A DNA stretch of 64,000 nt from the IMG/VR virus record IMGVR_UViG_3300032753_000007, positions 32,001 to 96,000 of that record; one strand, written 5' to 3'. How positions within the stretch are numbered: position 1 is the stretch's first letter; every line of letters starts with the position of its first letter. Positions 1-64,000 of the stretch are shown in pieces. Source of the stretch: a virus. The notes beneath the pieces were generated by a model. That model ran no database searches and was not told the origin of the DNA. It saw nothing but the letters and a program-made list of their open reading frames with translations. The translations under genes were made by a program, and so were the position numbers.

Positions 1-189
1 AATAATCTTTCATTGTATATTAAACAAATATTACAAGAAGGTTGTTGTAGTCAGTTGTTTATTATAGAGCACTATACGCATGTACAAAACTTTTTACCTA
101 ATCATGATACTATTGTGTTAGATGCTACTAACATTACTGTACCCGATAATTATAATCAACATACCACCATTAAAACAGGAGTAGATTAA
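1..189 (+). CDS. 3' end of probable SbcC/Rad50-like SMC ATPase (partial; phiKZ gp165-like position)
   Basis: Frame 1 is open from the window edge: NNLSLYIKQILQEGCCSQLFIIEHYTHVQ...GVD*. QLFIIEH resembles the ABC/SMC H-loop (QxFxISH). Lies directly upstream of the spike gene, as in phiKZ-like phages. Confidence 0.6.
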   Translation, partial: NNLSLYIKQILQEGCCSQLFIIEHYTHVQNFLPNHDTIVLDATNITVPDNYNQHTTIKTGVD

Positions 190-1022
190 TGACACCTAAT
201 AGTAACTTAGTATCAGTAGGCATTGGTACTGTAGCACAAGATAAAAATGATAATAGTCGGTTTATATCTGTTTATTTATCAGAACAACATCCTTTTTATG
301 AAGGTGATGTAACGAATGATGTTGCTGAAATAGAAAGAACGGTTATAGATGAACATGGCAATAGTACTAAACTAAATCTCTATAAAACAATGGCTGTTAA
401 AGCTGATTGGTTAGAAGATGAAAGTAATAGAGAAACAGCACCCCATGTAAAAAAAGGTGAATCCGTTAATGTATTTGAAAAGAAAGATACAAGTGAATAC
501 TATTGGCAGCCTCGTAAAAAGAATAACCCTACGCGTAGAGCTGAAGCCGTTACGTTTGCATGGAGTGCTGCTAGTCAAAGTAATGACATAGATATTCCTA
601 AAACAGCAGATAATCATTATAGCGCTACTGTTGATGGTATTAATGGCCATATTACCATTACTACATCGAAAGATAATGGTGAAGTAGCTAAATACACTAT
701 ACAAGTACAAGGTAAACAAGGACATGTTACTGTAGCAGATGATTTAGGTAATCTGATTCAACTAAACTCATCTACAAAAACAATTACATTATCTAATGGT
801 GATAATACTTATGTTCAATTATCTGGCCCTAATATACTAGCAAATGCAAATGAAACTATTTTATTAAAAGCAAATAATATTGTATTGGACAGTAGTACCG
901 TATCTATAACAGGTACAACACAAACTAACAATAACGTTAATGTAACCGGTGATGTTAGTGTAAGCGGTACTACTACAACAAATACAATTAATGCTTCGAC
1001 TTATATAGGGGATAATGATTAA
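189..1022 (+). CDS. Baseplate central spike / gpV-like virion protein (phiKZ gp164-like)
   Basis: N-terminal OB-fold-like region (GTVAQDK...APHVKKGESVNV...YYW) followed by beta-strand repeats and a C-terminal beta-helix pattern (VSITGT..NVNVTGDVSVSGT). Confidence 0.65.
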   Translation: MTPNSNLVSVGIGTVAQDKNDNSRFISVYLSEQHPFYEGDVTNDVAEIERTVIDEHGNSTKLNLYKTMAVKADWLEDESNRETAPHVKKGESVNVFEKKDTSEYYWQPRKKNNPTRRAEAVTFAWSAASQSNDIDIPKTADNHYSATVDGINGHITITTSKDNGEVAKYTIQVQGKQGHVTVADDLGNLIQLNSSTKTITLSNGDNTYVQLSGPNILANANETILLKANNIVLDSSTVSITGTTQTNNNVNVTGDVSVSGTTTTNTINASTYIGDND

Positions 1023-1483
1023 TGAGTACTAAAGTGATAGATAAAGAAATAGTAAGCTATAGTATTAAAAAAACAGAAGAGTTGACATTATCTGCTAAGC
1101 CTATTGTTCCTGAAGAACGTCCTGAATTATTAGAAGGCGTTACTTATAAGTTTAAAGCATTAGAGTTTGCTTATTATGTTACTATTAATGACATGGTACT
1201 AGAGAATGAAGATGGTAGTAAAACATATATTCCTTATGAAATATTTTTAAATAGTAAAAATGTAGAACACTATCATTGGATAGTGTGTACGATGCGAATT
1301 ATTTCTTTATACTTTAAAGCTAATGGCGATATAGTTAAATTAATTAGCGAATTAAAAGAAACACACGATGCTAGTGGTGGTTATTTTAAGAAAGGTGGAG
1401 GCAGAATGCCATCTGTTGTAGCTGAGTTAGGGTTTGTATTAGAAAAACACATTAATCGTTTTAAATCTGGAGATAAAAAATGA
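1022..1483 (+). CDS. TSCPD-domain / NrdJb-like protein (class II ribonucleotide reductase-associated domain)
   Basis: Motifs RPELLEGVTYK, YVTIND, PYEIFLNSKN, RIIS, ELK..D..GGY, MPSVVAELG match the TSCPD/NrdJb pattern. Confidence 0.75.
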   Translation: MSTKVIDKEIVSYSIKKTEELTLSAKPIVPEERPELLEGVTYKFKALEFAYYVTINDMVLENEDGSKTYIPYEIFLNSKNVEHYHWIVCTMRIISLYFKANGDIVKLISELKETHDASGGYFKKGGGRMPSVVAELGFVLEKHINRFKSGDKK

Positions 1484-1866
1484 ACATCAATCAAATCGAT
1501 CAAGTGCCTGTAGCAGTGTTGCCTAGCATATTGCCTTTAATAACTGCTGCTATTAAGTCAGATATGTTCATTAAATTATCTATTATTGATAATGAGTTAG
1601 ATAGCTTTGAATTAAAATCTAAAGAAACAGGAAAATGCCTTTATATGGATCCATTAAAGTTTTTAAATGGTGAAACACATGCAGAAGCTTTAATACCTAC
1701 ACCACGTAATATTCCTGAACATAATCCACATGCCGTATATCAACCAAACATTAATGTAAGAAAGTGGGATACTGAAGGACTAAAAATCAGTGATTATCCA
1801 CCTGGTGCATCGCCCAGTGTATCTACTGTAGCTACTAATAACTTTCCAATATCACGCGCATACTAG
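1480..1866 (+). CDS. Hypothetical protein
   Basis: 128-aa ORF, ATGA overlap with the upstream gene, GGAG SD. Confidence 0.6.
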   Translation: MNINQIDQVPVAVLPSILPLITAAIKSDMFIKLSIIDNELDSFELKSKETGKCLYMDPLKFLNGETHAEALIPTPRNIPEHNPHAVYQPNINVRKWDTEGLKISDYPPGASPSVSTVATNNFPISRAY

Positions 1867-1882
1867 CATAGTAACGCAGTTT

Positions 1883-1995
1883 ATAAATTCAAATAATTTT
1901 AATATAGATATAGTTTACATGAATAAAGAATAATCTTTATTAACGTATCGTTACGTTTTAACGAATTAAATCCCTGATGAAGGGAAGGAAATAAC
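1883..1995 (+). promoter_or_regulatory. Cassette leader copy 1: conserved promoter, 5' hairpins and GATGA-loop hairpin abutting the SD
   Basis: ATAAATTCAAATAATTTTAATATAGATATAGTTTACATGAATAAAGA; hairpins 1922-1941 and 1942-1957; TCCCT-GATGA-AGGGA at 1971-1985, then AAGGA. Repeated at 5869, 35845 and 59714. Confidence 0.85.
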
Positions 1996-2331
1996 ATGAA
2001 AACTTTATATATCTGTAATGCCTTTTCTCTTCAAATGCTTGCGTTTGAAGAGAACATGATACGGGTAACCCCCGTACCATCTCCAGCCGCATGGTTGGAG
2101 AATGTCGAACCATTGTTCGACATTCTCCACTCTGCCGTCGGCCATGCCGACACAGCTGCTATATTTTCTTCCGTATTAAATATGGAAGTAAAAGAAAACA
2201 GGACTTCAATATCGATGTCGAAAGACATAGAGCTATTGGTGGGCCAGTACAGCGGCCCACGCTTGCCAGAGGGGGCAACAACGCTCCCTCAGGGAGCAAC
2301 AATTAAGTGGTTCCATGTTAAGCTAGTATAA
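1996..2331 (+). CDS. acrIII-1: AcrIII-1 family (DUF1874, SIRV1 gp29/YddF-like) viral ring nuclease, anti-type III CRISPR
   Basis: 111 aa with family motifs in order: LYICNAFSLQML, SAVGHADTA (catalytic GH), NR, VGQ..GPRLPEG, C-terminal KWF. Confidence 0.85.
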   Translation: MKTLYICNAFSLQMLAFEENMIRVTPVPSPAAWLENVEPLFDILHSAVGHADTAAIFSSVLNMEVKENRTSISMSKDIELLVGQYSGPRLPEGATTLPQGATIKWFHVKLV

Positions 2332-2383
2332 GCTAGCTTAACATGGTTAGCTAGGCATCAGTGATTAATCACTGATGCCTAGC
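2313..2383 (+). terminator. Tandem hairpins / intrinsic terminator of cassette 1
   Basis: 14-bp stem 2313-2346 overlapping the stop codon, then a perfect 34-bp palindrome 2350-2383 centred on GATTAATC, then a long T tract. Confidence 0.85.
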
Positions 2384-2419
2384 CACTTTTCTTTTTTCTA
2401 TTTTTTTTTTCATTTACAT

Positions 2420-2445
2420 TATATAACTATATTATTACTAAGGTA
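2420..2445 (+). promoter_or_regulatory. Putative phage early promoter (TATATTATT core)
   Basis: CTATATTATTACTAAG. The motif recurs upstream of several accessory operons and resembles the phiKZ early consensus TATATTAC. Confidence 0.55.
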
Positions 2446-2551
2446 AATAACATATCTATTAAGTTTAGGAGTATAAATAATGGATACGTTTTCAAAACCT
2501 AATACCAAAGAAATCATATAATGCAGTATATCACAATAAGGAATGAGTATA

Positions 2552-3181
2552 ATGAATTTTAATTCTCAACAAGCAAAAAATAACACAATAATACATAAAC
2601 CATATACGTCTTTGTATTTAAATCAGTTATTAGCAGATAATAAGTTAATACTTAATTCGCGTAGTGAAGAAGTATTCTTCCCGTTAGAGATTGCACCTGC
2701 TAACGCATCAGTTAAAATTCCATGTCTTTATGATAAATCTATTTGTAAAAATAAACCAATATCTTCTAAATGGTTTTATAAAATGGAAGATCTGTTTAAT
2801 GATTTATTAGATGAAGAAAACTGGGATTGGGGTTTACCTTATCCTACATTAAATGCGTTTCAAGCTTTCTTTAACGTGCTGAATGATTTAGACCCACCAC
2901 GTAAACCAACTATTGGCGTTACATCTGATAGTGCGTTAACAATGTATTGGATTAATACAAGAGCTACTGTAGTCATTAAATTAAAAGACATCGATAATAT
3001 AACTATGCGGTTTAAAGTAACTAATGATGATTTAGTAGAGCTAACATCCGATTACATTAATAAAGCAGAATCATTTAAATGGATTTTTGAAATTCATAAT
3101 TTAAATGATGTATTACTGGATATTAAAATAAAGTATAATATTATACCTAATGTTTTTAAAATTGACGGTTTAATTAATTAA
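2552..3181 (+). CDS. Hypothetical protein
   Basis: ORF track gives 2543..3181; the ATG at 2552 has better spacing to the AAGGA SD. Confidence 0.6.
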   Translation: MNFNSQQAKNNTIIHKPYTSLYLNQLLADNKLILNSRSEEVFFPLEIAPANASVKIPCLYDKSICKNKPISSKWFYKMEDLFNDLLDEENWDWGLPYPTLNAFQAFFNVLNDLDPPRKPTIGVTSDSALTMYWINTRATVVIKLKDIDNITMRFKVTNDDLVELTSDYINKAESFKWIFEIHNLNDVLLDIKIKYNIIPNVFKIDGLIN

Positions 3182-3193
3182 AGGAAATCAGTT

Positions 3194-3376
3194 ATGTCTA
3201 TTAAAGAAATACTTAAACTATTTGTTTATACATTAACACTATTTATTGCTGTTAATGTTTTGTTTTATATTCAATTAGCAACAGTTGATGCAGAAACACT
3301 TATTATATCAAGTATAGTTTGTGATTTGTATTTTTTAATCGTTTATCTTTATCGAGTGAGATTTCTATGGAAATGA
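3194..3376 (+). CDS. Small two-TM membrane protein
   Basis: AAGGA SD; 60 aa with two hydrophobic segments. Confidence 0.6.
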   Translation: MSIKEILKLFVYTLTLFIAVNVLFYIQLATVDAETLIISSIVCDLYFLIVYLYRVRFLWK

Positions 3377-3492
3377 TTAGGTATGTAAGATTTTGTATGA
3401 TCCCTATAGTAATTGGCATAATCGCATTTTTGATTATTACTTGGGATGGATGGAGTGATGACAATGGCGACGATTACAAGCATGATATATAA
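3367..3492 (+). CDS. Small single-TM peptide (41 aa, below track cutoff)
   Basis: MEMIRYVRFCMIPIVIGIIAFLIITWDGWSDDNGDDYKHDI*; fills the gap up to the DHFR SD. Confidence 0.5.
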   Translation: MEMIRYVRFCMIPIVIGIIAFLIITWDGWSDDNGDDYKHDI

Positions 3493-3504
3493 GGAAAACA
3501 GATT

Positions 3505-4335
3505 ATGAAAAAAATAGCATTAGTAATAGCCGCTACTGAAGATCATTTGATTGGATTAGATGGCAAAATACCCTGGCACATTACAAAAGACCTACAGCGA
3601 TTTAAACACGTCACTATGGGCGGTGTCGTTATCATGGGCAATAATACCTGGAAGTCATTAAACTGCAAGCCATTACCAGGTAGAATTAATATTGTTATTA
3701 CACATGAAGATAATCTATTGCCTATACCTGAAGTACCACAAACAGATGTAGCGTATAGATTTATGTTTAATTCAGATACACCTACACCTGAAGCCTTATT
3801 AAACTTACCACAATTTAATGATTATAAACTATTTATTATTGGCGGCGCTAGCCTATATAGTAAATTCTTTAAATACTGTAATGAAATACATTACACTCAT
3901 ATCCATGATATATTAGGTACTGAAATAGATCCTGAACATAAAGGCGTTTATTATGAGTTACCTGAAATACATGAAGATGAATGGACTCAAGCTATTGTAA
4001 GTGACTATACTGATCACTCCTACGAACTCTTTATAAAAGCCAAAACACCTGATACACTTGAAGAAGCGTGGAATAGGTTTTATGATATTTTAATATCTAA
4101 TAAGGATAACTACGATGAGCGTTTTGTAAAGGCCGTTAAAACGACCTATATGAAAGGTGCATTAGATGCATTACAGATTTATTCATTAATGATAATGGAT
4201 GGTAAATGTGATTGTCCATCAACTATAACTGAAAAATTAGTTGGTCCTATCACAGTAACACTGGGTGTCGATAAATTTATTGGGTTATTGACTAAGCTGA
4301 TTATGGAACCAACTGCAGAGAATGAAAATGAGTGA
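3505..4335 (+). CDS. folA: Dihydrofolate reductase with ~95-aa C-terminal extension
   Basis: IGLDGKIPWHITKDLQRFK, VIMGNNTWKSL, PLPGRINIVIT and FIIGGASLY are canonical DHFR motifs. Confidence 0.93.
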   Translation: MKKIALVIAATEDHLIGLDGKIPWHITKDLQRFKHVTMGGVVIMGNNTWKSLNCKPLPGRINIVITHEDNLLPIPEVPQTDVAYRFMFNSDTPTPEALLNLPQFNDYKLFIIGGASLYSKFFKYCNEIHYTHIHDILGTEIDPEHKGVYYELPEIHEDEWTQAIVSDYTDHSYELFIKAKTPDTLEEAWNRFYDILISNKDNYDERFVKAVKTTYMKGALDALQIYSLMIMDGKCDCPSTITEKLVGPITVTLGVDKFIGLLTKLIMEPTAENENE

Positions 4336-4383
4336 TGATAAATTACCAAATACTCTTATACCCATTCCAAAGAGAAAAAAATA

Positions 4384-4737
4384 ATGAATGACGATTACTT
4401 TATTTCAAAGAAAGCAAAACTTTTATTTATCTTGTTTAATACATCAGGTAAACTACGAAGAGAATTGTTAGGTGTAACTTATACTACGTATATAACTGTA
4501 GCTTCAGCTAAGCTGTGGTACGATGGTACACTTGCTGTATTAGAGTGTCCAACCACATTAAATGAAAATGAATGCGATAGTGAGGCAATGCTTTCAGCTA
4601 AACTACAATTAGCACGTGTATGTGAGGATGAGGGCGTTTATCATCCTGAAGTCATTTCGTCAGCAAAATCCATATTACGTTGGATTTATAAAGAAGAAAT
4701 TTTAACCTATCATCAATCTTACTTACAAACAAAATAA
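4384..4737 (+). CDS. Hypothetical protein
   Basis: 117-aa ORF in operon; preceded by an 18-aa coupled mini-ORF 4328-4384. Confidence 0.6.
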   Translation: MNDDYFISKKAKLLFILFNTSGKLRRELLGVTYTTYITVASAKLWYDGTLAVLECPTTLNENECDSEAMLSAKLQLARVCEDEGVYHPEVISSAKSILRWIYKEEILTYHQSYLQTK

Positions 4738-5009
4738 TGACATTAGTTATTCAAGAAAAATACTTCTCATTTGAAACAGAAACCATTAAAGAAAAAATAG
4801 AACGATTAACAGTACATCGCAATAACCTCATGGAGCAATATGGCAATACTGCTGCAAGTGAACGAGAGAAATGCGTGTTATTAGAATTTGATAAAGATAT
4901 TAAAAGACTCAAAACACAATTGAGTCCTAAAAATGCTGCTAAAGAAAAAATAGAAAAGGAAGAAATTGATAAAAAGAATTGGGGATATTTAGGTAAAGTA
5001 CATGGTTAA
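4737..5009 (+). CDS. Hypothetical coiled-coil protein
   Basis: TAATG-coupled 90-aa ORF, E/K rich. Confidence 0.6.
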   Translation: MTLVIQEKYFSFETETIKEKIERLTVHRNNLMEQYGNTAASEREKCVLLEFDKDIKRLKTQLSPKNAAKEKIEKEEIDKKNWGYLGKVHG

Positions 5010-5169
5010 AAAAGATATTGTTCTTGGCGGAACAAGATATAATGTTACATATGAGCAAAAAGAAAATGAAATCATAATTCATTCTTTAATTGCTGGTGAT
5101 AAACCCATGTCAGTAAATCTTTGTATGCCTAGCGTATTAGCGTTAATTAAAAAGAAGTTAACAGAATAA
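5002..5169 (+). CDS. Small hypothetical protein (55 aa, below track cutoff)
   Basis: AGGT SD; MVKKDIVLGGTRYNVTYEQ...KKKLTE*; ends just before a palindrome. Confidence 0.55.
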   Translation: MVKKDIVLGGTRYNVTYEQKENEIIIHSLIAGDKPMSVNLCMPSVLALIKKKLTE

Positions 5170-5177
5170 ACTAACCA

Positions 5178-5209
5178 CTATACTAGATGTCATATGACAT
5201 CTAGTATAG
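5178..5209. terminator. Perfect 32-bp palindrome (terminator/processing hairpin)
   Basis: CTATACTAGATGTCAT|ATGACATCTAGTATAG, intergenic. Confidence 0.7.
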
Positions 5210-5229
5210 CCTTATTATAGGATAATCAA

Positions 5230-5553
5230 ATGAAATTTATAGATATAATAAATCATTCAGTACCAAAACATAATCTAATTGATGTAGTGCATCATTCTTG
5301 GATAATGTGCTTTGGTCATAAAACATCAAGTAATAATGACTTTTGGTTTCCCTATCAAGGTTATGGCCCAAAAAGAATGCGTATACCTATTAGGTGTTTA
5401 TCTATTGATAATGATTGGACAAAAGTTTATAAGCGTTCAAGAAAACCGTTTTGTGATATAGTCGCAAAACGATATTATAATAAGCCTGTAGCTATATCAG
5501 GTAAGTGGATTAGTAAAAAAGAAAAAGCTAAACCATGGGGCTATATTAGATGA
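5230..5553 (+). CDS. Basic hypothetical protein
   Basis: AGGA SD; K/R/W-rich 107 aa. Confidence 0.55.
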   Translation: MKFIDIINHSVPKHNLIDVVHHSWIMCFGHKTSSNNDFWFPYQGYGPKRMRIPIRCLSIDNDWTKVYKRSRKPFCDIVAKRYYNKPVAISGKWISKKEKAKPWGYIR

Positions 5554-5882
5554 GCTATATTAATAATTGGCTATATCACCATTTGCGTGATATTCAGTTT
5601 AATAAGATACTAAAGATTAATAAAAAACGCCCTAGAGTAGAAAAGAGAATGAGGAAAAGAATTAAACCTACTAAAACTAAACTATTTATTAATGTAACCT
5701 ATCGATCTTATCCTCTTATAAGGTGGTATAAAGAGCTATTAAGAGAAGAGATAGATGATATTATTTTTAATAAACAAAGACTATGGATTAAAGATAGTAT
5801 TAGAGAGCGCTATAACTGGTACAGTGGGTTACGTGCTAGAGTGATTGCTTGTAAAAATAAGGATTTTTATAAATTCAAATAA
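5550..5882 (+). CDS. Highly basic hypothetical protein (3' end runs into cassette 2 leader)
   Basis: ATGA-coupled; the last codons YKFK* are formed by the conserved leader sequence ATAAATTCAAATAA. Confidence 0.55.
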   Translation: MSYINNWLYHHLRDIQFNKILKINKKRPRVEKRMRKRIKPTKTKLFINVTYRSYPLIRWYKELLREEIDDIIFNKQRLWIKDSIRERYNWYSGLRARVIACKNKDFYKFK

Positions 5883-5987
5883 TTTTCATATATATATAGT
5901 TTATATGAATAAAGAATAATCTTTATTTAGTTAACGTTAACTATTAACGCATTCATATGCTGCGATGAGCAGCAAGGATATACGATC
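5869..5987 (+). promoter_or_regulatory. Cassette leader copy 2
   Basis: ATAAATTCAAATAATTTTCATATATATATAGTTTATATGAATAAAGAATAATCTTTATT; palindrome 5928-5943; TGCTGC-GATGA-GCAGCA at 5958-5974, then AAGGA. Confidence 0.85.
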
Positions 5988-6326
5988 ATGAACAAGTTCA
6001 ATAAATTTGCCACTGACTTTTCAACAGGTTTCAAAGTGGGTTATCAAAACCCTCATCGCCTGCCAATGTATTGGGGAATGCTGAAGCTGCATTGGTACGC
6101 AGCTTTTATTAAAGCCTCATATGAGGCTAAACACTCAATTGAAAAACAAAAAGTCCCCCAGTGGGCACTGGGGATCGTGCACCGCGCTTGCGCGGTGCAC
6201 GATAAAAGAATCAACTGGGCTACCAAAAAATTTAATGGAATAGTCTTAGATGGTTGGATGGACTTCGGCTTAGAAGCGCTTAAAGCGCATCTAAGCAGAC
6301 AGATAAGGAGAGCCGAAAGAGGCTAA
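5988..6326 (+). CDS. Cassette 2 cargo: hypothetical protein (candidate anti-defence)
   Basis: 112-aa ORF behind the conserved leader; higher GC than its neighbours; coding sequence rich in hairpins. Confidence 0.75.
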   Translation: MNKFNKFATDFSTGFKVGYQNPHRLPMYWGMLKLHWYAAFIKASYEAKHSIEKQKVPQWALGIVHRACAVHDKRINWATKKFNGIVLDGWMDFGLEALKAHLSRQIRRAERG

Positions 6327-6337
6327 CCTTACGTCGG

Positions 6338-6410
6338 CTTCCAGATTACTTTAAAGTAATCTGGAAGTCAATACTGCTGCAGAGATTAATCTCTGCAGCA
6401 GTATTTTTTT
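6338..6410. terminator. Tandem perfect palindromes / bidirectional terminator
   Basis: 30-bp palindrome 6338-6367 and 36-bp palindrome 6370-6405 (centre GATTAATC) plus T tract, between convergent genes. Confidence 0.85.
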
Positions 6411-7259
6411 TTATGCTAAATCTTTATTTATTTTTTTGCTTGTTTCTGATTGGGCATAGCCTACTAGCTTTACTTGAAATAATACAATAGAAAACAGTTC
6501 TAATGCTTTAGCACAGTTTAAGATATATTCTCTTAATTGTTCTAATTTAGCTTCAGGTAATTCTTTTAGTATTTGCTCATGCTCTTTACTAGAGGTTAAT
6601 TTAGTAATGTAATCTAATAGTCTTTTTAATCTAGCGGTAATTTCAGCAGTATTTACTTTAGATGCAGTATCAATTAATAAGGTAACTTGTTTAAAGCATT
6701 TCTCATAGCCTTCTACATCACCGTATAAATCAATAAATAAACGATTATGAATACCATTATCAACGGACTGATTAAAATGCTTCATTAACTCATCATTGTG
6801 TTTTTTATAATCTAATGCATGTGGATCTAAGTTAATCCATACTTTATACAATGTTTCAGGTTTACTAATACAAATAGCTAACCATTGCTCTAATGGCTTT
6901 AATAATAAGTTATCTATATTACTCAATGTATCTAATGCTTGATGTAATGTCTCTACATAAGCAGGTAAGTCTTTATCAATATAAGCAGGTGCACAAACTG
7001 TATAGGTTGTTAATGCAGTTCTACCTAATTTATTGATATTATTAACACTCGTTTTAAAACCAGTATTATCTAAAAAGTTTAATCGTAGTGCTTTGTTATT
7101 TAACGAAGCTGATTCATCTGACAATACAGAGGTTACTTTAGTAAAGAAACCTACTGCAAAGTTTTTAACAGAAGCAAAGTCAAAGCCTTCCATAGCGACT
7201 TCAACTAAATCTTCATCTGTATATCCTAGATTTTTTAAAATAGCGTTATTTAAGCTCAT
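6411..7259 (-). CDS. Virion head protein with probable prohead-protease-cleaved propeptide
   Basis: Acidic N-terminus ending VAME|GF fits the phiKZ-type protease consensus (S/A/G)-x-E; divergent from uvsX. Confidence 0.6.
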   Translation of the reverse strand: MSLNNAILKNLGYTDEDLVEVAMEGFDFASVKNFAVGFFTKVTSVLSDESASLNNKALRLNFLDNTGFKTSVNNINKLGRTALTTYTVCAPAYIDKDLPAYVETLHQALDTLSNIDNLLLKPLEQWLAICISKPETLYKVWINLDPHALDYKKHNDELMKHFNQSVDNGIHNRLFIDLYGDVEGYEKCFKQVTLLIDTASKVNTAEITARLKRLLDYITKLTSSKEHEQILKELPEAKLEQLREYILNCAKALELFSIVLFQVKLVGYAQSETSKKINKDLA

Positions 7260-7338
7260 AGTTTTCTCATTTTATTTAATTAGTAACCCCCATTATTTTA
7301 TAGACAATCCGTTAACTTAACAAATTGGATATATAATA

Positions 7339-8838
7339 ATGAATCTATTATCAGGTTTTACATCAGTACCGGCTATTACGCCAGCTTTTAATGTAGGTGG
7401 TGGTTTTGATATTTTAACCGGTGCATACTATATTGGTAGATGGGGGCAATCTATATTAAACGGTGGTTTATATTCTACAGTATCTATCGCTGGCCCTGCT
7501 AATTCATTTAAATCAGCTCTCATAGATTACTTACATTTAACAGTATGTGATAGAATTAAACCGTATCAATTATCTAAGTATTGTACTGAGAATTCATCTA
7601 CTTATAAACGGTTACAAGCACTTTGTGCTAAAATGCCTAATATGTCTAAAATAGATCACTCAAATGAATTTTTAGAACCTGAAGAAATAAAGATACGACT
7701 CACTACTATTAAAGAAGAAATGGGCGATGTGTATTTTTCTAAGATGAGTAAGCTATCTCGATTTAAAGCATCTGATAAATCTATAAAACGTTTTACTACA
7801 CCTTTTAGAAATGCTAAAGGCGATCCCATTACTATGATACAGCCTACTGGCCTTATCATAGACTCTATATCAGCTTTCATGACTACTAATGTAGAAGAAG
7901 GGATGATTGCTAATAATAACTTAGGTAGCTCTGAACAAAATACAGTATGGATGCGTTTAGGATTAGCTAAAAAATTATTAATATCTGAATTACCTGGATT
8001 ATGTTCTAGAGGCTCTATGTTTGTTGGTTTAACGGCTCATGTAGGCGAAGAGTTTGAATTAGGTGGCCCAATGGCACCTAAGAAACATAAGCTCACACAT
8101 GCTAAAAAAGGCACGACTATGAAAGGGGCTTCAAAAGCATTTGAGTATATAAATACTGTTTTATTTGAAATACAAAATGTTTCATTACTCAATAATAAAA
8201 CGTATAATACAGGTGTACTTTATCCAGCTAATGCAAGAGATAGAGGTGAAGAAACCGCTGATTTAATTTTAATTAAACTCATTGCTATTCGTAATAAAGA
8301 AGGTGGTAGTGGCAATAGATTAAATGTAGTTGTTTCACAACGTGAAGGTTTATTGCCTCATTTAACACAATTTCATCATTTAAAAGAATCTAAATTTTTT
8401 GGGTTAGTTGGAAATGATAGAAATTATGCATTAGCATTATTGCCCGACTTACCATTAAGTAGAACAACAGTAAGAAATCTTATTGACAATATGCCTGAGT
8501 TAAGAAGAGCATTAGAGATTACTGATGAGCTATTACAAATAAAAGAATACTGGGATACGCCTAAAGATGATTTACTCTGTACACCTGAAGAACTATACAA
8601 TGACATTATAGCATTAGGCTATAATTGGAAAACATTATTAAATACTAGAGGATGGTGGGTGTTTGATGAGCATCTTAATGATAATCTTCCTGAATTATCT
8701 ACCTGGGATTTATTGCGCATACGTAAAGGTTTATATAAGCCTTATTGGCTAAGCAGAAGTTGGGCTAAAACAGAAAAGCCAAAAGGACTCTTATTAGATG
8801 TACTATCACAAATATCTGAGGATGAAAAATATGACTAA
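7339..8838 (+). CDS. uvsX: UvsX/RecA-like recombinase (phiKZ gp152-like)
   Basis: Walker A GPANSFKS, Walker B LIIDSIS, LTAHVG and RNKEGGSG; size and position fit phiKZ-like RecA. Confidence 0.75.
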   Translation: MNLLSGFTSVPAITPAFNVGGGFDILTGAYYIGRWGQSILNGGLYSTVSIAGPANSFKSALIDYLHLTVCDRIKPYQLSKYCTENSSTYKRLQALCAKMPNMSKIDHSNEFLEPEEIKIRLTTIKEEMGDVYFSKMSKLSRFKASDKSIKRFTTPFRNAKGDPITMIQPTGLIIDSISAFMTTNVEEGMIANNNLGSSEQNTVWMRLGLAKKLLISELPGLCSRGSMFVGLTAHVGEEFELGGPMAPKKHKLTHAKKGTTMKGASKAFEYINTVLFEIQNVSLLNNKTYNTGVLYPANARDRGEETADLILIKLIAIRNKEGGSGNRLNVVVSQREGLLPHLTQFHHLKESKFFGLVGNDRNYALALLPDLPLSRTTVRNLIDNMPELRRALEITDELLQIKEYWDTPKDDLLCTPEELYNDIIALGYNWKTLLNTRGWWVFDEHLNDNLPELSTWDLLRIRKGLYKPYWLSRSWAKTEKPKGLLLDVLSQISEDEKYD

Positions 8839-9130
8839 AGATGTTTTAACCACTACAATAGATATCATTGCTGATGTCTGTAGTCATCGTGCCAGTGAAC
8901 GCTTTAAAGCTATGGTAACTAAAGCACGTTTTACACTAGATACTGAATTATCAGAAGCATTACAAGTCAAAGCTATTAATGTATTTTGGCGTAATCTTTT
9001 ATTAGATTATCCTAATACCATGCAAATTAGAATGTGGCTATGTGATTGTGAAACCATTGCAGCCTATGCACATGCATTTAAGTATTCGTGGTTACCTATG
9101 TTAGATGGCATTGGTATTTTCCATGACTAG
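8831..9130 (+). CDS. Hypothetical protein
   Basis: Track gives 8798..9130; GAGG SD favours the ATG at 8831 (MTKDV). Confidence 0.6.
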   Translation: MTKDVLTTTIDIIADVCSHRASERFKAMVTKARFTLDTELSEALQVKAINVFWRNLLLDYPNTMQIRMWLCDCETIAAYAHAFKYSWLPMLDGIGIFHD

Positions 9131-9785
9131 ACATGAAGTAGAAAAATGGTTTTTAGATTACATTGATGAGTTAGATCCAGGCAATGATAATGTTAAACTC
9201 TATAAAGAATTCTTTGCTACATTGAGTTTTAAAGATTTACAAAACTTAGGTAGACGATTAGTCAATAAAGAAATTACATTGCCGTATTATGCCGCTAATA
9301 TGGTAAATAGAGATATACCTGTTGATAATGCTTTAAAGGTATTAGATAAGTTAGGCGTTAATGTATTTCAGCGTGTAGAAGTAACTGATTCAGTAACAGG
9401 TGTTAGATATAAAAGTGCTGTTAAATATATGATATTAACATTACATGTTAGACGACAATCACAACATAGTTTAAAAGGTAAATCAACTGCTACAGATAGC
9501 GTTCATATTGACTATTTGACAGGTCAAGCAAGTGGTGTATCAGATACAACTCATTTATCATTACCTGAAATCATGAACTTAGAATCTGCTGGATTACATA
9601 AAGGCATTCAAGAAATGGTTAATGTACGAGGTGGTAATCAAAAAGGATTTAATGAAGCCAAACAACGTATTTATCAAACCGGTGGTTATAGCTTAGATTC
9701 TATTTTAGAATTAGGCTATAGACCTACTTCTACTGAAACGTTTCATGCATACTTACTTGGTATGCATTATGACAATAACTATTAA
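9123..9785 (+). CDS. Virion RNA polymerase beta subunit, C-terminal fragment (phiKZ gp149-like)
   Basis: KYMILTLHVRRQSQ...IDYLTGQ...LSLPEIMNLESAG...EMVNVRGG parallels the RpoB C-terminus (YMLKL.H...LVTQQ...GEMEVWALEAYG...EMLTVKS). Track start 9105. Confidence 0.75.
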   Translation: MTRHEVEKWFLDYIDELDPGNDNVKLYKEFFATLSFKDLQNLGRRLVNKEITLPYYAANMVNRDIPVDNALKVLDKLGVNVFQRVEVTDSVTGVRYKSAVKYMILTLHVRRQSQHSLKGKSTATDSVHIDYLTGQASGVSDTTHLSLPEIMNLESAGLHKGIQEMVNVRGGNQKGFNEAKQRIYQTGGYSLDSILELGYRPTSTETFHAYLLGMHYDNNY

Positions 9786-9799
9786 ATAGGATAATAGTA

Positions 9800-10588
9800 A
9801 TGTTAAAGCAAGGTGATACCTCTGTAAAAGTTAAGCAATTGCAATTAGCAATTGGTCTGAACAATATTACTGGTTACTTTGGCGTAGAAACAACTAATCG
9901 AATTAAACATATACAGCGAGATAAAAACATGATACCAACTGGAACAGTCAGCGATGATTTATTTAAAGAATTAGTACATACTACTGATATTAAATTAAAT
10001 CAACTTGTTAACATTTTACCTACTACTATCGTTAAAGAGCTCTATGCTTCTTTAAATCTTATACCAGAAATAACTGCTGCTAATATAGCACACTTTATAT
10101 CACAATGTATGGTAGAGAGTAGTAACTTTACACGCTGCGTAGAAGATTTAAGGTACTCAAAAGAAGGTTTATTAAAAAACTTTAGTAAATACTTTACACC
10201 TACTGAAGCCCATATATATGCTGGTAATGAAGCTAAAATTGCTAATCGCATTTATGCTAATCGCAATGGTAATGGAAATGAACACAGTGGTGATGGTTGG
10301 AAATATAAAGGCAGAGGCTATATATCACTAACATTTAAAGATAACTATAAAGAGTTTAGTGAGTATGTTAAACAACCTGCTATTATGACATCACCTGATT
10401 TAGTAGCTACTCAATACCCATTAGAGTCTGCTATATTCTTTTTTACTAAAAATAAATTATGGGGATTAAATGCACCTGCTAATAACCATGGTGTAATGAT
10501 TGTTAGAGAGCATGTTAATGGTGGCACAATTGGTTTATCAGAAGCCATTAAATGTTTTGATAAAGTCTATACTGCTATTAAAGCATGA
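9800..10588 (+). CDS. Modular endolysin: peptidoglycan-binding domain + GH19 (chitinase-like) domain
   Basis: LKQGD..VKQLQ..G.FG.ET (PG_binding_1); AHFISQCMVES, DGWKYKGRGYISLT, VNGG..GL (GH19). Confidence 0.9.
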   Translation: MLKQGDTSVKVKQLQLAIGLNNITGYFGVETTNRIKHIQRDKNMIPTGTVSDDLFKELVHTTDIKLNQLVNILPTTIVKELYASLNLIPEITAANIAHFISQCMVESSNFTRCVEDLRYSKEGLLKNFSKYFTPTEAHIYAGNEAKIANRIYANRNGNGNEHSGDGWKYKGRGYISLTFKDNYKEFSEYVKQPAIMTSPDLVATQYPLESAIFFFTKNKLWGLNAPANNHGVMIVREHVNGGTIGLSEAIKCFDKVYTAIKA

Positions 10589-11316
10589 AACACCACAAAC
10601 TACTTATACCCCTAGATTGTTTGTTTGATACTTATCTAGGGGTTGTTGATGCCCTGTATCCAAAAACCATCATCTCATTATTGAGTGATGGTTATTTTGG
10701 ACGTGTTCATAACAAGTTATCGGCATTTAATAAAAATATTGATGATTTAGCAGTTGCTAAAAGGTGGTCTAATCGTGATATAGAAATATTGCGAAATAGT
10801 AAACGAAGTGCATTAGTATCTGTATTAATGAAGTACTTTACTGATGTAAATAATAGTAATGAAGAAAATCCATTAGCTAATACCTATACAGTAGTCATTA
10901 ATACATGGCCTTATGATTTAGCTAATCAAGAATTAGTTGAGTTATTTTCTTTATTAATTGATTTATTTAACATTGGTGATATTAAACACATTCATGTAGC
11001 AATGGCTGATTTAACACCTGAATATATTAAAGAAAAACAATATACAAAATTCTTTTTATATGATTGGAATGAATGGCACTATCATCATAAATTAGCATTA
11101 CAGAAATGTAAAATACCTAAAATAACATGTGTATTTCCATTAACCTATATTAATGGCGTAACTACAGCTGAACATGAAGAAGAAGTAATAAAATGGACAG
11201 CAGCAGGTGCTTACTTACATATTGATTTAGAGATCGTTAGATTAGCAGATATGTCTATTGATGCTGAATTACTATTAAATGAACTAAAGGAAATTTATGA
11301 CCCACAAACAAATTGA
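10585..11316 (+). CDS. Conserved jumbo-phage protein with HAD-like N-terminal motif
   Basis: LLIPLDCLFDTYLG N-terminus, INTWPY; coupled within the core operon. Confidence 0.5.
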   Translation: MKHHKLLIPLDCLFDTYLGVVDALYPKTIISLLSDGYFGRVHNKLSAFNKNIDDLAVAKRWSNRDIEILRNSKRSALVSVLMKYFTDVNNSNEENPLANTYTVVINTWPYDLANQELVELFSLLIDLFNIGDIKHIHVAMADLTPEYIKEKQYTKFFLYDWNEWHYHHKLALQKCKIPKITCVFPLTYINGVTTAEHEEEVIKWTAAGAYLHIDLEIVRLADMSIDAELLLNELKEIYDPQTN

Positions 11317-11830
11317 ATCTATTTTACAAATACTAAATAAATGCATTAACACAAAACAAGCATTTAAAGATATTGCTGATTATCAAATTGAAATGAAATC
11401 TTTAAAAGGGAGTAGTTTTGCATTTGTTGATGATGATGAATCAGTAGCATTAATTAAATTAACATTAGAAAACATTACAATGCCATTTAGTGATGCAATA
11501 GAGAGAGATAAGAATAATGAAAGTATTAATTTTCCATTATTTAAAGAATTAGAAAATTTAACCTATGAATTTAGTTTTGTATCTGGATTATCATTAGATG
11601 ATTGGTCTGTATTAGCTACCTATATGGTTATGGCACATGAACGTAGTTTAAAGTATGTTTATGACATTGGTATATTAGATAGTAAAGTTAGATTACTATT
11701 AGGTAATCCTTGGTTATTTATTTTACTTTTATTAGAGTTAACACCATTTACATTGTATGCTGATATTGTAGAAACTGAATTATTAAAAATAGCTATTAAT
11801 CAACGTGTTGATAAACTCATAGCTACTTAG
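11297..11830 (+). CDS. Hypothetical protein
   Basis: AAGGA SD; 177-aa ORF. Confidence 0.65.
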   Translation: MTHKQIESILQILNKCINTKQAFKDIADYQIEMKSLKGSSFAFVDDDESVALIKLTLENITMPFSDAIERDKNNESINFPLFKELENLTYEFSFVSGLSLDDWSVLATYMVMAHERSLKYVYDIGILDSKVRLLLGNPWLFILLLLELTPFTLYADIVETELLKIAINQRVDKLIAT

Positions 11831-12215
11831 TAGTTTCTACTAATACCATAAAATCATTGTATGTTAATGATGATAGTTTTGTAGAGGTTTCATCTGGCAA
11901 TGGTACAATAGCAGGTACTTCAGGAGATTGTATTACTTTACTTTGAACAGTGTCTATTCTAAATGGATCACTCATTAGTTTAGTAAAGTGTTGTGCCATT
12001 GCAATAGATAGTTGTTTATTGCTTTCAGCATTAGATTCTTCTTGTTTAACTTTTAATTGGCCTAATGCAGTTGTGGTTAATCCAGCCAATAATAAGGCTT
12101 TATCTTTAGTTGACATTTCTTCTGTTGCAAGAATTTCTAATCTTTTTTGTTGTGCATAATTAATCACGTCTAATGGATTAGCTACATCAACAAGTGGTAA
12201 CTCATTTGTTTCCAT
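11823..12215 (-). CDS. Hypothetical protein
   Basis: AGGA SD on the minus strand; helical 130-aa ORF converging on the 11297 gene. Confidence 0.65.
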   Translation of the reverse strand: METNELPLVDVANPLDVINYAQQKRLEILATEEMSTKDKALLLAGLTTTALGQLKVKQEESNAESNKQLSIAMAQHFTKLMSDPFRIDTVQSKVIQSPEVPAIVPLPDETSTKLSSLTYNDFMVLVETTK

Positions 12216-12234
12216 TGTAATATTCCTATTATTT

Positions 12235-12266
12235 AATAAATTTTAAGCCATATATTATCTATATGA
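12235..12266 (+). promoter_or_regulatory. Putative early promoter
   Basis: AATAAATTTTAAGCCATATATTATCTATATG. Confidence 0.55.
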
Positions 12267-12291
12267 TAATTCAAAAACTAAGGTATAGCTA

Positions 12292-12795
12292 ATGCAATTA
12301 GTAAAAAATATACAAAAAGGACTATACGCAAAAAGCACAATTAAAAAAATGAAAGATAAAAACCTATCTATTTGGAATAGAGCTGTATTAGGTATTGATT
12401 TAATTACTGAAGATAATGCACCTACAGTAACATGGGTTTGGATGCAAACTTATATTTGGTCACCAGCTATTCCTAATTTAAATAAATTTGTTAGTCACAT
12501 AGAGCATGTTGTAACAAGCTATGATAAGCGATTACTCATCGATCACATCGCGCCTTATGCGCCAATTGATATTCGGTTAGATACGTGGTGCTATGCTGAA
12601 AACAATAACAACATTGGATTATTAGAGGGCTATTTTATTGTAGCGAGTTATATTAAACACATGAAAGATGCTAAATTAAAAGAGCATGAAATATCCGTAT
12701 TATCTCGAAAACTATATACGGTTTTAGCAACGTTTATTAAATTAACCATTATATTGGTGGAGTTAAAATATGGCAGAAAAAGAAGTTGGTTCTAA
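12292..12795 (+). CDS. Hypothetical protein
   Basis: AAGGT SD; 167 aa. Confidence 0.65.
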   Translation: MQLVKNIQKGLYAKSTIKKMKDKNLSIWNRAVLGIDLITEDNAPTVTWVWMQTYIWSPAIPNLNKFVSHIEHVVTSYDKRLLIDHIAPYAPIDIRLDTWCYAENNNNIGLLEGYFIVASYIKHMKDAKLKEHEISVLSRKLYTVLATFIKLTIILVELKYGRKRSWF

Positions 12796-13177
12796 AAATC
12801 CAATGATTGATGTAATAGAATCTGGATTACAAGGAATACATAGTACAACCAATGTTTTAGCATTTATCTTTAGAAAAGTTATTTGGGATATTAATATTGA
12901 TGCACCTACTTGGTACAAGTTGTTAAATGATTGGCAAATCATGTTAAGTAAATCTGAAATGACTCAGAAGCAATTAGCGAGTGATAGAGGAAATACTATT
13001 AGACGACTCGCTAAAGATAAGTTGCAATGGAGTGGTTTTATGTTAGGGCTGCATATACTACAAATTGAAAAAGTTGATATTGAAATGGTATTTCATAGAA
13101 ACGATACTATCCTTACCACTGTAAAAGTTACGGTACCCATTGTTAGAAAAAGTAAACCAAAACCAATTAATAAATGA
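12770..13177 (+). CDS. Hypothetical protein (possible helical nucleic-acid-binding protein)
   Basis: GGAG SD; LAFIFRKVI...SDRGN..R.L...L.W..F..GL pattern. Confidence 0.65.
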   Translation: MAEKEVGSKNPMIDVIESGLQGIHSTTNVLAFIFRKVIWDINIDAPTWYKLLNDWQIMLSKSEMTQKQLASDRGNTIRRLAKDKLQWSGFMLGLHILQIEKVDIEMVFHRNDTILTTVKVTVPIVRKSKPKPINK

Positions 13178-13183
13178 ATAATC

Positions 13184-13224
13184 ATATGTGATGAGCCTCA
13201 TAAGCTCATCACATATTTTTTTTT
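13184..13224 (+). terminator. Intrinsic terminator
   Basis: ATATGTGATGAGC-ctcataa-GCTCATCACATAT plus T tract. Confidence 0.8.
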
Positions 13225-13244
13225 ATCTTTATAAAGGAGTAAGT

Positions 13245-15818
13245 ATGGCTGATGTACAAGATCCAGAATATCAAGCAAGATTAGATCAAGCCAGTATTAA
13301 CGTTAACGGCACAGCTCAAGGTGGAGACAGTATCATTTATAATGGGGTAACTTACAACAAAAGCATTGTATTAGTTAATCCAAAAATTAATCCTGGAGCA
13401 TCACCAGATGGTAATTGGATAGCAGATATTACCCCTACACCAGGAGCAGCATTTGGATCTGATGGTGGCATTTCACCCACTTCAAGTATTCCAACATCTA
13501 CTAATGCTGCTAGTGGCTCTTTACTATCTGGCATTAGCAGTTCTGCAAACAATGTTGTTAGTGGTATATCTAGTAGTGCAGGTAATGCTGTAAATGGAAT
13601 TTCAAATACAGTAAACGGCGTTACTTCTCAAGCAAGTAGTTTACTAAATGGTGCTACTGATACAATTAGTAATTTACCTAAACAAGCGACATCATTATTA
13701 AGCGGTATATCTAGTACTGTATCGAGCGGCATTGGTAGCGTTGAATCGCTATTTAATTTTAGCTCAACGCCCTCTCCAGTAGTTACTCCTAATCCAGTAC
13801 CTACTCCTGTTGCTAAATTATCACCTACTAGTTTTCAAACATCACCTTTTGCTGAAAAAGTATTAGTAGATCCTTACCAAACATTTAATTTAAATAAACT
13901 CACATTACCAGAATTATCTATTGATAAAACAGTAGATTATTTAGAAAGCTTAATACCTACTGACATTATTAGCAATTTAAAAAAAGCACCAGACTTACTT
14001 AGCTTTTTATCACAAAAAGCAATGTCATTAGAAAATTTTGTAGGCTCATTAAGAAATATGATGCCGTCTAATTTTTCATTAGATGGCATATTAAGAAAAT
14101 GTGGTGCTTTAGATTTATTTAATAATATAAATGATATTAAAAACGTATATAGTAATTTAGGTGTAGAACTCAGTACCATTGGGCCAGATGCATTAGCTAC
14201 TGCTACTAATTACATATCTAATATAGAAGGTCAATTTAGTTCTGTATCTCAACAATTTTCATCATTAGGTGGAGGGCTATTAGGATCATATGGTAGCAAT
14301 AGTTATGGTAGTGTGCCTTATAGTTACAATGCATCGCCTATTGTATCTACTGCAGCTACATTAAGTTACGTTAATGAGTTAGCTAAAGTAACACCATCTA
14401 ATAGTGATATACTCTCTACAGTAGGATTAAATAGTATAAACAATAACAAACTATTAAATAGCACTACTAGCAGTACATTTACCACAATAATGGGAGCAGC
14501 TCAAACTATTGGTGCTTCTAATACGGCTAATATAGCTAATTCAGTATCGACATTAAATCCAGCATTAGTAACTTCTATTTATACACAAGCAGTAGCAAAA
14601 CTAGGAACAGCAAATAGTTCAGGAAATCTGCCTACTACAATTCCTAAAGTAGTAGCTTCTGGTATAGCTGCAGTAACTAAATTAGGTACAACTAATAGTA
14701 ATGCTATTTGTGCTATGACAACAACTCAATCAGCAGTTATTTTATCAATTGCTACACAATACGATACATTATCTTCTAAGTTCATTACTACGCTAACTAC
14801 ACAAATAGCAACGCATGGTAGTGCTACTATACAAACAATAGTTAATGATTTAAATACAGTTATTTCTACTACTGGTGTAACGCCATTATTAACGTTACTA
14901 AATACAGTTTATAAAACAAATAGCACTACTGCATTATCTACTGCTACAAATAGCAGTATTTATACAACGTTAATATCAGACATTAACGCCTATGGGATTA
15001 GCTTTATTTATTCACTTGCACAAAGCATTGCTGTTAGTGGTCAAGCTACTGTTATTTCACTAATTACAAATATTAGTGAAATAACGCCTGCTGTATTATC
15101 GCCTATACTAGCATCAGTATCCACTATACAAACAACAATGACTAGTTTAATTGCTGATATACAGACATTAACACCCGCACAATACACAGCTATTACAGAT
15201 ATATTGTCTACTTATGATCCTGGATTAATTAGTGCACTAGCTACTGCAAATACTACATTAACAGCAGCACAAGTACTACAAACTATCAATGCATTTACTA
15301 ATGTAGATCCTACTGTATTAAGTAATAGCATTATACAATTAACTAATCAGTCTACATCAACGCTAACTACTATTGGTAAATTAATGGCAGTTAATGAACC
15401 CTATAGCATTGTTAGTAATTCTGTGTATGGTGATCCAATATTACTACATTACGCAATAAAAGAAAGTTTAAAAATTTATTCATTAAAAGGTAATTATAAT
15501 GCTGTTTTAAATCTATTAACTAATTATAATGGCACTATTGTAGCCAATGATTTATTAACAGTTATTAGTAACCTATTAACTAATTATAAACAGACTACTT
15601 CTGATTTATTACTGGGATTAACAGAAGCGGGTGCTAATTTATTAAACGCTTTAAATAGCATTTATATTAATTGGTTTACTGTACTCAGAAATGGCATTAG
15701 TATTGAAAATACTTATATACTAATTGGCGCTAGTAACGATGCTTTAATTTTATTACAAACTCAACCATCCACAGCTATTGGGGCTACTTTAGTACTTGAT
15801 AACAACTATACAAAATAA
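13245..15818 (+). CDS. Large Ser/Thr-rich probable virion structural protein
   Basis: AAGGAG SD supports the start at 13245 (the track start 13188 lies inside the terminator); 11-residue SGISS repeats; low charge. Confidence 0.65.
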   Translation: MADVQDPEYQARLDQASINVNGTAQGGDSIIYNGVTYNKSIVLVNPKINPGASPDGNWIADITPTPGAAFGSDGGISPTSSIPTSTNAASGSLLSGISSSANNVVSGISSSAGNAVNGISNTVNGVTSQASSLLNGATDTISNLPKQATSLLSGISSTVSSGIGSVESLFNFSSTPSPVVTPNPVPTPVAKLSPTSFQTSPFAEKVLVDPYQTFNLNKLTLPELSIDKTVDYLESLIPTDIISNLKKAPDLLSFLSQKAMSLENFVGSLRNMMPSNFSLDGILRKCGALDLFNNINDIKNVYSNLGVELSTIGPDALATATNYISNIEGQFSSVSQQFSSLGGGLLGSYGSNSYGSVPYSYNASPIVSTAATLSYVNELAKVTPSNSDILSTVGLNSINNNKLLNSTTSSTFTTIMGAAQTIGASNTANIANSVSTLNPALVTSIYTQAVAKLGTANSSGNLPTTIPKVVASGIAAVTKLGTTNSNAICAMTTTQSAVILSIATQYDTLSSKFITTLTTQIATHGSATIQTIVNDLNTVISTTGVTPLLTLLNTVYKTNSTTALSTATNSSIYTTLISDINAYGISFIYSLAQSIAVSGQATVISLITNISEITPAVLSPILASVSTIQTTMTSLIADIQTLTPAQYTAITDILSTYDPGLISALATANTTLTAAQVLQTINAFTNVDPTVLSNSIIQLTNQSTSTLTTIGKLMAVNEPYSIVSNSVYGDPILLHYAIKESLKIYSLKGNYNAVLNLLTNYNGTIVANDLLTVISNLLTNYKQTTSDLLLGLTEAGANLLNALNSIYINWFTVLRNGISIENTYILIGASNDALILLQTQPSTAIGATLVLDNNYTK

Positions 15819-15821
15819 AAG

Positions 15822-16454
15822 GTGATTTATATGTTAATTAAGTTTGCAATTGAAAACGGCTATGCTATCATATTTTGGCTCTATGTAACATGGCACTCTA
15901 TTTTAATTATATATAACTTAGTAAGAAAAAAGAACACAGCTGTTAAAGTAGCAAAAGCATTAAATGAAGTATTAGAGAATAATCCTAGAATTGTTTTTAC
16001 TAAGCATGAAAGGAAGATACTAAAAGAAACAATGCCGTTAATGAATGATGTTTTGTTATTAAAAGTATTTTTTGAATTTCCTAGTATTAAATCATTAAGT
16101 GATAATAACTTAGTATCAGATAGAGTAATTAGTTTATATGAGTTAGGTAAAGATTGTAGCCCTAAAATACAAGAAGCTATTGTTTGGTTATTAATGTTAC
16201 AGACTAATATAAAATGTCATGAAGAATATTATCATAATAAAAAAATAGTCGTAAAAGAAGAAGTCTATAAAATACCTAAAACAAAAGTAGATTTATTGCA
16301 TCAGCTAAATGCTTTAAATGGAGAATGTAGTCGATTAAAAATATCTACCGATGCATTTACTGAAAAGGGCATTACATTTATGTATGGATTAGCAGTTGAA
16401 TTAAATCTATGCAGAACTCATGAAGGAAAACGTTTAAATTGGACAACGCATTAA
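15822..16454 (+). CDS. Hypothetical protein with N-terminal TM anchor
   Basis: Hydrophobic AIIFWLYVTWHSILIIYNLV followed by RKK. Confidence 0.6.
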   Translation: MIYMLIKFAIENGYAIIFWLYVTWHSILIIYNLVRKKNTAVKVAKALNEVLENNPRIVFTKHERKILKETMPLMNDVLLLKVFFEFPSIKSLSDNNLVSDRVISLYELGKDCSPKIQEAIVWLLMLQTNIKCHEEYYHNKKIVVKEEVYKIPKTKVDLLHQLNALNGECSRLKISTDAFTEKGITFMYGLAVELNLCRTHEGKRLNWTTH

Positions 16455-16465
16455 CTGCATATAGC

Positions 16466-16499
16466 ATCACTACAGAGCCAATTATGGCTCTGTAGTGAT
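16466..16499. terminator. Bidirectional hairpin terminator
   Basis: 15-bp arms ATCACTACAGAGCCA/TGGCTCTGTAGTGAT between convergent genes. Confidence 0.8.
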
Positions 16500-16507
16500 T
16501 GTATATA

Positions 16508-18649
16508 TTAAAAATCTAATCGACCTTGTGCTGCTATACTCATTATGTTGCCTGGTAATGTATCATTGGCAAACCAACACAATAAGTTATTTACTGATAC
16601 ATAAGTATCAAAGTTTTGTTGTGCTCTTGCTCTTCTTAAACGCCATCTATTAGTAGGATAATATTGCTCTGCTAATCCTAAACTACCTAATACAGCCATA
16701 TAGTCAGTAAACATAGTATCTTCATCAAACATAGATGTCCAGCCTTGCAATACGTCTGATGTACTCAATTCAGATGTAATAGGGACATGCAGCATTTTAG
16801 ATAAGTTAATAATACTAATTGTTAAATCAATCCCTAAAGGCTGTTGCTGTATATTCCATCCTACGTTACCAGTGCCTCTACGAATGCTTAAATTACTCAC
16901 TATAGCGAGTTGATGTTGTACCCTACCCTTTTGCCATAGCTTTAAAAGAAAAGGCCCTGTCCAGCTATTTCTACCCGTTGTACGTGGCGCTGCGGCGGCT
17001 ATCCACATTGCAGTAGGTACTAATAAATCTTGTAAAATAGAAATGGGGTTTCCATAAGGCGTTCTTAATTTAATAGTATAGTCACTTGTTGGTAATGAGG
17101 TACTACAGCTATCCCAAAAATCAGGTATGTCAACAAAGGCTTTACCGCCTAACATAGCTAAACCACTAAAGCCAACTGATGCAGCTACACCAGACATAAT
17201 ACTACCAATTCCAGATATAGCTGTTTCTAAACTATTAGCAATGATATTATCAGCAATATTGCCATTTGCAATATTAAATAAACTGCTGCGTGCTGATCGA
17301 CTCGTCTCATTCATTTTAGATGCAATTTCAGATTCTTTAGTACTATTAGAGAATGATTCACCCGTACTCGCATCCCAATCTACAACAAAAGAAACAAATG
17401 CCTGCCCATAACCTAAGTCACCTTGTAATACTTCTGAATATTCAGCTAAATGTCGTGTTAAACCATTCCATAAATTAACGACTTCACCGCCCATAGTAGT
17501 AGTTGCTGTAGCTGCTTCATTAACTGATGTTTGTGCATCTTTTACAGTAGTATCAGGCTGTTGATCAGGTGTTGAATTATTATTACCAGAAACAAGATCG
17601 CTTAATTGATCCAATAGCCAATGGCCAGTCGCTGAAGCACTGTTTATATACGCATCAATTGTTTTAGCAAAATCAGGTTGATCTTGTATATCGCTTTCTT
17701 TTAATCCACCGCCATCTATATACGCTTTAATAGCAGCATTAGCAGATGCTGTATCTAATGAGTCTTCTCTAATTTTATTTATTATTTTTTGATGAGCATG
17801 TGTTAAACGATGGTATCTGTTAGCTACTTCTCTAATGTCTATGCCGCCATTATTGTTTAACCAAATATCAGGTAAAATAGTGCTGAGTGTTTTTATATCT
17901 GCAGCGGATTGTCCAAATGCAGCTGCATTCATAGTAGCCTTTTGTCCAGGTGTTTTAGATATATCGCCTGATGCTACGCCTTGTGCTAGTTTCATATTAA
18001 CGCTTAATGCATTAACAATAACTGTTACAGTAGACCAGTAAAGACTCATGGCGGGTTTCATGTAATAGAACTTACTCATAGGGCGCTGTTGTAAATCAGC
18101 AATCGCTTTTACTGCAGTACCATATAACACATTCATTAATGCTAATTCAGGTACAATATACCAGATCATAATGAAGCCAGTAAACTGAGCAATGGTTTTT
18201 AATAGATCGCCACCTACCTTACCACTGTTAGCCATGTTGCCGTGCATAGGATCGTAAAACGATGTAAAGAAATTAGTTAAACTATTATAAGCAGGTACGC
18301 CACATTGTATGGTAATCCGTGATGCATTTTGATCGACTGCTTCAGCATAATATCTACCCATACCCATACAAGCATTTTTAGCAGGACGTGTACTATTTTC
18401 TACACGTGCTATTAGCGATGGTAAATTAGGATCTGCATTTTCTGTATACTGATAGAGTGGGTTAATAGAGCGGTTTCCACCTAATGAGGTATCAGAATAG
18501 TTTAGCGTATTATAACTAAACTGCTTACTAGCTGCCATTTCTTTTGTGCGAATATTGTTATCTCTTGTAGCACCTCTACTAGGTACAAAGAATGCTTGCC
18601 TTATCCAACTTGCATCCGTTACATTTACTGTATTTGTATATAATGCCAT
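16508..18649 (-). CDS. Virion tail/baseplate structural protein (phiKZ gp182-like)
   Basis: 713 aa directly downstream of the lytic tail gene; DTSLGGN..INP, GMGRYY, ESFSNST.ES and IPDFW motifs recalled from this family. Confidence 0.65.
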   Translation of the reverse strand: MALYTNTVNVTDASWIRQAFFVPSRGATRDNNIRTKEMAASKQFSYNTLNYSDTSLGGNRSINPLYQYTENADPNLPSLIARVENSTRPAKNACMGMGRYYAEAVDQNASRITIQCGVPAYNSLTNFFTSFYDPMHGNMANSGKVGGDLLKTIAQFTGFIMIWYIVPELALMNVLYGTAVKAIADLQQRPMSKFYYMKPAMSLYWSTVTVIVNALSVNMKLAQGVASGDISKTPGQKATMNAAAFGQSAADIKTLSTILPDIWLNNNGGIDIREVANRYHRLTHAHQKIINKIREDSLDTASANAAIKAYIDGGGLKESDIQDQPDFAKTIDAYINSASATGHWLLDQLSDLVSGNNNSTPDQQPDTTVKDAQTSVNEAATATTTMGGEVVNLWNGLTRHLAEYSEVLQGDLGYGQAFVSFVVDWDASTGESFSNSTKESEIASKMNETSRSARSSLFNIANGNIADNIIANSLETAISGIGSIMSGVAASVGFSGLAMLGGKAFVDIPDFWDSCSTSLPTSDYTIKLRTPYGNPISILQDLLVPTAMWIAAAAPRTTGRNSWTGPFLLKLWQKGRVQHQLAIVSNLSIRRGTGNVGWNIQQQPLGIDLTISIINLSKMLHVPITSELSTSDVLQGWTSMFDEDTMFTDYMAVLGSLGLAEQYYPTNRWRLRRARAQQNFDTYVSVNNLLCWFANDTLPGNIMSIAAQGRLDF

Positions 18650-18670
18650 TAATTAAAATCCTGTAGTAAT

Positions 18671-18700
18671 TAGATAGCATAGCAATTGCTATGCTATCTA
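18671..18700. terminator. Perfect 30-bp palindrome
   Basis: TAGATAGCATAGCAA|TTGCTATGCTATCTA between co-oriented minus-strand genes. Confidence 0.65.
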
Positions 18701-18706
18701 TAAAGG

Positions 18707-21700
18707 TTAATAGGTTCTACCACTACTAATAACAGGCGATAGTGTTTGTTTAGCAGATGATGCATTAGCTACAATAATATTTTGAGCAGGTGTATTTGCT
18801 GTTGACTTCATCGTAGTTAATATTTGAGCCAATAGATCATTAGTAGTAGACAATTTAGTAAGATGCTCATCATGTCTATTAGCTGAATCTTTATTAGCTT
18901 GTACTAATTTATCTTCAATAGGTTTAGTATTGAGTGCTGTTTGTGTAGTAACACTAGATAGCGTTGTTGCACTAGGTACAGGCGGCATATCGTTAGCTGT
19001 GCTTGTAGTTGTAGATTTAGATGCAGCTGCAATAGGCGATGTTACCGCATTAGCTGGCGTTACTGAGGTAGCAGGCGTAGGCATTACACTAGATGTAGGC
19101 ATTGGTGGCATGTCATTGCTTGCTAGTGATGGGCCATTTCCTTTAGTTGCAAATGCATCAGCAGGGGGTAAGCCACCTGTATTAATAGGCACATTTGTAT
19201 TAGCAATGGCATTACTACTAGACGATACTGCTACTTGATAGGCTTCATCTTCAGACATGCCTTTAGATAAGTTAGCTTTATATTGCGCTCTACTGACATT
19301 CATTGCAGTAATTACACGCTCAGCTGATACTGAAGCTACATTACCATGCCCGTGCTTACTTCTGCCTGTATTAGGGTCAGCTAAACTCGCCCATTCTTCA
19401 GCAGCAGCATTAGCAGCAGCAACTGGATTATCAGTTTTACCTTTAATATAGGCTGATATTTGAGGTCTTTTTTTATCTAATAAATATTTACTAAATAAGA
19501 GTTCTTGTGTTTTAGCATCAAACTTAGTTGTATCTGGATTTAATCCTAATTTCTTTATGCCGTCTATTAATGTTGGTGGAATCATTTGATACTTACCTAC
19601 AGCAAATAAACGACGCTCATCATTAGCAGATCTATTCATATCCGCTAGTATTTCAGATAATGTCATGCTCGTTAAATCACGATTACCTACTGGACCTAAA
19701 ATCTTATTACCAGAAGTACCACGATTATAAGCGTTATAGCCTTTACTGCCTGATTCAGCATTTTTAATTAAACCAGCTAATGAGTTAACTACCGGTTCAA
19801 CTAAATTAACTTTAGCCCAATCAATGCCTTTACCGGCTGCTGTTTTACCTAATGTGTAAAGCTCTTTAGCTTTATCACCTACTTTACCAGCAAAGTCTTT
19901 AATAGGATTTAATAAGTTTTCTTTACTCCAATCTACTGCTTGATCAAACATAGATTTCTTAGGTGTACCATCTGGATTAACGCCTTGCTGTCTATCTCTA
20001 TCATAGTTAGGTGGTAATACTGGTTTATCTTTATCTAGTTTAGTAACAGTAGGATGTAAATTAATTGCAGATACTTTCTTTAAGTTATCTGCTTTAGTAT
20101 CATTATTTCTATTAGCTTGATTCCTAAGTTGTTCTACTAATACGTCAATAGTACTTTTATTATCACTTAACGTTATATCATGCCAAGGACTATTTTGTAT
20201 GCCATAAGGATTCATACCTAAGTTAGCTTCAACAGAACCAAACTGTACTAAGTTAACAAACTTAATTATATCTTCTTTTTTTAATTCATCGTCAATATTG
20301 TCTACTTTACTTTTACCAAATTGCTGTAAGCTAGCTTTATGTTTAATATAAACAGGTAAAAACCGTTTATATAACCAGGTATTAAAGTTAGTCTTATCAG
20401 TCATGTTGTCATAAGTACAACCAAAATCTTTATAGTACTTTTCCCATACTTCTTTAGGCAATAAATCTATTTTAGGAATATTTTTAGTGAGTGTAATATG
20501 GGGTGTAAAATCAGATTCAAAATTACGCATATCTGCTACTGCTTGACTATTATCAATAGGTATACCATATTGTAAAAATCTTAATTTTTCTAAAGGCTCT
20601 AATGCTGTTCTATTCATTATATATTTAGTGCCTTTATATAAGCCATAGCCAGCAGCACCAACAATAATAGCCCAGCCTACTGGATTAGATAACAATAAAG
20701 CACTTTCACCTAACGCTGCGCCTGCCACGCCTAACTCACCAACAGTAGCTAGTCCAGCGCCACCTTCAGCAGCTGCAGTAGCAGCGCCTGCTGCAGTAGC
20801 AGCGGCTTCACCGCCAGCTAGTGCTCCAGCTCCAGCTACTCCTGCTGCACCTGCACCACCAATACCTAAAGCACCTAACGCTTTACCGCCCCAGCCTTTA
20901 GCATCTTTTACTAGATCACCTGCTTTACCAAATGCATCTAATATACTACCGCCAGTAGGAGTCACAATTGGTGCTGGTTTCTTATTAGTAGGTACACCCA
21001 TTTCACGTAATTTTTTAGCAGTTTCTTGTTTAGCTTTACGTTTTTTAATAATGTCTTGAAACCCACCTTCACGATTAGCTTCTTTTTCTTCACTATTTTC
21101 AGTAGGCCACTTAGTGCTAATATAGTTTTTAATATCTTTTAGTGTAGTATTAATGGTATCTAGTTTATTACTGATCTCATTAACGTTTTCATCTACTGAT
21201 TTAGTTTTCTTTCTATTTTTAAAGAAGCTGCTAATGCTGCCTACAGGATTTTTTAATACACCACCTAATTTACTAAACCAATTGCTAGCATCTTTTTTAT
21301 CAGGTTTTCGTTTACCCATAGCAGCAAATAATAAATTAGACATTACTTGAGTAGTGCCTGTAAAAGCACCCCAACTTAGTTTACCTAATGTACCTACTGC
21401 TCTAGCTGCACGCTTAGGTGCTTTCTTAGCAGACCACCATATTAGATTGCCTAATAGCTTTGCTGGGAGCAATGCGAGTTTAGCACTACCAATGCCTAAT
21501 TTAGCAGCTAATGGACCTAATACTTTAGCTACTGTCCAACCAACCTTAGCTAGTCTTTGTGCTCTTTCAGGGGCTTTCATTAGTTGTCTTTTTAAAAATC
21601 CACCACCTTTCCATAATGTTCTGCCTGTAAAGCCTAACATTGTTTTAAGCGGATTATAAGCAGCCATAGCTAAACTAAATGGTAGCTTTGCAAGTGTCCA

Positions 21701-24700
21701 AGGTATTTTTATTAATGCTCCGCCTTTATCTACTATAAAGCGGCTAATGCCAGATAAGCGTTTAAATGAATTACCAAATTTAATACCTAAATTTTTACGT
21801 ATACTAGGATCACCATCTGGAGAAGGGGCTGCATAGCCCGCTGATGGAATGGTAGCAATAATGGTTTGTAATAGTGTATTAGTGGATGTGCCTGTTTCTG
21901 TCAAAACAGTCATTAGATCTTTATGTTGATCTTTTAATTGTTTAGATAATGAAGTTAATTCATCAGGATTACTGCTATTGAATAAACCATTATGTTTTTG
22001 ATTATCATCATTATTCCATTTAGGTAAATTTAATTTAGGCAATTCTATTTTATTACCGTATTTATCATAGAGCTCAGTGGCATTTGTTTTTAATGCATTT
22101 ACGCCAGTACTCCATCTATTTTTAATGTTCTCTTTTATATCAGAGCCTTTTACTTTTTTTGCTTTATTTTTAATAAGCTCTTTTACTTTATTAACACTGC
22201 CATACTTTTCTTTAAGGTTATTAAACGTAGTTTCTCTGTTATCAAAAGCATGTGTTAATGCAGCATTAATTTGATTAGGTGTTAATCCTTTACTTGTTAA
22301 GTTTTCAAATAGTTTTGGATTTTTTTCTTTTATTAAAGTTTCTAAATTTTCTACTGTTGGTTTATCCGGTAATTGATCTTTATGTTTATCATAGAAACCA
22401 CGAATAGCAGTAGTAGCTGTATTAACTAGCTTATCTTTTCTTTCTAATAAATTAGTTTGTAAAGCTTTAGCATCAAAAGGCGTATGGATTACCTTATTAG
22501 CTTCTTCTAATTTAGTCTTTAATAAATCTTCTATTTCTTTTTTATTAAACCCACGTTTTTCTAATTCAGTAAATAGTTTACCACTTTGTGCAGTTAGTTG
22601 CTTACCGATTTCTTCAGGTTGTAATTGAGCGGGTATTAAATGTTTATGTTTATTATAGAAGGCTTTGCTTTGTTTACTTGCTTCAGTAATGTGTGGTGCA
22701 ACATGTTTTAATAAACCACTTTTAACATTTTCTATATTTTGAGATAATGGGATAGCTGTTAGTTTTCCTTTAGTATCTTGAATATAAGTTGATAGCCCTT
22801 TTATCCGCTTACTGCCAGCACTATATACGCTATTTAAATGTTTAGATAATTCACTTGGTGTGGAAGTATAATTAATAAATCCAGCACTAGGCATTAAATC
22901 AATCATGTTTTGTAGCAGGGCATTATTACTGCTGCTATGTGCTGCTAACGCCTTTAACATATCGCTATGATTAAAGCTCATTACATTAACTAATGTAGTA
23001 ATATTATCATTACTAAAATTAACATTAGTAGTAGGCGATATCCCCTCATTAATGTTAACTGTAGAGGATGTAGGCAATAATGAATTATTACTAGATAATG
23101 GTGTAGGGTGAATGGTTTTACCTGCCATTACTTTCATTCTGGCTTTAGGTGATTTATTTTGATCGCCATATAAAGCGTCAATTAAATCCCAACGATATTG
23201 TTGATTAACAGCACCTTCATTATTGATTAAATTACCTAATAACTCTTTAGTACCTGTTGCATTAGCTTCATTAAGTACGTCACCAAAATTACCCACGCCA
23301 TATCGCAAAGCATTATAATTTCTGCTAATGTCTTTTTTTAATGTAGCAGTTTCTATATCATTGCTTGATACAGTCTTTATTCCGTTTTCATTAAACTCTT
23401 CAGTAATTTTAAACTTTTCTATAAATAAATTAGCAATTTTATTACGAGATTCATATGAGAGTACAGCAGGTAAGTTATCAGGCGATGCATAGTCTATTGG
23501 GTCAAAGTTAACACCTTCAACCGCTGATTGTTTCATAAAGAAAATACCTAAATATTTTCTTTCATTGGCATTTAGTATATTTTTATCAGGATCAATTAAA
23601 TCAATGATATAATCAGCATTTGTTTTTAAATCAACACCGACTTCTTTTTTTAATAGCTCACTAACTCGTTTTTTAGCACTAGATAACGTAGTAAACTGTT
23701 CAGTACGTGTATCAAACGTCAATCGTTCTGCTATTTCACCATTGCCTGATGTGTAGTTATAGAGTTTAGTTTGTTGTTCTAATATACGAGAAAGATAGCC
23801 TGGAATAATCTCTATTAATGAGCGACGTGATATTAAATCCCATGATACTGTTTCTGTAGCATCACTCATTAAATTCTTATTAACAGATTCGCCTAATGTG
23901 CCATTATCGCCACCATTAAATAGCTCGCCTACTGAGCCTACTAATGACCCGTATTCTGCATGTTTAACTTTACGATTAATTATACCTGGTAGATCACCAA
24001 ACCAGCGTGCTAGATCTTGTCCTACTGCATTAGTTTTATTAATGGCGCTAGTGCCTCTTTCACCAAGCACATTTTCAACATGTTTTTTACCATTCTTTTT
24101 TATCCAACCTGCAAATAACTTTCCAAGACCTTCACGCGCTTCATCGCCTGCCATACCTGCTGCCATTTCAGCAGCAGATGGCATAAATTCATCCATGCCA
24201 TCTTCTTGAGGTAAATTAGAATTTATAGCACTAGCAAATTCACTAATTTGTGTTTTTAGATTATTTTTAATACGATTAGGCATATCACCTAATCGATTAC
24301 TAATACTCTTTTGTACACTACCAATGATGCGTCGTTTACTTTCATCTCTAAACTTTTCAGAATTAGTTACTTTAACTTCATTAGGTAATGCTGTATTTTT
24401 AACAACATCAGCTAATAATGTTAATGTTTTACTATTATGAGAAAGCGTATTTTCTAATATGTCTTGTGTAGCAAAATAATGGAGGTATTGTACTTCTAAT
24501 GACTTTTTATAATAAGTAGCTAATATCTTATCTTGAAAACCAACTATTCTTCCAATACCACTAACTATTTTATGCTGATACTCTATACCATGTTGAAATT
24601 TAGCTTTATCTAATTTAATGCTATTTAATTGAATAACATCATCGCGCTTTCTTTTTAACTTACCTTCAAGTTGTTGAGCACCAAAGATAGTTTCTAATGT

Positions 24701-25180
24701 ATCTTTTAATCCTGTTTCTCTTGTATTTGAAGACCGTCCATAATCGTATGAATCGGATTCTTTTCCTACATGAGACATGTCTTTTATTTTATTAGTCACT
24801 TTATTAGGTAAGAATTTACCTAATGTAGGGAGTGCTTTTTGTACTTTTTTATCAATAACATTTAGCGCAGGTGCAAGTTCTTTTCTTGCATCATCAAACA
24901 TGCTCTCTGCATCATATTTAAATGACATAATAGAGCTATAAGCGTCGCCGTAACTACCTGGTAATACATCTTTAATTAACTTACCTATAAAGCCAATGCC
25001 ATGCTCTTTTGGATTAAAACTGCTTTTTAATCCTGACGCTATATCGCTAATAGGTTTGCGATCTTTTTTAATATCAGGATCTGAATCATCAAAATCACCA
25101 AATTCAGATCCAAACTCTTTCATAAAGTCATCATAGTCATCATCTAAATCTAACTTTATATCATCATCTTTCTTTGCCAT
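18707..25180 (-). CDS. Giant virion lytic tail / tape-measure-like protein with lysozyme-superfamily domain (phiKZ gp181-like)
   Basis: 2157 aa; LIEIIPGYLSRI motif; G/A-rich hydrophobic stretch; muralytic domain AES..GYNAYN...FAVGKYQMIP.TL...FD..TQ...EWAS; divergent from the vRNAP genes as in phiKZ. Confidence 0.8.
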   Translation of the reverse strand: MAKKDDDIKLDLDDDYDDFMKEFGSEFGDFDDSDPDIKKDRKPISDIASGLKSSFNPKEHGIGFIGKLIKDVLPGSYGDAYSSIMSFKYDAESMFDDARKELAPALNVIDKKVQKALPTLGKFLPNKVTNKIKDMSHVGKESDSYDYGRSSNTRETGLKDTLETIFGAQQLEGKLKRKRDDVIQLNSIKLDKAKFQHGIEYQHKIVSGIGRIVGFQDKILATYYKKSLEVQYLHYFATQDILENTLSHNSKTLTLLADVVKNTALPNEVKVTNSEKFRDESKRRIIGSVQKSISNRLGDMPNRIKNNLKTQISEFASAINSNLPQEDGMDEFMPSAAEMAAGMAGDEAREGLGKLFAGWIKKNGKKHVENVLGERGTSAINKTNAVGQDLARWFGDLPGIINRKVKHAEYGSLVGSVGELFNGGDNGTLGESVNKNLMSDATETVSWDLISRRSLIEIIPGYLSRILEQQTKLYNYTSGNGEIAERLTFDTRTEQFTTLSSAKKRVSELLKKEVGVDLKTNADYIIDLIDPDKNILNANERKYLGIFFMKQSAVEGVNFDPIDYASPDNLPAVLSYESRNKIANLFIEKFKITEEFNENGIKTVSSNDIETATLKKDISRNYNALRYGVGNFGDVLNEANATGTKELLGNLINNEGAVNQQYRWDLIDALYGDQNKSPKARMKVMAGKTIHPTPLSSNNSLLPTSSTVNINEGISPTTNVNFSNDNITTLVNVMSFNHSDMLKALAAHSSSNNALLQNMIDLMPSAGFINYTSTPSELSKHLNSVYSAGSKRIKGLSTYIQDTKGKLTAIPLSQNIENVKSGLLKHVAPHITEASKQSKAFYNKHKHLIPAQLQPEEIGKQLTAQSGKLFTELEKRGFNKKEIEDLLKTKLEEANKVIHTPFDAKALQTNLLERKDKLVNTATTAIRGFYDKHKDQLPDKPTVENLETLIKEKNPKLFENLTSKGLTPNQINAALTHAFDNRETTFNNLKEKYGSVNKVKELIKNKAKKVKGSDIKENIKNRWSTGVNALKTNATELYDKYGNKIELPKLNLPKWNNDDNQKHNGLFNSSNPDELTSLSKQLKDQHKDLMTVLTETGTSTNTLLQTIIATIPSAGYAAPSPDGDPSIRKNLGIKFGNSFKRLSGISRFIVDKGGALIKIPWTLAKLPFSLAMAAYNPLKTMLGFTGRTLWKGGGFLKRQLMKAPERAQRLAKVGWTVAKVLGPLAAKLGIGSAKLALLPAKLLGNLIWWSAKKAPKRAARAVGTLGKLSWGAFTGTTQVMSNLLFAAMGKRKPDKKDASNWFSKLGGVLKNPVGSISSFFKNRKKTKSVDENVNEISNKLDTINTTLKDIKNYISTKWPTENSEEKEANREGGFQDIIKKRKAKQETAKKLREMGVPTNKKPAPIVTPTGGSILDAFGKAGDLVKDAKGWGGKALGALGIGGAGAAGVAGAGALAGGEAAATAAGAATAAAEGGAGLATVGELGVAGAALGESALLLSNPVGWAIIVGAAGYGLYKGTKYIMNRTALEPLEKLRFLQYGIPIDNSQAVADMRNFESDFTPHITLTKNIPKIDLLPKEVWEKYYKDFGCTYDNMTDKTNFNTWLYKRFLPVYIKHKASLQQFGKSKVDNIDDELKKEDIIKFVNLVQFGSVEANLGMNPYGIQNSPWHDITLSDNKSTIDVLVEQLRNQANRNNDTKADNLKKVSAINLHPTVTKLDKDKPVLPPNYDRDRQQGVNPDGTPKKSMFDQAVDWSKENLLNPIKDFAGKVGDKAKELYTLGKTAAGKGIDWAKVNLVEPVVNSLAGLIKNAESGSKGYNAYNRGTSGNKILGPVGNRDLTSMTLSEILADMNRSANDERRLFAVGKYQMIPPTLIDGIKKLGLNPDTTKFDAKTQELLFSKYLLDKKRPQISAYIKGKTDNPVAAANAAAEEWASLADPNTGRSKHGHGNVASVSAERVITAMNVSRAQYKANLSKGMSEDEAYQVAVSSSSNAIANTNVPINTGGLPPADAFATKGNGPSLASNDMPPMPTSSVMPTPATSVTPANAVTSPIAAASKSTTTSTANDMPPVPSATTLSSVTTQTALNTKPIEDKLVQANKDSANRHDEHLTKLSTTNDLLAQILTTMKSTANTPAQNIIVANASSAKQTLSPVISSGRTY

Positions 25181-25205
25181 TTTTTATACCTATAAAAAGG
25201 ACATC

Positions 25206-27302
25206 ATGTTAAGTAAAAAAGAACCCTTTAATATATTTTTATTAAGTAATCAGAAATCACGTCTGATGGGCCTATTGCCTGTCCAATCAATGGACATTAA
25301 AAACATTGGTGGAGAATTTCATCCACAAGGGCTATACAGTATTGAAATATTTGGTGCACTAGGATCTAGGCAGCGTCAAAATAAACACGCCTATATTGAT
25401 ATGCGCTGTTATGTCATGCATCCTAAAATCTTTAGTGATTTAGAAAAACTAAAAGGACTCTATGCAGGCATCATGAGTAGAAAACAATATGCATTATGGG
25501 ATAATAACATAAAAGACTTTGTTAAGGCTGATGCCATTGATGGTAAAACAGGTTATTCTTTTTTTATGTCTCATTTTGAAGATATTCAGTTTCCACGTAA
25601 TGAGTCAGGCATACGCGATGCACGTATTGATCTATTAATACAAGAACAAAAAAAATGTATGTATCGCTATTTAGTTGTATTACCTGCAGGATTAAGAGAT
25701 TTGACTTATGATGAAAAAGGTCAAGAAGTAGAAGACGAAATTAATCCTATCTATAGAAAAATATTACGTACAGCTAATACTATTTTAGTAGATAATAACA
25801 ACATAAATCCAACAAATATTGATGTGGCTAGATGGACATTACAGACATCATTTAATGAGCTTTATGATTACATAGAATCAATCCTAAGTGGTAAGAAAGG
25901 ACTCATATTATCTAAATTAGCAGCACGCGCAGTGCATGGCGGTACACGGGCTGTATTGACGGCGGCGGATCCATCACCTGCTCATTTAAATGCGCCTGGT
26001 GGCTTTACTGTAAATGATACATTAGTGGGTTTACATCAATATATAAAAGGTACAGTAGAGTTAACTATTTATGGTATTAAAACAGGGTTAGCTAAAGACA
26101 TTATTGATAGATTACCTGGTGAAATATCATTAGTTAATAAAAGCACTTTAACTAAAATAACATTAAACCCATCAACTGATACAGTTACATTATGGGGTGG
26201 CGAAGTAGGATTAGAAAAACTAATTAATAAGTTTGAAAAACCTATTATACGACATAACCCTATAATGATTGATGGTCATTATTTAGCTTTGTTATATAGA
26301 GATAGTACGCATTTTAAAGTACTGTATGATATTACTGATTTACCTAAAGAGTTTAATAAAGCTAACGTAAAACCTATTACATGGGCTGAGTTTTTTTATT
26401 TAGCTGTTTATGAGCGCGTTAAAGATGTAGCAGTTTATGTTACGCGTTATCCTATTACTGAATTAGGTAGTATTTATCCATCTATGGTTAAATTACAAAC
26501 AACTGTACAGTGTGAAAAGCTAATACCATTAGATGATGATTGGAAACCTATAACTACTAATGTAAATGAAGTAACTGCCTACGCAATGCCTGTTTTAGGT
26601 AAACCCTTTTATGATAGTATCTCTGTACATACTACAAAGCTTCTTGAATTAAACGCAGATTATGACGGTGATAAAGTAAATGCTGTATTTGTAATGTCTA
26701 AAGAAGCAGTAGATGAAGTAAAAAAATACCATCATACAAAAACTACTTTTTTAAATAGTAGTGGTAGTTTACGGTATGGTGCTTGTGGTGTTAAAGATCC
26801 ATTAATTGGCTTGATATTACAAGGACTAACATCCGGTTTAGATAAAGATAAAATAATTACTATAGAGCCATTAAAAGAGAGTGAAACTAAAAATTATATT
26901 CAGTTAGTTGAACATAAATCACATGACCCTTCATTAGGTGGCATTGTTATTGATAAATTAAAAGCTGAATCTATTTATAGTAATTTATCTGATAGTGCTA
27001 ATATAGGCTATACATTGAAACGAGGTAGTGCTATAGTTGGATTTGCTGTTTTTATTCGATCAGGCGTTTCTATGTCAGGTGAATTATACTGTATTGTTTT
27101 AGATATTTATTCAGGTAATAACTACGGCTATAAAATACTTAAAACATTATTAAAGCAATTAAAAACACTAGGTGTTAAAGAAGTCATTACTACTGTAGGT
27201 AAAGACGCATCTGCTGGTATTGTTTTATGTAAAAAACTAGGCTTTATGTATGTGCCAATTAAATCACCTAATGTAATAGAATATCGTTTGAGGTTATTAT
27301 GA
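25206..27302 (+). CDS. Virion RNA polymerase beta' catalytic subunit (phiKZ gp180-like) with C-terminal GNAT-like domain
   Basis: GLYSIEIFG, VLPAGLRD, GKKG, TRYP and catalytic NADYDGD (aa ~483-489). The last ~150 aa resemble a GNAT fold. Confidence 0.88.
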   Translation: MLSKKEPFNIFLLSNQKSRLMGLLPVQSMDIKNIGGEFHPQGLYSIEIFGALGSRQRQNKHAYIDMRCYVMHPKIFSDLEKLKGLYAGIMSRKQYALWDNNIKDFVKADAIDGKTGYSFFMSHFEDIQFPRNESGIRDARIDLLIQEQKKCMYRYLVVLPAGLRDLTYDEKGQEVEDEINPIYRKILRTANTILVDNNNINPTNIDVARWTLQTSFNELYDYIESILSGKKGLILSKLAARAVHGGTRAVLTAADPSPAHLNAPGGFTVNDTLVGLHQYIKGTVELTIYGIKTGLAKDIIDRLPGEISLVNKSTLTKITLNPSTDTVTLWGGEVGLEKLINKFEKPIIRHNPIMIDGHYLALLYRDSTHFKVLYDITDLPKEFNKANVKPITWAEFFYLAVYERVKDVAVYVTRYPITELGSIYPSMVKLQTTVQCEKLIPLDDDWKPITTNVNEVTAYAMPVLGKPFYDSISVHTTKLLELNADYDGDKVNAVFVMSKEAVDEVKKYHHTKTTFLNSSGSLRYGACGVKDPLIGLILQGLTSGLDKDKIITIEPLKESETKNYIQLVEHKSHDPSLGGIVIDKLKAESIYSNLSDSANIGYTLKRGSAIVGFAVFIRSGVSMSGELYCIVLDIYSGNNYGYKILKTLLKQLKTLGVKEVITTVGKDASAGIVLCKKLGFMYVPIKSPNVIEYRLRLL

Positions 27303-27565
27303 AAGAAGAGTATAAAATTAAATTATTAGCATTAGTAAAGTTAATAAAAAAACGTTTATGTAAATTAGTAGGCTGTAATTTTTCATTAGTTGATGAAGTC
27401 ACTGTAAACGCTATTAGTAAACACCAATCTTATACTAAATTTACATTAAGCTGTAAACGCTGTAAAGGTGATATGATGATTGGTATGCTAGTGCCTATTA
27501 CTGAAATAGAGTTAGAAGATGCTATTTTATTAGAAAAATTTAAAAAGGGGTTAATTGTAAAATGA
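27299..27565 (+). CDS. Small putative Zn-binding protein (DUF1660-like)
   Basis: LCKLVGC and CKRCKG motifs; inserted between two RNAP genes. Confidence 0.5.
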   Translation: MKEEYKIKLLALVKLIKKRLCKLVGCNFSLVDEVTVNAISKHQSYTKFTLSCKRCKGDMMIGMLVPITEIELEDAILLEKFKKGLIVK

Positions 27566-30500
27566 CACTATTATCTACAGATGCTTTTACAACACAATTT
27601 GTTACACGACAATTAAATAAACTCAGCACTGTATCTCGTTTACGATCAGTTGATGATTTTGAATTACCTGAAAATGCGATTATTCATTATGTTAGTGATA
27701 GCGATCAGGTATTAGGCATTACTAAATCTAACGATATGATTAGAAGTACTAGCGATGTTTATACTTATCACGTTGATGCATTAGAGGGTAAAGAAGGCCA
27801 TTATAGTAAATCAGAAACTACACTAAATGCTTTAATTACAAAATACCATCAGTTTAATTTAGGTATTAAACGCATTAATAATCTGTCAAGTGTATTAGAA
27901 AAAGTTAAACAGCCTATTGTAGTTAACTATAGCATGTTACCTTCTTTATACAAATATACTGTTTCTTCATTATCAGTCTATTACGAGTGGTTAAATATAC
28001 GGACTACTATTTGGCACCATATTAAAGAAATAGGCAGCGATAAGCTTCATTTTATAGTTTATAAAATACCTGAAGTATTAATTACTAAAAATGATTTAAA
28101 CAAATATGCCCATAATTTTAAACCTGATGCGTTAGAATTATTTACTGATATTAATAATTTAAACCTATTAGAGCTATGGCGAATGTTAGGCGAAAATAAT
28201 ACTACATTAGAAAGTGAAATGGATGAATTACTTTTAAGTAAAGTACATATCGTATTTATTGAAAGTAGACATATCGGTATTTTTACATTAAAGTCTTTTA
28301 TTGATTGGGGTAAAAGCGATGGCTCTAAAGCTAAGATAGAGTTTTATAATTTCTTAGATAATTTAATTGCTAAACGCTCTAACTTAGAATCTGAAAAACT
28401 AATTAAAGAAGCAGGTGAAGAGCCTGAACAAGGTGAAATTAATAATGATAAAATTCATCAATTAATTAATGAAAAAGCAGAAAACGGCTTATTATCTACT
28501 AATGAAAAGAAAGCTTTATTAAAACTATCTGAAAAACATAAAACAGTAATAGACCCTGTTACTGGTTTAACGTTAGATAAAATAGCTGTTAAAAATACTG
28601 AATTAGTATTAAAGAAAAAACCACTCATTAAAGATAATAATACTATTTTTGATAAGTCTATGCTATACAGTAGCATTAGAGATTTAGACAAGCAATATAT
28701 TGAAGAAGGCTTATTACATCGGCATATGATAGAATCCGTAATGATGTTACATCCAGCAGGTGTCATTGTTAAAGATATGCGTGTTAAAGATAAAATGACA
28801 GCCGCTACTAAAGCAACTGTATATAGTTTTTCTTTACAGCCTATTAATGGGCCTTCATCTACTATTACTTTTCCTATCCCTAAAATTAATCCAGATGGTA
28901 CATTTTTAGCTGGTGGTGTTTTATATCGAATGGATAAGCAACATGGTGAAATGCCAATTGCTAAAATTAAACACGATACAGTTAAATTAACTAGCTATTA
29001 CGGCACTATCTTTATTAATCGATCTGAAAGTACAGTGACTAATCTATCTAAATGGATAGTCAATGCATTAGTTAAATTGACTAAAGCAGGATCAGTTACT
29101 AATTTAGTTTATGGTATTACTACTAAATTTGATAAAAACTTACCTAGACAATATACAGCCATAATGAAAAGTATTAGTCGGTTTAATTATCAGACTACTG
29201 AAGTTAATTATAGCTTTTATTTTACCTATAGTAAGCTTAGTAATTTCTTTTCAGAAACAGAAATAGCTAAATTTGCTAATAGTAAGTTAGTAGGTTGTGG
29301 TAGAAATGAAAAGACAGGTAATCTATTAGTCATGGATGAGTTAGGTGATGTAATAGAGTTACAAGATAACTCACCACTTAACTTAGGCAAGATACAGAAT
29401 ATACTATCTGATACAGGTGGCCCTATTGAATATACTGAAATGGGTTTATTAAATAGACGTATTCCAGTAATAATGGCTATGTGTTATGTACATGGATTTA
29501 CTAAAATTTTATCTGAATTAAAAGTACCTCTTGTTCAACATCCAGCAGGCACTAGAGTGCCCTATAAGCCAAAAACTTATGTATTAAAATTTAAAGATGT
29601 CGTTATTGAATTACCTTATAGAAATGTAGAAGAAGAATTACTATTCGGCGGGTTTATGCCATTTCGTAAAGATTTAATCAATTTCCGTAGTGGCGATTTA
29701 AATAAACGAACTGCTTATTCTAATTTATTAAGTGGTAATGGATTATCTACTTATCATTTTAGAGAATTATTATTAATGTGGGATATGTACATTGATCCTA
29801 TTACAGCTGCACTATTACGAGAAACTGATGCACCTACGGACATCTTTAATGTTATATTAGCAGCTAATCGTTTATTAATTAACGATGCTATGCCTGATTA
29901 TACGACTGTACGGTATAAAGGCTATGAAAGACTATGTGGGTTTATGTATAAAGAGCTTATTGGTGCAGTTAAAGCACACCGTGCTAAAGGCGCTTTAAGT
30001 GATGTAGGCATTACTATTAAACCTAATGGTGTTTGGTTAAATATATTGGAAGATCAATCTATTGTCTTAGTAGAACAAAGTAACCCTATTCATAATTTAA
30101 AAGAGCAAGAAAGCTTTACTCATGCAGGTGCTGGCGGTAAGTCCGCCATTACTATGGTAGCTGCTACACGTGGTTTTAAAGACAGCGATTTAGGTGTTGT
30201 ATCTGAAGCTACACCTGATTCTGCTAAAGTAGGTATTAGAGCTATGTTAACGCCTAATGCTAATATTGTTAATCTATTAGGTATGGTTAAACAATATGAA
30301 GAAGATAAAGATGGTATTAGTTCAGTTATATCTACAACTGCTATGTTAGCACCAGGCATTACCCATGATGATGGAAAACGATGGAACTTTAATAATGTTC
30401 AAATGTCACATGGTGTAGCTGCGATTGGTTATCAACCGTTACCCTATCGTACTGGTTATGAGCAAACAATTGCTAATCGTGTTAGTGATTTATTTGCTAC

Positions 30501-31512
30501 TGTAGCTACAGGTAATGGTTTTGTTTCTGAGATTAAATCATCTGGCATTACAATTACTTATGATGATGGTTCTAGTAAAACGTATTTCTTAGGTGTTAAA
30601 CACGGCATTGTATCGGGCAGTACTATACCACATCACATTGTAACGCATTTAAATAAAAATGATAAAGTTATTAAAGATCAAGTCATTTGTTATAATGACG
30701 GGTTCTTTACAACAGGCGAATTAGATCCAAAAAGCATTATTTATAAACACGGCGTTATTTGTAGAATCGCATTAGCTGAAGATAGCGATACATTAGAAGA
30801 CGGTTGCGTTATATCAAAAGGATTAGCTGATAAACTATTAACACCTACATCAGAAGTCTATGGCATTGTTTGTGACTTTAGTATGGCAATACATAATTTA
30901 GTTACTATTGGACAACGCGTTACACCTGAAACTATTTTGTGTATTCTTGAGCATAGCTATGAAGGTGCTGCAGAAAAAGATTCTGATGCAATTTGGGCAT
31001 TAAGTCAATTGAGCAATATATCGCCTAAATGTAAAGTCTATGGTACAGTCAGCGATATTGAAGTAGTTTACTTTGGTAAGCTAGAAGATATGTCACCTTC
31101 TTTAGCTGAAGTCGTTAGACACTACGATGCAATACGAAATCGTAATGTTAAAACCTATTCTTTAAATGAAGCTAAATCAGGTGAAATCGATGAAACAATT
31201 CGTGTATCAGGTAAAAAGCTAATTAAGAATCAAGCAGCTATTAAGATATATGTGGATTATATTTTAGATATGGGTGATGGCGATAAGATCGTTATAGGCC
31301 ATCCATTAAAAACAACCATTAGTCGAGTAGACATTAATCCTATGACAACTGACGATGGTGTTGAAGTAGATGCTTTATTTGGCGCTCAATCGGTATCAGC
31401 GCGTATTGTAAAATCTGCTGAAATATGTGGATTATCAAATGAAGTAATGTGTAAATTATCAGTAGATTTTGGTGAAATGGTTTTAAAACTTAATGAAGGA
31501 GATAACAAATGA
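27562..31512 (+). CDS. Virion RNA polymerase beta subunit, main fragment (phiKZ gp178-like)
   Basis: DGTFLAGG, SEATPDSAKVG, HDDGKR..F...Q..H, TLEDGCVIS, GDKIVIGHPLKT. Confidence 0.9.
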   Translation: MTLLSTDAFTTQFVTRQLNKLSTVSRLRSVDDFELPENAIIHYVSDSDQVLGITKSNDMIRSTSDVYTYHVDALEGKEGHYSKSETTLNALITKYHQFNLGIKRINNLSSVLEKVKQPIVVNYSMLPSLYKYTVSSLSVYYEWLNIRTTIWHHIKEIGSDKLHFIVYKIPEVLITKNDLNKYAHNFKPDALELFTDINNLNLLELWRMLGENNTTLESEMDELLLSKVHIVFIESRHIGIFTLKSFIDWGKSDGSKAKIEFYNFLDNLIAKRSNLESEKLIKEAGEEPEQGEINNDKIHQLINEKAENGLLSTNEKKALLKLSEKHKTVIDPVTGLTLDKIAVKNTELVLKKKPLIKDNNTIFDKSMLYSSIRDLDKQYIEEGLLHRHMIESVMMLHPAGVIVKDMRVKDKMTAATKATVYSFSLQPINGPSSTITFPIPKINPDGTFLAGGVLYRMDKQHGEMPIAKIKHDTVKLTSYYGTIFINRSESTVTNLSKWIVNALVKLTKAGSVTNLVYGITTKFDKNLPRQYTAIMKSISRFNYQTTEVNYSFYFTYSKLSNFFSETEIAKFANSKLVGCGRNEKTGNLLVMDELGDVIELQDNSPLNLGKIQNILSDTGGPIEYTEMGLLNRRIPVIMAMCYVHGFTKILSELKVPLVQHPAGTRVPYKPKTYVLKFKDVVIELPYRNVEEELLFGGFMPFRKDLINFRSGDLNKRTAYSNLLSGNGLSTYHFRELLLMWDMYIDPITAALLRETDAPTDIFNVILAANRLLINDAMPDYTTVRYKGYERLCGFMYKELIGAVKAHRAKGALSDVGITIKPNGVWLNILEDQSIVLVEQSNPIHNLKEQESFTHAGAGGKSAITMVAATRGFKDSDLGVVSEATPDSAKVGIRAMLTPNANIVNLLGMVKQYEEDKDGISSVISTTAMLAPGITHDDGKRWNFNNVQMSHGVAAIGYQPLPYRTGYEQTIANRVSDLFATVATGNGFVSEIKSSGITITYDDGSSKTYFLGVKHGIVSGSTIPHHIVTHLNKNDKVIKDQVICYNDGFFTTGELDPKSIIYKHGVICRIALAEDSDTLEDGCVISKGLADKLLTPTSEVYGIVCDFSMAIHNLVTIGQRVTPETILCILEHSYEGAAEKDSDAIWALSQLSNISPKCKVYGTVSDIEVVYFGKLEDMSPSLAEVVRHYDAIRNRNVKTYSLNEAKSGEIDETIRVSGKKLIKNQAAIKIYVDYILDMGDGDKIVIGHPLKTTISRVDINPMTTDDGVEVDALFGAQSVSARIVKSAEICGLSNEVMCKLSVDFGEMVLKLNEGDNK

Positions 31513-31727
31513 GTGCAGTAATGACAACAGGCATTAATGATGTGCCTGGTAATGGCGACGTTATTGAACATGCTAGAGCAGCACGCGTAGGTGCTTGTGC
31601 AGTGAGCTTAGGCGTAGCTATTGTAAAAGAGTTAATTGGTAATGAAATTGGTAAAGAGGGCTTTAGTGATGAGTCATTGCCTGATATGATGGCTGCCGCT
31701 ATCAATAGCCATATTAGAGGATTATAA
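31509..31727 (+). CDS. Small hypothetical protein
   Basis: AAGGAG SD; ATGA-coupled to the RNAP beta gene. Confidence 0.65.
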   Translation: MSAVMTTGINDVPGNGDVIEHARAARVGACAVSLGVAIVKELIGNEIGKEGFSDESLPDMMAAAINSHIRGL

Positions 31728-31729
31728 TC

Positions 31730-33142
31730 ATGTTAACAGTAAGAGCAGCAGAACTCGGTACTGATATGGCATTTTCTCTTTCTACGTGTTGCGAAAATGA
31801 TCATAATCAGAAACGAAGGACTTTATATTCCAAATCAGGCACACCTGTTAATAATGCGTTATTAACATTAACCCCTATTGAAAACACTATTAATGCTAAG
31901 AGTATTTCAGATGATTCTATTGCTACTAAAAGTAGTTATGGTAATCATGCGGATATTCAAAATCAAACTGCTATTAAAGCTTCGCATACTATTGCTAATA
32001 TACTCAACACAGCTCAAAATACAATTAATCCTATTTGTAGAGAGCTACGTGAAGCTATTACAAAAGCAAAAGAATTAGCAGCAGCTAGACGCGTTAACAT
32101 TATAGGCAATATTATTCAAGTTGATGTACCTGCTATTTTTACTAATAGCACATTAACTGATATGACTGAACAATATCTAAATGCTTCTATAGATAGGTTT
32201 ATTAAAATAACTGAATTATCAGTTATTTTAAATAATAACTTTAGTGATGAAGAATGTAGAATTCTTATTCAAACAAACTCATCAGGTTTAGATCAAGCGG
32301 TTGATGCGTTTTTATCAACTGATGATTTTAACATTAGAACAATGATTAATAATACTAACTTTTACGTTGATGAGTGTGCTGTTAATAAAGCAGTAAGTAT
32401 CTTTTTATTCTGTATGGGAATAGTTAATCATCGTATTGAAAAAGCAGCAATGATTACTGATGATACGGTCTGTAATAATATGTTAAAATTACTCATGGCT
32501 ACTACAGGCGCTATTATTGCAAGAGAAAGACGTAAATCTATATTAGCGTCTAAATCAGGAAAACTATTATGCGTAGATCCTAATCGTGGTACTTATGAAC
32601 CTGAAGGCAGCATTGCTGTTTATGGTGATGCTTATCGTAAATGGTTAAAAGAAAAGGGTGGGTCACCTGAAGCCTTATTAGGGTTTGCATCTTCATTTTC
32701 ACGTAGACAAGATATGGATTATACTAGAGAAAATGATTTATTAGAAAACCCTGAAAAGTATGTAATACGCTATAAAGAAAAGCTATCTGAATTAGCTAAT
32801 ATAGCAACAATGGATGATTATGCTATTGTTAAAGATACAACACGTACTTATATTTCACGTTACATTAGAGAAAATAATAAAGATACTGCAGTTGTACAAC
32901 GACTACAGAATAACTTATCATTAGCTTATGAGCATGAGTATTATGGCGAAAAGAATTTATCTGCTTATATCATTAAAATGGTTTGTCGTACTTTTACAGA
33001 AGGCACTACCATTAAAGAGTTCTTATTGACTATGGATAATATCCTATTGCACGATCCTGAAACAGATATTCCTACTGCACGTAACTTAGCAGTTATTCAA
33101 GTAGTGGGTAAATGGATTGCCAGTCAATTAGTGGTCGCATAA
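31730..33142 (+). CDS. Conserved jumbo-phage protein (phiKZ gp177-like position)
   Basis: GAGGA SD; 470 aa; synteny downstream of vRNAP beta. Confidence 0.6.
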   Translation: MLTVRAAELGTDMAFSLSTCCENDHNQKRRTLYSKSGTPVNNALLTLTPIENTINAKSISDDSIATKSSYGNHADIQNQTAIKASHTIANILNTAQNTINPICRELREAITKAKELAAARRVNIIGNIIQVDVPAIFTNSTLTDMTEQYLNASIDRFIKITELSVILNNNFSDEECRILIQTNSSGLDQAVDAFLSTDDFNIRTMINNTNFYVDECAVNKAVSIFLFCMGIVNHRIEKAAMITDDTVCNNMLKLLMATTGAIIARERRKSILASKSGKLLCVDPNRGTYEPEGSIAVYGDAYRKWLKEKGGSPEALLGFASSFSRRQDMDYTRENDLLENPEKYVIRYKEKLSELANIATMDDYAIVKDTTRTYISRYIRENNKDTAVVQRLQNNLSLAYEHEYYGEKNLSAYIIKMVCRTFTEGTTIKEFLLTMDNILLHDPETDIPTARNLAVIQVVGKWIASQLVVA

Positions 33143-33868
33143 ATGGATGTATCGCATTTAGTACGTAATGCTGAAGCAGTACATAGTGCATTACAAGAAA
33201 CCGATAAAACACTCATTGCATTAGAACCTTGTAAAATTTACTTTCCTGAAGCGTATATGGGTGGCGAATTAGGGTATATGGGCGATGTAATTAGGGTATG
33301 TGCTATTTATGGTATTGTCGTTAAAGAAAAGTTTTTAGGTGTTAGTAGAGCCTGTGCTTTAATGGAAACAGCACCGAGTGTTATTGATATTGTTGTTATT
33401 GGTGCTATGCGATATTATGAGTTTACTTATAAAGAAGGTGATGAAGTCATTGGGAATTTAGACTTAGTTAGGCTATCTACTTTAGTATATCGCATTTATA
33501 ATGAGTTTATTACTAATGGTAAAGTGCCATGGTACTTTGATTATAATGATTTAGCCTTTATATTTGACACTGCATTATTACATGGTGGTGCTGATTTAAG
33601 AACTAACTCTACATTACTAGAAATGATAGCAGCTGTTATGGCTAGACAAACAGAAAATAAGTTTTTATATAGCAGACATGATCCTAGACTACAGCGTAAA
33701 AATTACAGTAAAAAAGTAATTAGTTATGTTGGTATGAAGTCAGTTATATATCAAGCAACGAATACATCAGCACGATTAAGTGGCAACTACTTTAATGAAG
33801 GCGTAACATCAGCACTCATTGCAACGTCAACTACCAATGAAAATATTGAAGATTTAATTAGAGGATAA
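33143..33868 (+). CDS. Conserved virion-associated protein (phiKZ gp176-like)
   Basis: 241 aa; GKVPWY..Y.DL..IFD and L.G.YF.EG..SAL motifs; synteny. Confidence 0.6.
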   Translation: MDVSHLVRNAEAVHSALQETDKTLIALEPCKIYFPEAYMGGELGYMGDVIRVCAIYGIVVKEKFLGVSRACALMETAPSVIDIVVIGAMRYYEFTYKEGDEVIGNLDLVRLSTLVYRIYNEFITNGKVPWYFDYNDLAFIFDTALLHGGADLRTNSTLLEMIAAVMARQTENKFLYSRHDPRLQRKNYSKKVISYVGMKSVIYQATNTSARLSGNYFNEGVTSALIATSTTNENIEDLIRG

Positions 33869-33882
33869 ATAAAGATTAATGC

Positions 33883-33919
33883 TACAGCCACTACACTAAT
33901 GTAGTGGCTGTATTTTTTT
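33883..33919 (+). terminator. Intrinsic terminator
   Basis: TACAGCCACTACA-ctaa-TGTAGTGGCTGTA plus T7. Confidence 0.85.
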
Positions 33920-33925
33920 GTATTC

Positions 33926-33963
33926 TAAATAATTACAAAGCTATATTATTGTTATGCAGTACA
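33926..33963 (+). promoter_or_regulatory. Putative early promoter (near-identical to 36485-36522)
   Basis: TAAATAATTACAAAGCTATATTATTGTTATGCAGTACA. Confidence 0.75.
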
Positions 33964-33996
33964 CTTAATTTAAACTCAAAATAGAGGAATACAAAA

Positions 33997-34863
33997 ATGA
34001 AAACTAATAAAACCAATGCTAAAAGAACTTCAATCTTAGAAATATTAAGCCCTGACTCATTAAACATTGGTGCTTATGCTCGTCAATGGCAACAAGATTG
34101 TAAGGAGACATATATTAAACAATATGGCGAAGAAAACATAGACAGCTGGTATAATCGGCTGAATAAGGTTTCTAAGCTAAGAAAGGAGCTAATAGCAACG
34201 GTAGATTTATTAGGACCTGAAAAGTTAAAAGATCAATTACTTATCATAAAGAATCTATTGGAACTAAAGCCAGTAGATTTAAAACAAGTCATACTTCTTG
34301 AGCTTTCTGTAACGTTCATGATTGATACTATACTAGGTAATCCAGTTGAATTTATAACAAAGGAGTTTTCAGGCACACCTGCTGAAATTACAAATAAACT
34401 AAAAGCACTAAGAATGGGTAAGATTTCTACCCATAATTACAACATACTCTCACTGCTATTTAAGTGTGAGTTTACTGAACGAGATGCTTATATTAAATCA
34501 CTTATTCTTTTAATAGAGCTACAGTATAAATATGTTATAAAACTAATGGTTGTTAACATACATGACCAAAGTTATTATAAAGAAACCATTGGTATGTGTA
34601 CGTGGGTACCAACCACTACACAAGGCGTTACCATATTGGTTAATAGAATTGAAGCTAGTAACCAATTTAAAGAAATAAATGAGAGCTTTGATAAAATTAT
34701 GGAAACACAATTACCAGAAACAAATGCTGGCTATGCCGATCCAGTAACTAATGAAGTAATAGAAGTGCCTTTGACAGATGATGAGGAAACAGAATTAGTT
34801 CCAACACAAGAAGAAAAAACTGAAGTACTACAAGCGTTTGTTAAAATGCTAGGAGTAAACTAA
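33997..34863 (+). CDS. Hypothetical protein with acidic C-terminus
   Basis: GAGGA SD; 288 aa behind the promoter. Confidence 0.7.
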   Translation: MKTNKTNAKRTSILEILSPDSLNIGAYARQWQQDCKETYIKQYGEENIDSWYNRLNKVSKLRKELIATVDLLGPEKLKDQLLIIKNLLELKPVDLKQVILLELSVTFMIDTILGNPVEFITKEFSGTPAEITNKLKALRMGKISTHNYNILSLLFKCEFTERDAYIKSLILLIELQYKYVIKLMVVNIHDQSYYKETIGMCTWVPTTTQGVTILVNRIEASNQFKEINESFDKIMETQLPETNAGYADPVTNEVIEVPLTDDEETELVPTQEEKTEVLQAFVKMLGVN

Positions 34864-34951
34864 TGGCATATATTCTATTATTAATAATCTTAGGATTTGT
34901 TGTTGCAGACATGTGCAAAGACATATCTAGAAAGTAATCGTTGGTGTAATA

Positions 34952-34983
34952 GTGTATACGTGCCTTATAAGGCACGTATACAC
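34952..34983. repeat. Perfect 32-bp palindrome
   Basis: GTGTATACGTGCCTTA|TAAGGCACGTATACAC upstream of the protease gene. Confidence 0.8.
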
Positions 34984-35021
34984 GTATCATATAGAGATGA
35001 CTATTTTTTTTGGAGAAATAT

Positions 35022-35786
35022 ATGGCAGACGCAATTAATGCAATTAAATATTCGGCTGTTGCTTTTAATAGTGGCAAGCCATTAGAATTAAAGTATGATG
35101 ATAAAGGTTATTGTAAAGTCATATTAGGTGGATTTGATATCTATAATAGGCATGGTGACTTATACCCAATGGTGCCTAAAGTAGCCGCTCTATTTGCACC
35201 AGGTGGTACTGTAAGAAGGCGTTTAGATGAAGGCACTATGAGAGGCGAATATAAGCATCCTGAATTAGTGGGTTTAACTAAAGCACAAATATTAAGACGA
35301 TTAGAAATGATAGATGAATTACTAATATCTCATCACATTAGAGATATTGAGCTAATAGAAAAGAATGATGATAAAGGTAAAAAAATGGTATTAGCAGTAG
35401 GGAGTATTAAACCTACTGGCCCTTATGCAGATCCATTAGAAAAAGAATTATCAAATAGTGAAGAAAACGTAGCATTTAGTGTAAGGTGTTTATTTGATAT
35501 TGGTCCAGGTATTCCTAGAAACGTTAGACCAGTATCGCATATCTTTACCTATGATCATGTTTATGAAGGTGGTATTTTTCTTGCTAATAAGTTTTCATCA
35601 GTAGGTTTAGAAGATATTACAAGAGAACCTATTTATTTAACAGAAGATGATTTTGATGATGCTATTGAATTAAGTAGTGTAAATGGCATTGGATTAGAAT
35701 CAGAAAAAACATACTTAACAATGATTAAAACAGATTTAGGTTGGAAAAAGATACAAGTAATGAGAACGAGCTCAATAGATTGGTAA
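35022..35786 (+). CDS. Prohead (head maturation) serine protease (phiKZ gp175-like)
   Basis: GEYKHP (His), AFSVR (Ser), TYDHV.EGG; C-terminal GLE sites consistent with autocleavage. GGAG SD favours the ATG at 35022. Confidence 0.85.
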   Translation: MADAINAIKYSAVAFNSGKPLELKYDDKGYCKVILGGFDIYNRHGDLYPMVPKVAALFAPGGTVRRRLDEGTMRGEYKHPELVGLTKAQILRRLEMIDELLISHHIRDIELIEKNDDKGKKMVLAVGSIKPTGPYADPLEKELSNSEENVAFSVRCLFDIGPGIPRNVRPVSHIFTYDHVYEGGIFLANKFSSVGLEDITREPIYLTEDDFDDAIELSSVNGIGLESEKTYLTMIKTDLGWKKIQVMRTSSIDW

Positions 35787-35796
35787 ATAGATAATC

Positions 35797-35828
35797 TATT
35801 ACTGGATAGCATTAGCTATCCAGTAATA
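35797..35828. terminator. Hairpin terminator
   Basis: TATTACTGGATAGC-atta-GCTATCCAGTAATA. Confidence 0.75.
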
Positions 35829-35844
35829 ATATTTACCGTATTTC

Positions 35845-35938
35845 ATAAATTCAAATAATTTTCATATATATATAGTTAATATGAATAAAGACAATTCCGT
35901 CTTTTCAAACGCTGCGATGAGCAGCAAGGAAAAATATT
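35845..35938 (+). promoter_or_regulatory. Cassette leader copy 3
   Basis: ATAAATTCAAATAATTTTCATATATATATAGTTAATATGAATAAAGACAATTCCGTCTTT; GCTGC-GATGA-GCAGC at 35911-35925, then AAGGA. Confidence 0.85.
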
Positions 35939-36310
35939 ATGTTTGTTTTAAAATCAGTACAACCGTTCTCTAATATAGATAACGGAAAAGTAAACTTGAC
36001 AATAACAATAACGCTAAACGGAGGTGTGGTTACAGCAAAAAGAGTAGAGTGCAGATATCTGCACGGGGTGTCCACTAACAAGCTTGTAGTAGAGAAAGAA
36101 ATCACCATTGTAGAAATGGAAGCTCTGCTTCAGTTCTACAACATTATGGACTATCTAACTCATCTCACTGATGAGTTAGTAAGAATTGAAGAAATGCCTA
36201 ATAACCACTTACATATAAGGGACTTAGAAGAGAAAATTAAGGAAATGGAAAAAACCAGTTCCTTACTAAGGAAGGCATTTCCAGATAGGATAAAAGACTT
36301 TATCTGGTAA
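35939..36310 (+). CDS. Cassette 3 cargo: hypothetical protein (candidate anti-defence)
   Basis: 123-aa ORF behind the conserved leader; internal hairpins. Confidence 0.75.
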   Translation: MFVLKSVQPFSNIDNGKVNLTITITLNGGVVTAKRVECRYLHGVSTNKLVVEKEITIVEMEALLQFYNIMDYLTHLTDELVRIEEMPNNHLHIRDLEEKIKEMEKTSSLLRKAFPDRIKDFIW

Positions 36311-36318
36311 GACTTCAG

Positions 36319-36362
36319 CTACCGCAGAGAGATTAATCTCTCTGCGGTAGTATTTTTTTTTT
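36319..36362 (+). terminator. Cassette 3 terminator, perfect 32-bp palindrome
   Basis: CTACCGCAGAGAGATT|AATCTCTCTGCGGTAG plus long T tract. Confidence 0.85.
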
Positions 36363-36484
36363 CTATTCATTTTTATATTGATATTATTACTATGCTAATT
36401 AAATATAGTTAGCTTTAACTTAATGCTTAATGAGAATTTAAAATGGAAAAAGCACCATTCATGCCACCTACTAAGTAAATTATG

Positions 36485-36522
36485 TAAATAATTACAAAGC
36501 TATATCATTACTATGCAGTACA
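36485..36522 (+). promoter_or_regulatory. Putative early promoter (near-identical to 33926-33963)
   Basis: TAAATAATTACAAAGCTATATCATTACTATGCAGTACA. Another core, GATATTATTACTATG, lies at 36380-36394. Confidence 0.75.
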
Positions 36523-36553
36523 ATCAACTCAATTAATCTAAAGGAAAAATAAA

Positions 36554-36913
36554 ATGAACAACATTGTAACTTTTGCAAAAAACACAACTACAGTTAAACA
36601 TGCTGATCCTTTTGTTGGTACGTTGCCAGCAAATGAAACTAGAGAATCTATTCTTGAAAAAGCAGCGGTTGTGGATGAATGGCGTGAGAATGTAATGAGT
36701 CATGTAGCTAATGAGGTAACCGCTCATTTCAGTACAATGGATCATAGTTTGAATCCAACTATATCAGTTGATGGCTTGTCACTAGGTGGGAAAACTACAT
36801 TAGCTGTGCATTGTAACAAAACAGACGGGTTATTTACAGTAACTGAATTTGACCACGGTGACTTAATGAAAGAGGCTTTACAAAAAAGCAAAGAATTGTT
36901 TGGACCGTTTTAA
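36554..36913 (+). CDS. Hypothetical protein
   Basis: AAGGA SD; 119 aa. Confidence 0.7.
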   Translation: MNNIVTFAKNTTTVKHADPFVGTLPANETRESILEKAAVVDEWRENVMSHVANEVTAHFSTMDHSLNPTISVDGLSLGGKTTLAVHCNKTDGLFTVTEFDHGDLMKEALQKSKELFGPF

Positions 36914-37050
36914 AAAATACAGTTAACCATCACATCTCTTACCAGGAATAAATATGAAAGTCAAACAATATATAGAAAAATTTGCTAAAGAAACACCGGT
37001 AACACGAAGATGCTAACAACAATAACACTATTGTAGAATAAACAACAATA

Positions 37051-37082
37051 ATATCACACTACCATTGTTGGTAGTGTGATAT
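37051..37082. terminator. Hairpin
   Basis: ATATCACACTACCA-ttgt-TGGTAGTGTGATAT. Confidence 0.7.
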
Positions 37083-37282
37083 ATTCTTACTCATTAATAA
37101 ATAAGGAAAATAGTGATGACACTGAATAAATTAACACTGCCCGCATTCTACAGTGCTTGAAGATGTATTGCTTGTATTTCAACTCAATGACAAACAGTTA
37201 AATAATTTAACGAGCTTATTTAGTTTATATTTAAAAGATGATGTAAAATGCATTGAATTACGCACACTTGTTAATGGAGTAA

Positions 37283-37738
37283 ATGAATATTATGATATTT
37301 GAAACAACCGGCAATATATTTGACTCTACAGCGGATTGGTTAGTAAATCCAGTTAACTGCGCTGGTGCGATGGGTAAAGGACTAGCGTTTAAGTTTAGAG
37401 AACGATATCCTTCTATGTATGCCTACTACAAAGATGAATGTCTTAAGAGAAATATAAAAGTAGGTAAAGTAAACTTCTGGAACAACAAGTCATTTGTTGT
37501 ACCTGGCATTATTTTGTTTCCTACTAAACAACACTGGGCTAATCCATCTAAACTTGAATGGATTGATAGTGGGTTAGAATATCTAAATGAATCTATTTTA
37601 GGAGGTTTTGCTGAAAACGAATCTATAGCGGTGCCTGCTATTGGGTGTGGTTATGGTGGGCTGGATATAGCAGATGTAAAACCATTAATTTACAAATGGC
37701 TAGATCCAGTCCCAAATCCAGTATACTTGTATCTGTAG
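37283..37738 (+). CDS. Macrodomain (Poa1p/DarG-like ADP-ribose glycohydrolase)
   Basis: GNIF, LVNPVNCAGAMGKGLA, FPTK.HW, SIAVPAIGCGYGGLD. Confidence 0.9.
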   Translation: MNIMIFETTGNIFDSTADWLVNPVNCAGAMGKGLAFKFRERYPSMYAYYKDECLKRNIKVGKVNFWNNKSFVVPGIILFPTKQHWANPSKLEWIDSGLEYLNESILGGFAENESIAVPAIGCGYGGLDIADVKPLIYKWLDPVPNPVYLYL

Positions 37739-37753
37739 AAAGAGGCTAAAACA

Positions 37754-38044
37754 ATGATGGAAATAATGCATTTGGTACATCGCCTGCATAAACTCGATCT
37801 CGCTGCATTTTATAACCCAGACGATCAAGATATGATTAATCTTATTAAAGAAAGAAATAAAGAACAAATTTTCAACTATCTAATTGAAAAGAACCACTGT
37901 AGAATCGCCCCCCATAATGCCAATACTAATGTACTTACCCATGCTTTTACTGAAGAAGATCTTAAAGCTTTAGTAAGCGATTGTATTTTCATTGGAGAAC
38001 AGATTGAGTCTAGTAAAAATGCATCTCTACTGCTAGATAAATAA
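37754..38044 (+). CDS. Hypothetical protein
   Basis: GAGG SD; 96 aa. Confidence 0.6.
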   Translation: MMEIMHLVHRLHKLDLAAFYNPDDQDMINLIKERNKEQIFNYLIEKNHCRIAPHNANTNVLTHAFTEEDLKALVSDCIFIGEQIESSKNASLLLDK

Positions 38045-38067
38045 CAATTCTTAACCTCTTACCATAT

Positions 38068-38112
38068 AGCACTAACGTTTGATTAATCAAATGTTAGTGC
38101 TTTTTATTTTTT
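38068..38112 (+). terminator. Intrinsic terminator with GATTAATC centre
   Basis: AGCACTAACGTTTGATT|AATCAAATGTTAGTGCT (one G-U pair on the + RNA) plus T tract. Confidence 0.8.
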
Positions 38113-38826
38113 ATGAAAATTACATTAATTACCCTATTTGTTTTATTAATGATTAGTCCATTAGATGGATTAGCTAAAACTTATAAAAAAAGCTTAACAA
38201 CAAAACGAGTAGATACTCGACCTAACGAATACAATAAAGACATATGGACATATACTGCTGAAGTAGATATGTATTCGTATGCATCTTTTTTAAATATGAC
38301 ATTAGACTATTCTGATAGTAATGGGTGGGATATACAGCTAGCAAATTACAATGACCAAATATACGGTAAAAATGCTAAAGACTATACAGGCACTGAGTAT
38401 CTTAATATATCTAAGTCGTTTTATTTAAATAAGCATTATAGCTTTTTATTAGGATCACAAATAGGCACTACGTTATTTACTACACTAAAGCCTATGTATT
38501 TGTTTGAGTATGGTTTATTTACTATTCAGCCAAATAAGTACTTTAATATTCAACTAGGTTCTTATTTTGCAAATAGTAGCTTAACAACAACTACAGATGT
38601 TATTGGCTATATAACTGGCTTTACTGTTAATAACTATAATGGGTCTTTAATTTTACAAGGTGATTATTATAGTGGTGAAAACAATGTATCCAGTGCTGTT
38701 ATAAATTTGCTATATAGCGCTAATAATACAACACAGCCTTACATAGGTGTAGAGATACCTGAAACAAGTTCAGGTAATGATTTTTATGGTATTGTTGGTT
38801 TAAATTATACATTCAATAATCATTAG
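38113..38826 (+). CDS. Outer-membrane beta-barrel-like protein with signal peptide
   Basis: Signal peptide MKITLITLFVLLMISPLDGLA; alternating aromatic beta strands; C-terminal YGIVGLNYTF beta-signal-like motif. Confidence 0.65.
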   Translation: MKITLITLFVLLMISPLDGLAKTYKKSLTTKRVDTRPNEYNKDIWTYTAEVDMYSYASFLNMTLDYSDSNGWDIQLANYNDQIYGKNAKDYTGTEYLNISKSFYLNKHYSFLLGSQIGTTLFTTLKPMYLFEYGLFTIQPNKYFNIQLGSYFANSSLTTTTDVIGYITGFTVNNYNGSLILQGDYYSGENNVSSAVINLLYSANNTTQPYIGVEIPETSSGNDFYGIVGLNYTFNNH

Positions 38827-38912
38827 GAAACTTTATAGATACATCAGACCATGTAGTTTACTATAAGTTATATTGTGAGTAATTATAATTTTAACTTATA
38901 GAGAATATAAAC

Positions 38913-39119
38913 ATGGGGTTTATTATAGGCTTAATAATGGCTTTTCTTATATCGTTATTTAATTTTAATAATGATAATGATGTAATGCACAGTCATTCAC
39001 AAACAACTGAGGAAATAGCTAAAAAAGATAAACACTATTATTCTGTTCCTGAAGTCAATAAAGATAAAACAGCTACAATAGCAATTGCTTTATTTATTAG
39101 CATTATGCTATTAATTTAA
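38913..39119 (+). CDS. Small two-TM membrane protein
   Basis: Hydrophobic N- and C-termini. Confidence 0.55.
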   Translation: MGFIIGLIMAFLISLFNFNNDNDVMHSHSQTTEEIAKKDKHYYSVPEVNKDKTATIAIALFISIMLLI

Positions 39120-39152
39120 TAATACATATAACTCATTATAGGATACACCATT

Positions 39153-39803
39153 ATGCAAATTATATATAACGACTGCCACGCAATGCAAGATTTTCCAGAT
39201 ATTCAAAATGAGCTTTTATATGATAGGGCAGTCAATATAAGTAGTTTAATTAATTTTGAAGTATTAGGCAAATACCTCAATATAGATGAAAACATTGAAA
39301 ATAACTTTACATTTAAAGATTATTTTTATAAATTAATAGAAGTAGCTTTTGGTGATGTGGATAATTATGTAAGTGCTTTTGGTGAAAAGTTTGTGTTAAT
39401 TATAATGGTCTGGAGTAAAGCCATTGATGAAATATTAGCCAGTGGATTAAAACGGCCTAAGAAAAAAGACGACTTATTATTTAGTTGGGAATGGAATACG
39501 CATGGAAAAATGACAAATACCAAATTACAAGGAGAATTTATTGTTTCACTTACATCAGGCAAATATATAGACATCTATTGCATACTCCATAATGGTGTTG
39601 ATACTTTAAGTGAAAAAGAAATACATTGCATTTTAAAATGTAATGCTATCGTTGCTTTACTCATATCATTTTATTATGGCATAGCTTATGGCATATCACT
39701 TATGCCTAATGTAGCAATAGTGAGTGATAATTATACATTGGTAAGTGATCGTAATAATTTAGTTGATTTAGCGATATTACATGACTATGTAACAATACAT
39801 TAA
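39153..39803 (+). CDS. Hypothetical protein
   Basis: AGGA SD; 216 aa. Confidence 0.6.
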   Translation: MQIIYNDCHAMQDFPDIQNELLYDRAVNISSLINFEVLGKYLNIDENIENNFTFKDYFYKLIEVAFGDVDNYVSAFGEKFVLIIMVWSKAIDEILASGLKRPKKKDDLLFSWEWNTHGKMTNTKLQGEFIVSLTSGKYIDIYCILHNGVDTLSEKEIHCILKCNAIVALLISFYYGIAYGISLMPNVAIVSDNYTLVSDRNNLVDLAILHDYVTIH

Positions 39804-39808
39804 TAATC

Positions 39809-39865
39809 TATCATCACACATCCAATGGATGTGTGATGATAATTATAATTATATTATTTTTTTTT
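39809..39865. terminator. Bidirectional terminator
   Basis: TATCATCACACATCCA-a-TGGATGTGTGATGATA between convergent genes. Confidence 0.8.
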
Positions 39866-40719
39866 TATGCTGTTGGTGGCAATACAGCAGCAGTAATTTC
39901 TGATGCTAAACCTTGTAATGAGGCTACATTGGATGCAATGCCATTTGCCATACCTGCCAAATCTAAAGGTCTCAAACCATTTAGCTGTAAAGTATTTAAA
40001 TAGTTTTTAGCCATTTGATCAATTTGTTGACCTACTTGCTGTACGCCAGTAAACTCAATATCAACAGTAGTCAATTCTGAACCAGCACCCATTTCACGAG
40101 AACCTTCAATAGGGCCTGCTGTTTTTGGCATATGATTGCTAATTAGCCAAGCATTAGTAATCTTAGTCATTGTCAAATCAGGTTCAAAATACAATACAGT
40201 AAATGATTGTTGTGATGCTAAAATAGCAGGAGAGCCTGCTGAAATATAAGCAGGTTCAGCAACAATACCTGGCACTTGTAAATCTGGATCTAAAATTAAT
40301 TGTCTACCAAATTCAGTCCAGTATTTTGTAATTGCTTGACCGTATTTTTCAGCCCATGAGAAAGTAGGTGTAGACTGCTCACGGCTTGCTTTTAATGGAG
40401 ACTCTAGTTTTAAACCAGAGTGTCCTATTGGAACGCCATCATATTCCCATTCAAGACTTTGTTTTAAACCGTCAATTTTTTGAGGCATTACTTCAATCAA
40501 TTGTTTAAGTGCTTGCATTTGATAACTCGCATTAGGCATGTACTGCATTAAGCCTGGTGCAGATATCAATACGGCCATGACTTTCTGACGTATATAGTTA
40601 CTAGATGTAGCCCAGAATAATGGATTAACCATTAACCCTTGCTGACCACCATTAGACATGTCTAATTGTGGGGTGTTATTTGAGTTCATTGAAATCGTAG
40701 AAGTCGTTGTAATAGCCAT
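39865..40719 (-). CDS. Tail tube protein (phiKZ gp30-like)
   Basis: 284 aa directly downstream of the sheath gene; P.F.W.EKYG, LYFEPD...NAWL..N.MP, IEFTG motifs. Confidence 0.75.
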   Translation of the reverse strand: MAITTTSTISMNSNNTPQLDMSNGGQQGLMVNPLFWATSSNYIRQKVMAVLISAPGLMQYMPNASYQMQALKQLIEVMPQKIDGLKQSLEWEYDGVPIGHSGLKLESPLKASREQSTPTFSWAEKYGQAITKYWTEFGRQLILDPDLQVPGIVAEPAYISAGSPAILASQQSFTVLYFEPDLTMTKITNAWLISNHMPKTAGPIEGSREMGAGSELTTVDIEFTGVQQVGQQIDQMAKNYLNTLQLNGLRPLDLAGMANGIASNVASLQGLASEITAAVLPPTA

Positions 40720-40732
40720 AATTTACTCCTTA

Positions 40733-43597
40733 TTATGCTGCTGCAGCGGTGGTATTACGTTTAGTAATAATGGTGTACATACCTACTGTTTTAGGCACTT
40801 GTCCATAAACAGTTACTTCTTGTTGCCAAGAATATCCATTTGCTGTATCAACTGCTGTAAAATAAGTATTTACTGAAATAGTAACTTGACTATCGTATTT
40901 GCCTGATGTACCCGCAATTAACAAACCATTAGCTTTATCAATAAATTCAGCAGGTGTTAGTGAATCATCATTAGTCATTTGTCTCCAAACGCCTTCAGAT
41001 ACAGCGGTTACATTAGCGCATATCCACATGAATTTTTCACTAGCCAATACAGAACGTTCTTGATTATAGATAGTATGCAAACCTGCATAGAACAAACGTT
41101 TAGTATCATAAGATTGACAATAGTTTAAACCACTAATCCAAGCTTGTGTTTTAGCACTCAATGGAATAAAGCTATTACTAATGTCTTTCATATAAGTAAC
41201 AATATTGCCAGGTGCAACACTGTATTTATTATCTGAATTTAAAACACCTTGAGTAGCACCACTATAAGCAGCGCGTTTTGAAGCTAATTCAAATACAGTA
41301 GATACTAAACCATTAAAGCGACCATTTAACAATGTGCCTTGTTGCATCATAATACAAGCACGTACAGCAGGTGTACCCCAATAAGCAGATTCAACATGGT
41401 TAAATAACTGATTACGTAACATTGTACCAATACTAATTTCATCAGACAACGATAATGCTTTTCCTGCACCACTAGTAGGAACACTATAAGTACCTAATGT
41501 AACATGTACGTCGGGTCTATAATCTAACCAATTAGCCAATGCATATTTAGCACACGTAATTTGTCCTGAACCAGGCAATGAATAACCAGAGTCATAGATT
41601 GCACTAAATGGATATCTAGCACTATCAATTAAAGGGGCTGATGGATTTTGATAATGTGAAGATAGCGTACATTCATTATAAACGCATTGTTCATAAGTAG
41701 CATTATCTAAAGCGCCGTCTACACCACCTGTTAAATAATAGGTTCTATTTTTATTAATTTGTACATTGCTAGTATCAACAACAAATCCATAGTAAGGCGT
41801 ACCGTAATAATCAGTACCTGTAAATGGATCAATCATATAAATAGACAAAGAGTTACTGGTATTTTCACTATAAGGAATAAGAGTACCACTACCATTATTA
41901 GCACCTGTTCCACTAGCAACAAATGTAGTACCAACAGTATTACTGGGTGCACCAATTAATGTAAAGTCAGTTAAATTAGTGAGTGTAGTAGAAGCAATTG
42001 TTTGTGTTACTGATTTAATAACAGTACCATTACCGGTAGGTGTAGTATTGTTAAACGTAAATACATCACCAATTTCAGGAGTGCTAGCAGTATCGCCAAT
42101 AGCAGACCAATTAGTAAGCGTGCTACCTAAAGTAACAATAGTATAACTAGTGCCTGATAGCATTGCAGTAGCCGCAATAGGGGTAGTAGTGCTTACTAAG
42201 TAAGTACCTATACCACCAGTAGTACCTGTTAATTGTGATATTACAGCAGTATTAGCAGGAACATTAGTACCTGACAAAATATCACCAGCATCTAAACTGC
42301 CTGAATTAACAGCAGTAACAGTCATTACGTTATTGGTAATGCTACCAACAACACTAGTGCCTAATGATTTAATGATATAAGCAGTTTGTAATTCAAAATT
42401 ACCTGCGTTAATAGGCGAGCTAATGCCACTGCGTGCTGCTAACTCTTGTGTTTGTAGCGTAGTCAATACAGCTTCAATATTGTTATAATGGACTAACGGT
42501 GCAGTAATAGGACTAAAGGTGGGTGAAAGACCAGTAGTACTGCCATCATCAGAATACAACTGATCTGCTGTTTCTAAAGATAGTGGTTGATTTGTTTTGT
42601 AATTGTAGCTATTAGGCTGCAACATAAAACTAACTATAGGCGCATTATCTAGTGTAGGAATAATAGTAGGGCTACTATTTGGTACATTTTGTACAATTTG
42701 TAAACTGTATTGTAATGCACTTTGATCGGTAATAACATCTAAATCAGCTGGATTAATAGAGGTAGAGTTTGATGACCATAGACGAACACCAATGCTATCA
42801 TAACTACCACTTACACCGTTGTTATTTACACCAACAAAACTATCTCTAAATGTAATCAATGGATAATAAGTAATGCCATTAACATTAACAGGACCTGCAT
42901 CTAGTGCGCTATCTGTTGTACTTCTTAGTTCTTGCCAAGATAACTCTAATGTAATGCCATTAGTAATTGGTGTAGTAGCGTTATAAGTATAATTACCATT
43001 ACTATCCAATACAGGTACGCCAGAGCCATCACGCACTAAAGGATATAGTGTTGGGACTACAGTACCTGAAGATTGAGTTGTGCTAGTAGCAACAAATGTT
43101 GTTGAATTTAAAGTAATGCCACTTGTAGTAGTAATGCTAGTAGATAACCCCATTGTGTGCCATTGTGAAATAGTAGTATTTCCCAATGAAACAATTGTAT
43201 ATGATTTTCCAGCCACTAATGACGTTACTGGATAAGCATTAGTAGAAGCACCACCATAAATAGCAGCACATAAAGTGCTTTGTGCTTGCTGTGCTGTACT
43301 GTCATAAACCCGTTTACAATAAACAGGGTTAGCTAAATCTAGCATAGATAATGCAAATGCAGTTGCATGATTATAATAATCACCGCGCATATCAACTGCA
43401 GCTGAACCAAACGCGCGAATAAACTCTGAGCCACTCATGGCTAAAAATACATCAGGGCCAGTTGGCGCCATGATGTATACTAATGGGGTATGAATAGCCG
43501 TCGCTTCAGTAGCAGTAACAGCAGGCAAGACCGATTGGTCATTAATGCCTAGCATTACAGCCCTTGGCGTACTATTTGTAATAGGTGGTGTAATCAT
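40733..43597 (-). CDS. Contractile tail sheath protein (phiKZ gp29-like) with inserted accessory domains
   Basis: N.TP...GI.D.S N-terminus, YLTGG.DG, YDSGY, ES..WGTP..RA; 954 aa. Confidence 0.85.
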
Positions 43598-43710
43598 TGC
43601 GATTCCTTTATTATTGAATTTAAACGTTTAATTCATATTATAAATAATAGAATAAGTGTCAGCCTTATATAGGCTGTTATTCTATGACTTTACTACAGCT
43701 GGAGATTTAC

Positions 43711-44646
43711 ATGAGTATTTATGATAGAGAAAAAATTTATACATCGTATAACACGATCACTATGTTAGGCTTACATCAAAAAGCTTATAATGCTGCAAAA
43801 GCATTTGAAAGAATATTAGTCATTGATAATGATGATGAAAACTTTATTAAAACAATGGATGGCCACATTGTATCAGTAATTGGTGACATTGGTGAAATAG
43901 ATAAAATAGATCATCCTGTTGTTTTAAATAATGTGATTTATATTGATTGCCGTAGCTATTATTCTAAAGGTGGTACACTAAAATCAAAATATGAAAATGA
44001 TTTTCTATATGCTAGAGCTATTTATGAGTATCTTTGGCTGTCTGATAGTGAGATATTTTTTCCACAAATGAACTTTATGGTTGATGCATTTTCTACTTGG
44101 GCATCTAATGCTTTAGCAAGAGAACAAGTCACCTCTATTTTAGTACAATCACAATACAGAATTTTATTAGCTATTTATTATTCAGCTATTTTTTCTAATG
44201 ATCATTACCACAGTAAAGAAGATTTAGTATTGTATTTATTAAAACTAATACCTAAAATAACTGGATTACCACAACAGTTGTTACTGGATTTATTAGAAAT
44301 GCATGAAGAAACGATACTCGCACTCTATATGATAAATACACCTGAATTGAAAACTTCTAGAATAGAATTACTTTGTGAAGTATTTAATGGGGTATTTGAA
44401 GGGGGTATTTTGTTCCAACCTTATTATCTATTTAATGCTATTTGTAGAGGCTCTATCATTATGGCTAATGGCGTTGCTATTGCTACCATTGGTATGGAAC
44501 ACCCACCTACATTCTGTGCTATGCTATCCTTGAGTTTAGATAGAAATGAACAAAATAAAACAGCATTAGGTAGAGCAGTTATGTCTATTAGTCGGCGCAA
44601 TAATCCAGAACACTTTAAATTGTTTTTAAAGGAACACAGTAAATGA
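43711..44646 (+). CDS. Virion structural protein (phiKZ gp28-like)
   Basis: Divergent from the sheath gene; EHPPTF motif; GGAG SD favours 43711 over the track start 43684. Confidence 0.65.
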   Translation: MSIYDREKIYTSYNTITMLGLHQKAYNAAKAFERILVIDNDDENFIKTMDGHIVSVIGDIGEIDKIDHPVVLNNVIYIDCRSYYSKGGTLKSKYENDFLYARAIYEYLWLSDSEIFFPQMNFMVDAFSTWASNALAREQVTSILVQSQYRILLAIYYSAIFSNDHYHSKEDLVLYLLKLIPKITGLPQQLLLDLLEMHEETILALYMINTPELKTSRIELLCEVFNGVFEGGILFQPYYLFNAICRGSIIMANGVAIATIGMEHPPTFCAMLSLSLDRNEQNKTALGRAVMSISRRNNPEHFKLFLKEHSK

Positions 44647-47264
44647 GTGATTTATCATCAAGTGTTTTAAATTCAGCTATAGCTAATGTATGGCCAAATA
44701 AAGAAGCTGATCGTGGTGCTACATTTAAAGCAACTAGAATTACGGGTGTTAATGGCGCTATTGGTCAAATTGATTTTTCTAATATGACATTAGCAGCTGG
44801 ATTAAGTGTTACTACATCATCTTACTTAGATGTGTTACCATTACCTGATAATGTAACTTTATTTACAGTATTAGAATTTGGTTTAATTCCAATGAACTTA
44901 ATGGGCATTACAACTACACCTATTTGGTGGACACCTATTGCTAATATTAGCTCTAAATACGCTATGTTAATTTTAGGCATTTGTGATGGACGATACATTA
45001 CATTAAATGGTACTTATATGATGATTAATAATAGCGGCAATATGTATGTCGCTATTAGTTATGCTATATGCCCGTTTGTATCTCAAAATGTAGATGACAT
45101 TTATTATAAGTTTTATATTAATCAAGCCTATGCTAATGAAGTATTATCTAATGTTACTATAGGCACTACTAATTCTTACATTAATGTAACTAATGATTAT
45201 ACAGGGTATACTGCTTTTGCAACTGCTTATAATTTACTTGTAAGTACACTAACTATACCGCCAATGGTATTTATTAATGGCTATTATAGACCAGATGGTT
45301 TACCACCACAAGTTAATTTATCCAGTGGTGATGTAGTTGATTATGTATCTGATCCTTACTTTACAGATTACTTAACATTTAATGAATCATCATTAGTCTC
45401 GTATACATCATCAATCGATAATAATGCTAAATTAATTTTATCATTTAATGCATTAATTCAGTTAATTTATGTTACTGAATTGGAATGCTTTATATCAGGC
45501 ACTACTAAAACAGGAAATCATATAGGACTTTACTACATTGTTAAATCACCTGCTAGTTTAAGAATGTTAACCTATAAAGATTTTGGTATTGATGCAACTA
45601 GTGTTAGTGCATTAATAACGCAGTTAATGGTAGGCTCTGGTAATGTGACACCATTGACTAATATTACTATTCATTTATATAGAAGATCTACTGGTCAATC
45701 TAAACAAGATATATTAGATTCAAATTACATTTCAGATTTAATGAATGTCAATACATCTGTTAGAGTAGGTGCTTTAGCAGGTGTAAATGCTACAATTCCT
45801 TTTTGGCAAGCACCTATATTAGAGCAATGTAACTATATTAAATGGTTATTTTTAAAATATACTCAATTAAATGATAGTAGTTTAATGGGTATATTTTCAC
45901 GTTATGGTTTAATTAAATTTTATGAAAAAGTAAGATTTAATACAAATGCACAAGCATGGCAGCTACCTGCTAATGCAAGTAATGGTGGTATGTTACAAAG
46001 CTATGTAGGTAGTGGTGGGTTAGTAACATTTACTGATTATGCTAGTGGTAATATTAGCTCATCAACGTACAGTAATGGAACTGGTGTTGAATTATTTTAT
46101 CCTGGACAAAACTTACAAAATCCTTTAGATAATGTTATTAATAGTGGTGATACCAGTACACCTACTATTAATTCAGATATTGGTGTATTTTGTTATTACC
46201 TATTTGGCAGCGTATTAACTTATGCTATTGAAGGTACTGATTATAATTTAGTTACTACTAATGGGGTAACTACATTGGTTTGGAATAGTAATTTAATTCA
46301 ATATACACGTTGGTATAGAACCAGTGAACCTGTTATATATTTTAAAGTAGCATTAACCTATTCATTATTGACTACTGGTATTGATATATACAATGGTAGA
46401 TCAAAGGCTAATGAAATTGGAATGGGCACTTTGATGGTTTGGATTAATTTAACTGATGGTAGTGATCGGTTTTTAATAGAGGGTTTAGATTATAGTGTTT
46501 TAAATGGAATGCTTTATTTAACATCTAAACCTGTTAATTGGAATCCTACTGGTATAGTGACAATTGTTTATTTTGGTTTGCCTGATCCATCATTACAGCA
46601 TGTTAATAAGAATGATTGGGGCTGGGTTAAACATGGCTATATTTATGAAAACTCAGTATATGACTTATTCATGAATAGGAATAGATTGTTCTTTATTGAT
46701 GGCAGAGCTACGCCATTTGAAGCAGTCATTTCACCTGAAAACTATTTAGACAAAACAAATTTACAACCAACAATACCTACTGTTGATGGTACGCCATATG
46801 CGGTTATTAAACCTAATAGTTTTTATAATGACGATGTATTAACATCGTACTCTACATCACTAGCTCAAGAAGTAGAAAATGATACATTAATTGCTAATTA
46901 CTTATCTGCTATGGTGCCACAAGTACCATCAACTACACCTATTGGTATTACACAGAAATATGAATTAGTTAGCCCATTATTAAATAGTGTAATTGATGGA
47001 GTAATAAATAATACAATTAATATTAACTACAGCAATTATACAGCAGATACGTTACAAGCTAGTTTAGAAAGTTATATGTACTTGCAGCCATTAGACCCCT
47101 GCACACTCAATCATGATGCTAACTTTACAGTCATTTCACCACGTTGGAGTACTGATGCGGTTACTGTAACTAATGCTCAAAGTATATTTATTAATGATGT
47201 AAATATTCTTTTATTACAAGGAAAAGTATCAGATATTAATCATTACCTTACAATTAGTCAATAA
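44643..47264 (+). CDS. Virion baseplate structural protein (phiKZ gp27-like)
   Basis: 873 aa; synteny between sheath and terminase; LIEGLDY motif. Confidence 0.65.
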   Translation: MSDLSSSVLNSAIANVWPNKEADRGATFKATRITGVNGAIGQIDFSNMTLAAGLSVTTSSYLDVLPLPDNVTLFTVLEFGLIPMNLMGITTTPIWWTPIANISSKYAMLILGICDGRYITLNGTYMMINNSGNMYVAISYAICPFVSQNVDDIYYKFYINQAYANEVLSNVTIGTTNSYINVTNDYTGYTAFATAYNLLVSTLTIPPMVFINGYYRPDGLPPQVNLSSGDVVDYVSDPYFTDYLTFNESSLVSYTSSIDNNAKLILSFNALIQLIYVTELECFISGTTKTGNHIGLYYIVKSPASLRMLTYKDFGIDATSVSALITQLMVGSGNVTPLTNITIHLYRRSTGQSKQDILDSNYISDLMNVNTSVRVGALAGVNATIPFWQAPILEQCNYIKWLFLKYTQLNDSSLMGIFSRYGLIKFYEKVRFNTNAQAWQLPANASNGGMLQSYVGSGGLVTFTDYASGNISSSTYSNGTGVELFYPGQNLQNPLDNVINSGDTSTPTINSDIGVFCYYLFGSVLTYAIEGTDYNLVTTNGVTTLVWNSNLIQYTRWYRTSEPVIYFKVALTYSLLTTGIDIYNGRSKANEIGMGTLMVWINLTDGSDRFLIEGLDYSVLNGMLYLTSKPVNWNPTGIVTIVYFGLPDPSLQHVNKNDWGWVKHGYIYENSVYDLFMNRNRLFFIDGRATPFEAVISPENYLDKTNLQPTIPTVDGTPYAVIKPNSFYNDDVLTSYSTSLAQEVENDTLIANYLSAMVPQVPSTTPIGITQKYELVSPLLNSVIDGVINNTININYSNYTADTLQASLESYMYLQPLDPCTLNHDANFTVISPRWSTDAVTVTNAQSIFINDVNILLLQGKVSDINHYLTISQ

Positions 47265-47277
47265 GGAAAATTAACAA

Positions 47278-48951
47278 ATGACACAAATTGTTTTTGAAAT
47301 TGATATAAATAGAGGTTTTAGATGCTGGTATATTAGTCAAATCTATATGGGCCCTACTAATCCTGGATTAGGTAGAATTGTACCTAATGTTGATGATGTA
47401 GTGTTTGATTGGTCTGCTGGTATTTATAGAGTTATTTCTGTAGATGCGGTTACTAACTTATCTGTATTAGTATTAATGTTTCCAATAGAAGCACTAGTAC
47501 AAGGTGGCTTATCACCTAGTAATGACTTTTATAAATGGCAACCTAGTATACAAGAAGTCGCTTATTTAAATACCGCAGTTACACCGTATCAAATGGCATT
47601 AGACGCTAAGTACTTTATTGTAGGCATTGAAACGTCTTCAGTTGTTTTATTTAGAGGCACTGATACTTCATCAACAGGCACTGTAATTAGTGCAGTCTAT
47701 GATTCATTGAATAATTACATTGGAAATACAGTTAAGGTATATCCCATTGATCCTACTAATTTAGCCATTACACGACCAAATGCCTTTAACTGCAGTACTG
47801 CATTAAACGATGGAGAAATCGTTACCTTAGTAGGCTATACTGCTTCTAATACGCCGTCTATGGAACACCCTTTTTTAGTTAAGAACTCATCTGCAATACA
47901 GCCAATTAATAATGCAGTGAGTACATTAGTAGACGTTCAATTAGTCAGTAGGTTATTAGATAGTACCGTAAGTAATCAGATTAATGTACCGGCTAATATA
48001 CCCATTCAGTCTAGTGATTATAGTGCTAATTTAATTTATGCAGATGGAACAACTAAAGCTATTAGCATTGATAATGTTAAGTGTAAGTTACAAGGCACAG
48101 TAGCATTAAATACAGCCGTAGTAGGTGTATATGGTACATTAGTTTTAACATATTACCCAGCTAATAATGAGCCCTATATTAATGGCAGTAACCCATCTAT
48201 AGCATCATTATCACATATATACAATGTAAATGTAATGCCCAATACATTAAATAGTGGGTTTAAAGTTTATGTAATTCCTAATTATAACGTTGATTATAAT
48301 AGTTATCAGTTGTCGTTTTATTTAACCACATTAGATTATAGTACAGTGACATTACTTAATCCATCACAATACACATTAAGTGAAATTGGTGGAAATCCTA
48401 TTAACTATAGTTCAAGTGGTAGGATGCAATCATTAGAAATACAAGTGCCTATTACATCGAGTATGGCTAATGGGTTTAGTGGCTATACATTTGTTCAAGC
48501 ATTTGGTATACAGTTTAATAAACCTGCTCAAAATCCATGGATTATTGATTACCTTAATACAAATAACAATATGTATGGTAGTGGGATATATTTTAATTTA
48601 GTAGCTCAAAACAATGCTTATGTCATTGATATGTCAATGGGGTTAACGTCAGTAACTACATGGTTAAGTAGTTTATTTGCTCCGTTATATCCTATTTATA
48701 ATACTGCTTTGACAACAACAGCGCCTACACCTACACACATTTCATTAAGCTATAATGGCTATACTACATCGCCTATATTACTCAGCAGTAATTGGAATGT
48801 AGTCGTAACAACAGCACTCTTTAATACGAGTACTGTATTTACATTTAATGATTCAAGTAACGTTACTATTTCATGGCTAACCGCCACTGATCAAACTGAT
48901 GTATTTTCAACAATTGCCTTATCTAGTGTAATACTATTAATGTCTAATTAG
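47278..48951 (+). CDS. Virion structural protein (phiKZ gp26-like)
   Basis: 557 aa; W...IY.G....G..VPNVDD.V N-terminus; synteny. Confidence 0.65.
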   Translation: MTQIVFEIDINRGFRCWYISQIYMGPTNPGLGRIVPNVDDVVFDWSAGIYRVISVDAVTNLSVLVLMFPIEALVQGGLSPSNDFYKWQPSIQEVAYLNTAVTPYQMALDAKYFIVGIETSSVVLFRGTDTSSTGTVISAVYDSLNNYIGNTVKVYPIDPTNLAITRPNAFNCSTALNDGEIVTLVGYTASNTPSMEHPFLVKNSSAIQPINNAVSTLVDVQLVSRLLDSTVSNQINVPANIPIQSSDYSANLIYADGTTKAISIDNVKCKLQGTVALNTAVVGVYGTLVLTYYPANNEPYINGSNPSIASLSHIYNVNVMPNTLNSGFKVYVIPNYNVDYNSYQLSFYLTTLDYSTVTLLNPSQYTLSEIGGNPINYSSSGRMQSLEIQVPITSSMANGFSGYTFVQAFGIQFNKPAQNPWIIDYLNTNNNMYGSGIYFNLVAQNNAYVIDMSMGLTSVTTWLSSLFAPLYPIYNTALTTTAPTPTHISLSYNGYTTSPILLSSNWNVVVTTALFNTSTVFTFNDSSNVTISWLTATDQTDVFSTIALSSVILLMSN

Positions 48952-48964
48952 GAGTTTAAATAAA

Positions 48965-49273
48965 ATGAAACAGGTAAGCTTTGTATCAAACTTTGGTATT
49001 ATGTGTCTAGCCTTTTATATGGTTGGCATTATGGCCAATGATATGTATCTTGATCAAAAACAAATTATAGAAACTATTATGCCATCTAATAACGTAATGT
49101 ATTCAATAGAACGTTATTTAGATAATATCGATTTAAACTGCATAGTAGATGATATTATTTATCCTACAGCACATAGCTCATTTAATTTAGGTACTTTTGA
49201 ATCAGAAAAAAGCCTATTAACTAGTTATGAGTTAATAGATAACTGCATTAATGATAGTGATGAGTTAATATAA
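48965..49273 (+). CDS. Hypothetical protein with N-terminal hydrophobic segment
   Basis: AGGAG SD; 102 aa. Confidence 0.55.
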   Translation: MKQVSFVSNFGIMCLAFYMVGIMANDMYLDQKQIIETIMPSNNVMYSIERYLDNIDLNCIVDDIIYPTAHSSFNLGTFESEKSLLTSYELIDNCINDSDELI

Positions 49274-49276
49274 ACC

Positions 49277-49318
49277 ATTTACCCTATACCTAAATACTGG
49301 TATAGGGTAAATTTTTTT
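49277..49318 (+). terminator. Intrinsic terminator
   Basis: ATTTACCCTATACC-n8-GGTATAGGGTAAAT plus T tract. Confidence 0.75.
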
Positions 49319-49340
49319 AATTTATTTTTTTATTTAAGTT

Positions 49341-51491
49341 ATGATTTTATCACTAGATGATTGGAAAAGCTATCCAAGTGCCATTGTAGATTTAAATACA
49401 CGAAATGAATCTTGGATAAGAATGGCTAGTTTATTAAAATTAATGGGTGTTAAAAACTATTATTTTTTCTTAGCTTTATTACAACCAGAATTACAAGGCG
49501 TAGATCCTTATTCTCCTGATCTAACAGACCATCAAAAAACACTAATTAGTTATGAAGTAAGATACAATATTTGGTATTTCTTTAGAGAAGTAGTAAGAGT
49601 ACCTAATGGTAATAACCCACTGCGATATGGGCTTAATCGTGGTAACTTATCTTTGTATTGGTCTTTTTTGTCAGGCATTGATTATGGTTTAATTATGATT
49701 CGTCAAACAGGCAAAACATTAGCCTGTGATGCATTAGAAAATTGGTTACTATATATATACTATCGTAATCAAGATATGTTTTTGTTTACTAAAGATGATA
49801 AGTTAAGAAAAAAAAATATATCTAGATTAAAAGACTTACGTGATTTATTACCTGTCTATTTAATACCTACTTCTAAAAAAGATGTTGATAATTTAGATGA
49901 ATTGTCGTGTAGTCAAAACGCTGTTTATTATAGAACAAAAGCAGGTCAACCTGGCAGGCAAGCAGCAGAAAGTGCTGGTCGTGGTTTAACAGCACCTTAT
50001 GTTAGAATTGATGAAGGCCCCTATATTCCTAATGCGCAGCTTTCTATTCCCGCTATTATATCTATTACAGGTGCAGCTAGAGAAAATGCTGAAAATGACG
50101 GTACGTTATATGGTAACGTTTATATAACGTCAGCAGGTAGATTAGATAGTACTGAAGGAAAATACATGTATAATTTTTTAAATTCAGGCATGTATTGGAA
50201 TGAAACGCTATATGACTGTAAAGATAAATATGAAGCCAGAGAAACAGTCATTACTAACAGTGGTGGACGGTGTTTGTTATATGGTACGTTTAATCATAGG
50301 CAATTAAGTAAAACTGACGAGTGGTTAAAAAAGCGTATCATGCTAGCGCAGGATACAGCAGATGGTATTAATAAAGACTATTTTAATATTTGGGTAAATG
50401 GATCAGAATATGGTGCTATTCCATCTAACCTATTAGACATTATTAGAAAGTCTGAAATAGATCCTCTTTATACAGAAGTCACTACTGATAGATATATCAT
50501 TAGCTGGTATACCGATAAAAATAATCTAAATGACTATTTAAATAATAATGATCACATAATTTCATTAGATAGTAGTCAAGCAGTGGGTAGAGATAGTAAT
50601 GGATTAGTATTTACAAATGTAATAGACATGGGTGTAACTGCCGTATCACGTGTTAATGAAGCTAGTTTATTACGCTACGGTGAATGGATAGCGACATTAT
50701 TAATTAAGTATCCAAGAACTACCTTTGTAATTGAAGCTAAAGACTCTGCAAGAGGTTTAATTGATACTATAATTGCACGACTAGTAGCAGCTGGCATTGA
50801 TCCATTTAAACGCATGTATAGCAGTATTGTAGATAACCATAAAGACAAAGAAACTGAATTTAGAGAAATCAGTCAAGACTTATATCGTAGACCTGAACAT
50901 GTCTATATTAAGTATAAAAAATATATAGGGTTTAATACTACTGGTAAGACAAGACGTTTGTTATACGATACTATATTAAATGACGCAATACGATCAACAG
51001 GACATTTAATTAAAGATAAGTGTTTAAGTGATGAGTTAAGAGGGCTCATTATTAAAAAAGGTAAAGTAGATCATATGGATGGTGCTCATGATGATTTAGT
51101 CATTGCTTGGTTATTAGCCCATTGGTTTATTAAACACACTAAGAATTTAAGTTATTATGGTATAAATACAATGAAGTGTTTATCAGGTGTAGTAACTGAT
51201 GGTGCTAGTATTAGTAAAGAAGAAGTTGAAAAAAGAAAACAAATAACGGTATTAAATGATGAAATTAATAGTTTAAAACAAGAGTTATTGGTTTCTAATG
51301 GCATTATTGATAATATGCGATTAGAAAAAATGTTAGCCTATAAAGTAGGTCAAGCAAACGCATTAGGCGATAGTACATTAAACTTAGATACCATTATGCG
51401 ATCTATTGATGAAAATAAAACAAACAAAACATCATTAAGAACGCAATTAAATAACTTACAAAACCAAAACCTATATAGACGCCGCTATTAA
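49341..51491 (+). CDS. terL: Terminase large subunit
   Basis: Walker A IRQTGKT, GRGLT, Walker B RIDEG, nuclease motifs SLDSSQAVGRD and HDDLVIAW. Confidence 0.93.
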   Translation: MILSLDDWKSYPSAIVDLNTRNESWIRMASLLKLMGVKNYYFFLALLQPELQGVDPYSPDLTDHQKTLISYEVRYNIWYFFREVVRVPNGNNPLRYGLNRGNLSLYWSFLSGIDYGLIMIRQTGKTLACDALENWLLYIYYRNQDMFLFTKDDKLRKKNISRLKDLRDLLPVYLIPTSKKDVDNLDELSCSQNAVYYRTKAGQPGRQAAESAGRGLTAPYVRIDEGPYIPNAQLSIPAIISITGAARENAENDGTLYGNVYITSAGRLDSTEGKYMYNFLNSGMYWNETLYDCKDKYEARETVITNSGGRCLLYGTFNHRQLSKTDEWLKKRIMLAQDTADGINKDYFNIWVNGSEYGAIPSNLLDIIRKSEIDPLYTEVTTDRYIISWYTDKNNLNDYLNNNDHIISLDSSQAVGRDSNGLVFTNVIDMGVTAVSRVNEASLLRYGEWIATLLIKYPRTTFVIEAKDSARGLIDTIIARLVAAGIDPFKRMYSSIVDNHKDKETEFREISQDLYRRPEHVYIKYKKYIGFNTTGKTRRLLYDTILNDAIRSTGHLIKDKCLSDELRGLIIKKGKVDHMDGAHDDLVIAWLLAHWFIKHTKNLSYYGINTMKCLSGVVTDGASISKEEVEKRKQITVLNDEINSLKQELLVSNGIIDNMRLEKMLAYKVGQANALGDSTLNLDTIMRSIDENKTNKTSLRTQLNNLQNQNLYRRRY

Positions 51492-51509
51492 CTAATTGAA
51501 ATAAAAACA

Positions 51510-51974
51510 ATGAATGCTATGTTACAAGATAAAATAAAGTATAATGTTGATGAGTGTCTACTTAAAAATAATCTATATACACCTGTTAAATTAACTGCAG
51601 CTAAACGACATCCCGATAAACGAAACTATCCTTACATTGTAGATATAGAATCTATTGTTAAAGTACTCATTGAAATAGTATTCCCATATGAATTTAGTTA
51701 CTTTAAAATGAATGCTGTTGATGAAAAACAAATCATTAAGAATATAGCAGGATCACTCAAAGTATTTTCTAAAGTCAATAAATTATATCGTGGCTTTATT
51801 ATTAATCAGCCTACTTCATTAGTTTCACCTGAAGGGTATGTTTATAGACAAATGTATGAATACATGTTATACTATTTATATAGCTTTAGTGAAGTACCTA
51901 GACAAAGAACAACTGAAATGAATAACTTAATTATACAGTTATGGAAGTCAGTAATTAAATTAAAACATATGTAA
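51510..51974 (+). CDS. Hypothetical protein
   Basis: 154-aa ORF downstream of terL. Confidence 0.6.
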   Translation: MNAMLQDKIKYNVDECLLKNNLYTPVKLTAAKRHPDKRNYPYIVDIESIVKVLIEIVFPYEFSYFKMNAVDEKQIIKNIAGSLKVFSKVNKLYRGFIINQPTSLVSPEGYVYRQMYEYMLYYLYSFSEVPRQRTTEMNNLIIQLWKSVIKLKHM

Positions 51975-51983
51975 AATATCATA

Positions 51984-52015
51984 TACTAGTGCAGAGAGTA
52001 ATCTCTGTACTAGTA
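51984..52015 (+). terminator. Hairpin terminator related to the cassette terminators
   Basis: TACTAGTGCAGAGA-gtaa-TCTCTGTACTAGTA (one G-U pair). Confidence 0.75.
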
Positions 52016-52142
52016 GTGTTTTAATAGTTTTTTTAAATATATATTATTTACATGAAGTATACAGTATTTTTAATAATTATTAAAGAGGTATTATGCGAAG
52101 TAAAAAGTTAAATTATGACACCCAATCAGAAGAGTAAACCCT

Positions 52143-52259
52143 ATGAATATTTGTGAATTAAATACTAAAGACAAAATTATCTATGGATCAATTACCGTAG
52201 CTTTACTTGTAATTGTGTTCTTAGCAGTCTACAATGCGGTAAAATTCTTAATGCCGTAA
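52143..52259 (+). CDS. Small single-TM peptide (38 aa)
   Basis: MNICELNTKDKIIYGSITVALLVIVFLAVYNAVKFLMP*; downstream of a TATATTATT promoter-like motif at 52040. Confidence 0.5.
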   Translation: MNICELNTKDKIIYGSITVALLVIVFLAVYNAVKFLMP

Positions 52260-52381
52260 TGGACACAATTATACTAAACACACTGTTGATCATTATGACA
52301 GTAGGATGGCTAATGTCAATTGTTATACCATTTGGTATAATTTCATATATTATAGCAGCATTCAAACCCAATAAGAGATAA
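52259..52381 (+). CDS. Small membrane peptide (40 aa)
   Basis: TAATG-coupled; MDTIILNTLLIIMTVGWLMSIVIPFGIISYIIAAFKPNKR*. Confidence 0.55.
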   Translation: MDTIILNTLLIIMTVGWLMSIVIPFGIISYIIAAFKPNKR

Positions 52382-52417
52382 ACTCTTTATCCACCTGATT
52401 TGCAATAAAGTACGGCA

Positions 52418-52454
52418 TAGTGTCCTACTACAGCATTGCTGTAGTAGGACACTA
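52418..52454. terminator. Bidirectional hairpin
   Basis: 18-bp arms TAGTGTCCTACTACAGCA/TGCTGTAGTAGGACACTA. Confidence 0.8.
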
Positions 52455-52584
52455 GTACCAGCTTTTTAACAATTAAACTTATTGCCAGTAAGTTTACTTT
52501 CACCCCTTACCACAAGGATATCTTTAAGTTATTATGTTCATAACTTTCACATAATATAATGATTATCTTTTATTTTTTTAATCA

Positions 52585-53814
52585 TTAATGAATAGTAACT
52601 AATGCACGAATAAGAATATATATCATTACACCAATCCGTGTACCAGGCAATGTTAATTCAGTAATGTCTGGATTAGCTTCTTCAATAATGACCGCTATAT
52701 TTTTTTTTATTTTATTATATTCAGGTGATATCAATCTACTGGATCTTAAAACACCTTTCATTTTAATACCAATTATACCTAAATCATGTAATGGAATACT
52801 TTCTTTTTGTAATACATCAAAAGAAAACATTAATATTTCATCTACTAGATCATGTACATTAACACCATGTATTCGTTTAAAATAATTTTTAGATATAACT
52901 TTTAATGTATTATCTAAATAAGCAGGATATACAGTATTAACAGTTAACAATATAGCGCGTCTAACATCGTCATTAATAAATGCATTAACATCAGGCACTA
53001 TAGCATCCATAGCTGTTTTAATACTAATATATTTATTAGTAGCATCTTTTAAAAACTTTTCTCCTTCAAAAGTAGAAAACTTACTCGTTGTTGCTATCTT
53101 TAATTCTTTTTCATGATATTCATAAAAACGAGTATTTAAGATATTTATAATTGATCTTAAACGACTCTGTATATCATTTAACATTTTAACAATTGAAATA
53201 TTATCATCTAATGATCTTAATGTATGCGTGTGTAATGTATCATCAGCTATAATTTCATCAGTACGCATTTGGATTAGTGCTTGCCAACTGCCTGCTTTTT
53301 TTAAAGAGAATCTATTGTTTAATGACTCATATACGGCTGTAGCTATAGCAATATTAGCAGGGTATTTAAAGTCATTGTATAAAATGCTACTAATAAACTT
53401 ATATTGCAGCATATTAATTGCAGCGCTCGCTAATGCCATTTTTTCTTTTTCATTTAAAGTATCTGAAATTAAAGCATGATGCGCTATCCATATACAGGAT
53501 AAGTTAATTGGATTACTAGATACTTTAAAAGATTTATTGATATCAGGTAAATGATAAAGATGCTCTGTTAAGATATCAAAGTCTACTACTTCAATACCGA
53601 GTACATTATTAATCCAATTGTTTCTATCTACTTTACTCCAAACAATAGGAAATACACCTGTTAAATTACCACCAAAGAAATTAATAGAATTTTCATCTTT
53701 ATTAATAAAGTCATTAGTATAGTTAATAACTTTTAATATAAATGCTCTATCAAACTTAATATCTAAAAACTGATCAAATGCATATTTTACTGTTTTTTCA
53801 ATAGGTAATTTCAT
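52585..53814 (-). CDS. Conserved virion structural protein (phiKZ gp32-like)
   Basis: 409 aa; FFGGNL.G, VSSNP.NLS, F.LK..GSW motifs recalled from this family. Confidence 0.6.
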   Translation of the reverse strand: MKLPIEKTVKYAFDQFLDIKFDRAFILKVINYTNDFINKDENSINFFGGNLTGVFPIVWSKVDRNNWINNVLGIEVVDFDILTEHLYHLPDINKSFKVSSNPINLSCIWIAHHALISDTLNEKEKMALASAAINMLQYKFISSILYNDFKYPANIAIATAVYESLNNRFSLKKAGSWQALIQMRTDEIIADDTLHTHTLRSLDDNISIVKMLNDIQSRLRSIINILNTRFYEYHEKELKIATTSKFSTFEGEKFLKDATNKYISIKTAMDAIVPDVNAFINDDVRRAILLTVNTVYPAYLDNTLKVISKNYFKRIHGVNVHDLVDEILMFSFDVLQKESIPLHDLGIIGIKMKGVLRSSRLISPEYNKIKKNIAVIIEEANPDITELTLPGTRIGVMIYILIRALVTIH

Positions 53815-53821
53815 TATTCAC

Positions 53822-54568
53822 CTATACAGTTGACAACATACGTGCAATAGCGTTCATACTTGCTCTATCACCCAATATGCCCATTTTAGTGGTTTTTTCC
53901 ATAAGTTCATAATACTCTTCTTCAGCACTGCTATAGCTATCAATGTATTCTTTTATAACACCTAATGCAATACCTTGTCTTACTTCAGCAGTGCCCAGTT
54001 TAATGCGCATGGTATTATAAATAATAAACTTAGTAGCGAGTATACAGAGTTTTCTATAATGGGGTAATAATCTAGGTGCAATGTTTCCTAAGTCAGGATC
54101 ATTCTCTAATATACAGCGTAATGTTGCTATTGGTGTATAAAACATACCAGGTACATAAATGGTATTAATGCCTGTTAAAGATAATTCTACTTTAGCATCT
54201 GATGTCGAAATCATATCAGTTGCAGCAGATGCAATAGTAGGTTGATAAGGGGCTTGTAATGAATAGCCATAACCAACTGATAGGACAGATAGTATACGTC
54301 TACCATTAGTAACGGATAAGCCAATTCTATAAATAGAGCCTTCACGTAATTGCGTAATATCAGCATTAGATAAATCTACAATAGCTTCAATGCCAGATAC
54401 TAAATTACAATCAGCACCTACTTTATCAATAATTATTTTATTTTTTAATACACCATTTAAAGGAAGTGGTAAGTCATTTAGATTAGGTGTTTCCATAAAT
54501 GACATTTCTAGTATTTCAATAGGGATAGCATACTTAATTTGGTTAATTAAATATTCAGCATTATTCAT
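53822..54568 (-). CDS. Conserved jumbo-phage protein
   Basis: GAGGT SD; IP.EIL...F, DCNLVSG, LRCILEND motifs. Confidence 0.6.
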   Translation of the reverse strand: MNNAEYLINQIKYAIPIEILEMSFMETPNLNDLPLPLNGVLKNKIIIDKVGADCNLVSGIEAIVDLSNADITQLREGSIYRIGLSVTNGRRILSVLSVGYGYSLQAPYQPTIASAATDMISTSDAKVELSLTGINTIYVPGMFYTPIATLRCILENDPDLGNIAPRLLPHYRKLCILATKFIIYNTMRIKLGTAEVRQGIALGVIKEYIDSYSSAEEEYYELMEKTTKMGILGDRASMNAIARMLSTV

Positions 54569-54630
54569 GGCATTACCTCAGCTAAAAAATGAATACACAT
54601 TATAACTTTATGTATGGCTAGTTATATCAA

Positions 54631-54660
54631 GATAATTTAAATGATATATTATTACTATGC
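54631..54660 (+). promoter_or_regulatory. Putative early promoter
   Basis: GATAATTTAAATGATATATTATTACTATGC. Confidence 0.6.
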
Positions 54661-54690
54661 TTTATACTACAACTAACTAGGAAAAATTCA

Positions 54691-55125
54691 ATGAAAGAAA
54701 AAATAAGCTCTATTGGCATATATAGTGTTGAGCTAGACATTATTGTAGACAAAGTAATGGTAAACGCCTGTCTTTTTGCCTCTGGTGAAATAGGCATCTA
54801 TAGGAAGGTTAATAAGGCTGCACGCAGTGGGTATGCTAAAGTAAACCCATTGCAATTTATTGAATATAGGAATCATTGTGAAAAGATAAACCATATGGCA
54901 CAGTTGTATAAACGCATTCAGCATCTAAACACCTATTTAGATATAAGTGAGGATTCAATAGCGTTTATAGAGTATAAACTATTTACACGCGAACGCATTG
55001 TTAGCGCACTCTATCGGATAAGAAAACTGTATGAAGAAATAACAACATTTACTGATAGGCTTATTTATAGCGGTCTAGATGATATTATTATTCCATTACC
55101 ACTAGACCTTTTATCATCACTTTAA
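54691..55125 (+). CDS. Hypothetical protein
   Basis: AGGA SD; 144 aa. Confidence 0.6.
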   Translation: MKEKISSIGIYSVELDIIVDKVMVNACLFASGEIGIYRKVNKAARSGYAKVNPLQFIEYRNHCEKINHMAQLYKRIQHLNTYLDISEDSIAFIEYKLFTRERIVSALYRIRKLYEEITTFTDRLIYSGLDDIIIPLPLDLLSSL

Positions 55126-55164
55126 TTTATTTACTCTTTACCACAATTAAATAAGGAAAATCTA

Positions 55165-56166
55165 ATGCCTAAAAATACAATTCACGTTTATGCTTGCGGC
55201 GGTGCTGGAATTAACAGAGCCATTAGTATTGAACTACCCATCAATGCAGCTGGGTTTGCTACACCCCATACCACACTCATTGACACCAGTACATCAAACT
55301 TACCAAAACAACTACCCTCTAACTTTACACAATACATGATACCAGGTGTTGATGGTGCTGGTAAGAATAGAGGATTTGCACACAATGTTTCTATTGCTCA
55401 TTTAGATAAGATATTGATTGATAATAAACAAGGCGATGTCAATGTGGTTATATTCAGCATGAGTGGTGGTAGTGGTTCAGTTATTGGCCCTATGTTAATT
55501 AAGCGGTTATTAGAGCGTGATTGCTCTGTTATCAGCTTAGGAATCGCTAACTTAACCAGTGCTGTTGAAGCTAACAATACGCGCTCCACGCTGCTAACAT
55601 TATCAAATGTCAGTAGCAATGTAACTGGCGTACCATTGGTTTGTGGTATGTATGAAAATACAAGTATGACACCACGCAGTGCAGTAGATGCTAAAATCGA
55701 TAATGATTTAAGAGCTATCGCGATGTTATGTAGCGGTGAAAATATTGCATTAGATAAAATGGATATTTATAACTGGCTACATTTTAACAAAATTACGTCA
55801 GTGCCTTCACAATTGGTAGAGCTACACATTGATGTAGTCACCATAGAAAATGAACCCCATTATTCACCTGAGTACGCGAATGTAATTAGCACTGCATCGG
55901 TATTGCATTCTCAAGACTTAATTGAGCCTGCTTTAAATCAGGCTTATGGTTGCGTCGGTTATTTATCGCCTGCTACATTAGAAGCCTCTGATTCTTCTAA
56001 ACCGTCACTACACTTCATTTTATCTAATGCTAATTTAGTATCACGATTAGAAAACTATGAAGCTATATTAAAATCGTTTAAAGAAAAAGAAGCAGCGACT
56101 GCAGCTGTTAAACTAATTGATGTACCTGTTATAATTGGAGCTGATAAAGACGGCTTTATTATATAA
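55165..56166 (+). CDS. phuZ: PhuZ tubulin/FtsZ-like spindle protein
   Basis: YACGGAGIN, IDTS, GAGKNR, tubulin signature SGGSGS, LD..D; C-terminal tail DKDGFII. Confidence 0.93.
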   Translation: MPKNTIHVYACGGAGINRAISIELPINAAGFATPHTTLIDTSTSNLPKQLPSNFTQYMIPGVDGAGKNRGFAHNVSIAHLDKILIDNKQGDVNVVIFSMSGGSGSVIGPMLIKRLLERDCSVISLGIANLTSAVEANNTRSTLLTLSNVSSNVTGVPLVCGMYENTSMTPRSAVDAKIDNDLRAIAMLCSGENIALDKMDIYNWLHFNKITSVPSQLVELHIDVVTIENEPHYSPEYANVISTASVLHSQDLIEPALNQAYGCVGYLSPATLEASDSSKPSLHFILSNANLVSRLENYEAILKSFKEKEAATAAVKLIDVPVIIGADKDGFII

Positions 56167-56172
56167 TCATGT

Positions 56173-56203
56173 AGAGGTGACTACCTAGGTAGTCACCTCT
56201 TTT
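56173..56203 (+). terminator. Perfect 28-bp palindrome plus T tract
   Basis: AGAGGTGACTACCT|AGGTAGTCACCTCT. Confidence 0.75.
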
Positions 56204-56217
56204 AATGGAGATTAATA

Positions 56218-56676
56218 ATGAATTTTATATTTGATATACGACAATTAGCATGTGAAACAGTAGGCATACTAAATATGTATACGCCTAACTTAGGTACGGA
56301 CAAACCACAAATAGATGACATGGAATATCTAATATGGTGCATATTAAATTCACAAATAGAAAGAAAGCTAAATAAGCTAGTCTTTAAAAAGACGAGTAGT
56401 GCTGTGCATTATCGCAATTACATTGAACGATATCGCCTATATCTAAATCCTACTAAAAAAATAGTAGAATCAATGACTGGCTTTATAGCCTATAGCCAAA
56501 TAATTGAAGAGTATATCAAACAAGATACATTTGAGTATTGGATCATTACTAAAGGAATGGGAGAAAATAAAGAAATCTATCAGCTAGAATCAGCAGGTGA
56601 TTATCGAATATTAGAATGGGAAGCAGATCATCTTATTAATGGCATATATGTTTCAAGAAGACGCACCATTCCCTGA
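56218..56676 (+). CDS. Conserved hypothetical protein
   Basis: GGAG SD; C-terminal GDYRILEW motif. Confidence 0.6.
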   Translation: MNFIFDIRQLACETVGILNMYTPNLGTDKPQIDDMEYLIWCILNSQIERKLNKLVFKKTSSAVHYRNYIERYRLYLNPTKKIVESMTGFIAYSQIIEEYIKQDTFEYWIITKGMGENKEIYQLESAGDYRILEWEADHLINGIYVSRRRTIP

Positions 56677-57070
56677 AGCAGTATCTTATATTTTTTCTGC
56701 TAATGCATTAAAAGAAATAGTCAATGAGATTATTGCGCCCTCTATTGGTAGCTTTAGTAGTATCATTGATTTAGAGCCATACTTAATGAATGAGTTATTT
56801 AAAGAATTACAAAAAGAAAACTATTATGAAATACCAAACATTGCACAGTATTTAAATGAATGGCCTATGCCTAGTGACATACGTGAATATATTCTTTATG
56901 AATTATCAGTTGTTTGTAAATCAATTGCCAATAACATTATTAATGATTTAAAAAATAAACTATTAGTCGATTTTATAATCATTAAAAACTACACTATCAT
57001 AGCCAACGTTGTTTATTATTCAGAGAGAACATCATGCCAGAATCTATTACAATATCCCAAATACAATTAA
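56639..57070 (+). CDS. Hypothetical protein
   Basis: 143-aa ORF overlapping both neighbours. Confidence 0.55.
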   Translation: MAYMFQEDAPFPEAVSYIFSANALKEIVNEIIAPSIGSFSSIIDLEPYLMNELFKELQKENYYEIPNIAQYLNEWPMPSDIREYILYELSVVCKSIANNIINDLKNKLLVDFIIIKNYTIIANVVYYSERTSCQNLLQYPKYN

Positions 57071-57459
57071 ATGACATTATATCCTTTACTACTTATGGTG
57101 TAGGTGGCATCCTTCAAATTACTAATGGCACTGTCATTGGAATTGAAACAGGCACTAATTTAAGAAATCCTACTGCTGCTGCTGCTGAACACACTAATCT
57201 ATTTGGTGCTATTCCACAAAGCACTAGTAACCCTATCCCAAATGATTATAGAAAATATAATTATTTATTAATTCAAAAAACTGATAATACGTTAGTAGAA
57301 GTAGGGTTTCCATGGATTAATCAAAGCACCTTAACACGTTTAGCCTATGGTACTTTAACAGTGGTCATTGAAGATTTTACTACGAGTAATTTACCTATAT
57401 TGACTGCGTTCTTATTAGCACAAGGTTGGACAAACAACACCATTACTTATAGCAATTAA
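57034..57459 (+). CDS. Conserved hypothetical protein (beta-rich)
   Basis: GAGAG SD; IPNDY..Y.YL...GFPWI motif. Confidence 0.6.
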   Translation: MPESITISQIQLNDIISFTTYGVGGILQITNGTVIGIETGTNLRNPTAAAAEHTNLFGAIPQSTSNPIPNDYRKYNYLLIQKTDNTLVEVGFPWINQSTLTRLAYGTLTVVIEDFTTSNLPILTAFLLAQGWTNNTITYSN

Positions 57460-57467
57460 ATGCATTA

Positions 57468-57501
57468 TACACAGCCATTGCATAATTGCAATGGCTGTGT
57501 A
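57468..57501. terminator. Hairpin
   Basis: TACACAGCCATTGCA-taat-TGCAATGGCTGTGTA. Confidence 0.7.
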
Positions 57502-57551
57502 ATTGTAGGCGTTTCTATTATTCTATACCTAAGATAAATTGAGAATAATTA

Positions 57552-59717
57552 ATGAGTGATGCTTTTGTTAAACCACCTGACCACTATCATAGAGACCTAG
57601 ATATTAAAGGCAATGCTGAGCTAATAGCAGCTAAATATTTACAAGTCAAAACAGGACAATCATTTGATGTTTGTTTAGATTTTGTTAAAAAAGAAACAAG
57701 TGATAATGGTTTATTTCCGTTAGCGCCTAAACATTTAAAAGTATTAAGAAAAGATCAAAATCAAGATAGAGTAAAAGACGTTTATAGCATTGATAAGATA
57801 TTAGGTATAGCAACGCATGAGAAAGCAGCACTAACGGGTAATATGTGCGTGTATAGCTCAAATGAAAATATACCATGTAGTACGGCTAATTATATAAATG
57901 ATAAGTTAAATCTAAGAGCTTCTATTAAAGAGAAAGAAAAGATTGCTGAACAAGAAGGAAATAAACTATTAGCAATGACCTGTAACAATGGTCAAACTGC
58001 TGCAAAGCTATTAAATAACTCAGTATCAGGTGCTAGAGTATCACCTTATAATCCCTTACATTTAAAAACAGCACATTCTTCATTAACCTCTACCACTATG
58101 TTGTCAGTTAGTTATAGTAACTCATCTACTGAAAGATTCTTATCTGGAAATAGGCATTATTATAATCTCTCAGTCACTATTGACGCTATCCTATCTGTTA
58201 CATTAAATACAGATTATCGAGCCTTAGAAGCGACTGTCGTTAAGTATAGGCTATATATACCTAATACGTCAGATGTATTTAAAAGCATTAAGCGCTGTAG
58301 TAAGTTCTATTGGAAAAATACACATTGGGATGATGAGTTAATAGATATTATTAACGGATTAACTGATTTAGAAAAATGTGCTTTTTTATATACAGGTGAT
58401 TTTTTTAATCTCTCTAAACACAATCCAGACTTTGTAAGAGGTTTGTTATTTGAAGGTATACAGCCTGCTGATACAAATAGAGATATTGATTCAGATGCTA
58501 TTGTAAAATCTGCTGATGCAGATATTATTGCATTATGTTCAGTATTATGTTCTGAGTTTTTAACAGGCACAATACCTGCTAAAATTAAAGCAACTAACCC
58601 AGAGCAATACAAGTACTTTGCTTGTACTATACTAGATGTTTGTAATTACATGAATAAATACAGTGATTTGTTTAGCACATTATTTGCTACTGTTAATATG
58701 CCATTAATGATTAGTGAGTTTCCTAATTCAATTAGACGCTCTGTAATGGGGTCTGATACAGATTCTAATATGTTTACTGTACAAGAATGGATAGTTTGGT
58801 TATTTGGTAAAGTTATTTTTTCTATTGAATCCACTAAAATAGCACAACTATTGTGTTACTTAGTATCTGAAGTAACCGCACATTCATTAATATCCTTATC
58901 ACGCCAATTAGGCGTTAAAGATAAAGAATTATATCGATTAAAAATGAAAAGTGAATTTAGCTTTGCTATTTATGGTAGAGCAAATAAAGCTAAGCACTAT
59001 GCTACATTAATGACCTCACGTGAAGGCAATGTATTCTCAACACCTAAGTTTGAAATTAAAGGTGTGGGATTAAAAGATTCTAAAATACCTAAATCTATTA
59101 TAGGTCGCTTAGAAGAAGAATTTATTTATTTGTTTACTAAAATAACAAATAACAAAGGTATTGATATTTACCTATTATTACAACGGATTGCTAACTTAGA
59201 ACACTCAATTATGGAAGATTTAAATAAAGGCGATATTCAGTATTTATCAATGGTTAAAATAGCTAATAAAGAAGCTTATAAAAAACCAATGGCTAGTAAG
59301 TACATGCATTATGACTTATGGCAAAATGTTTATGAAAAAAAGTTTGGATCAGTAGGCGCGCCGCCTTATCAATGCGTTAAAATATCTACTACATTAATTA
59401 ATAAAACCAGTATAGAAAAATGGATAGCTGCATCAGATAGTAGCTATAGAAATGAATTAGAAGAGTGGTTAATTAGAAATAATAAGACATCATTAAAGAT
59501 GTTATTAGTGCCATTAGAGTTGTTTAAAACAGGATTGCCTAAAGAGTTTTCTGACTTGATTGATAAACGTAAAATTATAAGTGAGTTAATTTCAGGCTAT
59601 TATACATTATTAGAAATCATAGGGTTTTATGTACGTAATGAATCCACATCAATTCTATTAATGGATGATATAGAATATAGACCAGAATATGGATTACCAG
59701 GTGATGAATTAAAATAA
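57552..59717 (+). CDS. Family-B DNA polymerase, polymerase subunit (phiKZ gp50-like)
   Basis: Q.AAKLLNNSVSGA (motif B), SDTDS (motif C), KHY and KGV; no N-terminal exonuclease motifs evident (split enzyme in this group). Confidence 0.85.
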   Translation: MSDAFVKPPDHYHRDLDIKGNAELIAAKYLQVKTGQSFDVCLDFVKKETSDNGLFPLAPKHLKVLRKDQNQDRVKDVYSIDKILGIATHEKAALTGNMCVYSSNENIPCSTANYINDKLNLRASIKEKEKIAEQEGNKLLAMTCNNGQTAAKLLNNSVSGARVSPYNPLHLKTAHSSLTSTTMLSVSYSNSSTERFLSGNRHYYNLSVTIDAILSVTLNTDYRALEATVVKYRLYIPNTSDVFKSIKRCSKFYWKNTHWDDELIDIINGLTDLEKCAFLYTGDFFNLSKHNPDFVRGLLFEGIQPADTNRDIDSDAIVKSADADIIALCSVLCSEFLTGTIPAKIKATNPEQYKYFACTILDVCNYMNKYSDLFSTLFATVNMPLMISEFPNSIRRSVMGSDTDSNMFTVQEWIVWLFGKVIFSIESTKIAQLLCYLVSEVTAHSLISLSRQLGVKDKELYRLKMKSEFSFAIYGRANKAKHYATLMTSREGNVFSTPKFEIKGVGLKDSKIPKSIIGRLEEEFIYLFTKITNNKGIDIYLLLQRIANLEHSIMEDLNKGDIQYLSMVKIANKEAYKKPMASKYMHYDLWQNVYEKKFGSVGAPPYQCVKISTTLINKTSIEKWIAASDSSYRNELEEWLIRNNKTSLKMLLVPLELFKTGLPKEFSDLIDKRKIISELISGYYTLLEIIGFYVRNESTSILLMDDIEYRPEYGLPGDELK
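59220..59258 (+). repeat. 39-bp segment of the polymerase gene repeated at 59966-60004
   Basis: TTAAATAAAGGCGATATTCAGTATTTATCAATGGTTAAA vs TTAAATAAAGGGGATATACAATATTTATCAATGGTTAAA; 36/39 identical, both encode LNKGDIQYLSMVK. Confidence 0.9.
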
Positions 59718-59809
59718 ATTCAAACTTTTTTTCATATATATATAATTTATATGAATAAAGACAATTCCGTCCTTACATTAACGCTGCAATGAGCAGCAGG
59801 AGCTTTACA
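59714..59809 (+). promoter_or_regulatory. Cassette leader copy 4
   Basis: ATAAATTCAAACTTTTTTTCATATATATATAATTTATATGAATAAAGACAATTCCGTCC; GCTGC-AATGA-GCAGC at 59783-59797, then AGGAG. Confidence 0.85.
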
Positions 59810-60202
59810 ATGAGTTTAGTCGCCAAGAGCAACCACAACAAATTTAATAACAAATACGACGGTGACGTATTTCCACTGTTGACGGAAACAATATTTACTC
59901 AGCATGAGGCTGATATATCGGAACATAGCCTAGTAAAATTGAAAATCGAACTCATTTATGAGAACTTAAATAAAGGGGATATACAATATTTATCAATGGT
60001 TAAACTCCGTGAGGACCTTGTATACCAAACAAGGTACATAAGCGATCTTAAAGAAAAAATAGTAAAGGATCACGAGTTTTTACTTAAAACTCCGTGTAAG
60101 GGTACTTTAGAAACTAGCGTTGAGGCTGCATTAAATGCAGCATATGATGATCATCTACAATGGCTAGCCGAATTTATAGCCGATATGTGTAGTTCTTCTT
60201 AA
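59810..60202 (+). CDS. Cassette 4 cargo: hypothetical protein containing a DNA-polymerase-derived peptide
   Basis: True start is probably 59810 (AGGAG SD); the track start 59789 lies in the leader hairpin loop. Confidence 0.75.
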   Translation: MSLVAKSNHNKFNNKYDGDVFPLLTETIFTQHEADISEHSLVKLKIELIYENLNKGDIQYLSMVKLREDLVYQTRYISDLKEKIVKDHEFLLKTPCKGTLETSVEAALNAAYDDHLQWLAEFIADMCSSS

Positions 60203-60210
60203 CCATTTAT

Positions 60211-60250
60211 TACCACTATAGAGTTTAAACTCTATAGTGGTATTTTTTTT
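60211..60250. terminator. Cassette 4 terminator, perfect 32-bp palindrome
   Basis: TACCACTATAGAGTTT|AAACTCTATAGTGGTA plus T tract, between convergent genes. Confidence 0.85.
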
Positions 60251-61307
60251 ATGCTTCACTTATTTTTTTTCTACTTTCTTCATAACGCTTAATAAAGGTT
60301 TCTCTTAATGCAGTAGGCATTCTTGTTAATGAATCAGTAGAATAAATAAATCTATCTACTCGTAATAATAAATTATGAATATTAGTAGTCGTTTGATTAC
60401 CATTAGCTACAATAGCTGCTAAATAAAACCAATCAACATAAACTAATAACAATAACCAATAACTGTACATACTCAATTCATTTATTTCATATGGTAATCT
60501 AGTCATTACATTATCACTAAACAATAAAGGTATTTGTTCTAATGTATTATAGTAGGGCAATCGCCTTGTTCTTAACTTAACTAATAGATGAGTTAATTCA
60601 TGATCTATTGTTTCTTCAATACTTTTAATATTTTGTCTTTCTCGTTTAGTAGGATCAGGAATATCTTCACCTAATGCTAAGTGTATGATTCTATTTCTTA
60701 AAGCAATATCTATTTGTTCAGGCATCATACCAGGCAGCACATATTGCCCTATAAACTCCGATAATGATTCATGTGTTAGCTCCGCATTGGTATCTTGTTC
60801 ATGTAGCCATCCTCGCAATTGTCGTGCCAATTTAAATAGATCTATACCAATAGCTGAAAATCTATTATCTATAATATCATTACCGAGTGGAGGCAAGAAT
60901 ATTTCCATTGTGGTAAAGGGATGATTTAAACATCTAACAGGTCTTTCATTACGCCAATCTAATTGCTTATCTGTAAATGTAGTAGATAAGACAGCACAGT
61001 TAGTCGTATAGAAGAGTTTTGTATAAATCATACCCTTTGTAAAGCTAGAGGTAATTCGTGCTGCAGAACAGATTTTTGTATGGTTATCTTCAATTAAACG
61101 ATGTAGGTCTGTCTTAATAGTAACATAATCCATTAAGGTGTATAATACTTTAATAAGTAAGTGATTTGAATTTATATACTTTGGATGTGTGGTTAAGAAG
61201 TATAAGTAATAATCATAATAGCCTTTATATACATTTCTTAATCGTAGTATATTAGGTACATCAATCTCACCTCTATTACTAAGGTGATGTGTAAACAATC
61301 TAAACAT
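60249..61307 (-). CDS. Conserved core protein (phiKZ gp52-like)
   Basis: AGGAG SD; INSNHLLIKVL and W....PVRCL.HPFT motifs; convergent with the polymerase block. Confidence 0.55.
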   Translation of the reverse strand: MFRLFTHHLSNRGEIDVPNILRLRNVYKGYYDYYLYFLTTHPKYINSNHLLIKVLYTLMDYVTIKTDLHRLIEDNHTKICSAARITSSFTKGMIYTKLFYTTNCAVLSTTFTDKQLDWRNERPVRCLNHPFTTMEIFLPPLGNDIIDNRFSAIGIDLFKLARQLRGWLHEQDTNAELTHESLSEFIGQYVLPGMMPEQIDIALRNRIIHLALGEDIPDPTKRERQNIKSIEETIDHELTHLLVKLRTRRLPYYNTLEQIPLLFSDNVMTRLPYEINELSMYSYWLLLLVYVDWFYLAAIVANGNQTTTNIHNLLLRVDRFIYSTDSLTRMPTALRETFIKRYEESRKKISEA

Positions 61308-61340
61308 ATATATCTCCTAATAGTCATAGGATTAACATGA

Positions 61341-61376
61341 TTCAAATAATTTATATAGCTACATTATAGCTGTGAG
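61341..61376 (+). promoter_or_regulatory. Putative early promoter
   Basis: TTCAAATAATTTATATAGCTACATTATAGCTGTG; shares TTCAAATAATT with the cassette leaders. Confidence 0.5.
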
Positions 61377-61404
61377 TAAATACAATTAATTAAACGAGGA
61401 ATAT

Positions 61405-61590
61405 ATGACTAATAATGATACCCAACCAGTTAATAACGATACTAATAAAGAAGTATCGTTTAATAGCAGCCTCAATAACTTAAAACCTATGTCTGATGAA
61501 CAATTAAAGCTCTACACTGAGACAGTTGACAATCCAAACATAAGTTTTAATGAAAAACTATTAGTACTTAATTCAAAATACGGCAAATAG
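61405..61590 (+). CDS. Small hypothetical protein
   Basis: GAGGA SD; 61 aa. Confidence 0.6.
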   Translation: MTNNDTQPVNNDTNKEVSFNSSLNNLKPMSDEQLKLYTETVDNPNISFNEKLLVLNSKYGK

Positions 61591-61600
61591 GATTTAATTT

Positions 61601-61915
61601 ATGTTAAAACGCATAGTGCTTTACTTTCTATTACTAGTGGTATCACTTAATCTATTTGCTGCTACTTTAGCTGAATGTGATGTAATGTTAAAGCACTATG
61701 CTAAAGTCAGAAACAATAGTAATCCAAGTATTAGGAGTAAAGCCAATCTAATACATGATAAAATATTTAAAGAATGCATCATACCACAAGGATATGATAC
61801 GGATACATTGATGTATCATTTAACTCACGATAAACCACTAGAAATAACACCTACCAAACCTAAAGGAAAACATAATGAAAAAACCAAAAAGATACCCAAT
61901 GCTAGACGACGATAA
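61601..61915 (+). CDS. Secreted/periplasmic hypothetical protein
   Basis: Signal peptide MLKRIVLYFLLLVVSLNLFA; two Cys. Confidence 0.6.
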   Translation: MLKRIVLYFLLLVVSLNLFAATLAECDVMLKHYAKVRNNSNPSIRSKANLIHDKIFKECIIPQGYDTDTLMYHLTHDKPLEITPTKPKGKHNEKTKKIPNARRR

Positions 61916-62318
61916 TAACAGTGATGCTGCTGTTATAATGGCTATGCCAGACACACCACTACCAGAAGACGATGACACAGTACCATTTCTTATTAAAGGC
62001 GATGAGCCTACTGAAGAAGTTAAACCACAGATAACAATGGATGTATTACCACCAGAAGTACAAGCATTCATAAAAGAACAAATAATAGCAGCAGTAGCAC
62101 AAAGTACTGCTGCTATGTTAAGTGCTCAACCAATACTTAGTGATATTAAGGATCAGTTAGATCATATTAATGAAGCTAGTAAAGTTGTCATAGAATCAAA
62201 TAAAGTAGAAGAAATAACTACTAAAGAGGAAGATCCATATGCTGAGTTATGCTCACTAGATAGATTTATTATGGAATCAACAGAACATATTAGATTAGAA
62301 CAACGTAATCATTGGTAA
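61875..62318 (+). CDS. Acidic hypothetical protein
   Basis: AAGGA SD; D/E/P-rich. Confidence 0.65.
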   Translation: MKKPKRYPMLDDDNNSDAAVIMAMPDTPLPEDDDTVPFLIKGDEPTEEVKPQITMDVLPPEVQAFIKEQIIAAVAQSTAAMLSAQPILSDIKDQLDHINEASKVVIESNKVEEITTKEEDPYAELCSLDRFIMESTEHIRLEQRNHW

Positions 62319-62878
62319 AATTACTATCTACTACATCACAGAGTGATGTAGTAGATAGATTACTTCTAGTACTATTATTTTTTTAATATATTAGATATGT
62401 ATTTTATTTATTACATATAAAAACATATATTATAGAGAGGTAAGGGGGGGATACCCCTTACACCAACAGTAAAATATATATTCTAATACAACGTAGTTGT
62501 ATTAGAATATATATTGCTTTAGATAACATAGACATCGTAGATGTCTATTCCTCATAACTTAATTAATAATAGTAATATCACTTGAGTAGTAGTAGCTATG
62601 CTACTACTACGAGAGAATACATTGAATAATAGTACTGTTATTATACAGTAGATGAGTAATGTGTATAGCATTGATAGATTAGTTAATTCATTAATAATTA
62701 AGTAGTGTGGTAATGAATAGATAGATTATTAATCAGTAGAGTAATGAAAGAGAGACTATATTACAGTACTTAAAGAGTAATCTATAGTAGAGTAATAAGA
62801 GTAATCATAGCTGTAATAAATAGAAATAATTATAAACAGATATTATTAATGAGAGTAGATAGTTATTGGAGATAAGTA
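62319..62878. other. Non-coding palindrome/repeat cluster; candidate replication origin
   Basis: Hairpins at 62324-62358, 62440-62461, 62473-62515, 62528-62548 and 62586-62610; five GAGTAAT repeats; visible C-rich to G-rich switch on the + strand. Confidence 0.45.
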
Positions 62879-63499
62879 ATGAATGAAATGAGATGTATTC
62901 CTGTTAAAGATATGGAAAGGATTGTATCGGGCAAATATAAAGGGAATTTAGGGTATAGTAATAGAGTGAGTAGTATTACGTTAGAAAAGCATATCGACTA
63001 TGATGGTAGAGTAGAGGTGAGTACATTTAAGGTGGATGTTAATGCTAAAGATACTACGAGTGATGCTAGGTATGAGATAACGAGTGATGGTGAAACACAT
63101 TTAGAAATAGTATCTAAAGTGAATTTAGTGGTGCCTTATGCAATCTATGAGGGTAAAAAAGGCTGTAATAAGGTGGTGTTAGAAACAATGGGTAAAGCAA
63201 CGGCTATAATAACACACGATGTTATTATAGCGAAACAAGATAAGGTAGTGGGTGATGGGGTTCGTAAGGTCTATAAAAAAGGTGAAAATGAGGTATTAAT
63301 AAATACCTATATACATCCTGGTATGCCTGTTATATTTCATCATGATAATCCTTTTTTAGAGGTAGTAAAGAGTACGTTTTATAGTGACTTAGTTAAAAGG
63401 TATGTAAATATAGAGCCTATTGGTGTGAGTTATACCATGGGGTTAGATTACTTTATAAATAAGCTTAGAGAGTACATTGATAGGGAGAATAATAAATGA
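62879..63499 (+). CDS. Hypothetical protein
   Basis: GGAG SD; promoter-like AAATAATT...GATATTATT at 62824-62847. Confidence 0.65.
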   Translation: MNEMRCIPVKDMERIVSGKYKGNLGYSNRVSSITLEKHIDYDGRVEVSTFKVDVNAKDTTSDARYEITSDGETHLEIVSKVNLVVPYAIYEGKKGCNKVVLETMGKATAIITHDVIIAKQDKVVGDGVRKVYKKGENEVLINTYIHPGMPVIFHHDNPFLEVVKSTFYSDLVKRYVNIEPIGVSYTMGLDYFINKLREYIDRENNK

Positions 63500-63526
63500 C
63501 ATGTAACCCTTTTATTAAAAGCTAAT

Positions 63527-64000
63527 ATGAGAGTAAAATCAATTACACTAGAAGGTGAAATTACACCTAATAGCAAAGGCAGTACTCATGTAGCTATTAG
63601 TTTTAATAATGATAGCTTAATCTATAAAGTACTGTATAACGCCTTATACAAAATAAATGAGGATTTAATTGTAATAATTATAACTAATCCTGAATTACAA
63701 CAATTTGGAATTATTTATTCACTATCAACTAAAAAAATCAAAGATTATAGTCCATTAACAGCAATTGCTGCAAGTGCTTTAGGCAACTACAATAAAGCAT
63801 TAAACGAGTATTTGGATAACCTATGGGGTAATTGCGTAGATGAAAAACTAATTAGACGTTGTTACTTTAATATTAGAATATGTGAGCGTGATTTATTTAA
63901 ACTAGAATTAAGTAAATTTTTAGTTGAAAATGATTACTTAATAAATAGCATAATGAATATTGTAAATGTAGTGCCAGTAAAAGAGATGGATTGGTGGTTT
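63527..64000 (+). CDS. Hypothetical protein (runs off the window)
   Basis: Open frame MRVKSITLEGEITPNSKG...KEMDWWF to the window end. Confidence 0.55.
   Translation, partial: MRVKSITLEGEITPNSKGSTHVAISFNNDSLIYKVLYNALYKINEDLIVIIITNPELQQFGIIYSLSTKKIKDYSPLTAIAASALGNYNKALNEYLDNLWGNCVDEKLIRRCYFNIRICERDLFKLELSKFLVENDYLINSIMNIVNVVPVKEMDWWF

Follow-up and report, generated by a model that had tools for sequence, protein, structure and literature searches.

Repeated non-coding sequences in an uncultured giant (jumbo) phage from lake water suggest, with a probability of roughly 70%, that one reused frame made up of a promoter, a folded leader and a terminator expresses small, fast-evolving accessory genes in a manner resembling the promoter-early stem-loop cassettes and morons of other phages. 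The window that we analysed is a stretch of 64,000 nucleotides within a 110-kb contig, itself about 41% of a phiKZ-like genome. A sequence-only reading had proposed four units here (1883-2383, 5869-6405, 35845-36350 and 59714-60242, all on the plus strand); we confirmed all of them, and our analysis supports their description as autonomous, standardised promoter-leader-gene-terminator modules placed at gene ends.

Each unit opens with a promoter-like block of about 47 nt, close to the 45 nt originally described, which starts ATAAATTCAAA and ends ATGAATAAAGA. Sequence comparison among the copies places this block at 1883-1929 in unit 1, and it occupies 5869-5915 in unit 2, 35845-35891 in unit 3 and 59714-59761 in unit 4, with 0-3 mismatches among units 1-3; the unit 4 copy departs from these by a single 1-nt indel and a few base changes. 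Two of the units do begin at an upstream stop codon, as the stop of ORF 5550-5882 falls within the leader of unit 2 and that of the DNA polymerase within the leader of unit 4. The count of four is correct for these units but too low for the leader itself: the 110-kb contig contains five full copies and one degenerate copy, all on the plus strand. The fifth full copy belongs to a multi-gene unit (unit 0; genome 24088-25397) located 7.9 kb upstream of the window, and the degenerate sixth (61340-61387) precedes the ORFs from 61405 onward at a position orthologous to a full leader in G001, a collinear comparison genome whose PolB is 47% identical to that of the phage. Two other fragments, L013 and L023, carry one further leader each, bringing the conserved promoter-hairpin motif to seven full copies. 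The conserved stretch reaches about 15 nt further upstream in unit 3 and L023, the only two copies with a hairpin immediately upstream of the leader.

L013 and L023 probably derive from the same or a near-identical phage, an assignment made by complementarity and not by physical linkage. Their genes are collinear, at similar identity, with the part of G001 that is absent from the 110-kb contig, and they hold phiKZ-type core genes missing from that contig. We had first inferred that unrelated phages had exchanged the frame horizontally, since the fragments and the contig had only the frame in common; this was dropped given that the contig is a 41% fragment and that L013 and L023 hold complementary core genes mapping to G001.

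Closer inspection of the leader revealed a promoter core, ATTCAAAT-N-ATTTTCAT-N-TATATA, that recurs in G001. Because of this recurrence, the core is best described as a putative lineage-wide, non-sigma70 promoter class. Sigma70 scoring of the leader was no better than chance, with no good match common to the copies, and the leader's 3' half is similar to a second promoter-like motif that the phage repeats, which ends in TATG or CATG. Two NADYDGD beta'-like proteins point to two RNA polymerases of the phage's own. A search of IMG/VR viral contigs with the leader pattern returned no match, and a search of 185,579 prokaryote species genomes returned 11 matches, all attributable to chance by HMM score. 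We infer promoter activity, start site, timing class and the polymerase that reads the leader; expression of the cassettes would presumably be early.

Downstream of the core, both the 5' hairpin and the RATGA-loop hairpin at the Shine-Dalgarno sequence (SD) that had been proposed are present in each of the four units. In the minimum free energy fold of unit 1, the 5' hairpin (1922-1941) is followed by a second leader hairpin (1942-1957), and a GAUGA-loop hairpin and then the SD occupy 1971-1990. The fold of unit 2 likewise gives a 5' hairpin and a second leader hairpin (5907-5945), followed by a GAUGA-loop hairpin and SD (5959-5978). Unit 3 has its 5' hairpin at 35887-35904 and its GAUGA hairpin at 35911-35925, with the SD completing the segment 35887-35930, and unit 4 combines a weak 5' hairpin, an AAUGA hairpin (59783-59797) and an SD within 59757-59802. 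The RAUGA hairpin has a 5-bp stem, a loop reading GAUGA (AAUGA in unit 4) and directly adjoins A/AGGA. It occurs six times in the contig, in cassettes only, where about one occurrence would be expected by chance; its stem is 100% paired, and four of the five pairs show compensatory changes. The pattern GCTGC-RATGA-GCAGC gave seven chance matches in viral contigs, inside high-GC genes, and all Rfam families searched against the whole genome gave nothing. Strain X6, the only close strain seen, carries the compensatory pair C1944T and G1955A in the second leader hairpin of unit 1, and has the consensus bases at 1901 and 1918 of its leader. The (T/A)AACG motif, also put forward as part of the frame, does not extend to unit 0 or the L013 copy, from which it is absent.

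Folding extends well beyond the leader. Cassette mRNAs gave fold z-scores of -16.4, -12.4 and -7.7 and a G001 cassette gave -6.8, against +0.7 for a backbone control, and G-U pairs are present in the stems of the cassette RNA. Folding of coding RNA to this degree (z down to -16) is unusual and merits separate study.

At the 3' end, tandem 15-bp hairpins lie at 2313-2400 in unit 1, the second of which (2350-2383) forms the terminator together with its T tract, and unit 2 has tandem hairpins at 6336-6412, with 6370-6405 and a T tract as the terminator. Units 3 and 4 end in a terminator palindrome and T tract at 36319-36362 and 60211-60250, respectively. The perfect palindrome of 32-36 nt with a T tract was therefore rightly noted in all four units, most of the unit palindromes having ATTAAT at the centre, but it is not specific to cassettes: perfect-palindrome terminators also close ordinary operons (genome 29646, 45184, 65883, 81277, 98942 and 101218) and are a general style of the whole genome.

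Each of the four units encloses one gene of 111-130 aa and raised GC, and comparison bore out the view that these cargos are mutually unrelated. All 11 cargo ORFs have a GC3 of 0.34-0.47, whereas the remaining credible ORFs of the contig all lie at 0.13-0.31; selection on RNA structure, instead of foreign origin, may account for their high GC. Cargo 1 (1996-2331, 111 aa, GC3 0.47) is by homology an AcrIII-1/DUF1874/Csx16-type ring nuclease with a predicted intact catalytic histidine, as initially recognised. It scores 32.1 bits against Pfam PF08960 (cut-off 26), further matches phrog_5063, PADLOC Csx16 (2.5e-7) and PDB 2X4I (1.5e-5), and aligns a GH with the GH of 2X4I and the GA of the 6SCF variant, the position of H47 in SIRV1 gp29. 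Cargo 2 (5988-6326, 112 aa, GC3 0.47) and cargo 3 (35939-36310, 123 aa, GC3 0.38) are orphans, the sole relative of cargo 3 being the L013 cargo at 25% identity. Cargo 4 (59810-60202, 130 aa, GC3 0.34), which starts at 59810 and not at the first in-frame ATG, has one homologue, 62% identical, on a 200,407-bp contig, and its AlphaFold model has a pLDDT of 63, too low for use in a fold search. A role for cargo 4 as a polymerase decoy was considered and rejected: it does have a 39-nt patch in common with polB, but the homologue lacks it, which suggests local conversion instead of a conserved feature. For unit 0, a fold match predicts that the cargo u0A is a minimal nucleotidyltransferase; a PDB profile search with the u0A family found nothing, the ESM Atlas gave nothing usable for cargo 2 and u0B, and NCBIfam gave nothing for any cargo.

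The contrast between frame and cargo is sharp. Paralogous frames are 87-100% identical over the leader and 73-100% over the terminator, falling to background over the cargo, and near-identity spans 90-150 nt, beyond the promoter core, before dropping abruptly at the frame edges. Unit 2 and L023 match in the leader and over the first ~14 codons, and their terminators are identical, with unrelated cargos in between. The cargos sit in variable gaps between conserved core genes, and no cargo homologue was found in the collinear G001, where the unit 0 site is a gap of ~110 bp and where cassettes fill other gaps. In X6, the backbone has diverged by 2-3% and the cargo by 13-17% plus stretches that do not align, figures that leave out uncovered stretches and the 4339-to-5981 joint (21 nt on the shorter side). 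By these comparisons the cargos are apparently lineage-specific and diverge several-fold faster than the backbone. The expectation of swapped or empty sites was upheld in part: sites differ from those of G001, which has no homologue of any cargo, but X6 keeps unit 1 at the same locus, as one contig shows, and retains a cargo-2-like gene on another contig that is not linked to it.

In the explanation that we favour, a phage-specific, non-sigma70 promoter would drive each unit, with the transcript probably starting near the conserved TATG. The 5'-terminal stem-loop would stabilise the message, and the RAUGA hairpin beside the SD would leave the ribosome site accessible despite dense folding of the rest of the mRNA or, alternatively, might be the operator to which a regulator binds. 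The unit would close with one or two long-stem intrinsic terminators. Among the cargos, a ring nuclease would make sense in a phage that exports its mRNA and so exposes it to type III CRISPR. The repeated 50-150-nt frames could then act as recombination homology, allowing gene gain, loss and replacement without disturbing neighbouring operons. We infer this frame-mediated exchange from the different cargos that paralogous frames enclose and from cassette sites that are not the same in one relative, the close strain X6 having kept unit 1.

An ordinary promoter regulon, in which a single temporal promoter class with a conserved 5' UTR is inherited vertically without cassette mobility, is an unlikely account of the whole pattern. 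Functional constraint and gene conversion would keep its leader copies similar. The core is conserved in G001, where one copy stands at an operon start orthologous to that in the phage and others precede AT-rich small (membrane) peptides and an ordinary 441-aa gene; because of these ordinary AT-rich genes, part of the pattern may simply be a promoter regulon. Retention of unit 1 and a cargo-2-like gene in X6 is also consistent with vertical inheritance. However, a regulon would not readily account for near-identity that runs past the core and stops sharply, for cargo composition unlike the backbone in every unit, for cargos missing and sites differing in a collinear relative, or for the matching ends of unit 2 and L023 around unrelated genes.

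The original proposal, that the frame is reserved for anti-defence genes and that every cargo is one, appears similarly improbable. It draws on cargo 1, on the small size, orphan status and quick divergence of the cargos, and on the action of type III CRISPR against nucleus-forming jumbo phages via their mRNA (bioRxiv 10.1101/2022.06.20.496707). Against it, only one of the 11 cargos has an anti-defence assignment, and cargos 2-4, which had been nominated as candidate anti-defence proteins, remained orphans: no protein family, fold or defence-library entry matched them. In phiKZ-like phages, host takeover is the usual role of small orphan genes expressed early. A leader confined to anti-defence cargo is likewise at odds with G001, where the core also serves membrane peptides and ordinary genes, although the related expectation that cargos would not be fixed was borne out against that genome.

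A more elaborate possibility, which we regard as quite doubtful, treats the frame as a dedicated chassis for genes that are needed in the cytoplasm of a host equipped with RNA-guided immunity. Dense, strand-specific hairpins along the coding sequence would shield exported mRNA against RNases and against the guides of type III and type VI CRISPR, a phage regulator would have its operator in the invariant RAUGA loop, and the orphans among the cargos would represent new counter-defence proteins.

It is very unlikely that the leader is a host sigma-factor promoter, read by host RNA polymerase outside the phage programme as in a moron. The AT-rich, UP-element-like upstream region, the TG ahead of an A/T-rich hexamer and the moron-like anatomy of the units fit such a promoter, but the copies have no good sigma70 match in common, the prokaryote genomes hold only chance matches to the leader, the phage has two RNA polymerases itself, and the leader's 3' half resembles the phage's other promoter-like motif. 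Least probable is a site-specific mobile element, integron- or transposon-like, with the long perfect palindromes that end each unit as recombination sites: ordinary operons end in the same kind of palindrome and T tract, a search of the neighbours found no recombinase or integrase adjoining any unit, target duplications are absent, and stems with G-U pairs argue for a function at the level of RNA. An integron cassette would instead have an imperfect attC and a nearby integrase.

Known systems offer closer parallels to the reused frame that we propose. Morons, which Juhala et al. and Hendrix et al. are said to have defined in 2000 from temperate phages of the lambdoid group, where they have host promoters and are expressed from the prophage, are likewise autonomous promoter-gene-terminator units between two genes, odd in composition and absent from relatives. 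The present units have a predicted promoter and terminator of their own and the GC3 offset given above (0.34-0.47 vs 0.13-0.31), and, unlike morons, one common frame. The analogy to promoter-early stem-loop (PeSL) cassettes of T4-type phages (Arbiol et al. 2010, PMC2839356; Comeau et al. 2014, PMC4122927), also drawn by the sequence-only reading, holds in outline. Both involve repeated non-coding units of ~100 nt with a promoter, stem-loops and an SD before small orphan genes, and both place homologous frames around unrelated genes in variable regions between conserved modules. PeSLs, however, have a strong sigma70-like early promoter with a stem-loop terminator fused to it or overlapping it, whereas here the promoter is non-sigma70-like in a phage with its own polymerases, the terminator lies at the 3' end of the unit and the promoter-proximal hairpin lies in the 5' UTR, a hairpin immediately ahead of the leader being present in unit 3 and L023 only. 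Further differences are an additional, covarying hairpin with the RAUGA loop next to the ribosome site, coding RNA that is rich in GC and extremely structured, and units dispersed singly instead of arrayed. Close-strain exchange and mini-circles are known for PeSLs, while these cassettes are known from sequence comparison.

The leader is also reminiscent of phiKZ-like early promoters, which are read by the virion polymerase (Viruses 2020, PMC7598289; RNA Biol 2020, PMC8244752), in being a lineage-specific AT-rich motif upstream of small, presumably early, genes, in which a T-rich element precedes an extended -10-like block; the late promoters of phiKZ are known to have a start motif of the TATG type. 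The leader differs from the early promoters in sequence, in having 5-7 copies and in conservation that continues across a structured 5' UTR. The alignment of cargo 1 with AcrIII-1/Crn2/Csx16 proteins (DUF1874; SIRV1 gp29, PDB 2X4I and 6SCF) spans the whole domain and keeps the catalytic His and RLxEG. Unlike known AcrIII-1, this putative enzyme comes from a phiKZ-like phage of bacteria, and the mRNA that encodes it is densely folded.

If the reused frame is as proposed, promoter/stem-loop cassette shuffling, known in T4-type phages, would extend to a phiKZ-like lineage with its own polymerases. The leader, the RAUGA hairpin and the GC-rich folded coding RNA would provide a searchable signature for accessory, probably host-interaction, genes in uncultured jumbo phages, and a short list of small proteins is nominated for anti-defence screens. 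The predicted ring nuclease would place an anti-type III CRISPR protein in a phage group whose known weak point is RNA-targeting CRISPR.

The sequence-only reading described four single-gene units with a shared leader and a palindromic terminator (1883-2383, 5869-6405, 35845-36350 and 59714-60242; u1-u4), and all four were present at these positions. Alignment delimited a leader block of ~47 nt, running from ATAAATTCAAA to ATGAATAAAGA, that is almost identical in u1-u3 and departs from them in u4 by one 1-nt indel and a few substitutions. The window (32001-96000) belongs to one contig of 109,752 bp and 33% G+C, and a scan of this whole contig with an HMM built from the leaders gave five strong copies, all on the + strand, and one weak copy at window 61340, with no further match standing out; the count of four was thus too low. 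The fifth copy (genome 24088, + strand) lies 7.9 kb ahead of the window and opens a multi-gene unit, u0. Its ORFs encode 136 aa, 31 aa (hydrophobic), 124 aa and 27 aa, and behind them lie successive hairpins and a palindromic terminator. These hairpins, seven or eight in number and directly adjoining one another, form a ~200-nt non-coding chain 3' of the last sizeable ORF, with the terminator at its end (6170-6395 of contig piece L002; genome 25169-25394); a GAUGA hairpin, a Shine-Dalgarno (SD) sequence and the 27-codon ORF come before it.

The contig has six copies of the 5-bp RAUGA-loop hairpin, where ~1 would be expected by chance, and all six are on the + strand, lie within cassettes and directly adjoin A/AGGA, with the start codon 6-11 nt further on. 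Including the copies on L013 and L023, two metagenome contigs with one cassette each, all eight hairpins are perfectly paired and show two-sided changes at four of the five base pairs of the stem, a level of pairing and covariation that no shuffle and no slid register matched. The left arm of the 5' hairpin is the conserved leader end, and its right arms are of three different compensating types. Two other elements of the proposed frame fared less well: the AACG motif is not universal among copies, and the perfect palindromes of the terminators are real but not cassette-specific, since ordinary operons elsewhere in the genome end in the same style.

Among credible ORFs of the contig, G+C at third codon positions (GC3) is highest in the six cargo ORFs (0.34-0.47 vs 0.13-0.31), with high values otherwise confined to two tiny ORFs within the messy first 2 kb, and GC3 is likewise raised in the cargos of L013, L023 and G001, a collinear 220-kb relative. 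Folding z-scores against dinucleotide shuffles were -16.4 for u1, -12.4 for u2, -7.7 for u3 and -6.8 for a G001 cassette, compared with +0.7 for an adjacent backbone gene. The cassette coding regions contain many long internal stems, and because these include G-U pairs, the data point to selection acting on the RNA strand; the high cargo G+C may thus owe as much to selection for structure as to a foreign source. The coding regions at window 1996-2331 and 5988-6326 hold perfect stems of 11-13 bp closed by 4-nt loops (for example genome 34025-34054, 34100-34125 and 38174-38203).

Comparison of individual units separated frame from cargo. The u2 and L023 units are 87-100% identical across ~150 nt (leader and first ~14 codons) and have identical terminators, with background identity in between, and their cargos have the N-terminus alone in common; u3 and the L013 unit follow the same pattern, their cargos being 25% identical. 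L013 and L023, which come from one sample, were the two genuine copies by HMM score among 38 metagenome matches to a degenerate leader pattern, and they have leader and terminator only in common with the phage contig. Transfer of the frame between unrelated phages was rejected, because their genes belong to the same phiKZ-like backbone and to the complementary part of G001: they are collinear with G001 14-67 kb and the phage contig with 96-208 kb, at similar identities. A 1012-aa virion protein of L013 matches the same phiKZ-like phages as the contig and has a homologue in G001 and none in the phage fragment. Given this arrangement, L013 and L023 are most simply read as further fragments of this phage or of one nearly identical to it, which would bring the cassette count to at least seven. 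Contigs from additional lake runs hold yet other copies of leader and terminator, next to different flanks and different cargo starts, and read depth over these two elements exceeds that of the flanks two- to threefold.

The host of these cassettes is a phiKZ-like phage, recorded as a linear fragment (41% complete by CheckV estimate), whose DNA is present in lake, freshwater and pond metagenomes. Its DNA polymerase falls in PF20286, which comprises divergent family B enzymes from jumbo phages, and is ~33% identical to counterparts in some 300 phiKZ-like phages; the contig also encodes Peptidase_S80, phiKZ_gp29PR, DUF7193 and DUF7194. Two beta'-like proteins with NADYDGD (window 25206-27302; 3004-4542 of contig piece L004, genome 99004-100542) matched no Pfam model and are presumably the catalytic subunits of both phage RNA polymerases, in line with the pair of multisubunit polymerases in phiKZ-like phages (PMC7598289). 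As a sigma70 promoter the leader did not score above chance, and we infer that it is read by a phage polymerase. phiKZ early promoters have an AT-rich extended -10 and a T-rich element upstream, and late promoters have TATG at the start site (PMC7598289, PMC8244752). The 3' half of the leader resembles a second repeated promoter-like motif ending TATG or CATG, TATATTATTACTATGC or ATTATTTACATG, found 40-110 nt upstream of genes and always on the + strand (window 2429, 33943, 36381, 36503, 54646 and 52043; genome 96783); two copies lie directly 3' of the u1 and u3 terminators, and a similar site precedes PhoH in L023. A further intergenic motif, the third, reads CTTTTACCA or CCTTACCA; it is found 15-30 nt ahead of several start codons and also within genes (genome 27155, 27199, 27953, 87136 (window 55136) and 96916; window 36936 and 38056), and may be a further promoter class or leader element.

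The relative G001 (PolB 47% identical, 53 ORFs collinear) has at least six sites with the promoter core ATTCAAAT-T-ATTTTCAT-G-TATATA, so the leader promoter is lineage-wide. Three of these sites have nearly identical ~100-nt leaders with a 5' hairpin and a different hairpin right before the SD; some precede GC-rich ORFs (153 and 213 aa) without a family match, and others lie ahead of a 441-aa gene or of small hydrophobic peptides whose genes are AT-rich. For all six contig cargos, G001 lacks a homologue. The empty or swapped orthologous sites proposed as a check were found in part: the u0 site is a ~110-bp gap in G001 and the variable gap of u3 holds a G001 cassette with a different cargo, but no cargo swap was seen in the contigs of X6, a close pond strain. 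Downstream of PolB, G001 has no cassette, unlike the u4 site; in G001 the homologue of gene 47278-48951 has a cassette behind it, at a point where the phage contig has an AT-rich 102-aa ORF, and a full G001 leader occupies the position of the degenerate sixth leader of the contig (window 61340), divergent from the phrog_3938 gene. The u0 block spans 5.6 kb (genome 24084-29681) between two conserved genes that are ~110 bp apart in G001 (~198945-199057), and consists of u0 and five genes without a G001 homologue, with a terminator at its end.

In X6, a single contig joins the upstream gene, u1 leader and cargo 1, placing u1 at the same locus. Cargo 1 is ~17% diverged with 118 nt unalignable, and a cargo 2 match on a separate contig, without a link to the u2 flanks, is 13-15% diverged with 160 nt unalignable; as the backbone differs by 2-3%, cargos diverge several-fold faster than core genes. 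The X6 leader has consensus bases at the two non-consensus u1 positions and one hairpin pair altered on both sides.

Among known kinds, PeSL cassettes of T4-type phages (PMC2839356, PMC4122927) and, in a broader sense, phage morons come closest. The likeness drawn in the sequence-only reading holds for promoter and stem-loop frames in repeated copies, orphan cargo genes, placement in variable regions and frame homology usable for recombination; it does not extend to promoter type, terminator position, the RAUGA hairpin at the ribosome site, or the cargo RNA with its extreme folding and GC bias. The RNA features are unusual.

Cargo 1 had been identified as an AcrIII-1-type ring nuclease, and its profile matches, an equivalent of SIRV1 gp29 His47 and an RLxEG segment confirm it as a ring nuclease of the DUF1874/AcrIII-1/Csx16 type. 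The first u0 cargo (u0A) belongs to phrog_12854, a small family with nine relatives and the motifs GxGG...DID...D.H, and its confident model (pLDDT 94) shows the nucleotidyltransferase fold of the Pol-beta type, with TM1012, ANT(2'') and MenT as nearest structures. Searches found no relatives of cargo 2 or u0B, none of cargo 3 among 1.84 billion representatives, and one homologue of cargo 4. That homologue (P0003, 62% identical) lacks a 39-nt stretch which cargo 4 (59966-60004) has in common with the DNA polymerase gene (59220-59258; 36/39 identical, in frame in both), and its residues ~46-65 are entirely different; the stretch looks like a local gene-conversion patch. Defence models matched nothing beyond cargo 1, and NCBIfam matched no cargo. 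By association, a possible anti-defence role for the orphan cargos is a reasonable lead, and it would fit the action of type III CRISPR on mRNA from nucleus-forming jumbo phages (bioRxiv 10.1101/2022.06.20.496707).

Follow-up and report, generated by a model that had tools for sequence, protein, structure and literature searches.

A constant-loop hairpin set against the Shine-Dalgarno sequence of putative early genes in a divergent phiKZ-type jumbo phage

Seven Shine-Dalgarno (SD) sequences, six in one virus record and one on a lake metagenome contig, directly follow a small hairpin whose loop is GAUGA in six cases and AAUGA in one (cassette 4, G1 to A), AUGA being invariant. Its stem is made of four unrelated sequences (UCCCU, GCUGC, UCCAC and CCGCU). 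Judged from the sequence, this hairpin is a real, selected and previously undescribed translation-start signal on at least seven putative early genes. The reading that we tentatively favour is a translation operator: a trans-acting factor would read the loop and thereby control the access of the ribosome.

The window, i.e. the whole stretch of 64,000 nucleotides that was analysed, corresponds to bases 32001-96000 of one 109,752-bp virus record with a G+C content of 32.7% and a CheckV completeness of 41%. Because the PHROG matches in the record include split multisubunit RNA-polymerase beta subunits, a tail protein of the phiKZ gp29 type and other virion proteins, we assign it to the phiKZ-type jumbo phages, of which its source appears to be a very divergent, uncultured and lake-borne member. 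The DNA polymerase of this phage has at most about 34% identity to that of any GenBank phage, known phiKZ-like ones included, and megablast of 20 kb against the GenBank phages retrieved no close known phage. The sequencing runs that contain the sequence of the record are lake, pond and freshwater metagenomes. Two relatives were used for comparison, a 220-kb IMG/VR record (G001; polymerase identity 47%) and a 9.6-kb fragment (G008; 42%). On the minus strand of G001 (G001:C1:109820-110410) a 667-aa ORF has a weak but significant similarity to the nuclear shell protein gp105 of 201phi2-1, a chimallin homologue (E 9e-8). Because of this shell protein the clade of our phage and G001 is probably nucleus-forming; no chimallin gene was found in the 41%-complete record of our phage. 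A separate 55.8-kb lake metagenome contig (L031) is collinear with another region of G001; with the record it has only a leader and a terminator in common. It probably comes from a region of the same phage, or of a close strain, that the record lacks.

In four cassettes of the window the same parts follow each other in the same order: a promoter, a 5'-proximal hairpin, an AU-rich linker, the GAUGA hairpin, the SD, a single ORF of 111-130 aa and a terminator, which is each time a perfect palindrome of 30-36 nt with a T run. The linkers of cassettes 1 and 2 contain an extra hairpin. The features are, in window coordinates:

1885..1921, + strand: promoter of cassette 1, with the conserved AT-rich block AAATTCAAATAATTTT...TA(C/T)ATG (repeat families D1-D3)
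1922-1941, + strand: 5'-proximal hairpin of cassette 1, AAUAAAGA-AUAA-UCUUUAUU
1942-1957, + strand: middle hairpin of cassette 1, AACGUA-UCGU-UACGUU
1971..1985, + strand: RBS hairpin 1, UCCCU-GAUGA-AGGGA; AGGA at 1986-1989, ATG at 1996
1996..2331, + strand: cargo of cassette 1, 111 aa, STIV B116 / DUF1874; G+C 45.5% vs 32.7% for the record
2350..2383, + strand: terminator of cassette 1, a 34-nt perfect palindrome centred on ATTAAT, then a T-rich run
5871-5907, 5908-5927 and 5928-5943, + strand: promoter, 5' hairpin and middle palindromic hairpin of cassette 2
5958..5974, + strand: RBS hairpin 2, UGCUGC-GAUGA-GCAGCA; SD AAGGA at 5974-5978, ATG at 5988
5988..6405, + strand: cargo and terminators of cassette 2, 112 aa, no family, G+C 44%; palindromes at 6338-6367 and 6370-6405, then T9
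35847..35904, + strand: promoter and 5' hairpin of cassette 3, the latter AAAGAC-AAUUCC-GUCUUU at 35887-35904
35911..35925, + strand: RBS hairpin 3, GCUGC-GAUGA-GCAGC; SD AAGGA at 35926-35930, ATG at 35939
35939..36350, + strand: cargo and terminator of cassette 3, 123 aa, no family; palindrome at 36319-36350, then a T run
59716..59774, + strand: promoter and 5' hairpin of cassette 4, the hairpin at 59757-59774 with one mismatch
59783..59797, + strand: RBS hairpin 4, GCUGC-AAUGA-GCAGC, the sole loop variant; SD AGGAG at 59798-59802, ATG at 59810
59810..60242, + strand: cargo and terminator of cassette 4, 130 aa; palindrome at 60211-60242, then T8
61338..61404, + strand: promoter of the same class without an RBS hairpin; its first gene, ATG at 61405, has an SD

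A sequence-only reading had proposed the four hairpins of the window, at 1971, 5958, 35911 and 59783; all are there letter for letter, and an AAGGA or AGGAG begins 0-1 nt past each of them. It had also placed the hairpin at every cassette. This holds for the four cassettes of the window, which share their leader, but not for two other promoters of this class (record position 24090, window position 61338), whose first gene has no hairpin; at the latter the covariance model of the hairpin (R1) has no match. The promoter of cassette 4 begins directly past the stop codon of the DNA polymerase gene. The stems of the terminators at 2350-2383, 6370-6405, 36319-36350 and 60211-60242, which are 32-36 nt long with ATTAAT or TTTAAA at their centres, covary between cassettes, and a TATTTTTT-type run follows the terminator in three of the four cassettes (not in cassette 1).

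The whole record was scanned on both strands for perfect 5-bp stems closing a RAUGA loop. Seven were found, vs 0.83 expected from first-order Markov simulations (simulated maximum 5), and six of the seven abut an SD, all on the + strand. Two of these six lie outside the window, UCCAC-GAUGA-GUGGA at record position 24753 and CCGCU-GAUGA-AGCGG at 25147, upstream of internal genes of the operon whose promoter, of the same class, is that at record position 24090. The seventh SD-linked site is GCUGC-GAUGA-GCAGC on L031. The loop is thus kept in additional copies, these three further sites all being GAUGA. Of the genes whose SD can be recognised, 6 have an abutting hairpin where about 1 is expected, and five of these six hairpins are of the RAUGA type. 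The hairpins are located only downstream of one conserved promoter class, the two internal operon genes included. No Rfam family matches the window at gathering score, and in record 24001-25500 the only matches are spurious ones of microRNA precursors on a terminator palindrome. In record 24751-24797 the SD lies at the junction of the GAUGA hairpin and of a second one, GAGAUUC-AGAU-GAAUCUU, and is predicted to be largely paired; the start codon is within the loop and stem of this second hairpin.

Covariation was assayed on an anchored alignment of the copies of the genome and of L031 (7 sites). Pairing is fully kept (35/35 stem cells), and in four of the five stem pairs both partners have changed in a compensatory way. 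The covariation score reaches 0.99 vs 0.27 after shuffling (0/500 shuffles as high) and at most 0.19 in slid controls, values that have to be read with an independent sample of only four stems, one stem class being common to about 4-5 of the 7 copies. At least seven stem pairs are replaced, vs one change in the loop. The proposal that the stem changes while pairing is kept is therefore borne out, except that it had opposed copy 1 to the rest, i.e. two stem classes instead of four. The pattern shows that the pairing of the module is under selection and that the loop is held while the stems are replaced. The stems are G+C-rich, 5-7 bp long in a genome of 33% G+C, and their 3' arm leads directly into the SD. 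Folding energies range from -6.1 to -7.6 kcal/mol and stem probabilities in context from 0.67 to 1.0; hairpin 1 has -6.4 kcal/mol with pair probabilities of 0.67-0.88, hairpin 2 -7.6 kcal/mol for its 5-bp core with a stem probability of 1.0, and hairpin 4 -6.8 kcal/mol. In a contig about 4% divergent (run X6) no change is listed in hairpin 1.

Since the stems covary, a double-stranded DNA operator appears excluded. An inverted repeat could nevertheless be the target of a dimeric DNA-binding protein, or mark a recombination site at the cassette boundary, and in one cassette a junction of cargo exchange does lie 8-9 nt downstream of the hairpin. We consider such a DNA-level element extremely improbable: arms that change completely yet stay complementary are the signature of RNA or single-strand folding, the element is 50-80 nt downstream of the promoter, and it is strand-specific, always on the coding strand beside the SD. 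Homologous recombination between the conserved leader and terminator accounts for the exchange junctions. Three further candidates were rejected: an RNase III site, the stem being too short; a DNA hairpin promoter of the N4 type, as the SD must be transcribed and the polymerase is multisubunit; and a mimic of Cas6f-type repeats, as the stems vary.

The distance from the end of the stem to GGA is constant (1-2 nt) while that from the stem to the AUG varies (10-14 nt). The position of the module is thus set by the SD and not by the start codon. The SD itself is predicted to be accessible to a very variable extent (P unpaired 0.05-0.65). In cassette 1, the purine-rich segment formed by the 3' arm of the hairpin and the SD is also predicted to pair with CCUUUUCUCUUC, about 30 nt into the coding sequence (window 1996-2040), and in the minimum-energy fold this pairing competes with the GAUGA hairpin. 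The target feature of CsrA/RsmA, a GGA in the loop, was not found at the hairpins: the loop has no GGA, and that of the SD is 1-2 nt 3' of the stem.

By its shape the hairpin is close to the boxB of lambda and P22, which spans 15 nt, with 5 bp in the stem and five loop bases of which the first is G and the last A. Six loops of seven are GAUGA, the seventh is AAUGA, and all stems have at least 5 bp. We take hairpin 1 to match the boxB of lambda nutL except at one loop base and at the outermost pair, and the copy at record 25147 to resemble the boxB of P22; by analogy with P22, GAUGA could fold in the manner of a GNRA loop, U3 being flipped out. The hairpins might then be nut elements, on which an arginine-rich peptide of the N type would bind the nascent RNA and allow read-through of the strong terminator that ends each cassette. 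This seems highly improbable. The strict adjacency to the SD, at internal genes as well, is not a property of nut sites and points to translation rather than to transcription antitermination, and the AAUGA copy lacks G1. No leader of the four has a boxA-like partner (similar to CGCUCUUUA, up to one mismatch), and the matches in the window, 15 vs 11.5 expected, are at chance level. No N-like gene was identified, N proteins being too short and diverse for a search and the record 41% complete. Moreover, phiKZ-type phages transcribe with their own RNA polymerases (PMC7598289).

The promoter class that precedes the hairpins has six copies in the record, and its core is common to the sister phages G001 and G008. 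In jumbo phages, conserved AT-rich motifs serve as early promoters, and in those that encode RNA polymerases the early motif is the sole strongly conserved promoter motif visible by bioinformatics (review PMC7598289). Because of this precedent we infer that the class is the early one, which would be read by the virion RNA polymerase. The 5'-proximal hairpin is exchanged between cassettes, as the sequence-only reading had described; copies 1 and 2 have AAUAAAGA-AUAA-UCUUUAUU, copies 3 and 4 AAAGAC-AAUUCC-GUCUUU, with one mismatch in copy 4. It covaries among the cassettes and with the leaders of record 24090, G001 and G008. A second repeated intergenic motif, with the core ATATTATTACTATGC, occurs at window 2399-2450, 33926-33973, 36351-36402, 36485-36532 and 54629-54676, often just past a cassette terminator. 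TATG, found in the core of phiKZ late promoters, is part of it, so that the motif may represent promoters of a middle or late class. The first gene of the operon behind the promoter at record 24090 (record 24170-24580) encodes a protein of 136 aa with a TTG start, which matches phrog_12854 and has no Pfam match; its G-S...D-x-D pattern resembles, by eye, that of a minimal nucleotidyltransferase.

The restriction of an element with an invariant loop to this putative early class, together with the chimallin homologue of G001, would also suit an address tag, the second option of the sequence-only reading, by which a phage factor marks early messages for export or selection from the early compartment or the nucleus, or recruits ribosomes to them. 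Export, however, does not need a hairpin within 1-2 nt of the SD. Two first genes behind promoters of the same class have no hairpin, the loop is absent from G001, and the shell protein gene was found in the sister phage but not in the incomplete record of this one. We hold a tag of this kind to be very unlikely.

In G001 at least six cassettes have the same layout; here the hairpin adjacent to the SD is CCUC-AUA-GAGG, CCUC-UAAA-GAGG or CCCU-AUA-AGGG, and a C separates it from AGGAG. The promoter and the 5' hairpin are also present in G008, one leader of which has a long stem that ends 2 nt before AGGAG. The covariance model R1 detects only the six sites of the record and that of L031, and no RAUGA site in the nine other phiKZ-type records (G001-G009); in these it has two weak matches, 15.5 bits in G003 (E 0.35) and 22 bits within coding DNA in G007, the latter apparently due to chance. 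Hairpins abutting the SD are not enriched in the distant relatives 201phi2-1 and G003. Pattern scans of IMG/VR, for the promoter and for the GCUGC-RAUGA hairpin, retrieved only G001 or chance matches in unrelated DNA, and a scan of metagenomes provided one useful contig, L031. A stem beside the SD of early genes thus appears to be a trait of a small clade, and the RAUGA loop to be specific to this lineage.

These sister phages bear directly on how the hairpin is read. Since they keep a stem adjacent to the SD without the RAUGA loop, with other loops (AUA, UAAA) or a different form of stem, the ancestral or basic role of the hairpin would be independent of this loop, a point against an operator read through its loop. 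The module could instead be a purely structural leader acting in cis, which would protect the message from decay dependent on its 5' end and shield the ribosome site from an exchanged cargo, the loop being kept by descent and by its stabilising G-A first mismatch with no reader at all. The layout invites a comparison with the 5' UTR of ompA, which is said to stabilise its message. As in ompA, a 5'-terminal hairpin is followed by an AU-rich single strand, a second hairpin and the SD; the latter is, however, the leader of a host gene rather than a repeated mobile module, and needs no particular loop sequence. The hairpins are indeed found on horizontally acquired cargo of foreign G+C content that is exchanged in the population. 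Moreover, the 3' end of the 16S rRNA paired to the SD would, as we assume from the geometry of the SD/anti-SD helix, finish about where the hairpin starts, so that the hairpin may stack on this helix. Several observations do not fit a structural leader. Loops usually drift faster than stems, the reverse of what is seen here; thermodynamics accounts for the G...A ends of the loop and not for its invariant inner AUG; the accessibility predicted for the SD, moderate at most, makes insulation not evident; and the module is not found at the highly expressed late genes. We regard a purely structural role as possible, though rather doubtful.

The sole loop variant alters G1 and keeps AUGA, which fits a reading of the loop as codons equally well and is a second point against the operator. 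In this case the AUG of the loop would be the real start of a mini-cistron of 5-8 codons that crosses the SD and ends at the main start, and termination followed by reinitiation would free expression from any influence of the cargo sequence. The synthetic "bicistronic design" would then have a natural counterpart. Five of the seven copies have a stop codon at the main start (TGA overlapping the ATG in three, TAA 1 nt before it in two), and none has an earlier stop; given a background rate of 0.147 for a stop at the start, P is about 1e-3 for this post-hoc, unplanned comparison on a small sample of partly non-independent copies. At record 25147 the upstream gene also ends with TGATGA inside the loop. 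Yet the AUG of the loop should be a poor start, because no SD precedes it and because it is confined to five loop nucleotides above a stem of -6 to -7.6 kcal/mol. In one copy it is in frame with the main ORF; in another, and in one metagenome variant, the mini-ORF overlaps the main ORF out of frame. The loops of the G001 hairpins have no AUG, and the fixed distance between hairpin and SD is not explained by a mini-cistron. Translation from the loop is therefore, in our view, unlikely.

We return to the translation operator. The sequence-only reading had called the hairpin an RNA operator recognised by a protein, comparable in role to the target of Aca2. An RNA operator is supported by the invariant loop carried by four compensated stems, by the fixed distance to the SD, by the single promoter class and by the covariation that speaks against a DNA operator; no binder was found, nor does anything tie the motif to Aca2, and the stems of the sister phages lack RAUGA. 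The loop would be the sequence-specific contact of the trans-acting factor, most likely an RNA-binding protein or a nuclease encoded by the phage. Bound beside the SD, this factor would control the access of the 30S subunit, and the messages that carry the hairpin would form one post-transcriptional regulon. In the simplest version, early and anti-defence messages, strongly transcribed, would be shut off; the factor might equally well activate them. The 5'-proximal hairpin, together with the AU-rich linker, may contribute to the stability of the message and provide a standby site for the ribosome. The known translational regulators RegA (PF01818) and RegB (PF10715) have no match at E values up to 1 in this record or in G001, both incomplete. 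Likewise, an RNA exposing a complementary UCAUC in a hairpin loop has no convincing case outside the coding regions of the 41%-complete record.

Protein-recognised operators on the side of the SD include the thrS operator, the operator of T4 gene 43, those bound by the coat proteins of RNA phages, and the site of Aca2 on acr mRNA. As here, a small hairpin with a specific loop lies beside or over the ribosome site, and the bound protein competes with the 30S subunit. Most of them, however, control one gene or operon through its own product, whereas our hairpin is found at seven or more unrelated genes.

The closest published parallel in logic is the start-associated sequence (SAS) of Cluster K mycobacteriophages and its extended form (ESAS). 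This conserved element marks the ribosome site of some non-structural genes, whose products are unrelated, and has been proposed to act in translation initiation, possibly via a factor of the phage or of its host (Pope et al. 2011, PMC3203893). The likeness is that of a start-associated element on a subset of genes with unrelated products. The SAS, whose consensus is GGGATAGGAGCCC, is an invariable stretch of 13 nt located 3-7 nt upstream of the start and including the SD itself; the ESAS adds 17-bp imperfect inverted repeats to it (PMC3203893). In our phage, by contrast, a 5-nt loop on a covarying stem lies upstream of an ordinary SD; the sequences and the phage groups are unrelated, and at the seven sites only the SD core is in common with the SAS consensus.

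The genes behind the hairpins differ from cassette to cassette. The cargo of cassette 1 belongs to Pfam PF08960 (STIV B116 / DUF1874, the family of the AcrIII-1 ring nucleases; E 1.3e-7) and to phrog_5063. The other cargo proteins match no Pfam family, and two of them match PHROG families of unknown function. No HTH family was found among the cargo proteins in Pfam or PHROGs, and the cassettes are single-gene. The G+C content of cargo 1 and 2 is 44-46%, that of the genome 33%. In four lake or pond runs, contigs match the leader of cassette 2 as far as 5981/5982, immediately behind the SD, then diverge, and match the window again at 6352-6371, in the terminator. This indicates that the cargo is exchanged in the phage population by recombination between the same leader and terminator. 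The loose ends of these lake contigs contain other cargo and other variants of the linker, with no change listed in the hairpin; in one variant GCUGC-GAUGA is visible. In cassette 4, a 39-nt stretch of the DNA polymerase gene (59220-59258) is repeated with 92% identity within the cargo ORF (59966-60004; family D9).

In this context, rather than in the hairpin itself, the cassettes resemble the PeSL of T4-type phages, in which modules made of an early promoter and a terminator flank small variable ORFs and serve homologous exchange (Comeau, Arbiol and Krisch 2014, PMC4122927; Arbiol et al. 2010, PMC2839356). Here too a shared promoter-leader and a terminator family flank unrelated ORFs of foreign G+C content, with exchange points at 5981/5982 and 6352-6371. 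The PeSL differs in being a composite of promoter and terminator without a fixed-loop hairpin fused to the SD, and it belongs to another phage family with another polymerase.

As a motif the element is well supported by the comparisons above, and it would be a translation-start operator or a leader hairpin. It is a compact candidate operator, 15 nt with a fixed loop set against the SD, and it has the covariation that is usually needed to call an RNA motif real. A broader version of the operator, decidedly unlikely as it stands, would make the hairpin the address of a post-transcriptional regulon in jumbo phages of the nucleus-forming type: a phage factor, possibly delivered with the virion, would read the loop and grant the early anti-defence messages privileged translation, a timed shut-off or a route out of the early infection compartment, each lineage having its own loop "code". 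The hairpin may also belong to a portable expression unit for newly acquired genes, with a cargo of the AcrIII-1 family (DUF1874) and an exchange of cargo between the same leader and terminator. The finding thus bears on how phiKZ-type phages may control the translation of their first messages and switch off their early anti-defence genes.

What the first reader, a model, noticed from the sequence alone, without database searches (positions are those of the whole stretch)
1996..2346. Cassette coding sequences are tiled with RNA hairpins ('armoured' mRNA), most extreme in the AcrIII-1 gene
Seen in acrIII-1: 13-bp stem with G(CUUG)C loop 2025-2054; stems 2060-2076 and 2081-2100; perfect 15-bp stem 2096-2129; stems 2137-2151 and 2168-2188; AUGUC-GAAA-GACAU 2215-2228; stems 2239-2260, 2263-2278, 2283-2297 and 2313-2346. 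Together they cover most of the ORF. The stem mismatches I found are G-U on the sense strand, and CUUG and GNRA are established extra-stable RNA tetraloops, so selection appears to act on RNA while a functional protein is still encoded. Core genes in the window do not look like this by eye. Inference: the structure may shield these transcripts from crRNA pairing and ssRNA-specific nucleases (Csm/Cmr, Csx1/Csm6, Cas13, toxin RNases) or from a phage host-shutoff RNase. That would suit an anti-type III gene whose mRNA must survive in the cytoplasm.
Basis: partly seen in the sequence, partly recalled or inferred. Interest (0 to 1): 0.9.

Follow-up and report, generated by a model that had tools for sequence, protein, structure and literature searches.

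The report
Hairpin-packed anti-CRISPR gene message
A small anti-CRISPR (AcrIII-1 ring nuclease) gene in a giant freshwater phage is written so that its messenger RNA folds into a chain of strong hairpins, and many other phage copies of this gene family show the same habit, which suggests selection for a tightly folded, perhaps nuclease-resistant, message.

Summary
The ORF is an intact DUF1874/AcrIII-1 gene. With 100 shuffles its tiled folding energy is z = -6.2 against dinucleotide shuffles and -6.4 against synonymous-codon shuffles. It ranks first of 102 ORFs in the 110-kb record for excess folding energy per base. A non-cassette ORF of similar GC (0.42) is ordinary.

Three more GC-rich cargo ORFs behind the same conserved promoter-like leader are equally extreme. 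A fifth is moderate (z about -4) and a sixth is not structured, so the trait belongs to the cargo, not the cassette frame.

- 62 other phage-borne DUF1874 genes are also more folded than their neighbours (paired p about 1e-5 under both nulls).
- Hairpins of 8 bp or more are 3.4 times as frequent as after codon shuffling.
- The excess is larger on the sense strand (76 of 103 genes, p = 3e-8), which points to mRNA.

The protective "armour" function fits the anatomy but is untested. The armour is incomplete, and no sister DNA was available for a covariation test. This scan noted hyper-structured ring-nuclease genes before on other DNA. I found no paper describing it.

The parts
1880..1929 (+). 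Conserved cassette 5' module (TTTATAAATTCAAATAATTTT.ATAT..ATATAGTT.A.ATGAATAAAGA); probable early promoter of the phage's virion RNA polymerase
   Evidence: Five copies in the 110-kb record, all on the + strand, with 0-8 mismatches over 45 nt. An identical copy lies in relative L018. phiKZ-like phages have a conserved AT-rich early-promoter motif (PMC7598289). The role is inferred.
1922..1957 (+). Two 5'-leader hairpins (AAUAAAGA-AUAA-UCUUUAUU at 1922-1941; AACGUA-UCGU-UACGUU at 1942-1957)
   Evidence: RNAfold. The first hairpin is present in C1 and C2, with a different stem at the same place in C3, C4 and L018.
1971..1989 (+). 5-bp stem with GAUGA loop directly 5' of the Shine-Dalgarno AAGGA (1985-1989); ATG at 1996
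   Evidence: Seven copies. All 35 cells are paired, 4 of 5 pairs change on both sides, and 0 of 500 shuffles reach the covariation score.
1996..2331 (+). acrIII-1 / DUF1874 ring-nuclease ORF (111 aa), GC 0.455, hairpin-tiled
   Evidence: Pfam PF08960, 32.1 bits against cut-off 26. PDB sequence hits 2x4i/6scf (SIRV1 gp29), 2j6b and 2j85. Invariant family residues are kept. z -6.2/-6.4.
2025..2054 (+). 13-bp hairpin with G(CUUG)C tetraloop. The 5' arm encodes the conserved FSLQM; the 3' arm encodes the lineage-specific FEEN.
2060..2076 (+). 6-bp hairpin UACGGG-UAACC-CCCGUA
2096..2129 (+). Perfect 15-bp hairpin with CAUU loop; both arms lie in a variable protein region (LENVEP / LFDILH)
2137..2151 (+). 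6-bp hairpin GUCGGC-CAU-GCCGAC over the catalytic V-G-H-A-D motif. These codons are naturally palindromic, and the hairpin recurs in L092, L032 and L025.
2168..2188 (+). 9-bp hairpin with UAA loop (one G.U)
2215..2228 (+). 5-bp hairpin with GAAA (GNRA) loop
2239..2260 (+). 7-bp hairpin GUGGGCC / GGCCCAC
2266..2293 (+). 8-9-bp hairpin over PEGATTLPQG (GAGGGGGC / GCUCCCUC); the same site is paired in L072, L032 and L101
2313..2346 (+). 14-15-bp hairpin enclosing the stop codon (2329-2331)
2350..2410 (+). Intrinsic terminator: 15-bp stem, UUAA loop within the conserved AUUAAU, then a T-rich run at 2387-2410
   Evidence: The same loop sits on different stems in C0, C2, C3 and L018, with a C-G to U-A compensatory change between C3 and L018.
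5871..6412 (+). Cassette C2: 5' module, GAUGA hairpin, ORF 5988-6326 (112 aa, no known family, GC 0.442). CDS hairpins at 6174-6203 (13 bp, CUUG loop) and 6265-6299; hairpin 6338-6367; terminator 6370-6405.
   Evidence: z -5.9/-5.2
35847..36360 (+). Cassette C3: same 5' module, ORF 35939-36310 (123 aa, unknown), moderately structured
   Evidence: z -4.3/-3.7. Its 25%-identical counterpart in L018 has z_codon -3.6.
59717..60242 (+). Cassette C4: diverged 5' module, GCUGC-AAUGA-GCAGC hairpin, ORF about 59810-60202, terminator 60211-60242. The CDS is NOT hairpin-rich.
   Evidence: z -0.6/-0.3

Best explanation
The acrIII-1 gene is the cargo of a self-contained early-gene cassette of a phiKZ-like jumbo phage from lake water. 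The transcript runs, in order:
- a conserved promoter module
- 5' hairpins
- a covarying GAUGA hairpin next to the ribosome-binding site
- an open initiation region of about 30 nt
- a coding region built from nine local hairpins of 5-15 bp
- a hairpin over the stop codon
- a strong terminator

The coding sequence has been shaped at synonymous sites, and at variable residues on both arms of the long stems, so that the sense-strand RNA is compact while the ring nuclease stays intact. The extra GC of the gene sits in the paired bases.

Shown: the structure excess, its dependence on codon arrangement, its sense-strand bias, and its recurrence in DUF1874 genes of many unrelated phages.

Inferred:
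- Between ribosomes the message is mostly double-stranded and closed at both ends.
- It therefore offers few sites to single-strand-specific endoribonucleases (RNase E/Y, cOA-activated HEPN RNases such as Csm6/Csx1, Cas13 collateral activity, toxin RNases), to exonucleases and to crRNA pairing.
- A message made in a brief early burst can then still be translated in a cytoplasm where RNA is being degraded.
For: - Stems and statistics.
- Codon-shuffle z is -5 to -7 for four cargo ORFs.
- GC is 0.47-0.56 in paired bases against 0.26-0.37 in unpaired bases, which is near the genomic level. GC3 is 0.40-0.47 against 0.21 for the genome.
- Sense-strand excess exceeds antisense in 76 of 103 genes, p = 3e-8. 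In the subset picked symmetrically it is 30 of 39, p = 1e-5. Own genes: C1 -0.117 vs -0.091, C0a -0.106 vs -0.065, C0b -0.151 vs -0.093.
- 62 other viral DUF1874 genes have a median excess of -0.050 against flanks -0.019 (paired p = 2e-5). Their codon-shuffle excess is -0.041 against neighbour ORFs -0.015 (p = 6.6e-6).
- Hairpins of 8 bp or more are 3.4 times more frequent than after codon shuffling, at dispersed positions.
- Mean log10 P(16 nt unpaired) is -4.8 for C1; the listed non-cassette genes range from about -2.4 to -3.9.
- Both transcript ends are closed by hairpins, and the SD-adjacent hairpin covaries.
- Context: split multisubunit RNAP genes, a PHIKZ182-like virion protein and a tubulin-like ORF. 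Type III CRISPR recognises mRNA of nucleus-forming jumbo phages (10.1101/2022.06.20.496707; 10.1101/370791). cOA-activated nucleases degrade RNA non-specifically (PMC8284326 abstract).
Against: - No experiment or RNA data are available.
- Most stems are perfect Watson-Crick, so they also fold on the antisense strand and as DNA. For C2 and C3 the sense and antisense excess are equal.
- The armour is incomplete. Open windows remain, and the fraction of accessible 16-nt windows is not below the genome median.
- Cassette C4 has the same promoter and terminator but is unstructured.
- In cellular (mostly CPR) genomes the DUF1874 neighbourhoods are as structured as the gene itself, so the link to ring nucleases in particular is loose.
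- Strong ORF-wide structure is known to lower translation efficiency in E. coli (PMC5318159), which would be a cost.
- The host and its RNases are unknown.
Confidence: 0.45

Rival explanations
1. Expression throttling. ORF-wide structure is selected to lower or pace translation, or to set the dose or timing of the cargo proteins, rather than to protect the RNA.
For: ORF-wide mRNA structure units that predict translation efficiency are documented in E. coli (PMC5318159). The structure is cargo-specific, not cassette-wide. The initiation region is kept open while the body is folded.
Against: An early anti-defence enzyme is expected to be needed quickly and in quantity. The conserved SD and the open start suggest efficient initiation. 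The hairpins closing both transcript ends fit stability better than dosage.
Confidence: 0.2
2. DNA-level function. The inverted repeats act as single-stranded DNA hairpins or cruciforms, for example in cassette recombination or mobility, replication or packaging, or they are generated and kept perfect by template-switch (quasi-palindrome) mutation.
For: Stems are mostly perfect Watson-Crick, and the antisense strand also has a large excess. DUF1874 genes are associated with an intergenic structured motif arranged like integron attC sites, which may act as ssDNA (PMC5737381). The cassette modules behave as repeat junctions to other cargos in lake metagenomes.
Against: The sense strand folds better than the antisense strand after a composition-matched control (p = 3e-8). 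The hairpins lie throughout the CDS rather than at cassette borders. RNA-type tetraloops are present, G(CUUG)C twice and GAAA. C4 is mobile-looking but unstructured. There is no Rfam DUF1874-motif match in window 1-8000.
Confidence: 0.12
3. The hairpins have an RNA function of their own (decoy or sponge for RNA-binding defence proteins, RNase III processing sites, precursors of small RNAs), with the protein as a passenger.
For: The long perfect stems (13-15 bp) and the conserved loops of the leader and terminator hairpins (GAUGA, AUUAAU) could be protein-binding sites.
Against: The CDS hairpins differ in sequence between genes and between homologues, so no common ligand is apparent. There is no Rfam match. 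The protein is under clear purifying selection.
Confidence: 0.05
4. Composition artefact. A GC-richer gene recently imported into an AT-rich phage folds better by chance.
For: The gene is a GC island (0.455 against 0.32), and its closest relatives are in GC-richer genomes.
Against: Shuffles that keep the dinucleotide content or the codon content of the gene itself never reach the observed energy (0 of 100 each). A 15-bp perfect stem is not a chance event. A non-cassette ORF with GC 0.42 is ordinary.
Confidence: 0.02

Closest known systems
AcrIII-1 / Crn2 ring nucleases (DUF1874, PF08960; SIRV1 gp29 PDB 2x4i/6scf, STIV B116 2j85, AFV3-109 2j6b)
   Same: The protein passes the Pfam hit above cut-off and matches the solved members. 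The NAFS, SAVGHADTA and GPRLPEG motifs are kept, including the GH histidine.
   Different: Nothing in what I found on the family describes the coding sequence itself being folded. Here, and in many phage homologues, it is.
PeSL promoter-terminator cassettes of T4-like phages (PMC2839356, PMC4122927)
   Same: Short conserved promoter and stem-loop modules are repeated around the genome and flank small variable ORFs. The modules act as junctions to different cargos in related genomes.
   Different: The phage lineage is different (phiKZ-like with its own RNA polymerases) and so is the motif. There is an added GAUGA-loop hairpin at the SD. Hairpin tiling of the cargo CDS is not mentioned in the PeSL abstracts I read.
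DUF1874 RNA motif (Weinberg et al. 2017, PMC5737381)
   Same: It links DUF1874 genes with structured nucleic acid in cassette-like arrays.
   Different: That motif is an intergenic multistem element with a conserved internal loop. Rfam scanning of window 1-8000 gives no match. Here the structure lies inside the CDS and is not sequence-conserved.
ORF-centric mRNA structure units in E. coli operons (Burkhardt et al. 2017, PMC5318159)
   Same: Secondary structure is a property of a whole ORF and differs sharply between neighbouring ORFs.
   Different: Here the folding is far more extreme (perfect 13-15-bp stems, z about -6 against codon shuffles). It is tied to mobile early cassettes and a ring-nuclease family, and the proposed role is protection rather than tuning of translation efficiency.
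End-protecting mRNA hairpins (5' stem-loops such as ompA, 3' terminator/REP stabilisers) and highly structured genomes of ssRNA phages. This comparison is from my own knowledge, not checked here.
   Same: Base pairing is used to resist RNases. In ssRNA phages the coding RNA is also densely paired.
   Different: Classical stabilisers sit only at the transcript ends. ssRNA phage structure serves genome functions. Here an ordinary mRNA of a dsDNA phage is folded along its whole length.

Membership tests
AcrIII-1 / DUF1874 (PF08960) | Match to the family profile above the curated cut-off | tested here: met
   32.1 bits against cut-off 26, E = 1.3e-7. 1894 homologues carry PF08960.
AcrIII-1 / DUF1874 (PF08960) | Conserved GH histidine and the R..E(G) motif aligned with SIRV1 gp29 | tested here: met
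   G49 and H50 (the GH pair) in SAVGHADTA, plus R89 and E92 in GPRLPEG, are invariant in the 25-sequence alignment. They align to IGHDST and QRLEEG of 2x4i. The catalytic role of these residues is from my own knowledge.
AcrIII-1 / DUF1874 (PF08960) | Cleaves cyclic tetra-adenylate and blocks type III CRISPR signalling | not testable with these tools
   Needs an enzyme assay or an in-vivo immunity assay.
PeSL-type promoter/terminator shuffling cassettes | A conserved promoter-plus-stem-loop module repeated in the genome and flanking variable small ORFs | tested here: met
   Five 5' modules, and four terminators with a common ATTAAT loop plus a fifth (C4) with a UUAA loop. A sixth cassette lies in L018.
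PeSL-type promoter/terminator shuffling cassettes | Different cargo between the same modules in related genomes | tested here: inconclusive
   Contigs from lake runs leave the reference exactly at module borders and continue into other ORFs, and one joint skips 5981-6371. These could also be other cassettes of the same, only 41% complete, genome.
PeSL-type promoter/terminator shuffling cassettes | T4-type phage with a host sigma-70 early promoter | tested here: not met
   The phage encodes split multisubunit RNAP subunits and phiKZ-like virion proteins. The module is not a T4 early promoter.
DUF1874 RNA motif (Rfam) | Match to the covariance model next to the gene | tested here: not met
   cmscan of window 1-8000 at E <= 1 gives only four weak, unrelated hits.
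Structure-selected coding sequence (RNA level) | Folding energy beyond both dinucleotide and synonymous-codon shuffles | tested here: met
   z -6.2 and -6.4, with 0 of 100 shuffles as low.
Structure-selected coding sequence (RNA level) | Excess larger on the transcribed sense strand than on its complement | tested here: met
   76 of 103 genes, p = 3e-8; C1 -0.117 against -0.091. For this single gene the difference is small.
Structure-selected coding sequence (RNA level) | Compensatory substitutions in CDS stems between close relatives | not testable with these tools
Four lake runs carry an identical C1.

The most novel reading that the evidence does not exclude
Hairpin tiling of the coding sequence is a general and so far undescribed counter-defence adaptation. 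Under this reading, ring-nuclease and other anti-defence genes of phages and mobile elements are written as 'RNase-proof' messages. The antidote can then still be translated while cOA-activated HEPN RNases, Cas13 or toxin RNases are shredding single-stranded RNA. The GC-rich islands that such genes form in AT-rich genomes would be a footprint of this selection rather than of recent transfer.
Probability: 0.3. Interest if true: 0.85.

Novelty: new variant of a known kind. Interest (0 to 1): 0.7.

Why it matters
If the folding protects the message, it adds an RNA-level layer to the phage-host arms race. The protein inactivates the cA4 signal, and its mRNA would be built to survive the RNases that the signal switches on.

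It would also give a sequence-only signature for finding anti-defence genes: a GC-rich, hairpin-tiled small ORF with closed ends in an AT-rich phage. It would explain some compositional islands without invoking recent transfer.

The family-wide result makes the idea directly testable with recoded genes. That result is that DUF1874 genes are more folded than their neighbours, with a sense-strand bias.

Tried and rejected
- Megablast of window 1-8000 against the phage records gave no match.
- The search for related loci with the single protein in viral contigs gave none.
- Pattern scans of viral contigs for the 5' module and for the GAUGA hairpin plus SD gave only chance hits in unrelated contigs.
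- The single metagenome scan found one relative, L018. Its full record is not held.
- Sequencing runs: no RNA holder is listed.
- Read laying on four lake or freshwater runs showed C1 identical everywhere, so there is no natural variation for a covariation test. In run X5 part of C1 has no cover.
- Rfam gave nothing relevant.
- A simple coverage count of 7-bp stems allowing G-U does not discriminate in this AT-rich genome.
- The per-column paired fraction from MFE does not discriminate real from codon-shuffled genes.
- The G.U against A.C mismatch count within this phage's cassettes alone (6 against 2) is not significant.
- The other cargo proteins have no Pfam or NCBIfam family. C0a matches only phrog_12854 of unknown function and C4 weakly matches phrog_12152 (unknown function). 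A PDB sequence search of C0a is empty.
- Early z-scores from 16-40 shuffles (-10 to -14) were replaced by the 100-shuffle values.

Full report
**What is there.** The window is bases 32001-96000 of a 109,752-bp IMG/VR virus record, about 32% GC and estimated 41% complete.
- The record encodes split multisubunit RNA polymerase beta-like subunits (phrog_2986, phrog_3148), a tail sheath, a PHIKZ182-like virion protein and a tubulin-like ORF. It is therefore a phiKZ-like jumbo phage.
- The same DNA occurs in several lake and freshwater metagenomes.
- ORF 1996-2331 (111 aa) is a DUF1874/AcrIII-1 family member. Pfam PF08960 scores 32.1 bits against a cut-off of 26. It matches SIRV1 gp29 (2x4i, 6scf), AFV3-109 and STIV B116.
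- All 23 invariant columns of a 25-sequence alignment are kept, including the GH histidine and GPRLPEG.

**The observation.**
- 13 bp with a G(CUUG)C loop at 2025-2054
- a perfect 14-15 bp stem at 2096-2129
- shorter hairpins at 2060-2076, 2137-2151, 2168-2188, 2215-2228 (GAAA loop), 2239-2260 and 2269-2290
- a 15-bp hairpin at 2313-2346 that encloses the stop codon
- the terminator at 2350-2383

With 100 shuffles the tiled folding energy of the ORF is -114.6 kcal/mol. Dinucleotide shuffles give -70.8 +/- 7.1 and synonymous-codon shuffles give -75.1 +/- 6.2, so z is -6.2 and -6.4, and no shuffle comes close. My first estimates from 16-40 shuffles gave larger z values and should be disregarded in favour of these.

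Excess energy per nucleotide is a mean and so is robust to the number of shuffles. By this measure the gene is first of 102 ORFs in the record (-0.137 against a median of -0.014). Places two to five are also cassette ORFs. ORF 31509-31727 has GC 0.42 but is not in a cassette, and its excess is only -0.028.

**The cassettes.** Five units on the + strand share a 45-nt module, AAATTCAAATAATTTTCATATATATATAGTTTATATGAATAAAGA, with 0-8 mismatches. They lie at genome positions 24090, 33885, 37871, 67847 and 91717. In window coordinates the last four are 1885, 5871, 35847 and 59717; the first lies in L002.
- Four of the five end in a 13-15-bp terminator whose loop is always ATTAAT while the stems differ; C4 ends in a 14-bp stem with a UUAA loop.
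- Directly before the Shine-Dalgarno sequence of seven cassette ORFs lies a 5-bp stem with a GAUGA loop (AAUGA in C4). All 35 cells are paired, four of five pairs change on both sides, and no shuffle or slid register matches it.
- A 55.8-kb lake contig (L018) carries an identical 5' module, a 25%-identical homologue of the C3 cargo, and a terminator with a compensatory C-G to U-A change.
- phiKZ-like phages have a conserved AT-rich motif at early promoters used by the virion RNA polymerase (PMC7598289). The 5' module is probably that promoter, but this is inferred.
- The arrangement resembles the PeSL promoter/terminator cassettes of T4-like phages (PMC2839356, PMC4122927) in another phage lineage.

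**How far the trait goes in this phage.**
- The four GC-rich cargo ORFs are all extreme, with z from -5.2 to -7.4 under both nulls. They are C0a and C0b in L002, acrIII-1, and C2 at 5988-6326.
- C3 is moderate (-4.3/-3.7).
- C4 is not structured (-0.6/-0.3).
- The trait therefore belongs to particular cargos, not to the promoter-terminator frame.
- In the structured cargos GC3 is 0.40-0.47 against 0.21 for the genome. Paired bases have GC 0.47-0.56, while unpaired bases are at 0.26-0.37, near the genomic level.
- This fits GC being held in stems by selection. It is partly circular, because folding prefers GC.

**Beyond this phage.** I fetched 80 DUF1874 loci from viral contigs and scored 62 full-length genes.
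- Their median excess is -0.050 kcal/mol/nt against -0.019 for 227 flanking blocks (paired Wilcoxon p = 2e-5). A dozen are as extreme as the gene here and stand as islands in ordinary flanks.
- Against codon shuffles the median z is -2.3 and 32% are below -4.
- Neighbouring ORFs in the same loci have a codon-shuffle excess of -0.015 against -0.041 for the DUF1874 genes (paired p = 6.6e-6, 45 of 62).
- Hairpins of 8 bp or more occur 1.54 times per gene against 0.45 after codon shuffling.
- Hairpin positions are scattered, with mild preferences after NAFSLNML, over the VGHAD motif and over PEGATTLPEG. The codons GUC GGY CAU GCY GAC of VGHAD are naturally palindromic. This is generic folding, not one conserved RNA element.
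- In 35 cellular genomes, mostly CPR bacteria, the genes are similarly folded (median -0.051), but so are their flanks.

**RNA or DNA?** Most stems are perfect Watson-Crick, so this gene alone cannot say. In the five cassettes interior mismatches were G.U 6, A.C 2 and other 15.

I then scored 103 genes on both strands against the same shuffles. The sense strand has the larger excess in 76 (p = 3e-8). In a subset chosen symmetrically it does in 30 of 39 (p = 1e-5). The acrIII-1, C0a and C0b genes follow the trend; C2 and C3 do not. This favours selection on the transcript. A role for the coding strand as single-stranded DNA is not excluded.

**What it does.** The anatomy is that of a message closed at both ends and folded throughout, apart from an open initiation region. 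Mean log10 probability that 16 nt are unpaired is -4.8 for acrIII-1; the listed non-cassette genes range from about -2.4 to -3.9. The shield is not complete. The start of the CDS and the linker 2189-2214 are open, and the share of accessible windows is not below the genome median.

My preferred reading, at 0.45, is stabilisation of an early message against single-strand-specific RNases and guide pairing. Three points of context make it attractive:
- Type III CRISPR recognises exported mRNA of nucleus-forming jumbo phages (10.1101/2022.06.20.496707).
- cOA-activated nucleases degrade RNA non-specifically (PMC8284326).
- The enzyme encoded here removes cA4 (by family assignment; not assayed here).

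C0a resembles DUF6036-type nucleotidyltransferases in a language-model search (score 0.97, but only 13% of the cluster carries the family). This is a lead only.

The main rivals are:
- throttling of translation, since ORF-wide structure predicts low efficiency in E. coli (PMC5318159)
- a DNA-level role, by analogy with the attC-like DUF1874 motif (PMC5737381)

Pure composition is excluded.

**Novelty.** Searches of the paper library for ring nucleases together with mRNA structure, and for hairpin-rich phage coding sequences, found no description of this. Earlier notes of this scan report hyper-structured ring-nuclease genes on other DNA. My family-wide test is an independent check of that lead. 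I rate it a new variant of a known kind (gene-specific ORF-wide mRNA structure and stabilising hairpins), with an undescribed association and an untested function.

Noticed in passing
window 1971-1989, 5959-5977, 35911-35929, 59783-59801; L002 2754-2772 and 3147-3165; L018 ~10847-10865 (-): A 5-bp stem with a GAUGA (once AAUGA) pentaloop sits immediately 5' of the AAGGA/AGGAG ribosome-binding site of seven cassette ORFs. Four of five pairs show compensatory changes. It may be a translational or protein-binding element, and it has no Rfam match.
   Followed up: partly
L002 2090-3392 (genome 24090-25392, upstream of the window): This multi-gene cassette C0 holds two hairpin-tiled ORFs (136 aa and 124 aa) and two mini-ORFs (31 aa with a hydrophobic stretch; 27 aa). 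The 136-aa protein matches phrog_12854 and looks like a DUF6036/MNT-type nucleotidyltransferase. If so, it could counter HEPN RNase toxins.
   Followed up: partly
window 5865-5981 and 6371-6415: Contigs from four lake or freshwater runs leave the reference exactly at the cassette's 5' module and terminator and continue into other ORFs. One starts MKKFTKFG, like the C2 cargo. One contig joins 5981 to 6371. These are either cargo swapping between strains or further cassettes in the unassembled 59% of the genome.
   Followed up: partly
L072 and L066 (IMG/VR contigs of 117 kb and 301 kb); L115, L107 (CPR genomes): In these loci the flanking 360-nt blocks are hairpin-dense as well as the DUF1874 gene (excess -0.11 to -0.19 kcal/mol/nt). 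They look like multi-gene hyper-structured islands.
   Followed up: no
L092, L036 (same 120-kb contig) and L025: A second phage group carries DUF1874 genes in its own cassette type. It has a shared leader (GTGGTTTAAGTTAC...CTGTAAC) and a shared terminator (AAATAACACCCCTAGCCC...GGGGTGTTATTT). One contig holds two copies.
   Followed up: no
window 18707-25180 (-): The first 1200 nt of the 2156-aa tail-fibre-like gene show a moderate but clear folding excess (-0.052 kcal/mol/nt, z about -6 to -9 with few shuffles). This is the highest among non-cassette genes.
   Followed up: no
window 3505-4335: A dihydrofolate reductase domain (residues 4-163) carries a C-terminal extension of about 110 aa with no family match.
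   Followed up: no
window 55165-56166: A tubulin-like ORF (PF00091, E = 1e-6, below the cut-off) is a probable PhuZ. This fits a nucleus-forming phage.
   Followed up: partly
window 31509-31727: A 72-aa ORF with GC 0.42 lies just downstream of the 1316-aa RNA polymerase beta-like gene (27562-31512). It is GC-rich like the cassette cargos, but it has no excess folding and no family match.
   Followed up: partly

Follow-up and report, generated by a model that had tools for sequence, protein, structure and literature searches.

A RimI-like GNAT-fold domain with degenerate motifs fused to the catalytic virion RNA polymerase subunit of a freshwater jumbo phage

Background

Both gp180 of phage phiKZ and mCherry-gp180 are packaged, with about 7-10 copies in each virion, and are delivered into the compartment of the injected DNA (PMC10612078). 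Injected 'polyvalent proteins' include RimI-like GNAT and inorganic pyrophosphatase (InPase) domains, and a fusion to a virion RNA polymerase (vRNAP) subunit is not known to be listed among them (Iyer et al. 2017, PMC5512222). Rac, a stand-alone GNAT of phiKMV-like phages, is reported to acetylate the alpha subunit of the host RNA polymerase (PMC7552054, as cited in PMC7824862). In Bacillus jumbo phages, an HD phosphohydrolase is fused to the C-terminal part of RNAP beta (PMC7824862). We describe here a gp180-type subunit that continues into a GNAT-fold domain.

Results

The polymerase subunit and its neighbours

The window analyzed is a stretch of 64,000 nucleotides of viral DNA (positions 32,001 to 96,000 of IMG/VR record IMGVR_UViG_3300032753_000007), to which all coordinates refer. 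The locus comprises the following features:

18707..25180, minus strand: giant virion protein, 2157 aa, assigned from position alone (place and orientation as RAY gp162, 'putative lysozyme domain protein')
25206..26849, plus strand: gp180-type virion RNAP beta' N-terminal subunit, residues 1-548 (phrog_2986, E 8.7e-171, residues 4-525)
26652..26672, plus strand: catalytic Mg-binding motif NADYDGD, residues 483-489 (translation)
26826..26849, plus strand: junction LTSGLDKD (alignment A2, in which unfused P0006 and P0008 end at ...TRGL(xx))
26850..27299, plus strand: GNAT-fold domain, RimI-like, degenerate, residues 549-698 (PF00583, AlphaFold, Foldseek)
27299..27565, plus strand: orphan ORF, 88 aa, with four Cys (C-x4-C ... 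C-x2-C; ORF list)
27562..31512, plus strand: virion RNAP beta subunit (gp178-type), 1316 aa (phrog_3148, 1128.7 bits; same place as RAY gp164, 'vRNAP beta subunit 1')

According to the ORF list and its translation, positions 25206-27302 form one uninterrupted frame of 698 amino acids. The preliminary description, made from the letters alone, had proposed that this frame runs on past NADYDGD into an acetyltransferase-like domain of a catalytic vRNAP subunit. The frame does run on: KIITIEPLKES... begins at 26850 and the TGA stop lies at 27300-27302. The profile match and the catalytic NADxDGD, of which D485, D487, G488 and D489 are invariant (alignments A2 and A4), place the first part in the gp180-type family. 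Homologs of this part were found in phage records (n = 313, the best 39% identical), and the homolog in Erwinia phage RAY is annotated as vRNAP beta' subunit 1. Gene order is that of RAY gp162 (lysozyme giant), gp163 (vRNAP beta' 1) and gp164 (vRNAP beta 1), with the gene of the giant protein divergent from the polymerase genes; this is the neighbourhood of a virion, not a non-virion, polymerase. It is thus confirmed that the ORF encodes a gp180-type catalytic vRNAP subunit continuing into a GNAT-fold domain. By homology to phiKZ, the polymerase of this freshwater jumbo phage is predicted to be packed into the particle.

The orphan ORF lies between the beta' N and beta genes; its start codon and the stop codon of the fusion overlap in the letters ATGA. 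Neither Pfam nor PHROG gave a match for it, nor did tblastn in 38 other loci.

The junction

Unfused homologs of the polymerase part stop at about residue 543-547. LTSGLDKD spans this usual end, with hardly any linker between it and the first GNAT strand, which begins at domain residue 11 in the AlphaFold model. Profile positions 469-517 of the polymerase align to E. coli beta' 447-495 in a profile search, and extrapolation from there puts the fusion point near beta' residue 520; a phmmer search of the PDB with the 150 C-terminal residues of the polymerase portion gave no match.

Such a fusion could be mimicked by loss of a stop codon, by chimeric assembly or by read-through of a separate downstream GNAT gene, and the first of these had been raised as a caveat together with assembly error. 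Contigs of three other sequencing runs bridge 26826-26850. X4 record 2 (25412-26888) and X5 record 11 (26555-27136) do so without differences. X6, a 28.8-kb contig from the pond metagenome of another study, covers the whole ORF and differs from it by 147-148 substitutions and one in-frame 9-base deletion only (DNA divergence 6.3%). No frameshift or stop interrupts the fusion across four independent assemblies, the sister protein P0001, also fused, comes from other sources, and at least ten divergent relatives share the architecture and the junction. The caveat can be dropped: an assembly artefact is refuted by the bridging contigs and the relatives, and we give an artefact of any of these kinds next to no chance.

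The extension has a GNAT fold

The strand and motif layout read from the letters suggested a GNAT domain, and both sequence and structure comparisons bear this out. Residues 549-698 alone score 23.1 bits against Pfam PF00583 (Acetyltransf_1; cut-off 20.7); the score is 23.3 bits in the genome scan and 19.4, just under the cut-off, in the whole-protein scan. The match is therefore marginal, with a domain score close above and a whole-protein score just below the cut-off. The same residues match two PHROG acetyltransferase families. The AlphaFold model (pLDDT 77.9, pTM 0.75), whose input alignment included true GNAT relatives and so favours a GNAT fold, has the topology b1-a1-a2-b2-b3-b4-a3-b5-a4-b6-b7, that is, the full GNAT order. 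A model from a 4-sequence alignment (pLDDT 49) was kept out of the fold search. Foldseek returned at least 500 matches in the PDB at E<=0.001 (best E 1e-9), and the best 40 or so entries listed are all GNAT-family acetyltransferases at TM 0.75-0.78. RimI and SpeG are among them, and enzymes of these two types are the closest structures solved.

Which GNAT family is involved can be stated less precisely. RimI is the best named NCBIfam match for the domain and its relatives, and none reaches its cut-off; the domain scores 21.3 bits on the RimI equivalog TIGR01575 (cut-off 86.4). tRNA-acetylating toxin families of the TacT/AtaT type are absent among the reported family matches, the best of which is always RimI. 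A profile made from nine fused relatives, with this domain left out, matches the domain end to end at 36 bits; the same profile scores generic GNATs higher (P0002 at 51 bits, P0003 at 64 bits for its best domain).

The acetyl-CoA-binding and catalytic motifs are degenerate

Two motifs depart from the canonical form:

27111..27128, plus strand: degenerate pyrophosphate-binding loop (motif A), S-G-N-N-Y-G (alignment A3, translation)
27204..27245, plus strand: degenerate motif B, D-A-S-A-G-I-V-L-C-K-K-L-G-F (A3, phmmer alignments to 1y7r and 1y9k, translation)

The motif-A loop sits between strand 4 and helix 3 in the model. The nine fused relatives have Q/R/H-x-x-G-Y-G/N/S here, and of the general motif Q/R-x-x-G-x-G/A our phage retains the last Gly alone. 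At motif B, where the relatives have N-x-x-A and L-Y-x-x-x-G-F, the sequence departs from N-x-x-A-x-x-L-Y-x-x-x-G-F by Ala668 (27207-27209) in place of the family Asn and Cys675 (27228-27230) in place of the family Tyr. The Gly-to-Asn and Tyr-to-Cys changes already noticed are thus real, and two more accompany them: in all, four family-invariant cofactor or catalytic residues are changed (Q/R to S, G to N, N to A, Y to C). Among the aligned fused relatives, these losses are confined to the lineage of this phage and its approximately 95%-identical sister, which makes the relatives likelier bearers of a classical acetyltransferase activity than this phage. The relatives keep every canonical acetyl-CoA-binding and catalytic residue, so that their GNAT probably functions as a protein acetyltransferase (N-alpha or Lys).

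Apart from Gly, Asn is generally the residue that left-handed turns accept best, and S-G-N-N-Y-G might therefore still bind pyrophosphate. The helix-4 Tyr is not used by all active GNATs. A Tyr-Cys pair on strand 4 (ELYCI, 27081-27095) could compensate for lost residues, as could Asp667, which adjoins Ala668.

We may ask whether the domain, with an atypical active site, still works as an acyltransferase that travels with the polymerase and, as infection starts, acetylates a protein of the host or of the phage, a polyamine or another amine. This is possible, and we regard it as doubtful: although the predicted fold is complete with an intact beta4/beta5 cofactor cleft, motif A retaining its last Gly and motif B its L-x-K-K-L-G-F end, each of the four positions that do not vary among nine relatives only 17-39% identical to one another has changed. 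The SpeG- and RimI-type structural neighbours, the fully competent look of the relatives' domains and a purifying selection equal to that on the polymerase core would fit an enzyme, and Rac offers a phage GNAT that reportedly targets host RNAP (PMC7552054, as cited by others); however, the Pfam score is barely at threshold, and the fused-relative profile gives 36 bits here versus 51 (P0002) and 64 (P0003, best domain) for generic GNATs.

A clade of fused relatives

The preliminary description knew of no such fusion in phiKZ gp180. This holds for phiKZ and for all 313 deposited phage genomes with a homolog, from which the extension is absent. It does not make the extension unique: alignment of gp180 homologs shows that a clade of metagenomic relatives shares it. 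At least ten of them (40-46% identical overall) carry a GNAT, a polyvalent-type InPase (PF18823, E 1e-49 to 1e-55) or both at the same C-terminus, and the order of GNAT, InPase and further domains varies within the clade. The relatives were reached through the polymerase part only. A word-based search with the domain alone gave no match, and a full HMMER scan with the domain, run over 1.84 billion representatives, returned only P0001 and the generic GNATs P0002 and P0003.

All fused forms fall inside one 36-row clade of the tree (SH-aLRT 95). At least four gains or losses of add-ons are needed if the state of P0044 is set to unknown, and five if it is counted as GNAT-bearing. An AU test, in which P0044 was counted as GNAT-bearing on the premise that it is exon 1 of L006, rejects a single fused clade; P0044 is only 93% identical to L006. 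The GNAT domains of different subclades are only 17-39% identical, so that common descent of all of them is no more than likely. The fusion appears to be old, and part of a habit that recurs within one clade of freshwater jumbo phages, all uncultivated.

Many database 'proteins' of this family, about 490 aa long, correspond to the first exon only of intron-split genes, and add-ons are therefore under-counted. P0004, the relative closest to this phage at 61% identity, is represented by exon 1 only.

The domain is constrained

Between the phage and P0001, the extension is 95.3% identical and the polymerase core 95.5%, as measured with one sister sequence only. By this one estimate, domain and polymerase core change at the same slow pace in this lineage; in other pairs the extension changes at about double the rate of the core. 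This bears on the view that a once-active GNAT is decaying here, with no present function and heading for loss as in the unfused relatives. Such a remnant could account for the lost canonical residues, the marginal family scores and the repeated gain or loss of add-ons in the clade. However, only 7 of the 150 domain residues differ from the sister at 6.3% DNA divergence, the frame is intact in all four assemblies and a well-packed fold is predicted, and we find decay quite unlikely.

Discussion

A proposed function

The reading that we favour, with a little better than even confidence, is that of a RimI-like GNAT accessory module on an injected polymerase, here non-catalytic or much weakened or altered, and kept for binding or structure. 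The C-terminus of this clade's beta' N subunit carries accessory enzyme domains in varying order, with at least four gains or losses; in this phage, a RimI-like GNAT-fold domain is attached to the usual C-terminus directly, with no real linker. Since phiKZ gp180 is packaged and delivered with the DNA, we infer that the add-on is carried into the next cell along with the genome, where it may sit beside the early transcription machinery. Such delivery would follow the logic of the injected polyvalent proteins. The domain probably began as a RimI-like protein acetyltransferase, and in this phage it has most likely been converted to a non-catalytic, weakened or altered GNAT module. Partner docking, polymerase packaging, and CoA or acyl-CoA binding are possible retained roles.

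We may also hypothesize that, in this clade, the C-terminus of the catalytic vRNAP subunit is a general delivery platform that brings enzyme domains (GNAT, pyrophosphatase, HAD-like) in with the genome and places them beside the transcribing enzyme in the early infection compartment. In this phage the GNAT would then be a catalytically silent CoA/acyl-CoA- or peptide-binding module tuning early transcription or polymerase packaging, and the viral RNA polymerase would contain a pseudoenzyme as a built-in regulator. This wider proposal is speculative, and we think it rather unlikely as a whole.

To our knowledge, no structure has been solved for a phiKZ-like virion RNA polymerase, and its packaging, delivery and start are poorly understood. 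A natural subunit family with extra enzyme domains at one fixed site indicates that the C-terminus is exposed and tolerates cargo. The add-ons may point to a chemistry that is wanted at the first moment of infection, namely protein acetylation and pyrophosphate removal. Relatives with canonical GNAT motifs and the present lineage, degenerate but constrained, form a matched pair for experiment.

Comparison with known systems

The phage shares with phiKZ gp180 and RAY gp163 the phrog_2986 polymerase part, the NADxDGD motif and the order of giant lysozyme protein (minus strand), beta' N and beta. Whereas known gp180-type members end at approximately 538-550 aa, its subunit has 150 extra residues of GNAT fold.

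Like polyvalent proteins (PMC5512222), the fusion combines a RimI-like GNAT with another enzyme in one polypeptide whose carrier is expected to enter the cell with the DNA, and its relatives have the PF18823 InPase. It unites at least two unrelated domains of the typical repertoire, an RNAP catalytic part and a GNAT, and delivery of the fused subunit into the recipient cell with the DNA would follow by analogy. The carriers differ: MuF, portal or ART-type proteins there, a subunit of a multisubunit RNAP here. Furthermore, the copy in this phage, in contrast to the GNATs of polyvalent proteins, is without the canonical motif residues.

Podovirus GNAT-fold proteins ('internal virion protein A'/DUF2824) match the domain in a viral fold library at ranks 3, 17 and 33 (E 2e-7 to 9e-6); they are small, free-standing and only 13-20% identical, and we mention them as a lead. 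Rac is a free protein made after infection. It too is a phage GNAT reportedly tied to transcription take-over, but it stands alone, whereas here the GNAT domain and a subunit of the virion polymerase of the phage itself form one covalent chain. The HD fusion of Bacillus jumbo phages likewise places an accessory enzyme domain on a jumbo-phage RNAP subunit, with a different domain, subunit and phage group.

The polymerase subunit and its neighbourhood

The fusion gene is a single open frame of 698 amino acids, from 25206 to 27302 on the plus strand in the ORF listing of the window, whose G+C content is about 31%; the source IMG/VR record holds 109,752 bases, with a completeness estimate of 41%. 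Residues 4-525 match PHROG 2986, an RNA polymerase subunit family (E 8.7e-171). A homolog is present by tblastn in 313 deposited phage genomes, each less than 60% identical, and among the matches listed, homologs 34-41% identical belong to jumbo phages of Pseudomonas, Erwinia, Vibrio and other hosts. The Erwinia phage RAY counterpart is annotated 'vRNAP beta' subunit 1' (virion RNA polymerase; 538 aa) and has the same neighbours as in the window: upstream lies a divergently transcribed gene for a giant lysozyme-domain protein, and 'vRNAP beta subunit 1' follows downstream. Based on the PHROG 2986 match and the RAY-like gene order, we therefore assign the carrier to the virion polymerase set, as its gp180-type catalytic beta' N-terminal subunit.

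Features of the locus
18707-25180, minus strand: giant ORF, 2157 aa, in the position of the RAY giant lysozyme-domain protein (ORF listing)
26652-26672, plus strand: catalytic motif NADYDGD (translation)
27300-27302, plus strand: fusion stop codon TGA (translation)
27562-31512, plus strand: vRNAP beta subunit, 1316 aa (phrog_3148, 1129 bits)

Further window ORFs match PHROG families for tail sheath, large terminase, DNA polymerase, virion structural proteins and several families of unknown function. The beta subunit has 1316 aa versus 1527 aa in RAY. Its PHROG match begins only at residue 281 (profile position 391), which indicates a shorter and diverged N-terminal region. Wedged between the two polymerase genes is an orphan ORF of 88 aa (27299-27565, plus strand); its start codon overlaps the stop of the fusion gene (ATGA). 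The ORF contains four cysteines (C-x4-C ... C-x2-C), possibly a zinc ribbon, and has no match in Pfam or PHROG and no counterpart among 38 other loci compared. In a relative's locus, L025, the same slot holds an unrelated 145-aa ORF (2871-3308); small genes particular to one lineage seem to accumulate at this intergenic position.

Independent assemblies across the junction

The fusion is real. The preliminary description had raised an assembly artefact or a lost stop codon as concerns; these are dispelled by contigs from other public runs, metagenomes of lake water and freshwater. Two of them, from runs X4 (record 2, 25412-26888) and X5 (record 11, 26555-27136), cross the junction without difference. 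In another study, a pond metagenome (run X6) yielded a 28.8-kb contig that covers the entire fusion ORF; over 2360 bases it differs by 148 substitutions (6.3%), and it lacks 9 bases at 26783, a single deletion that keeps the frame. This form corresponds to a sister protein, P0001, of 695 aa, 95% identical and with the same 3-residue gap.

A GNAT fold in the extension

Residues 549-698, described earlier as a GNAT-like extension starting at 26850, match Pfam Acetyltransf_1 when searched alone (23.1 bits, cut-off 20.7), with lower-scoring matches to four other GNAT models and two PHROG acetyltransferase families. RimI is the top named NCBIfam, yet far under its equivalog cut-off. AlphaFold produced a poor model from a four-sequence alignment (pLDDT 49). 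From a 12-sequence alignment of natural relatives (A3), it reached pLDDT 77.9 and pTM 0.75, although A3 contains true GNATs, themselves the protein's own natural relatives, that push the model towards this fold. The order of elements is that of a complete GNAT, b1-a1-a2-b2-b3-b4-a3-b5-a4-b6-b7. Foldseek comparison of this model with the PDB returned at least 500 matches at E<=0.001, with TM 0.75-0.78 across the entire domain; every top-ranked entry listed is a GNAT, and RimI, SpeG, phosphinothricin acetyltransferases and protein acetyltransferases are included. Many GNATs of phages and giant viruses also match in a viral fold library, some annotated 'internal virion protein A' or DUF2824. We are nearly certain that this is a genuine fusion bearing a GNAT fold.

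Distribution and cargo domains among relatives

The preliminary description knew of no such fusion in phiKZ gp180, and in a whole-protein tblastn search the extension goes uncovered in all 313 deposited phage genomes that have a homolog. The GNAT domain alone has no match among deposited phage genomes, and with two fused relatives as queries, coverage stops at about 76-79% in the best deposited phage records listed. The extension is not, however, unique among gp180 homologs, as the preliminary description had asked: a whole-protein query of a large protein collection retrieved relatives with the fusion, 692-700 aa long and 40-46% identical overall (P0005, P0007, P0010, P0012, P0015 and P0047), together with a fragment, P0048. 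Judging from these searches, the fusion appears confined to uncultivated phages. Other relatives carry additional or different domains, including an inorganic pyrophosphatase (InPase, PF18823).

Domain architectures of relatives with InPase
P0031 (locus L005), 1214 aa, also a fused form: GNAT, then InPase, then a second GNAT-like stretch and an unknown C-terminal domain
P0026, 1000 aa: InPase only
Locus L006, 8116-9888, second part of a split gene: polymerase subunit end, then InPase, then GNAT, then a further C-terminal domain

The final domain of L006 looks HAD-like by eye. As domain orders differ, the C-terminal region has been reshuffled. In a study of polyvalent proteins, which are multidomain and injected, PF18823 is the pyrophosphatase type of these proteins, proposed to remove pyrophosphate for early replication or transcription, and RimI-like GNATs are found there as well (PMC5512222).

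The window gene is intact and without intron. In many relatives, the beta' N gene is split directly after the DxDGD motif. In locus L003, a group I intron (7607-7921; RF00028, 77 bits) lies within an interruption spanning 7474-8145, and the beta gene contains a second one (13225-13518). The L025 intervening sequence (945-2690) encodes an ORF of about 470 aa that may be a homing endonuclease, while the L006 insert (7474-8115) has no Rfam match. P0011 (490 aa) is exactly the first exon of L003; P0044, 93% identical to the L006 first exon, is likely a first exon only, and the numerous other database entries of this family with 480-494 aa may be so too.

Evolution of the add-on

In a quick IQ-TREE phylogeny of the polymerase part (70 rows), all GNAT-bearing rows fall inside one 36-row clade (SH-aLRT 95), interspersed with unfused forms. 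The sister of the window and P0001 is a 491-aa form, P0004, and these three group next with GNAT-bearing P0007, P0012 and P0015 (support 86). At least four gains or losses of the fused state are required, first-exon-only forms being treated as unknown, and an AU test in which one row, P0044, was mislabelled as GNAT-bearing rejects a single fused clade (p 1.6e-7). GNAT parts are far more diverged than polymerase cores: the window GNAT is 17-25% identical to others, versus 45-53% for the core, and GNATs of other subclades are 23-39% identical mutually. Three features shared by the add-ons, namely the position of the junction, a size of 152-161 residues and a G/N-Y-G signature, argue for common descent of most of them.

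Motif loss, constraint and possible role

The suspicion that acetyl-CoA-binding and catalytic positions are degenerate is confirmed by A3. In all nine fused relatives therein, strand 4 and helix 3 are linked by the pyrophosphate loop Q/R/H-x-x-G-Y-G/N/S, N-x-x-A retains its Asn and Ala, and L-Y-x-x-x-G-F its Tyr; the corresponding motifs of the window and P0001 are S-G-N-N-Y-G, D-A-S-A and L-C-K-K-L-G-F. Independent alignments with solved GNATs display the same losses, and among the fused forms in A3 the degeneration is restricted to this lineage. A profile made from the nine relatives alone, with the window left out, matches the window domain end to end at only 36 bits, and scores two generic GNATs higher (P0002, 51 bits; P0003, best domain, 64 bits).

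The domain nonetheless appears constrained, as judged by protein identity to its one sister. Compared with P0001, 7 of 150 residues differ in the extension (95.3% identity), and the core is 95.5% identical, at 6.3% DNA divergence. Among fused relatives, four other pairs show an extension that changes about twice as quickly as its core (for example, 66% versus 81% for the core, and 53% versus 76%).

Loss of four invariant residues under retained constraint points to a non-catalytic or altered role in the window phage, which would be binding, docking or packaging. The main rival is an enzyme still active with an unorthodox site: the lost residues could be made up for by Asp667 and by a Tyr-Cys pair on strand 4, left-handed turns tolerate Asn, and not all GNATs are known to use the helix Tyr. 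On the sequence evidence we lean, with some reserve, towards classical acetyl transfer being lost or strongly reduced in this lineage. For the canonical relatives, a RimI-like protein acetyltransferase would be the simplest reading; alongside InPase, it would work at the start of infection, with co-injected phage proteins, the polymerase itself and host proteins within reach as candidate targets.

In phiKZ, gp180 is present at about 10 copies per virion and assembles with gp178, gp80 and gp149; an mCherry-fused form is still packaged and, at an early stage of the following infection, appears together with the injected DNA (PMC10612078). The injected polymerase performs early transcription inside the early infection vesicle (PMC13282480). 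Since phiKZ gp180 is packaged and delivered, we infer by analogy that the GNAT domain is quite probably carried into the cell together with the polymerase, where it would stay beside the genome and polymerase.

Comparison with known systems

According to passages of the jumbo-phage survey of Iyer et al. (PMC7824862), jumbo phages have many free-standing GNATs, and Bacillus phages fuse an HD phosphohydrolase to an RNAP beta part. In those passages no virion polymerase subunit is described with a GNAT or InPase, and full-text literature searches returned no report of such a fusion. We therefore count the fusion as known logic on a new carrier: the logic is that of polyvalent proteins, and the carrier is a multisubunit virion RNA polymerase.
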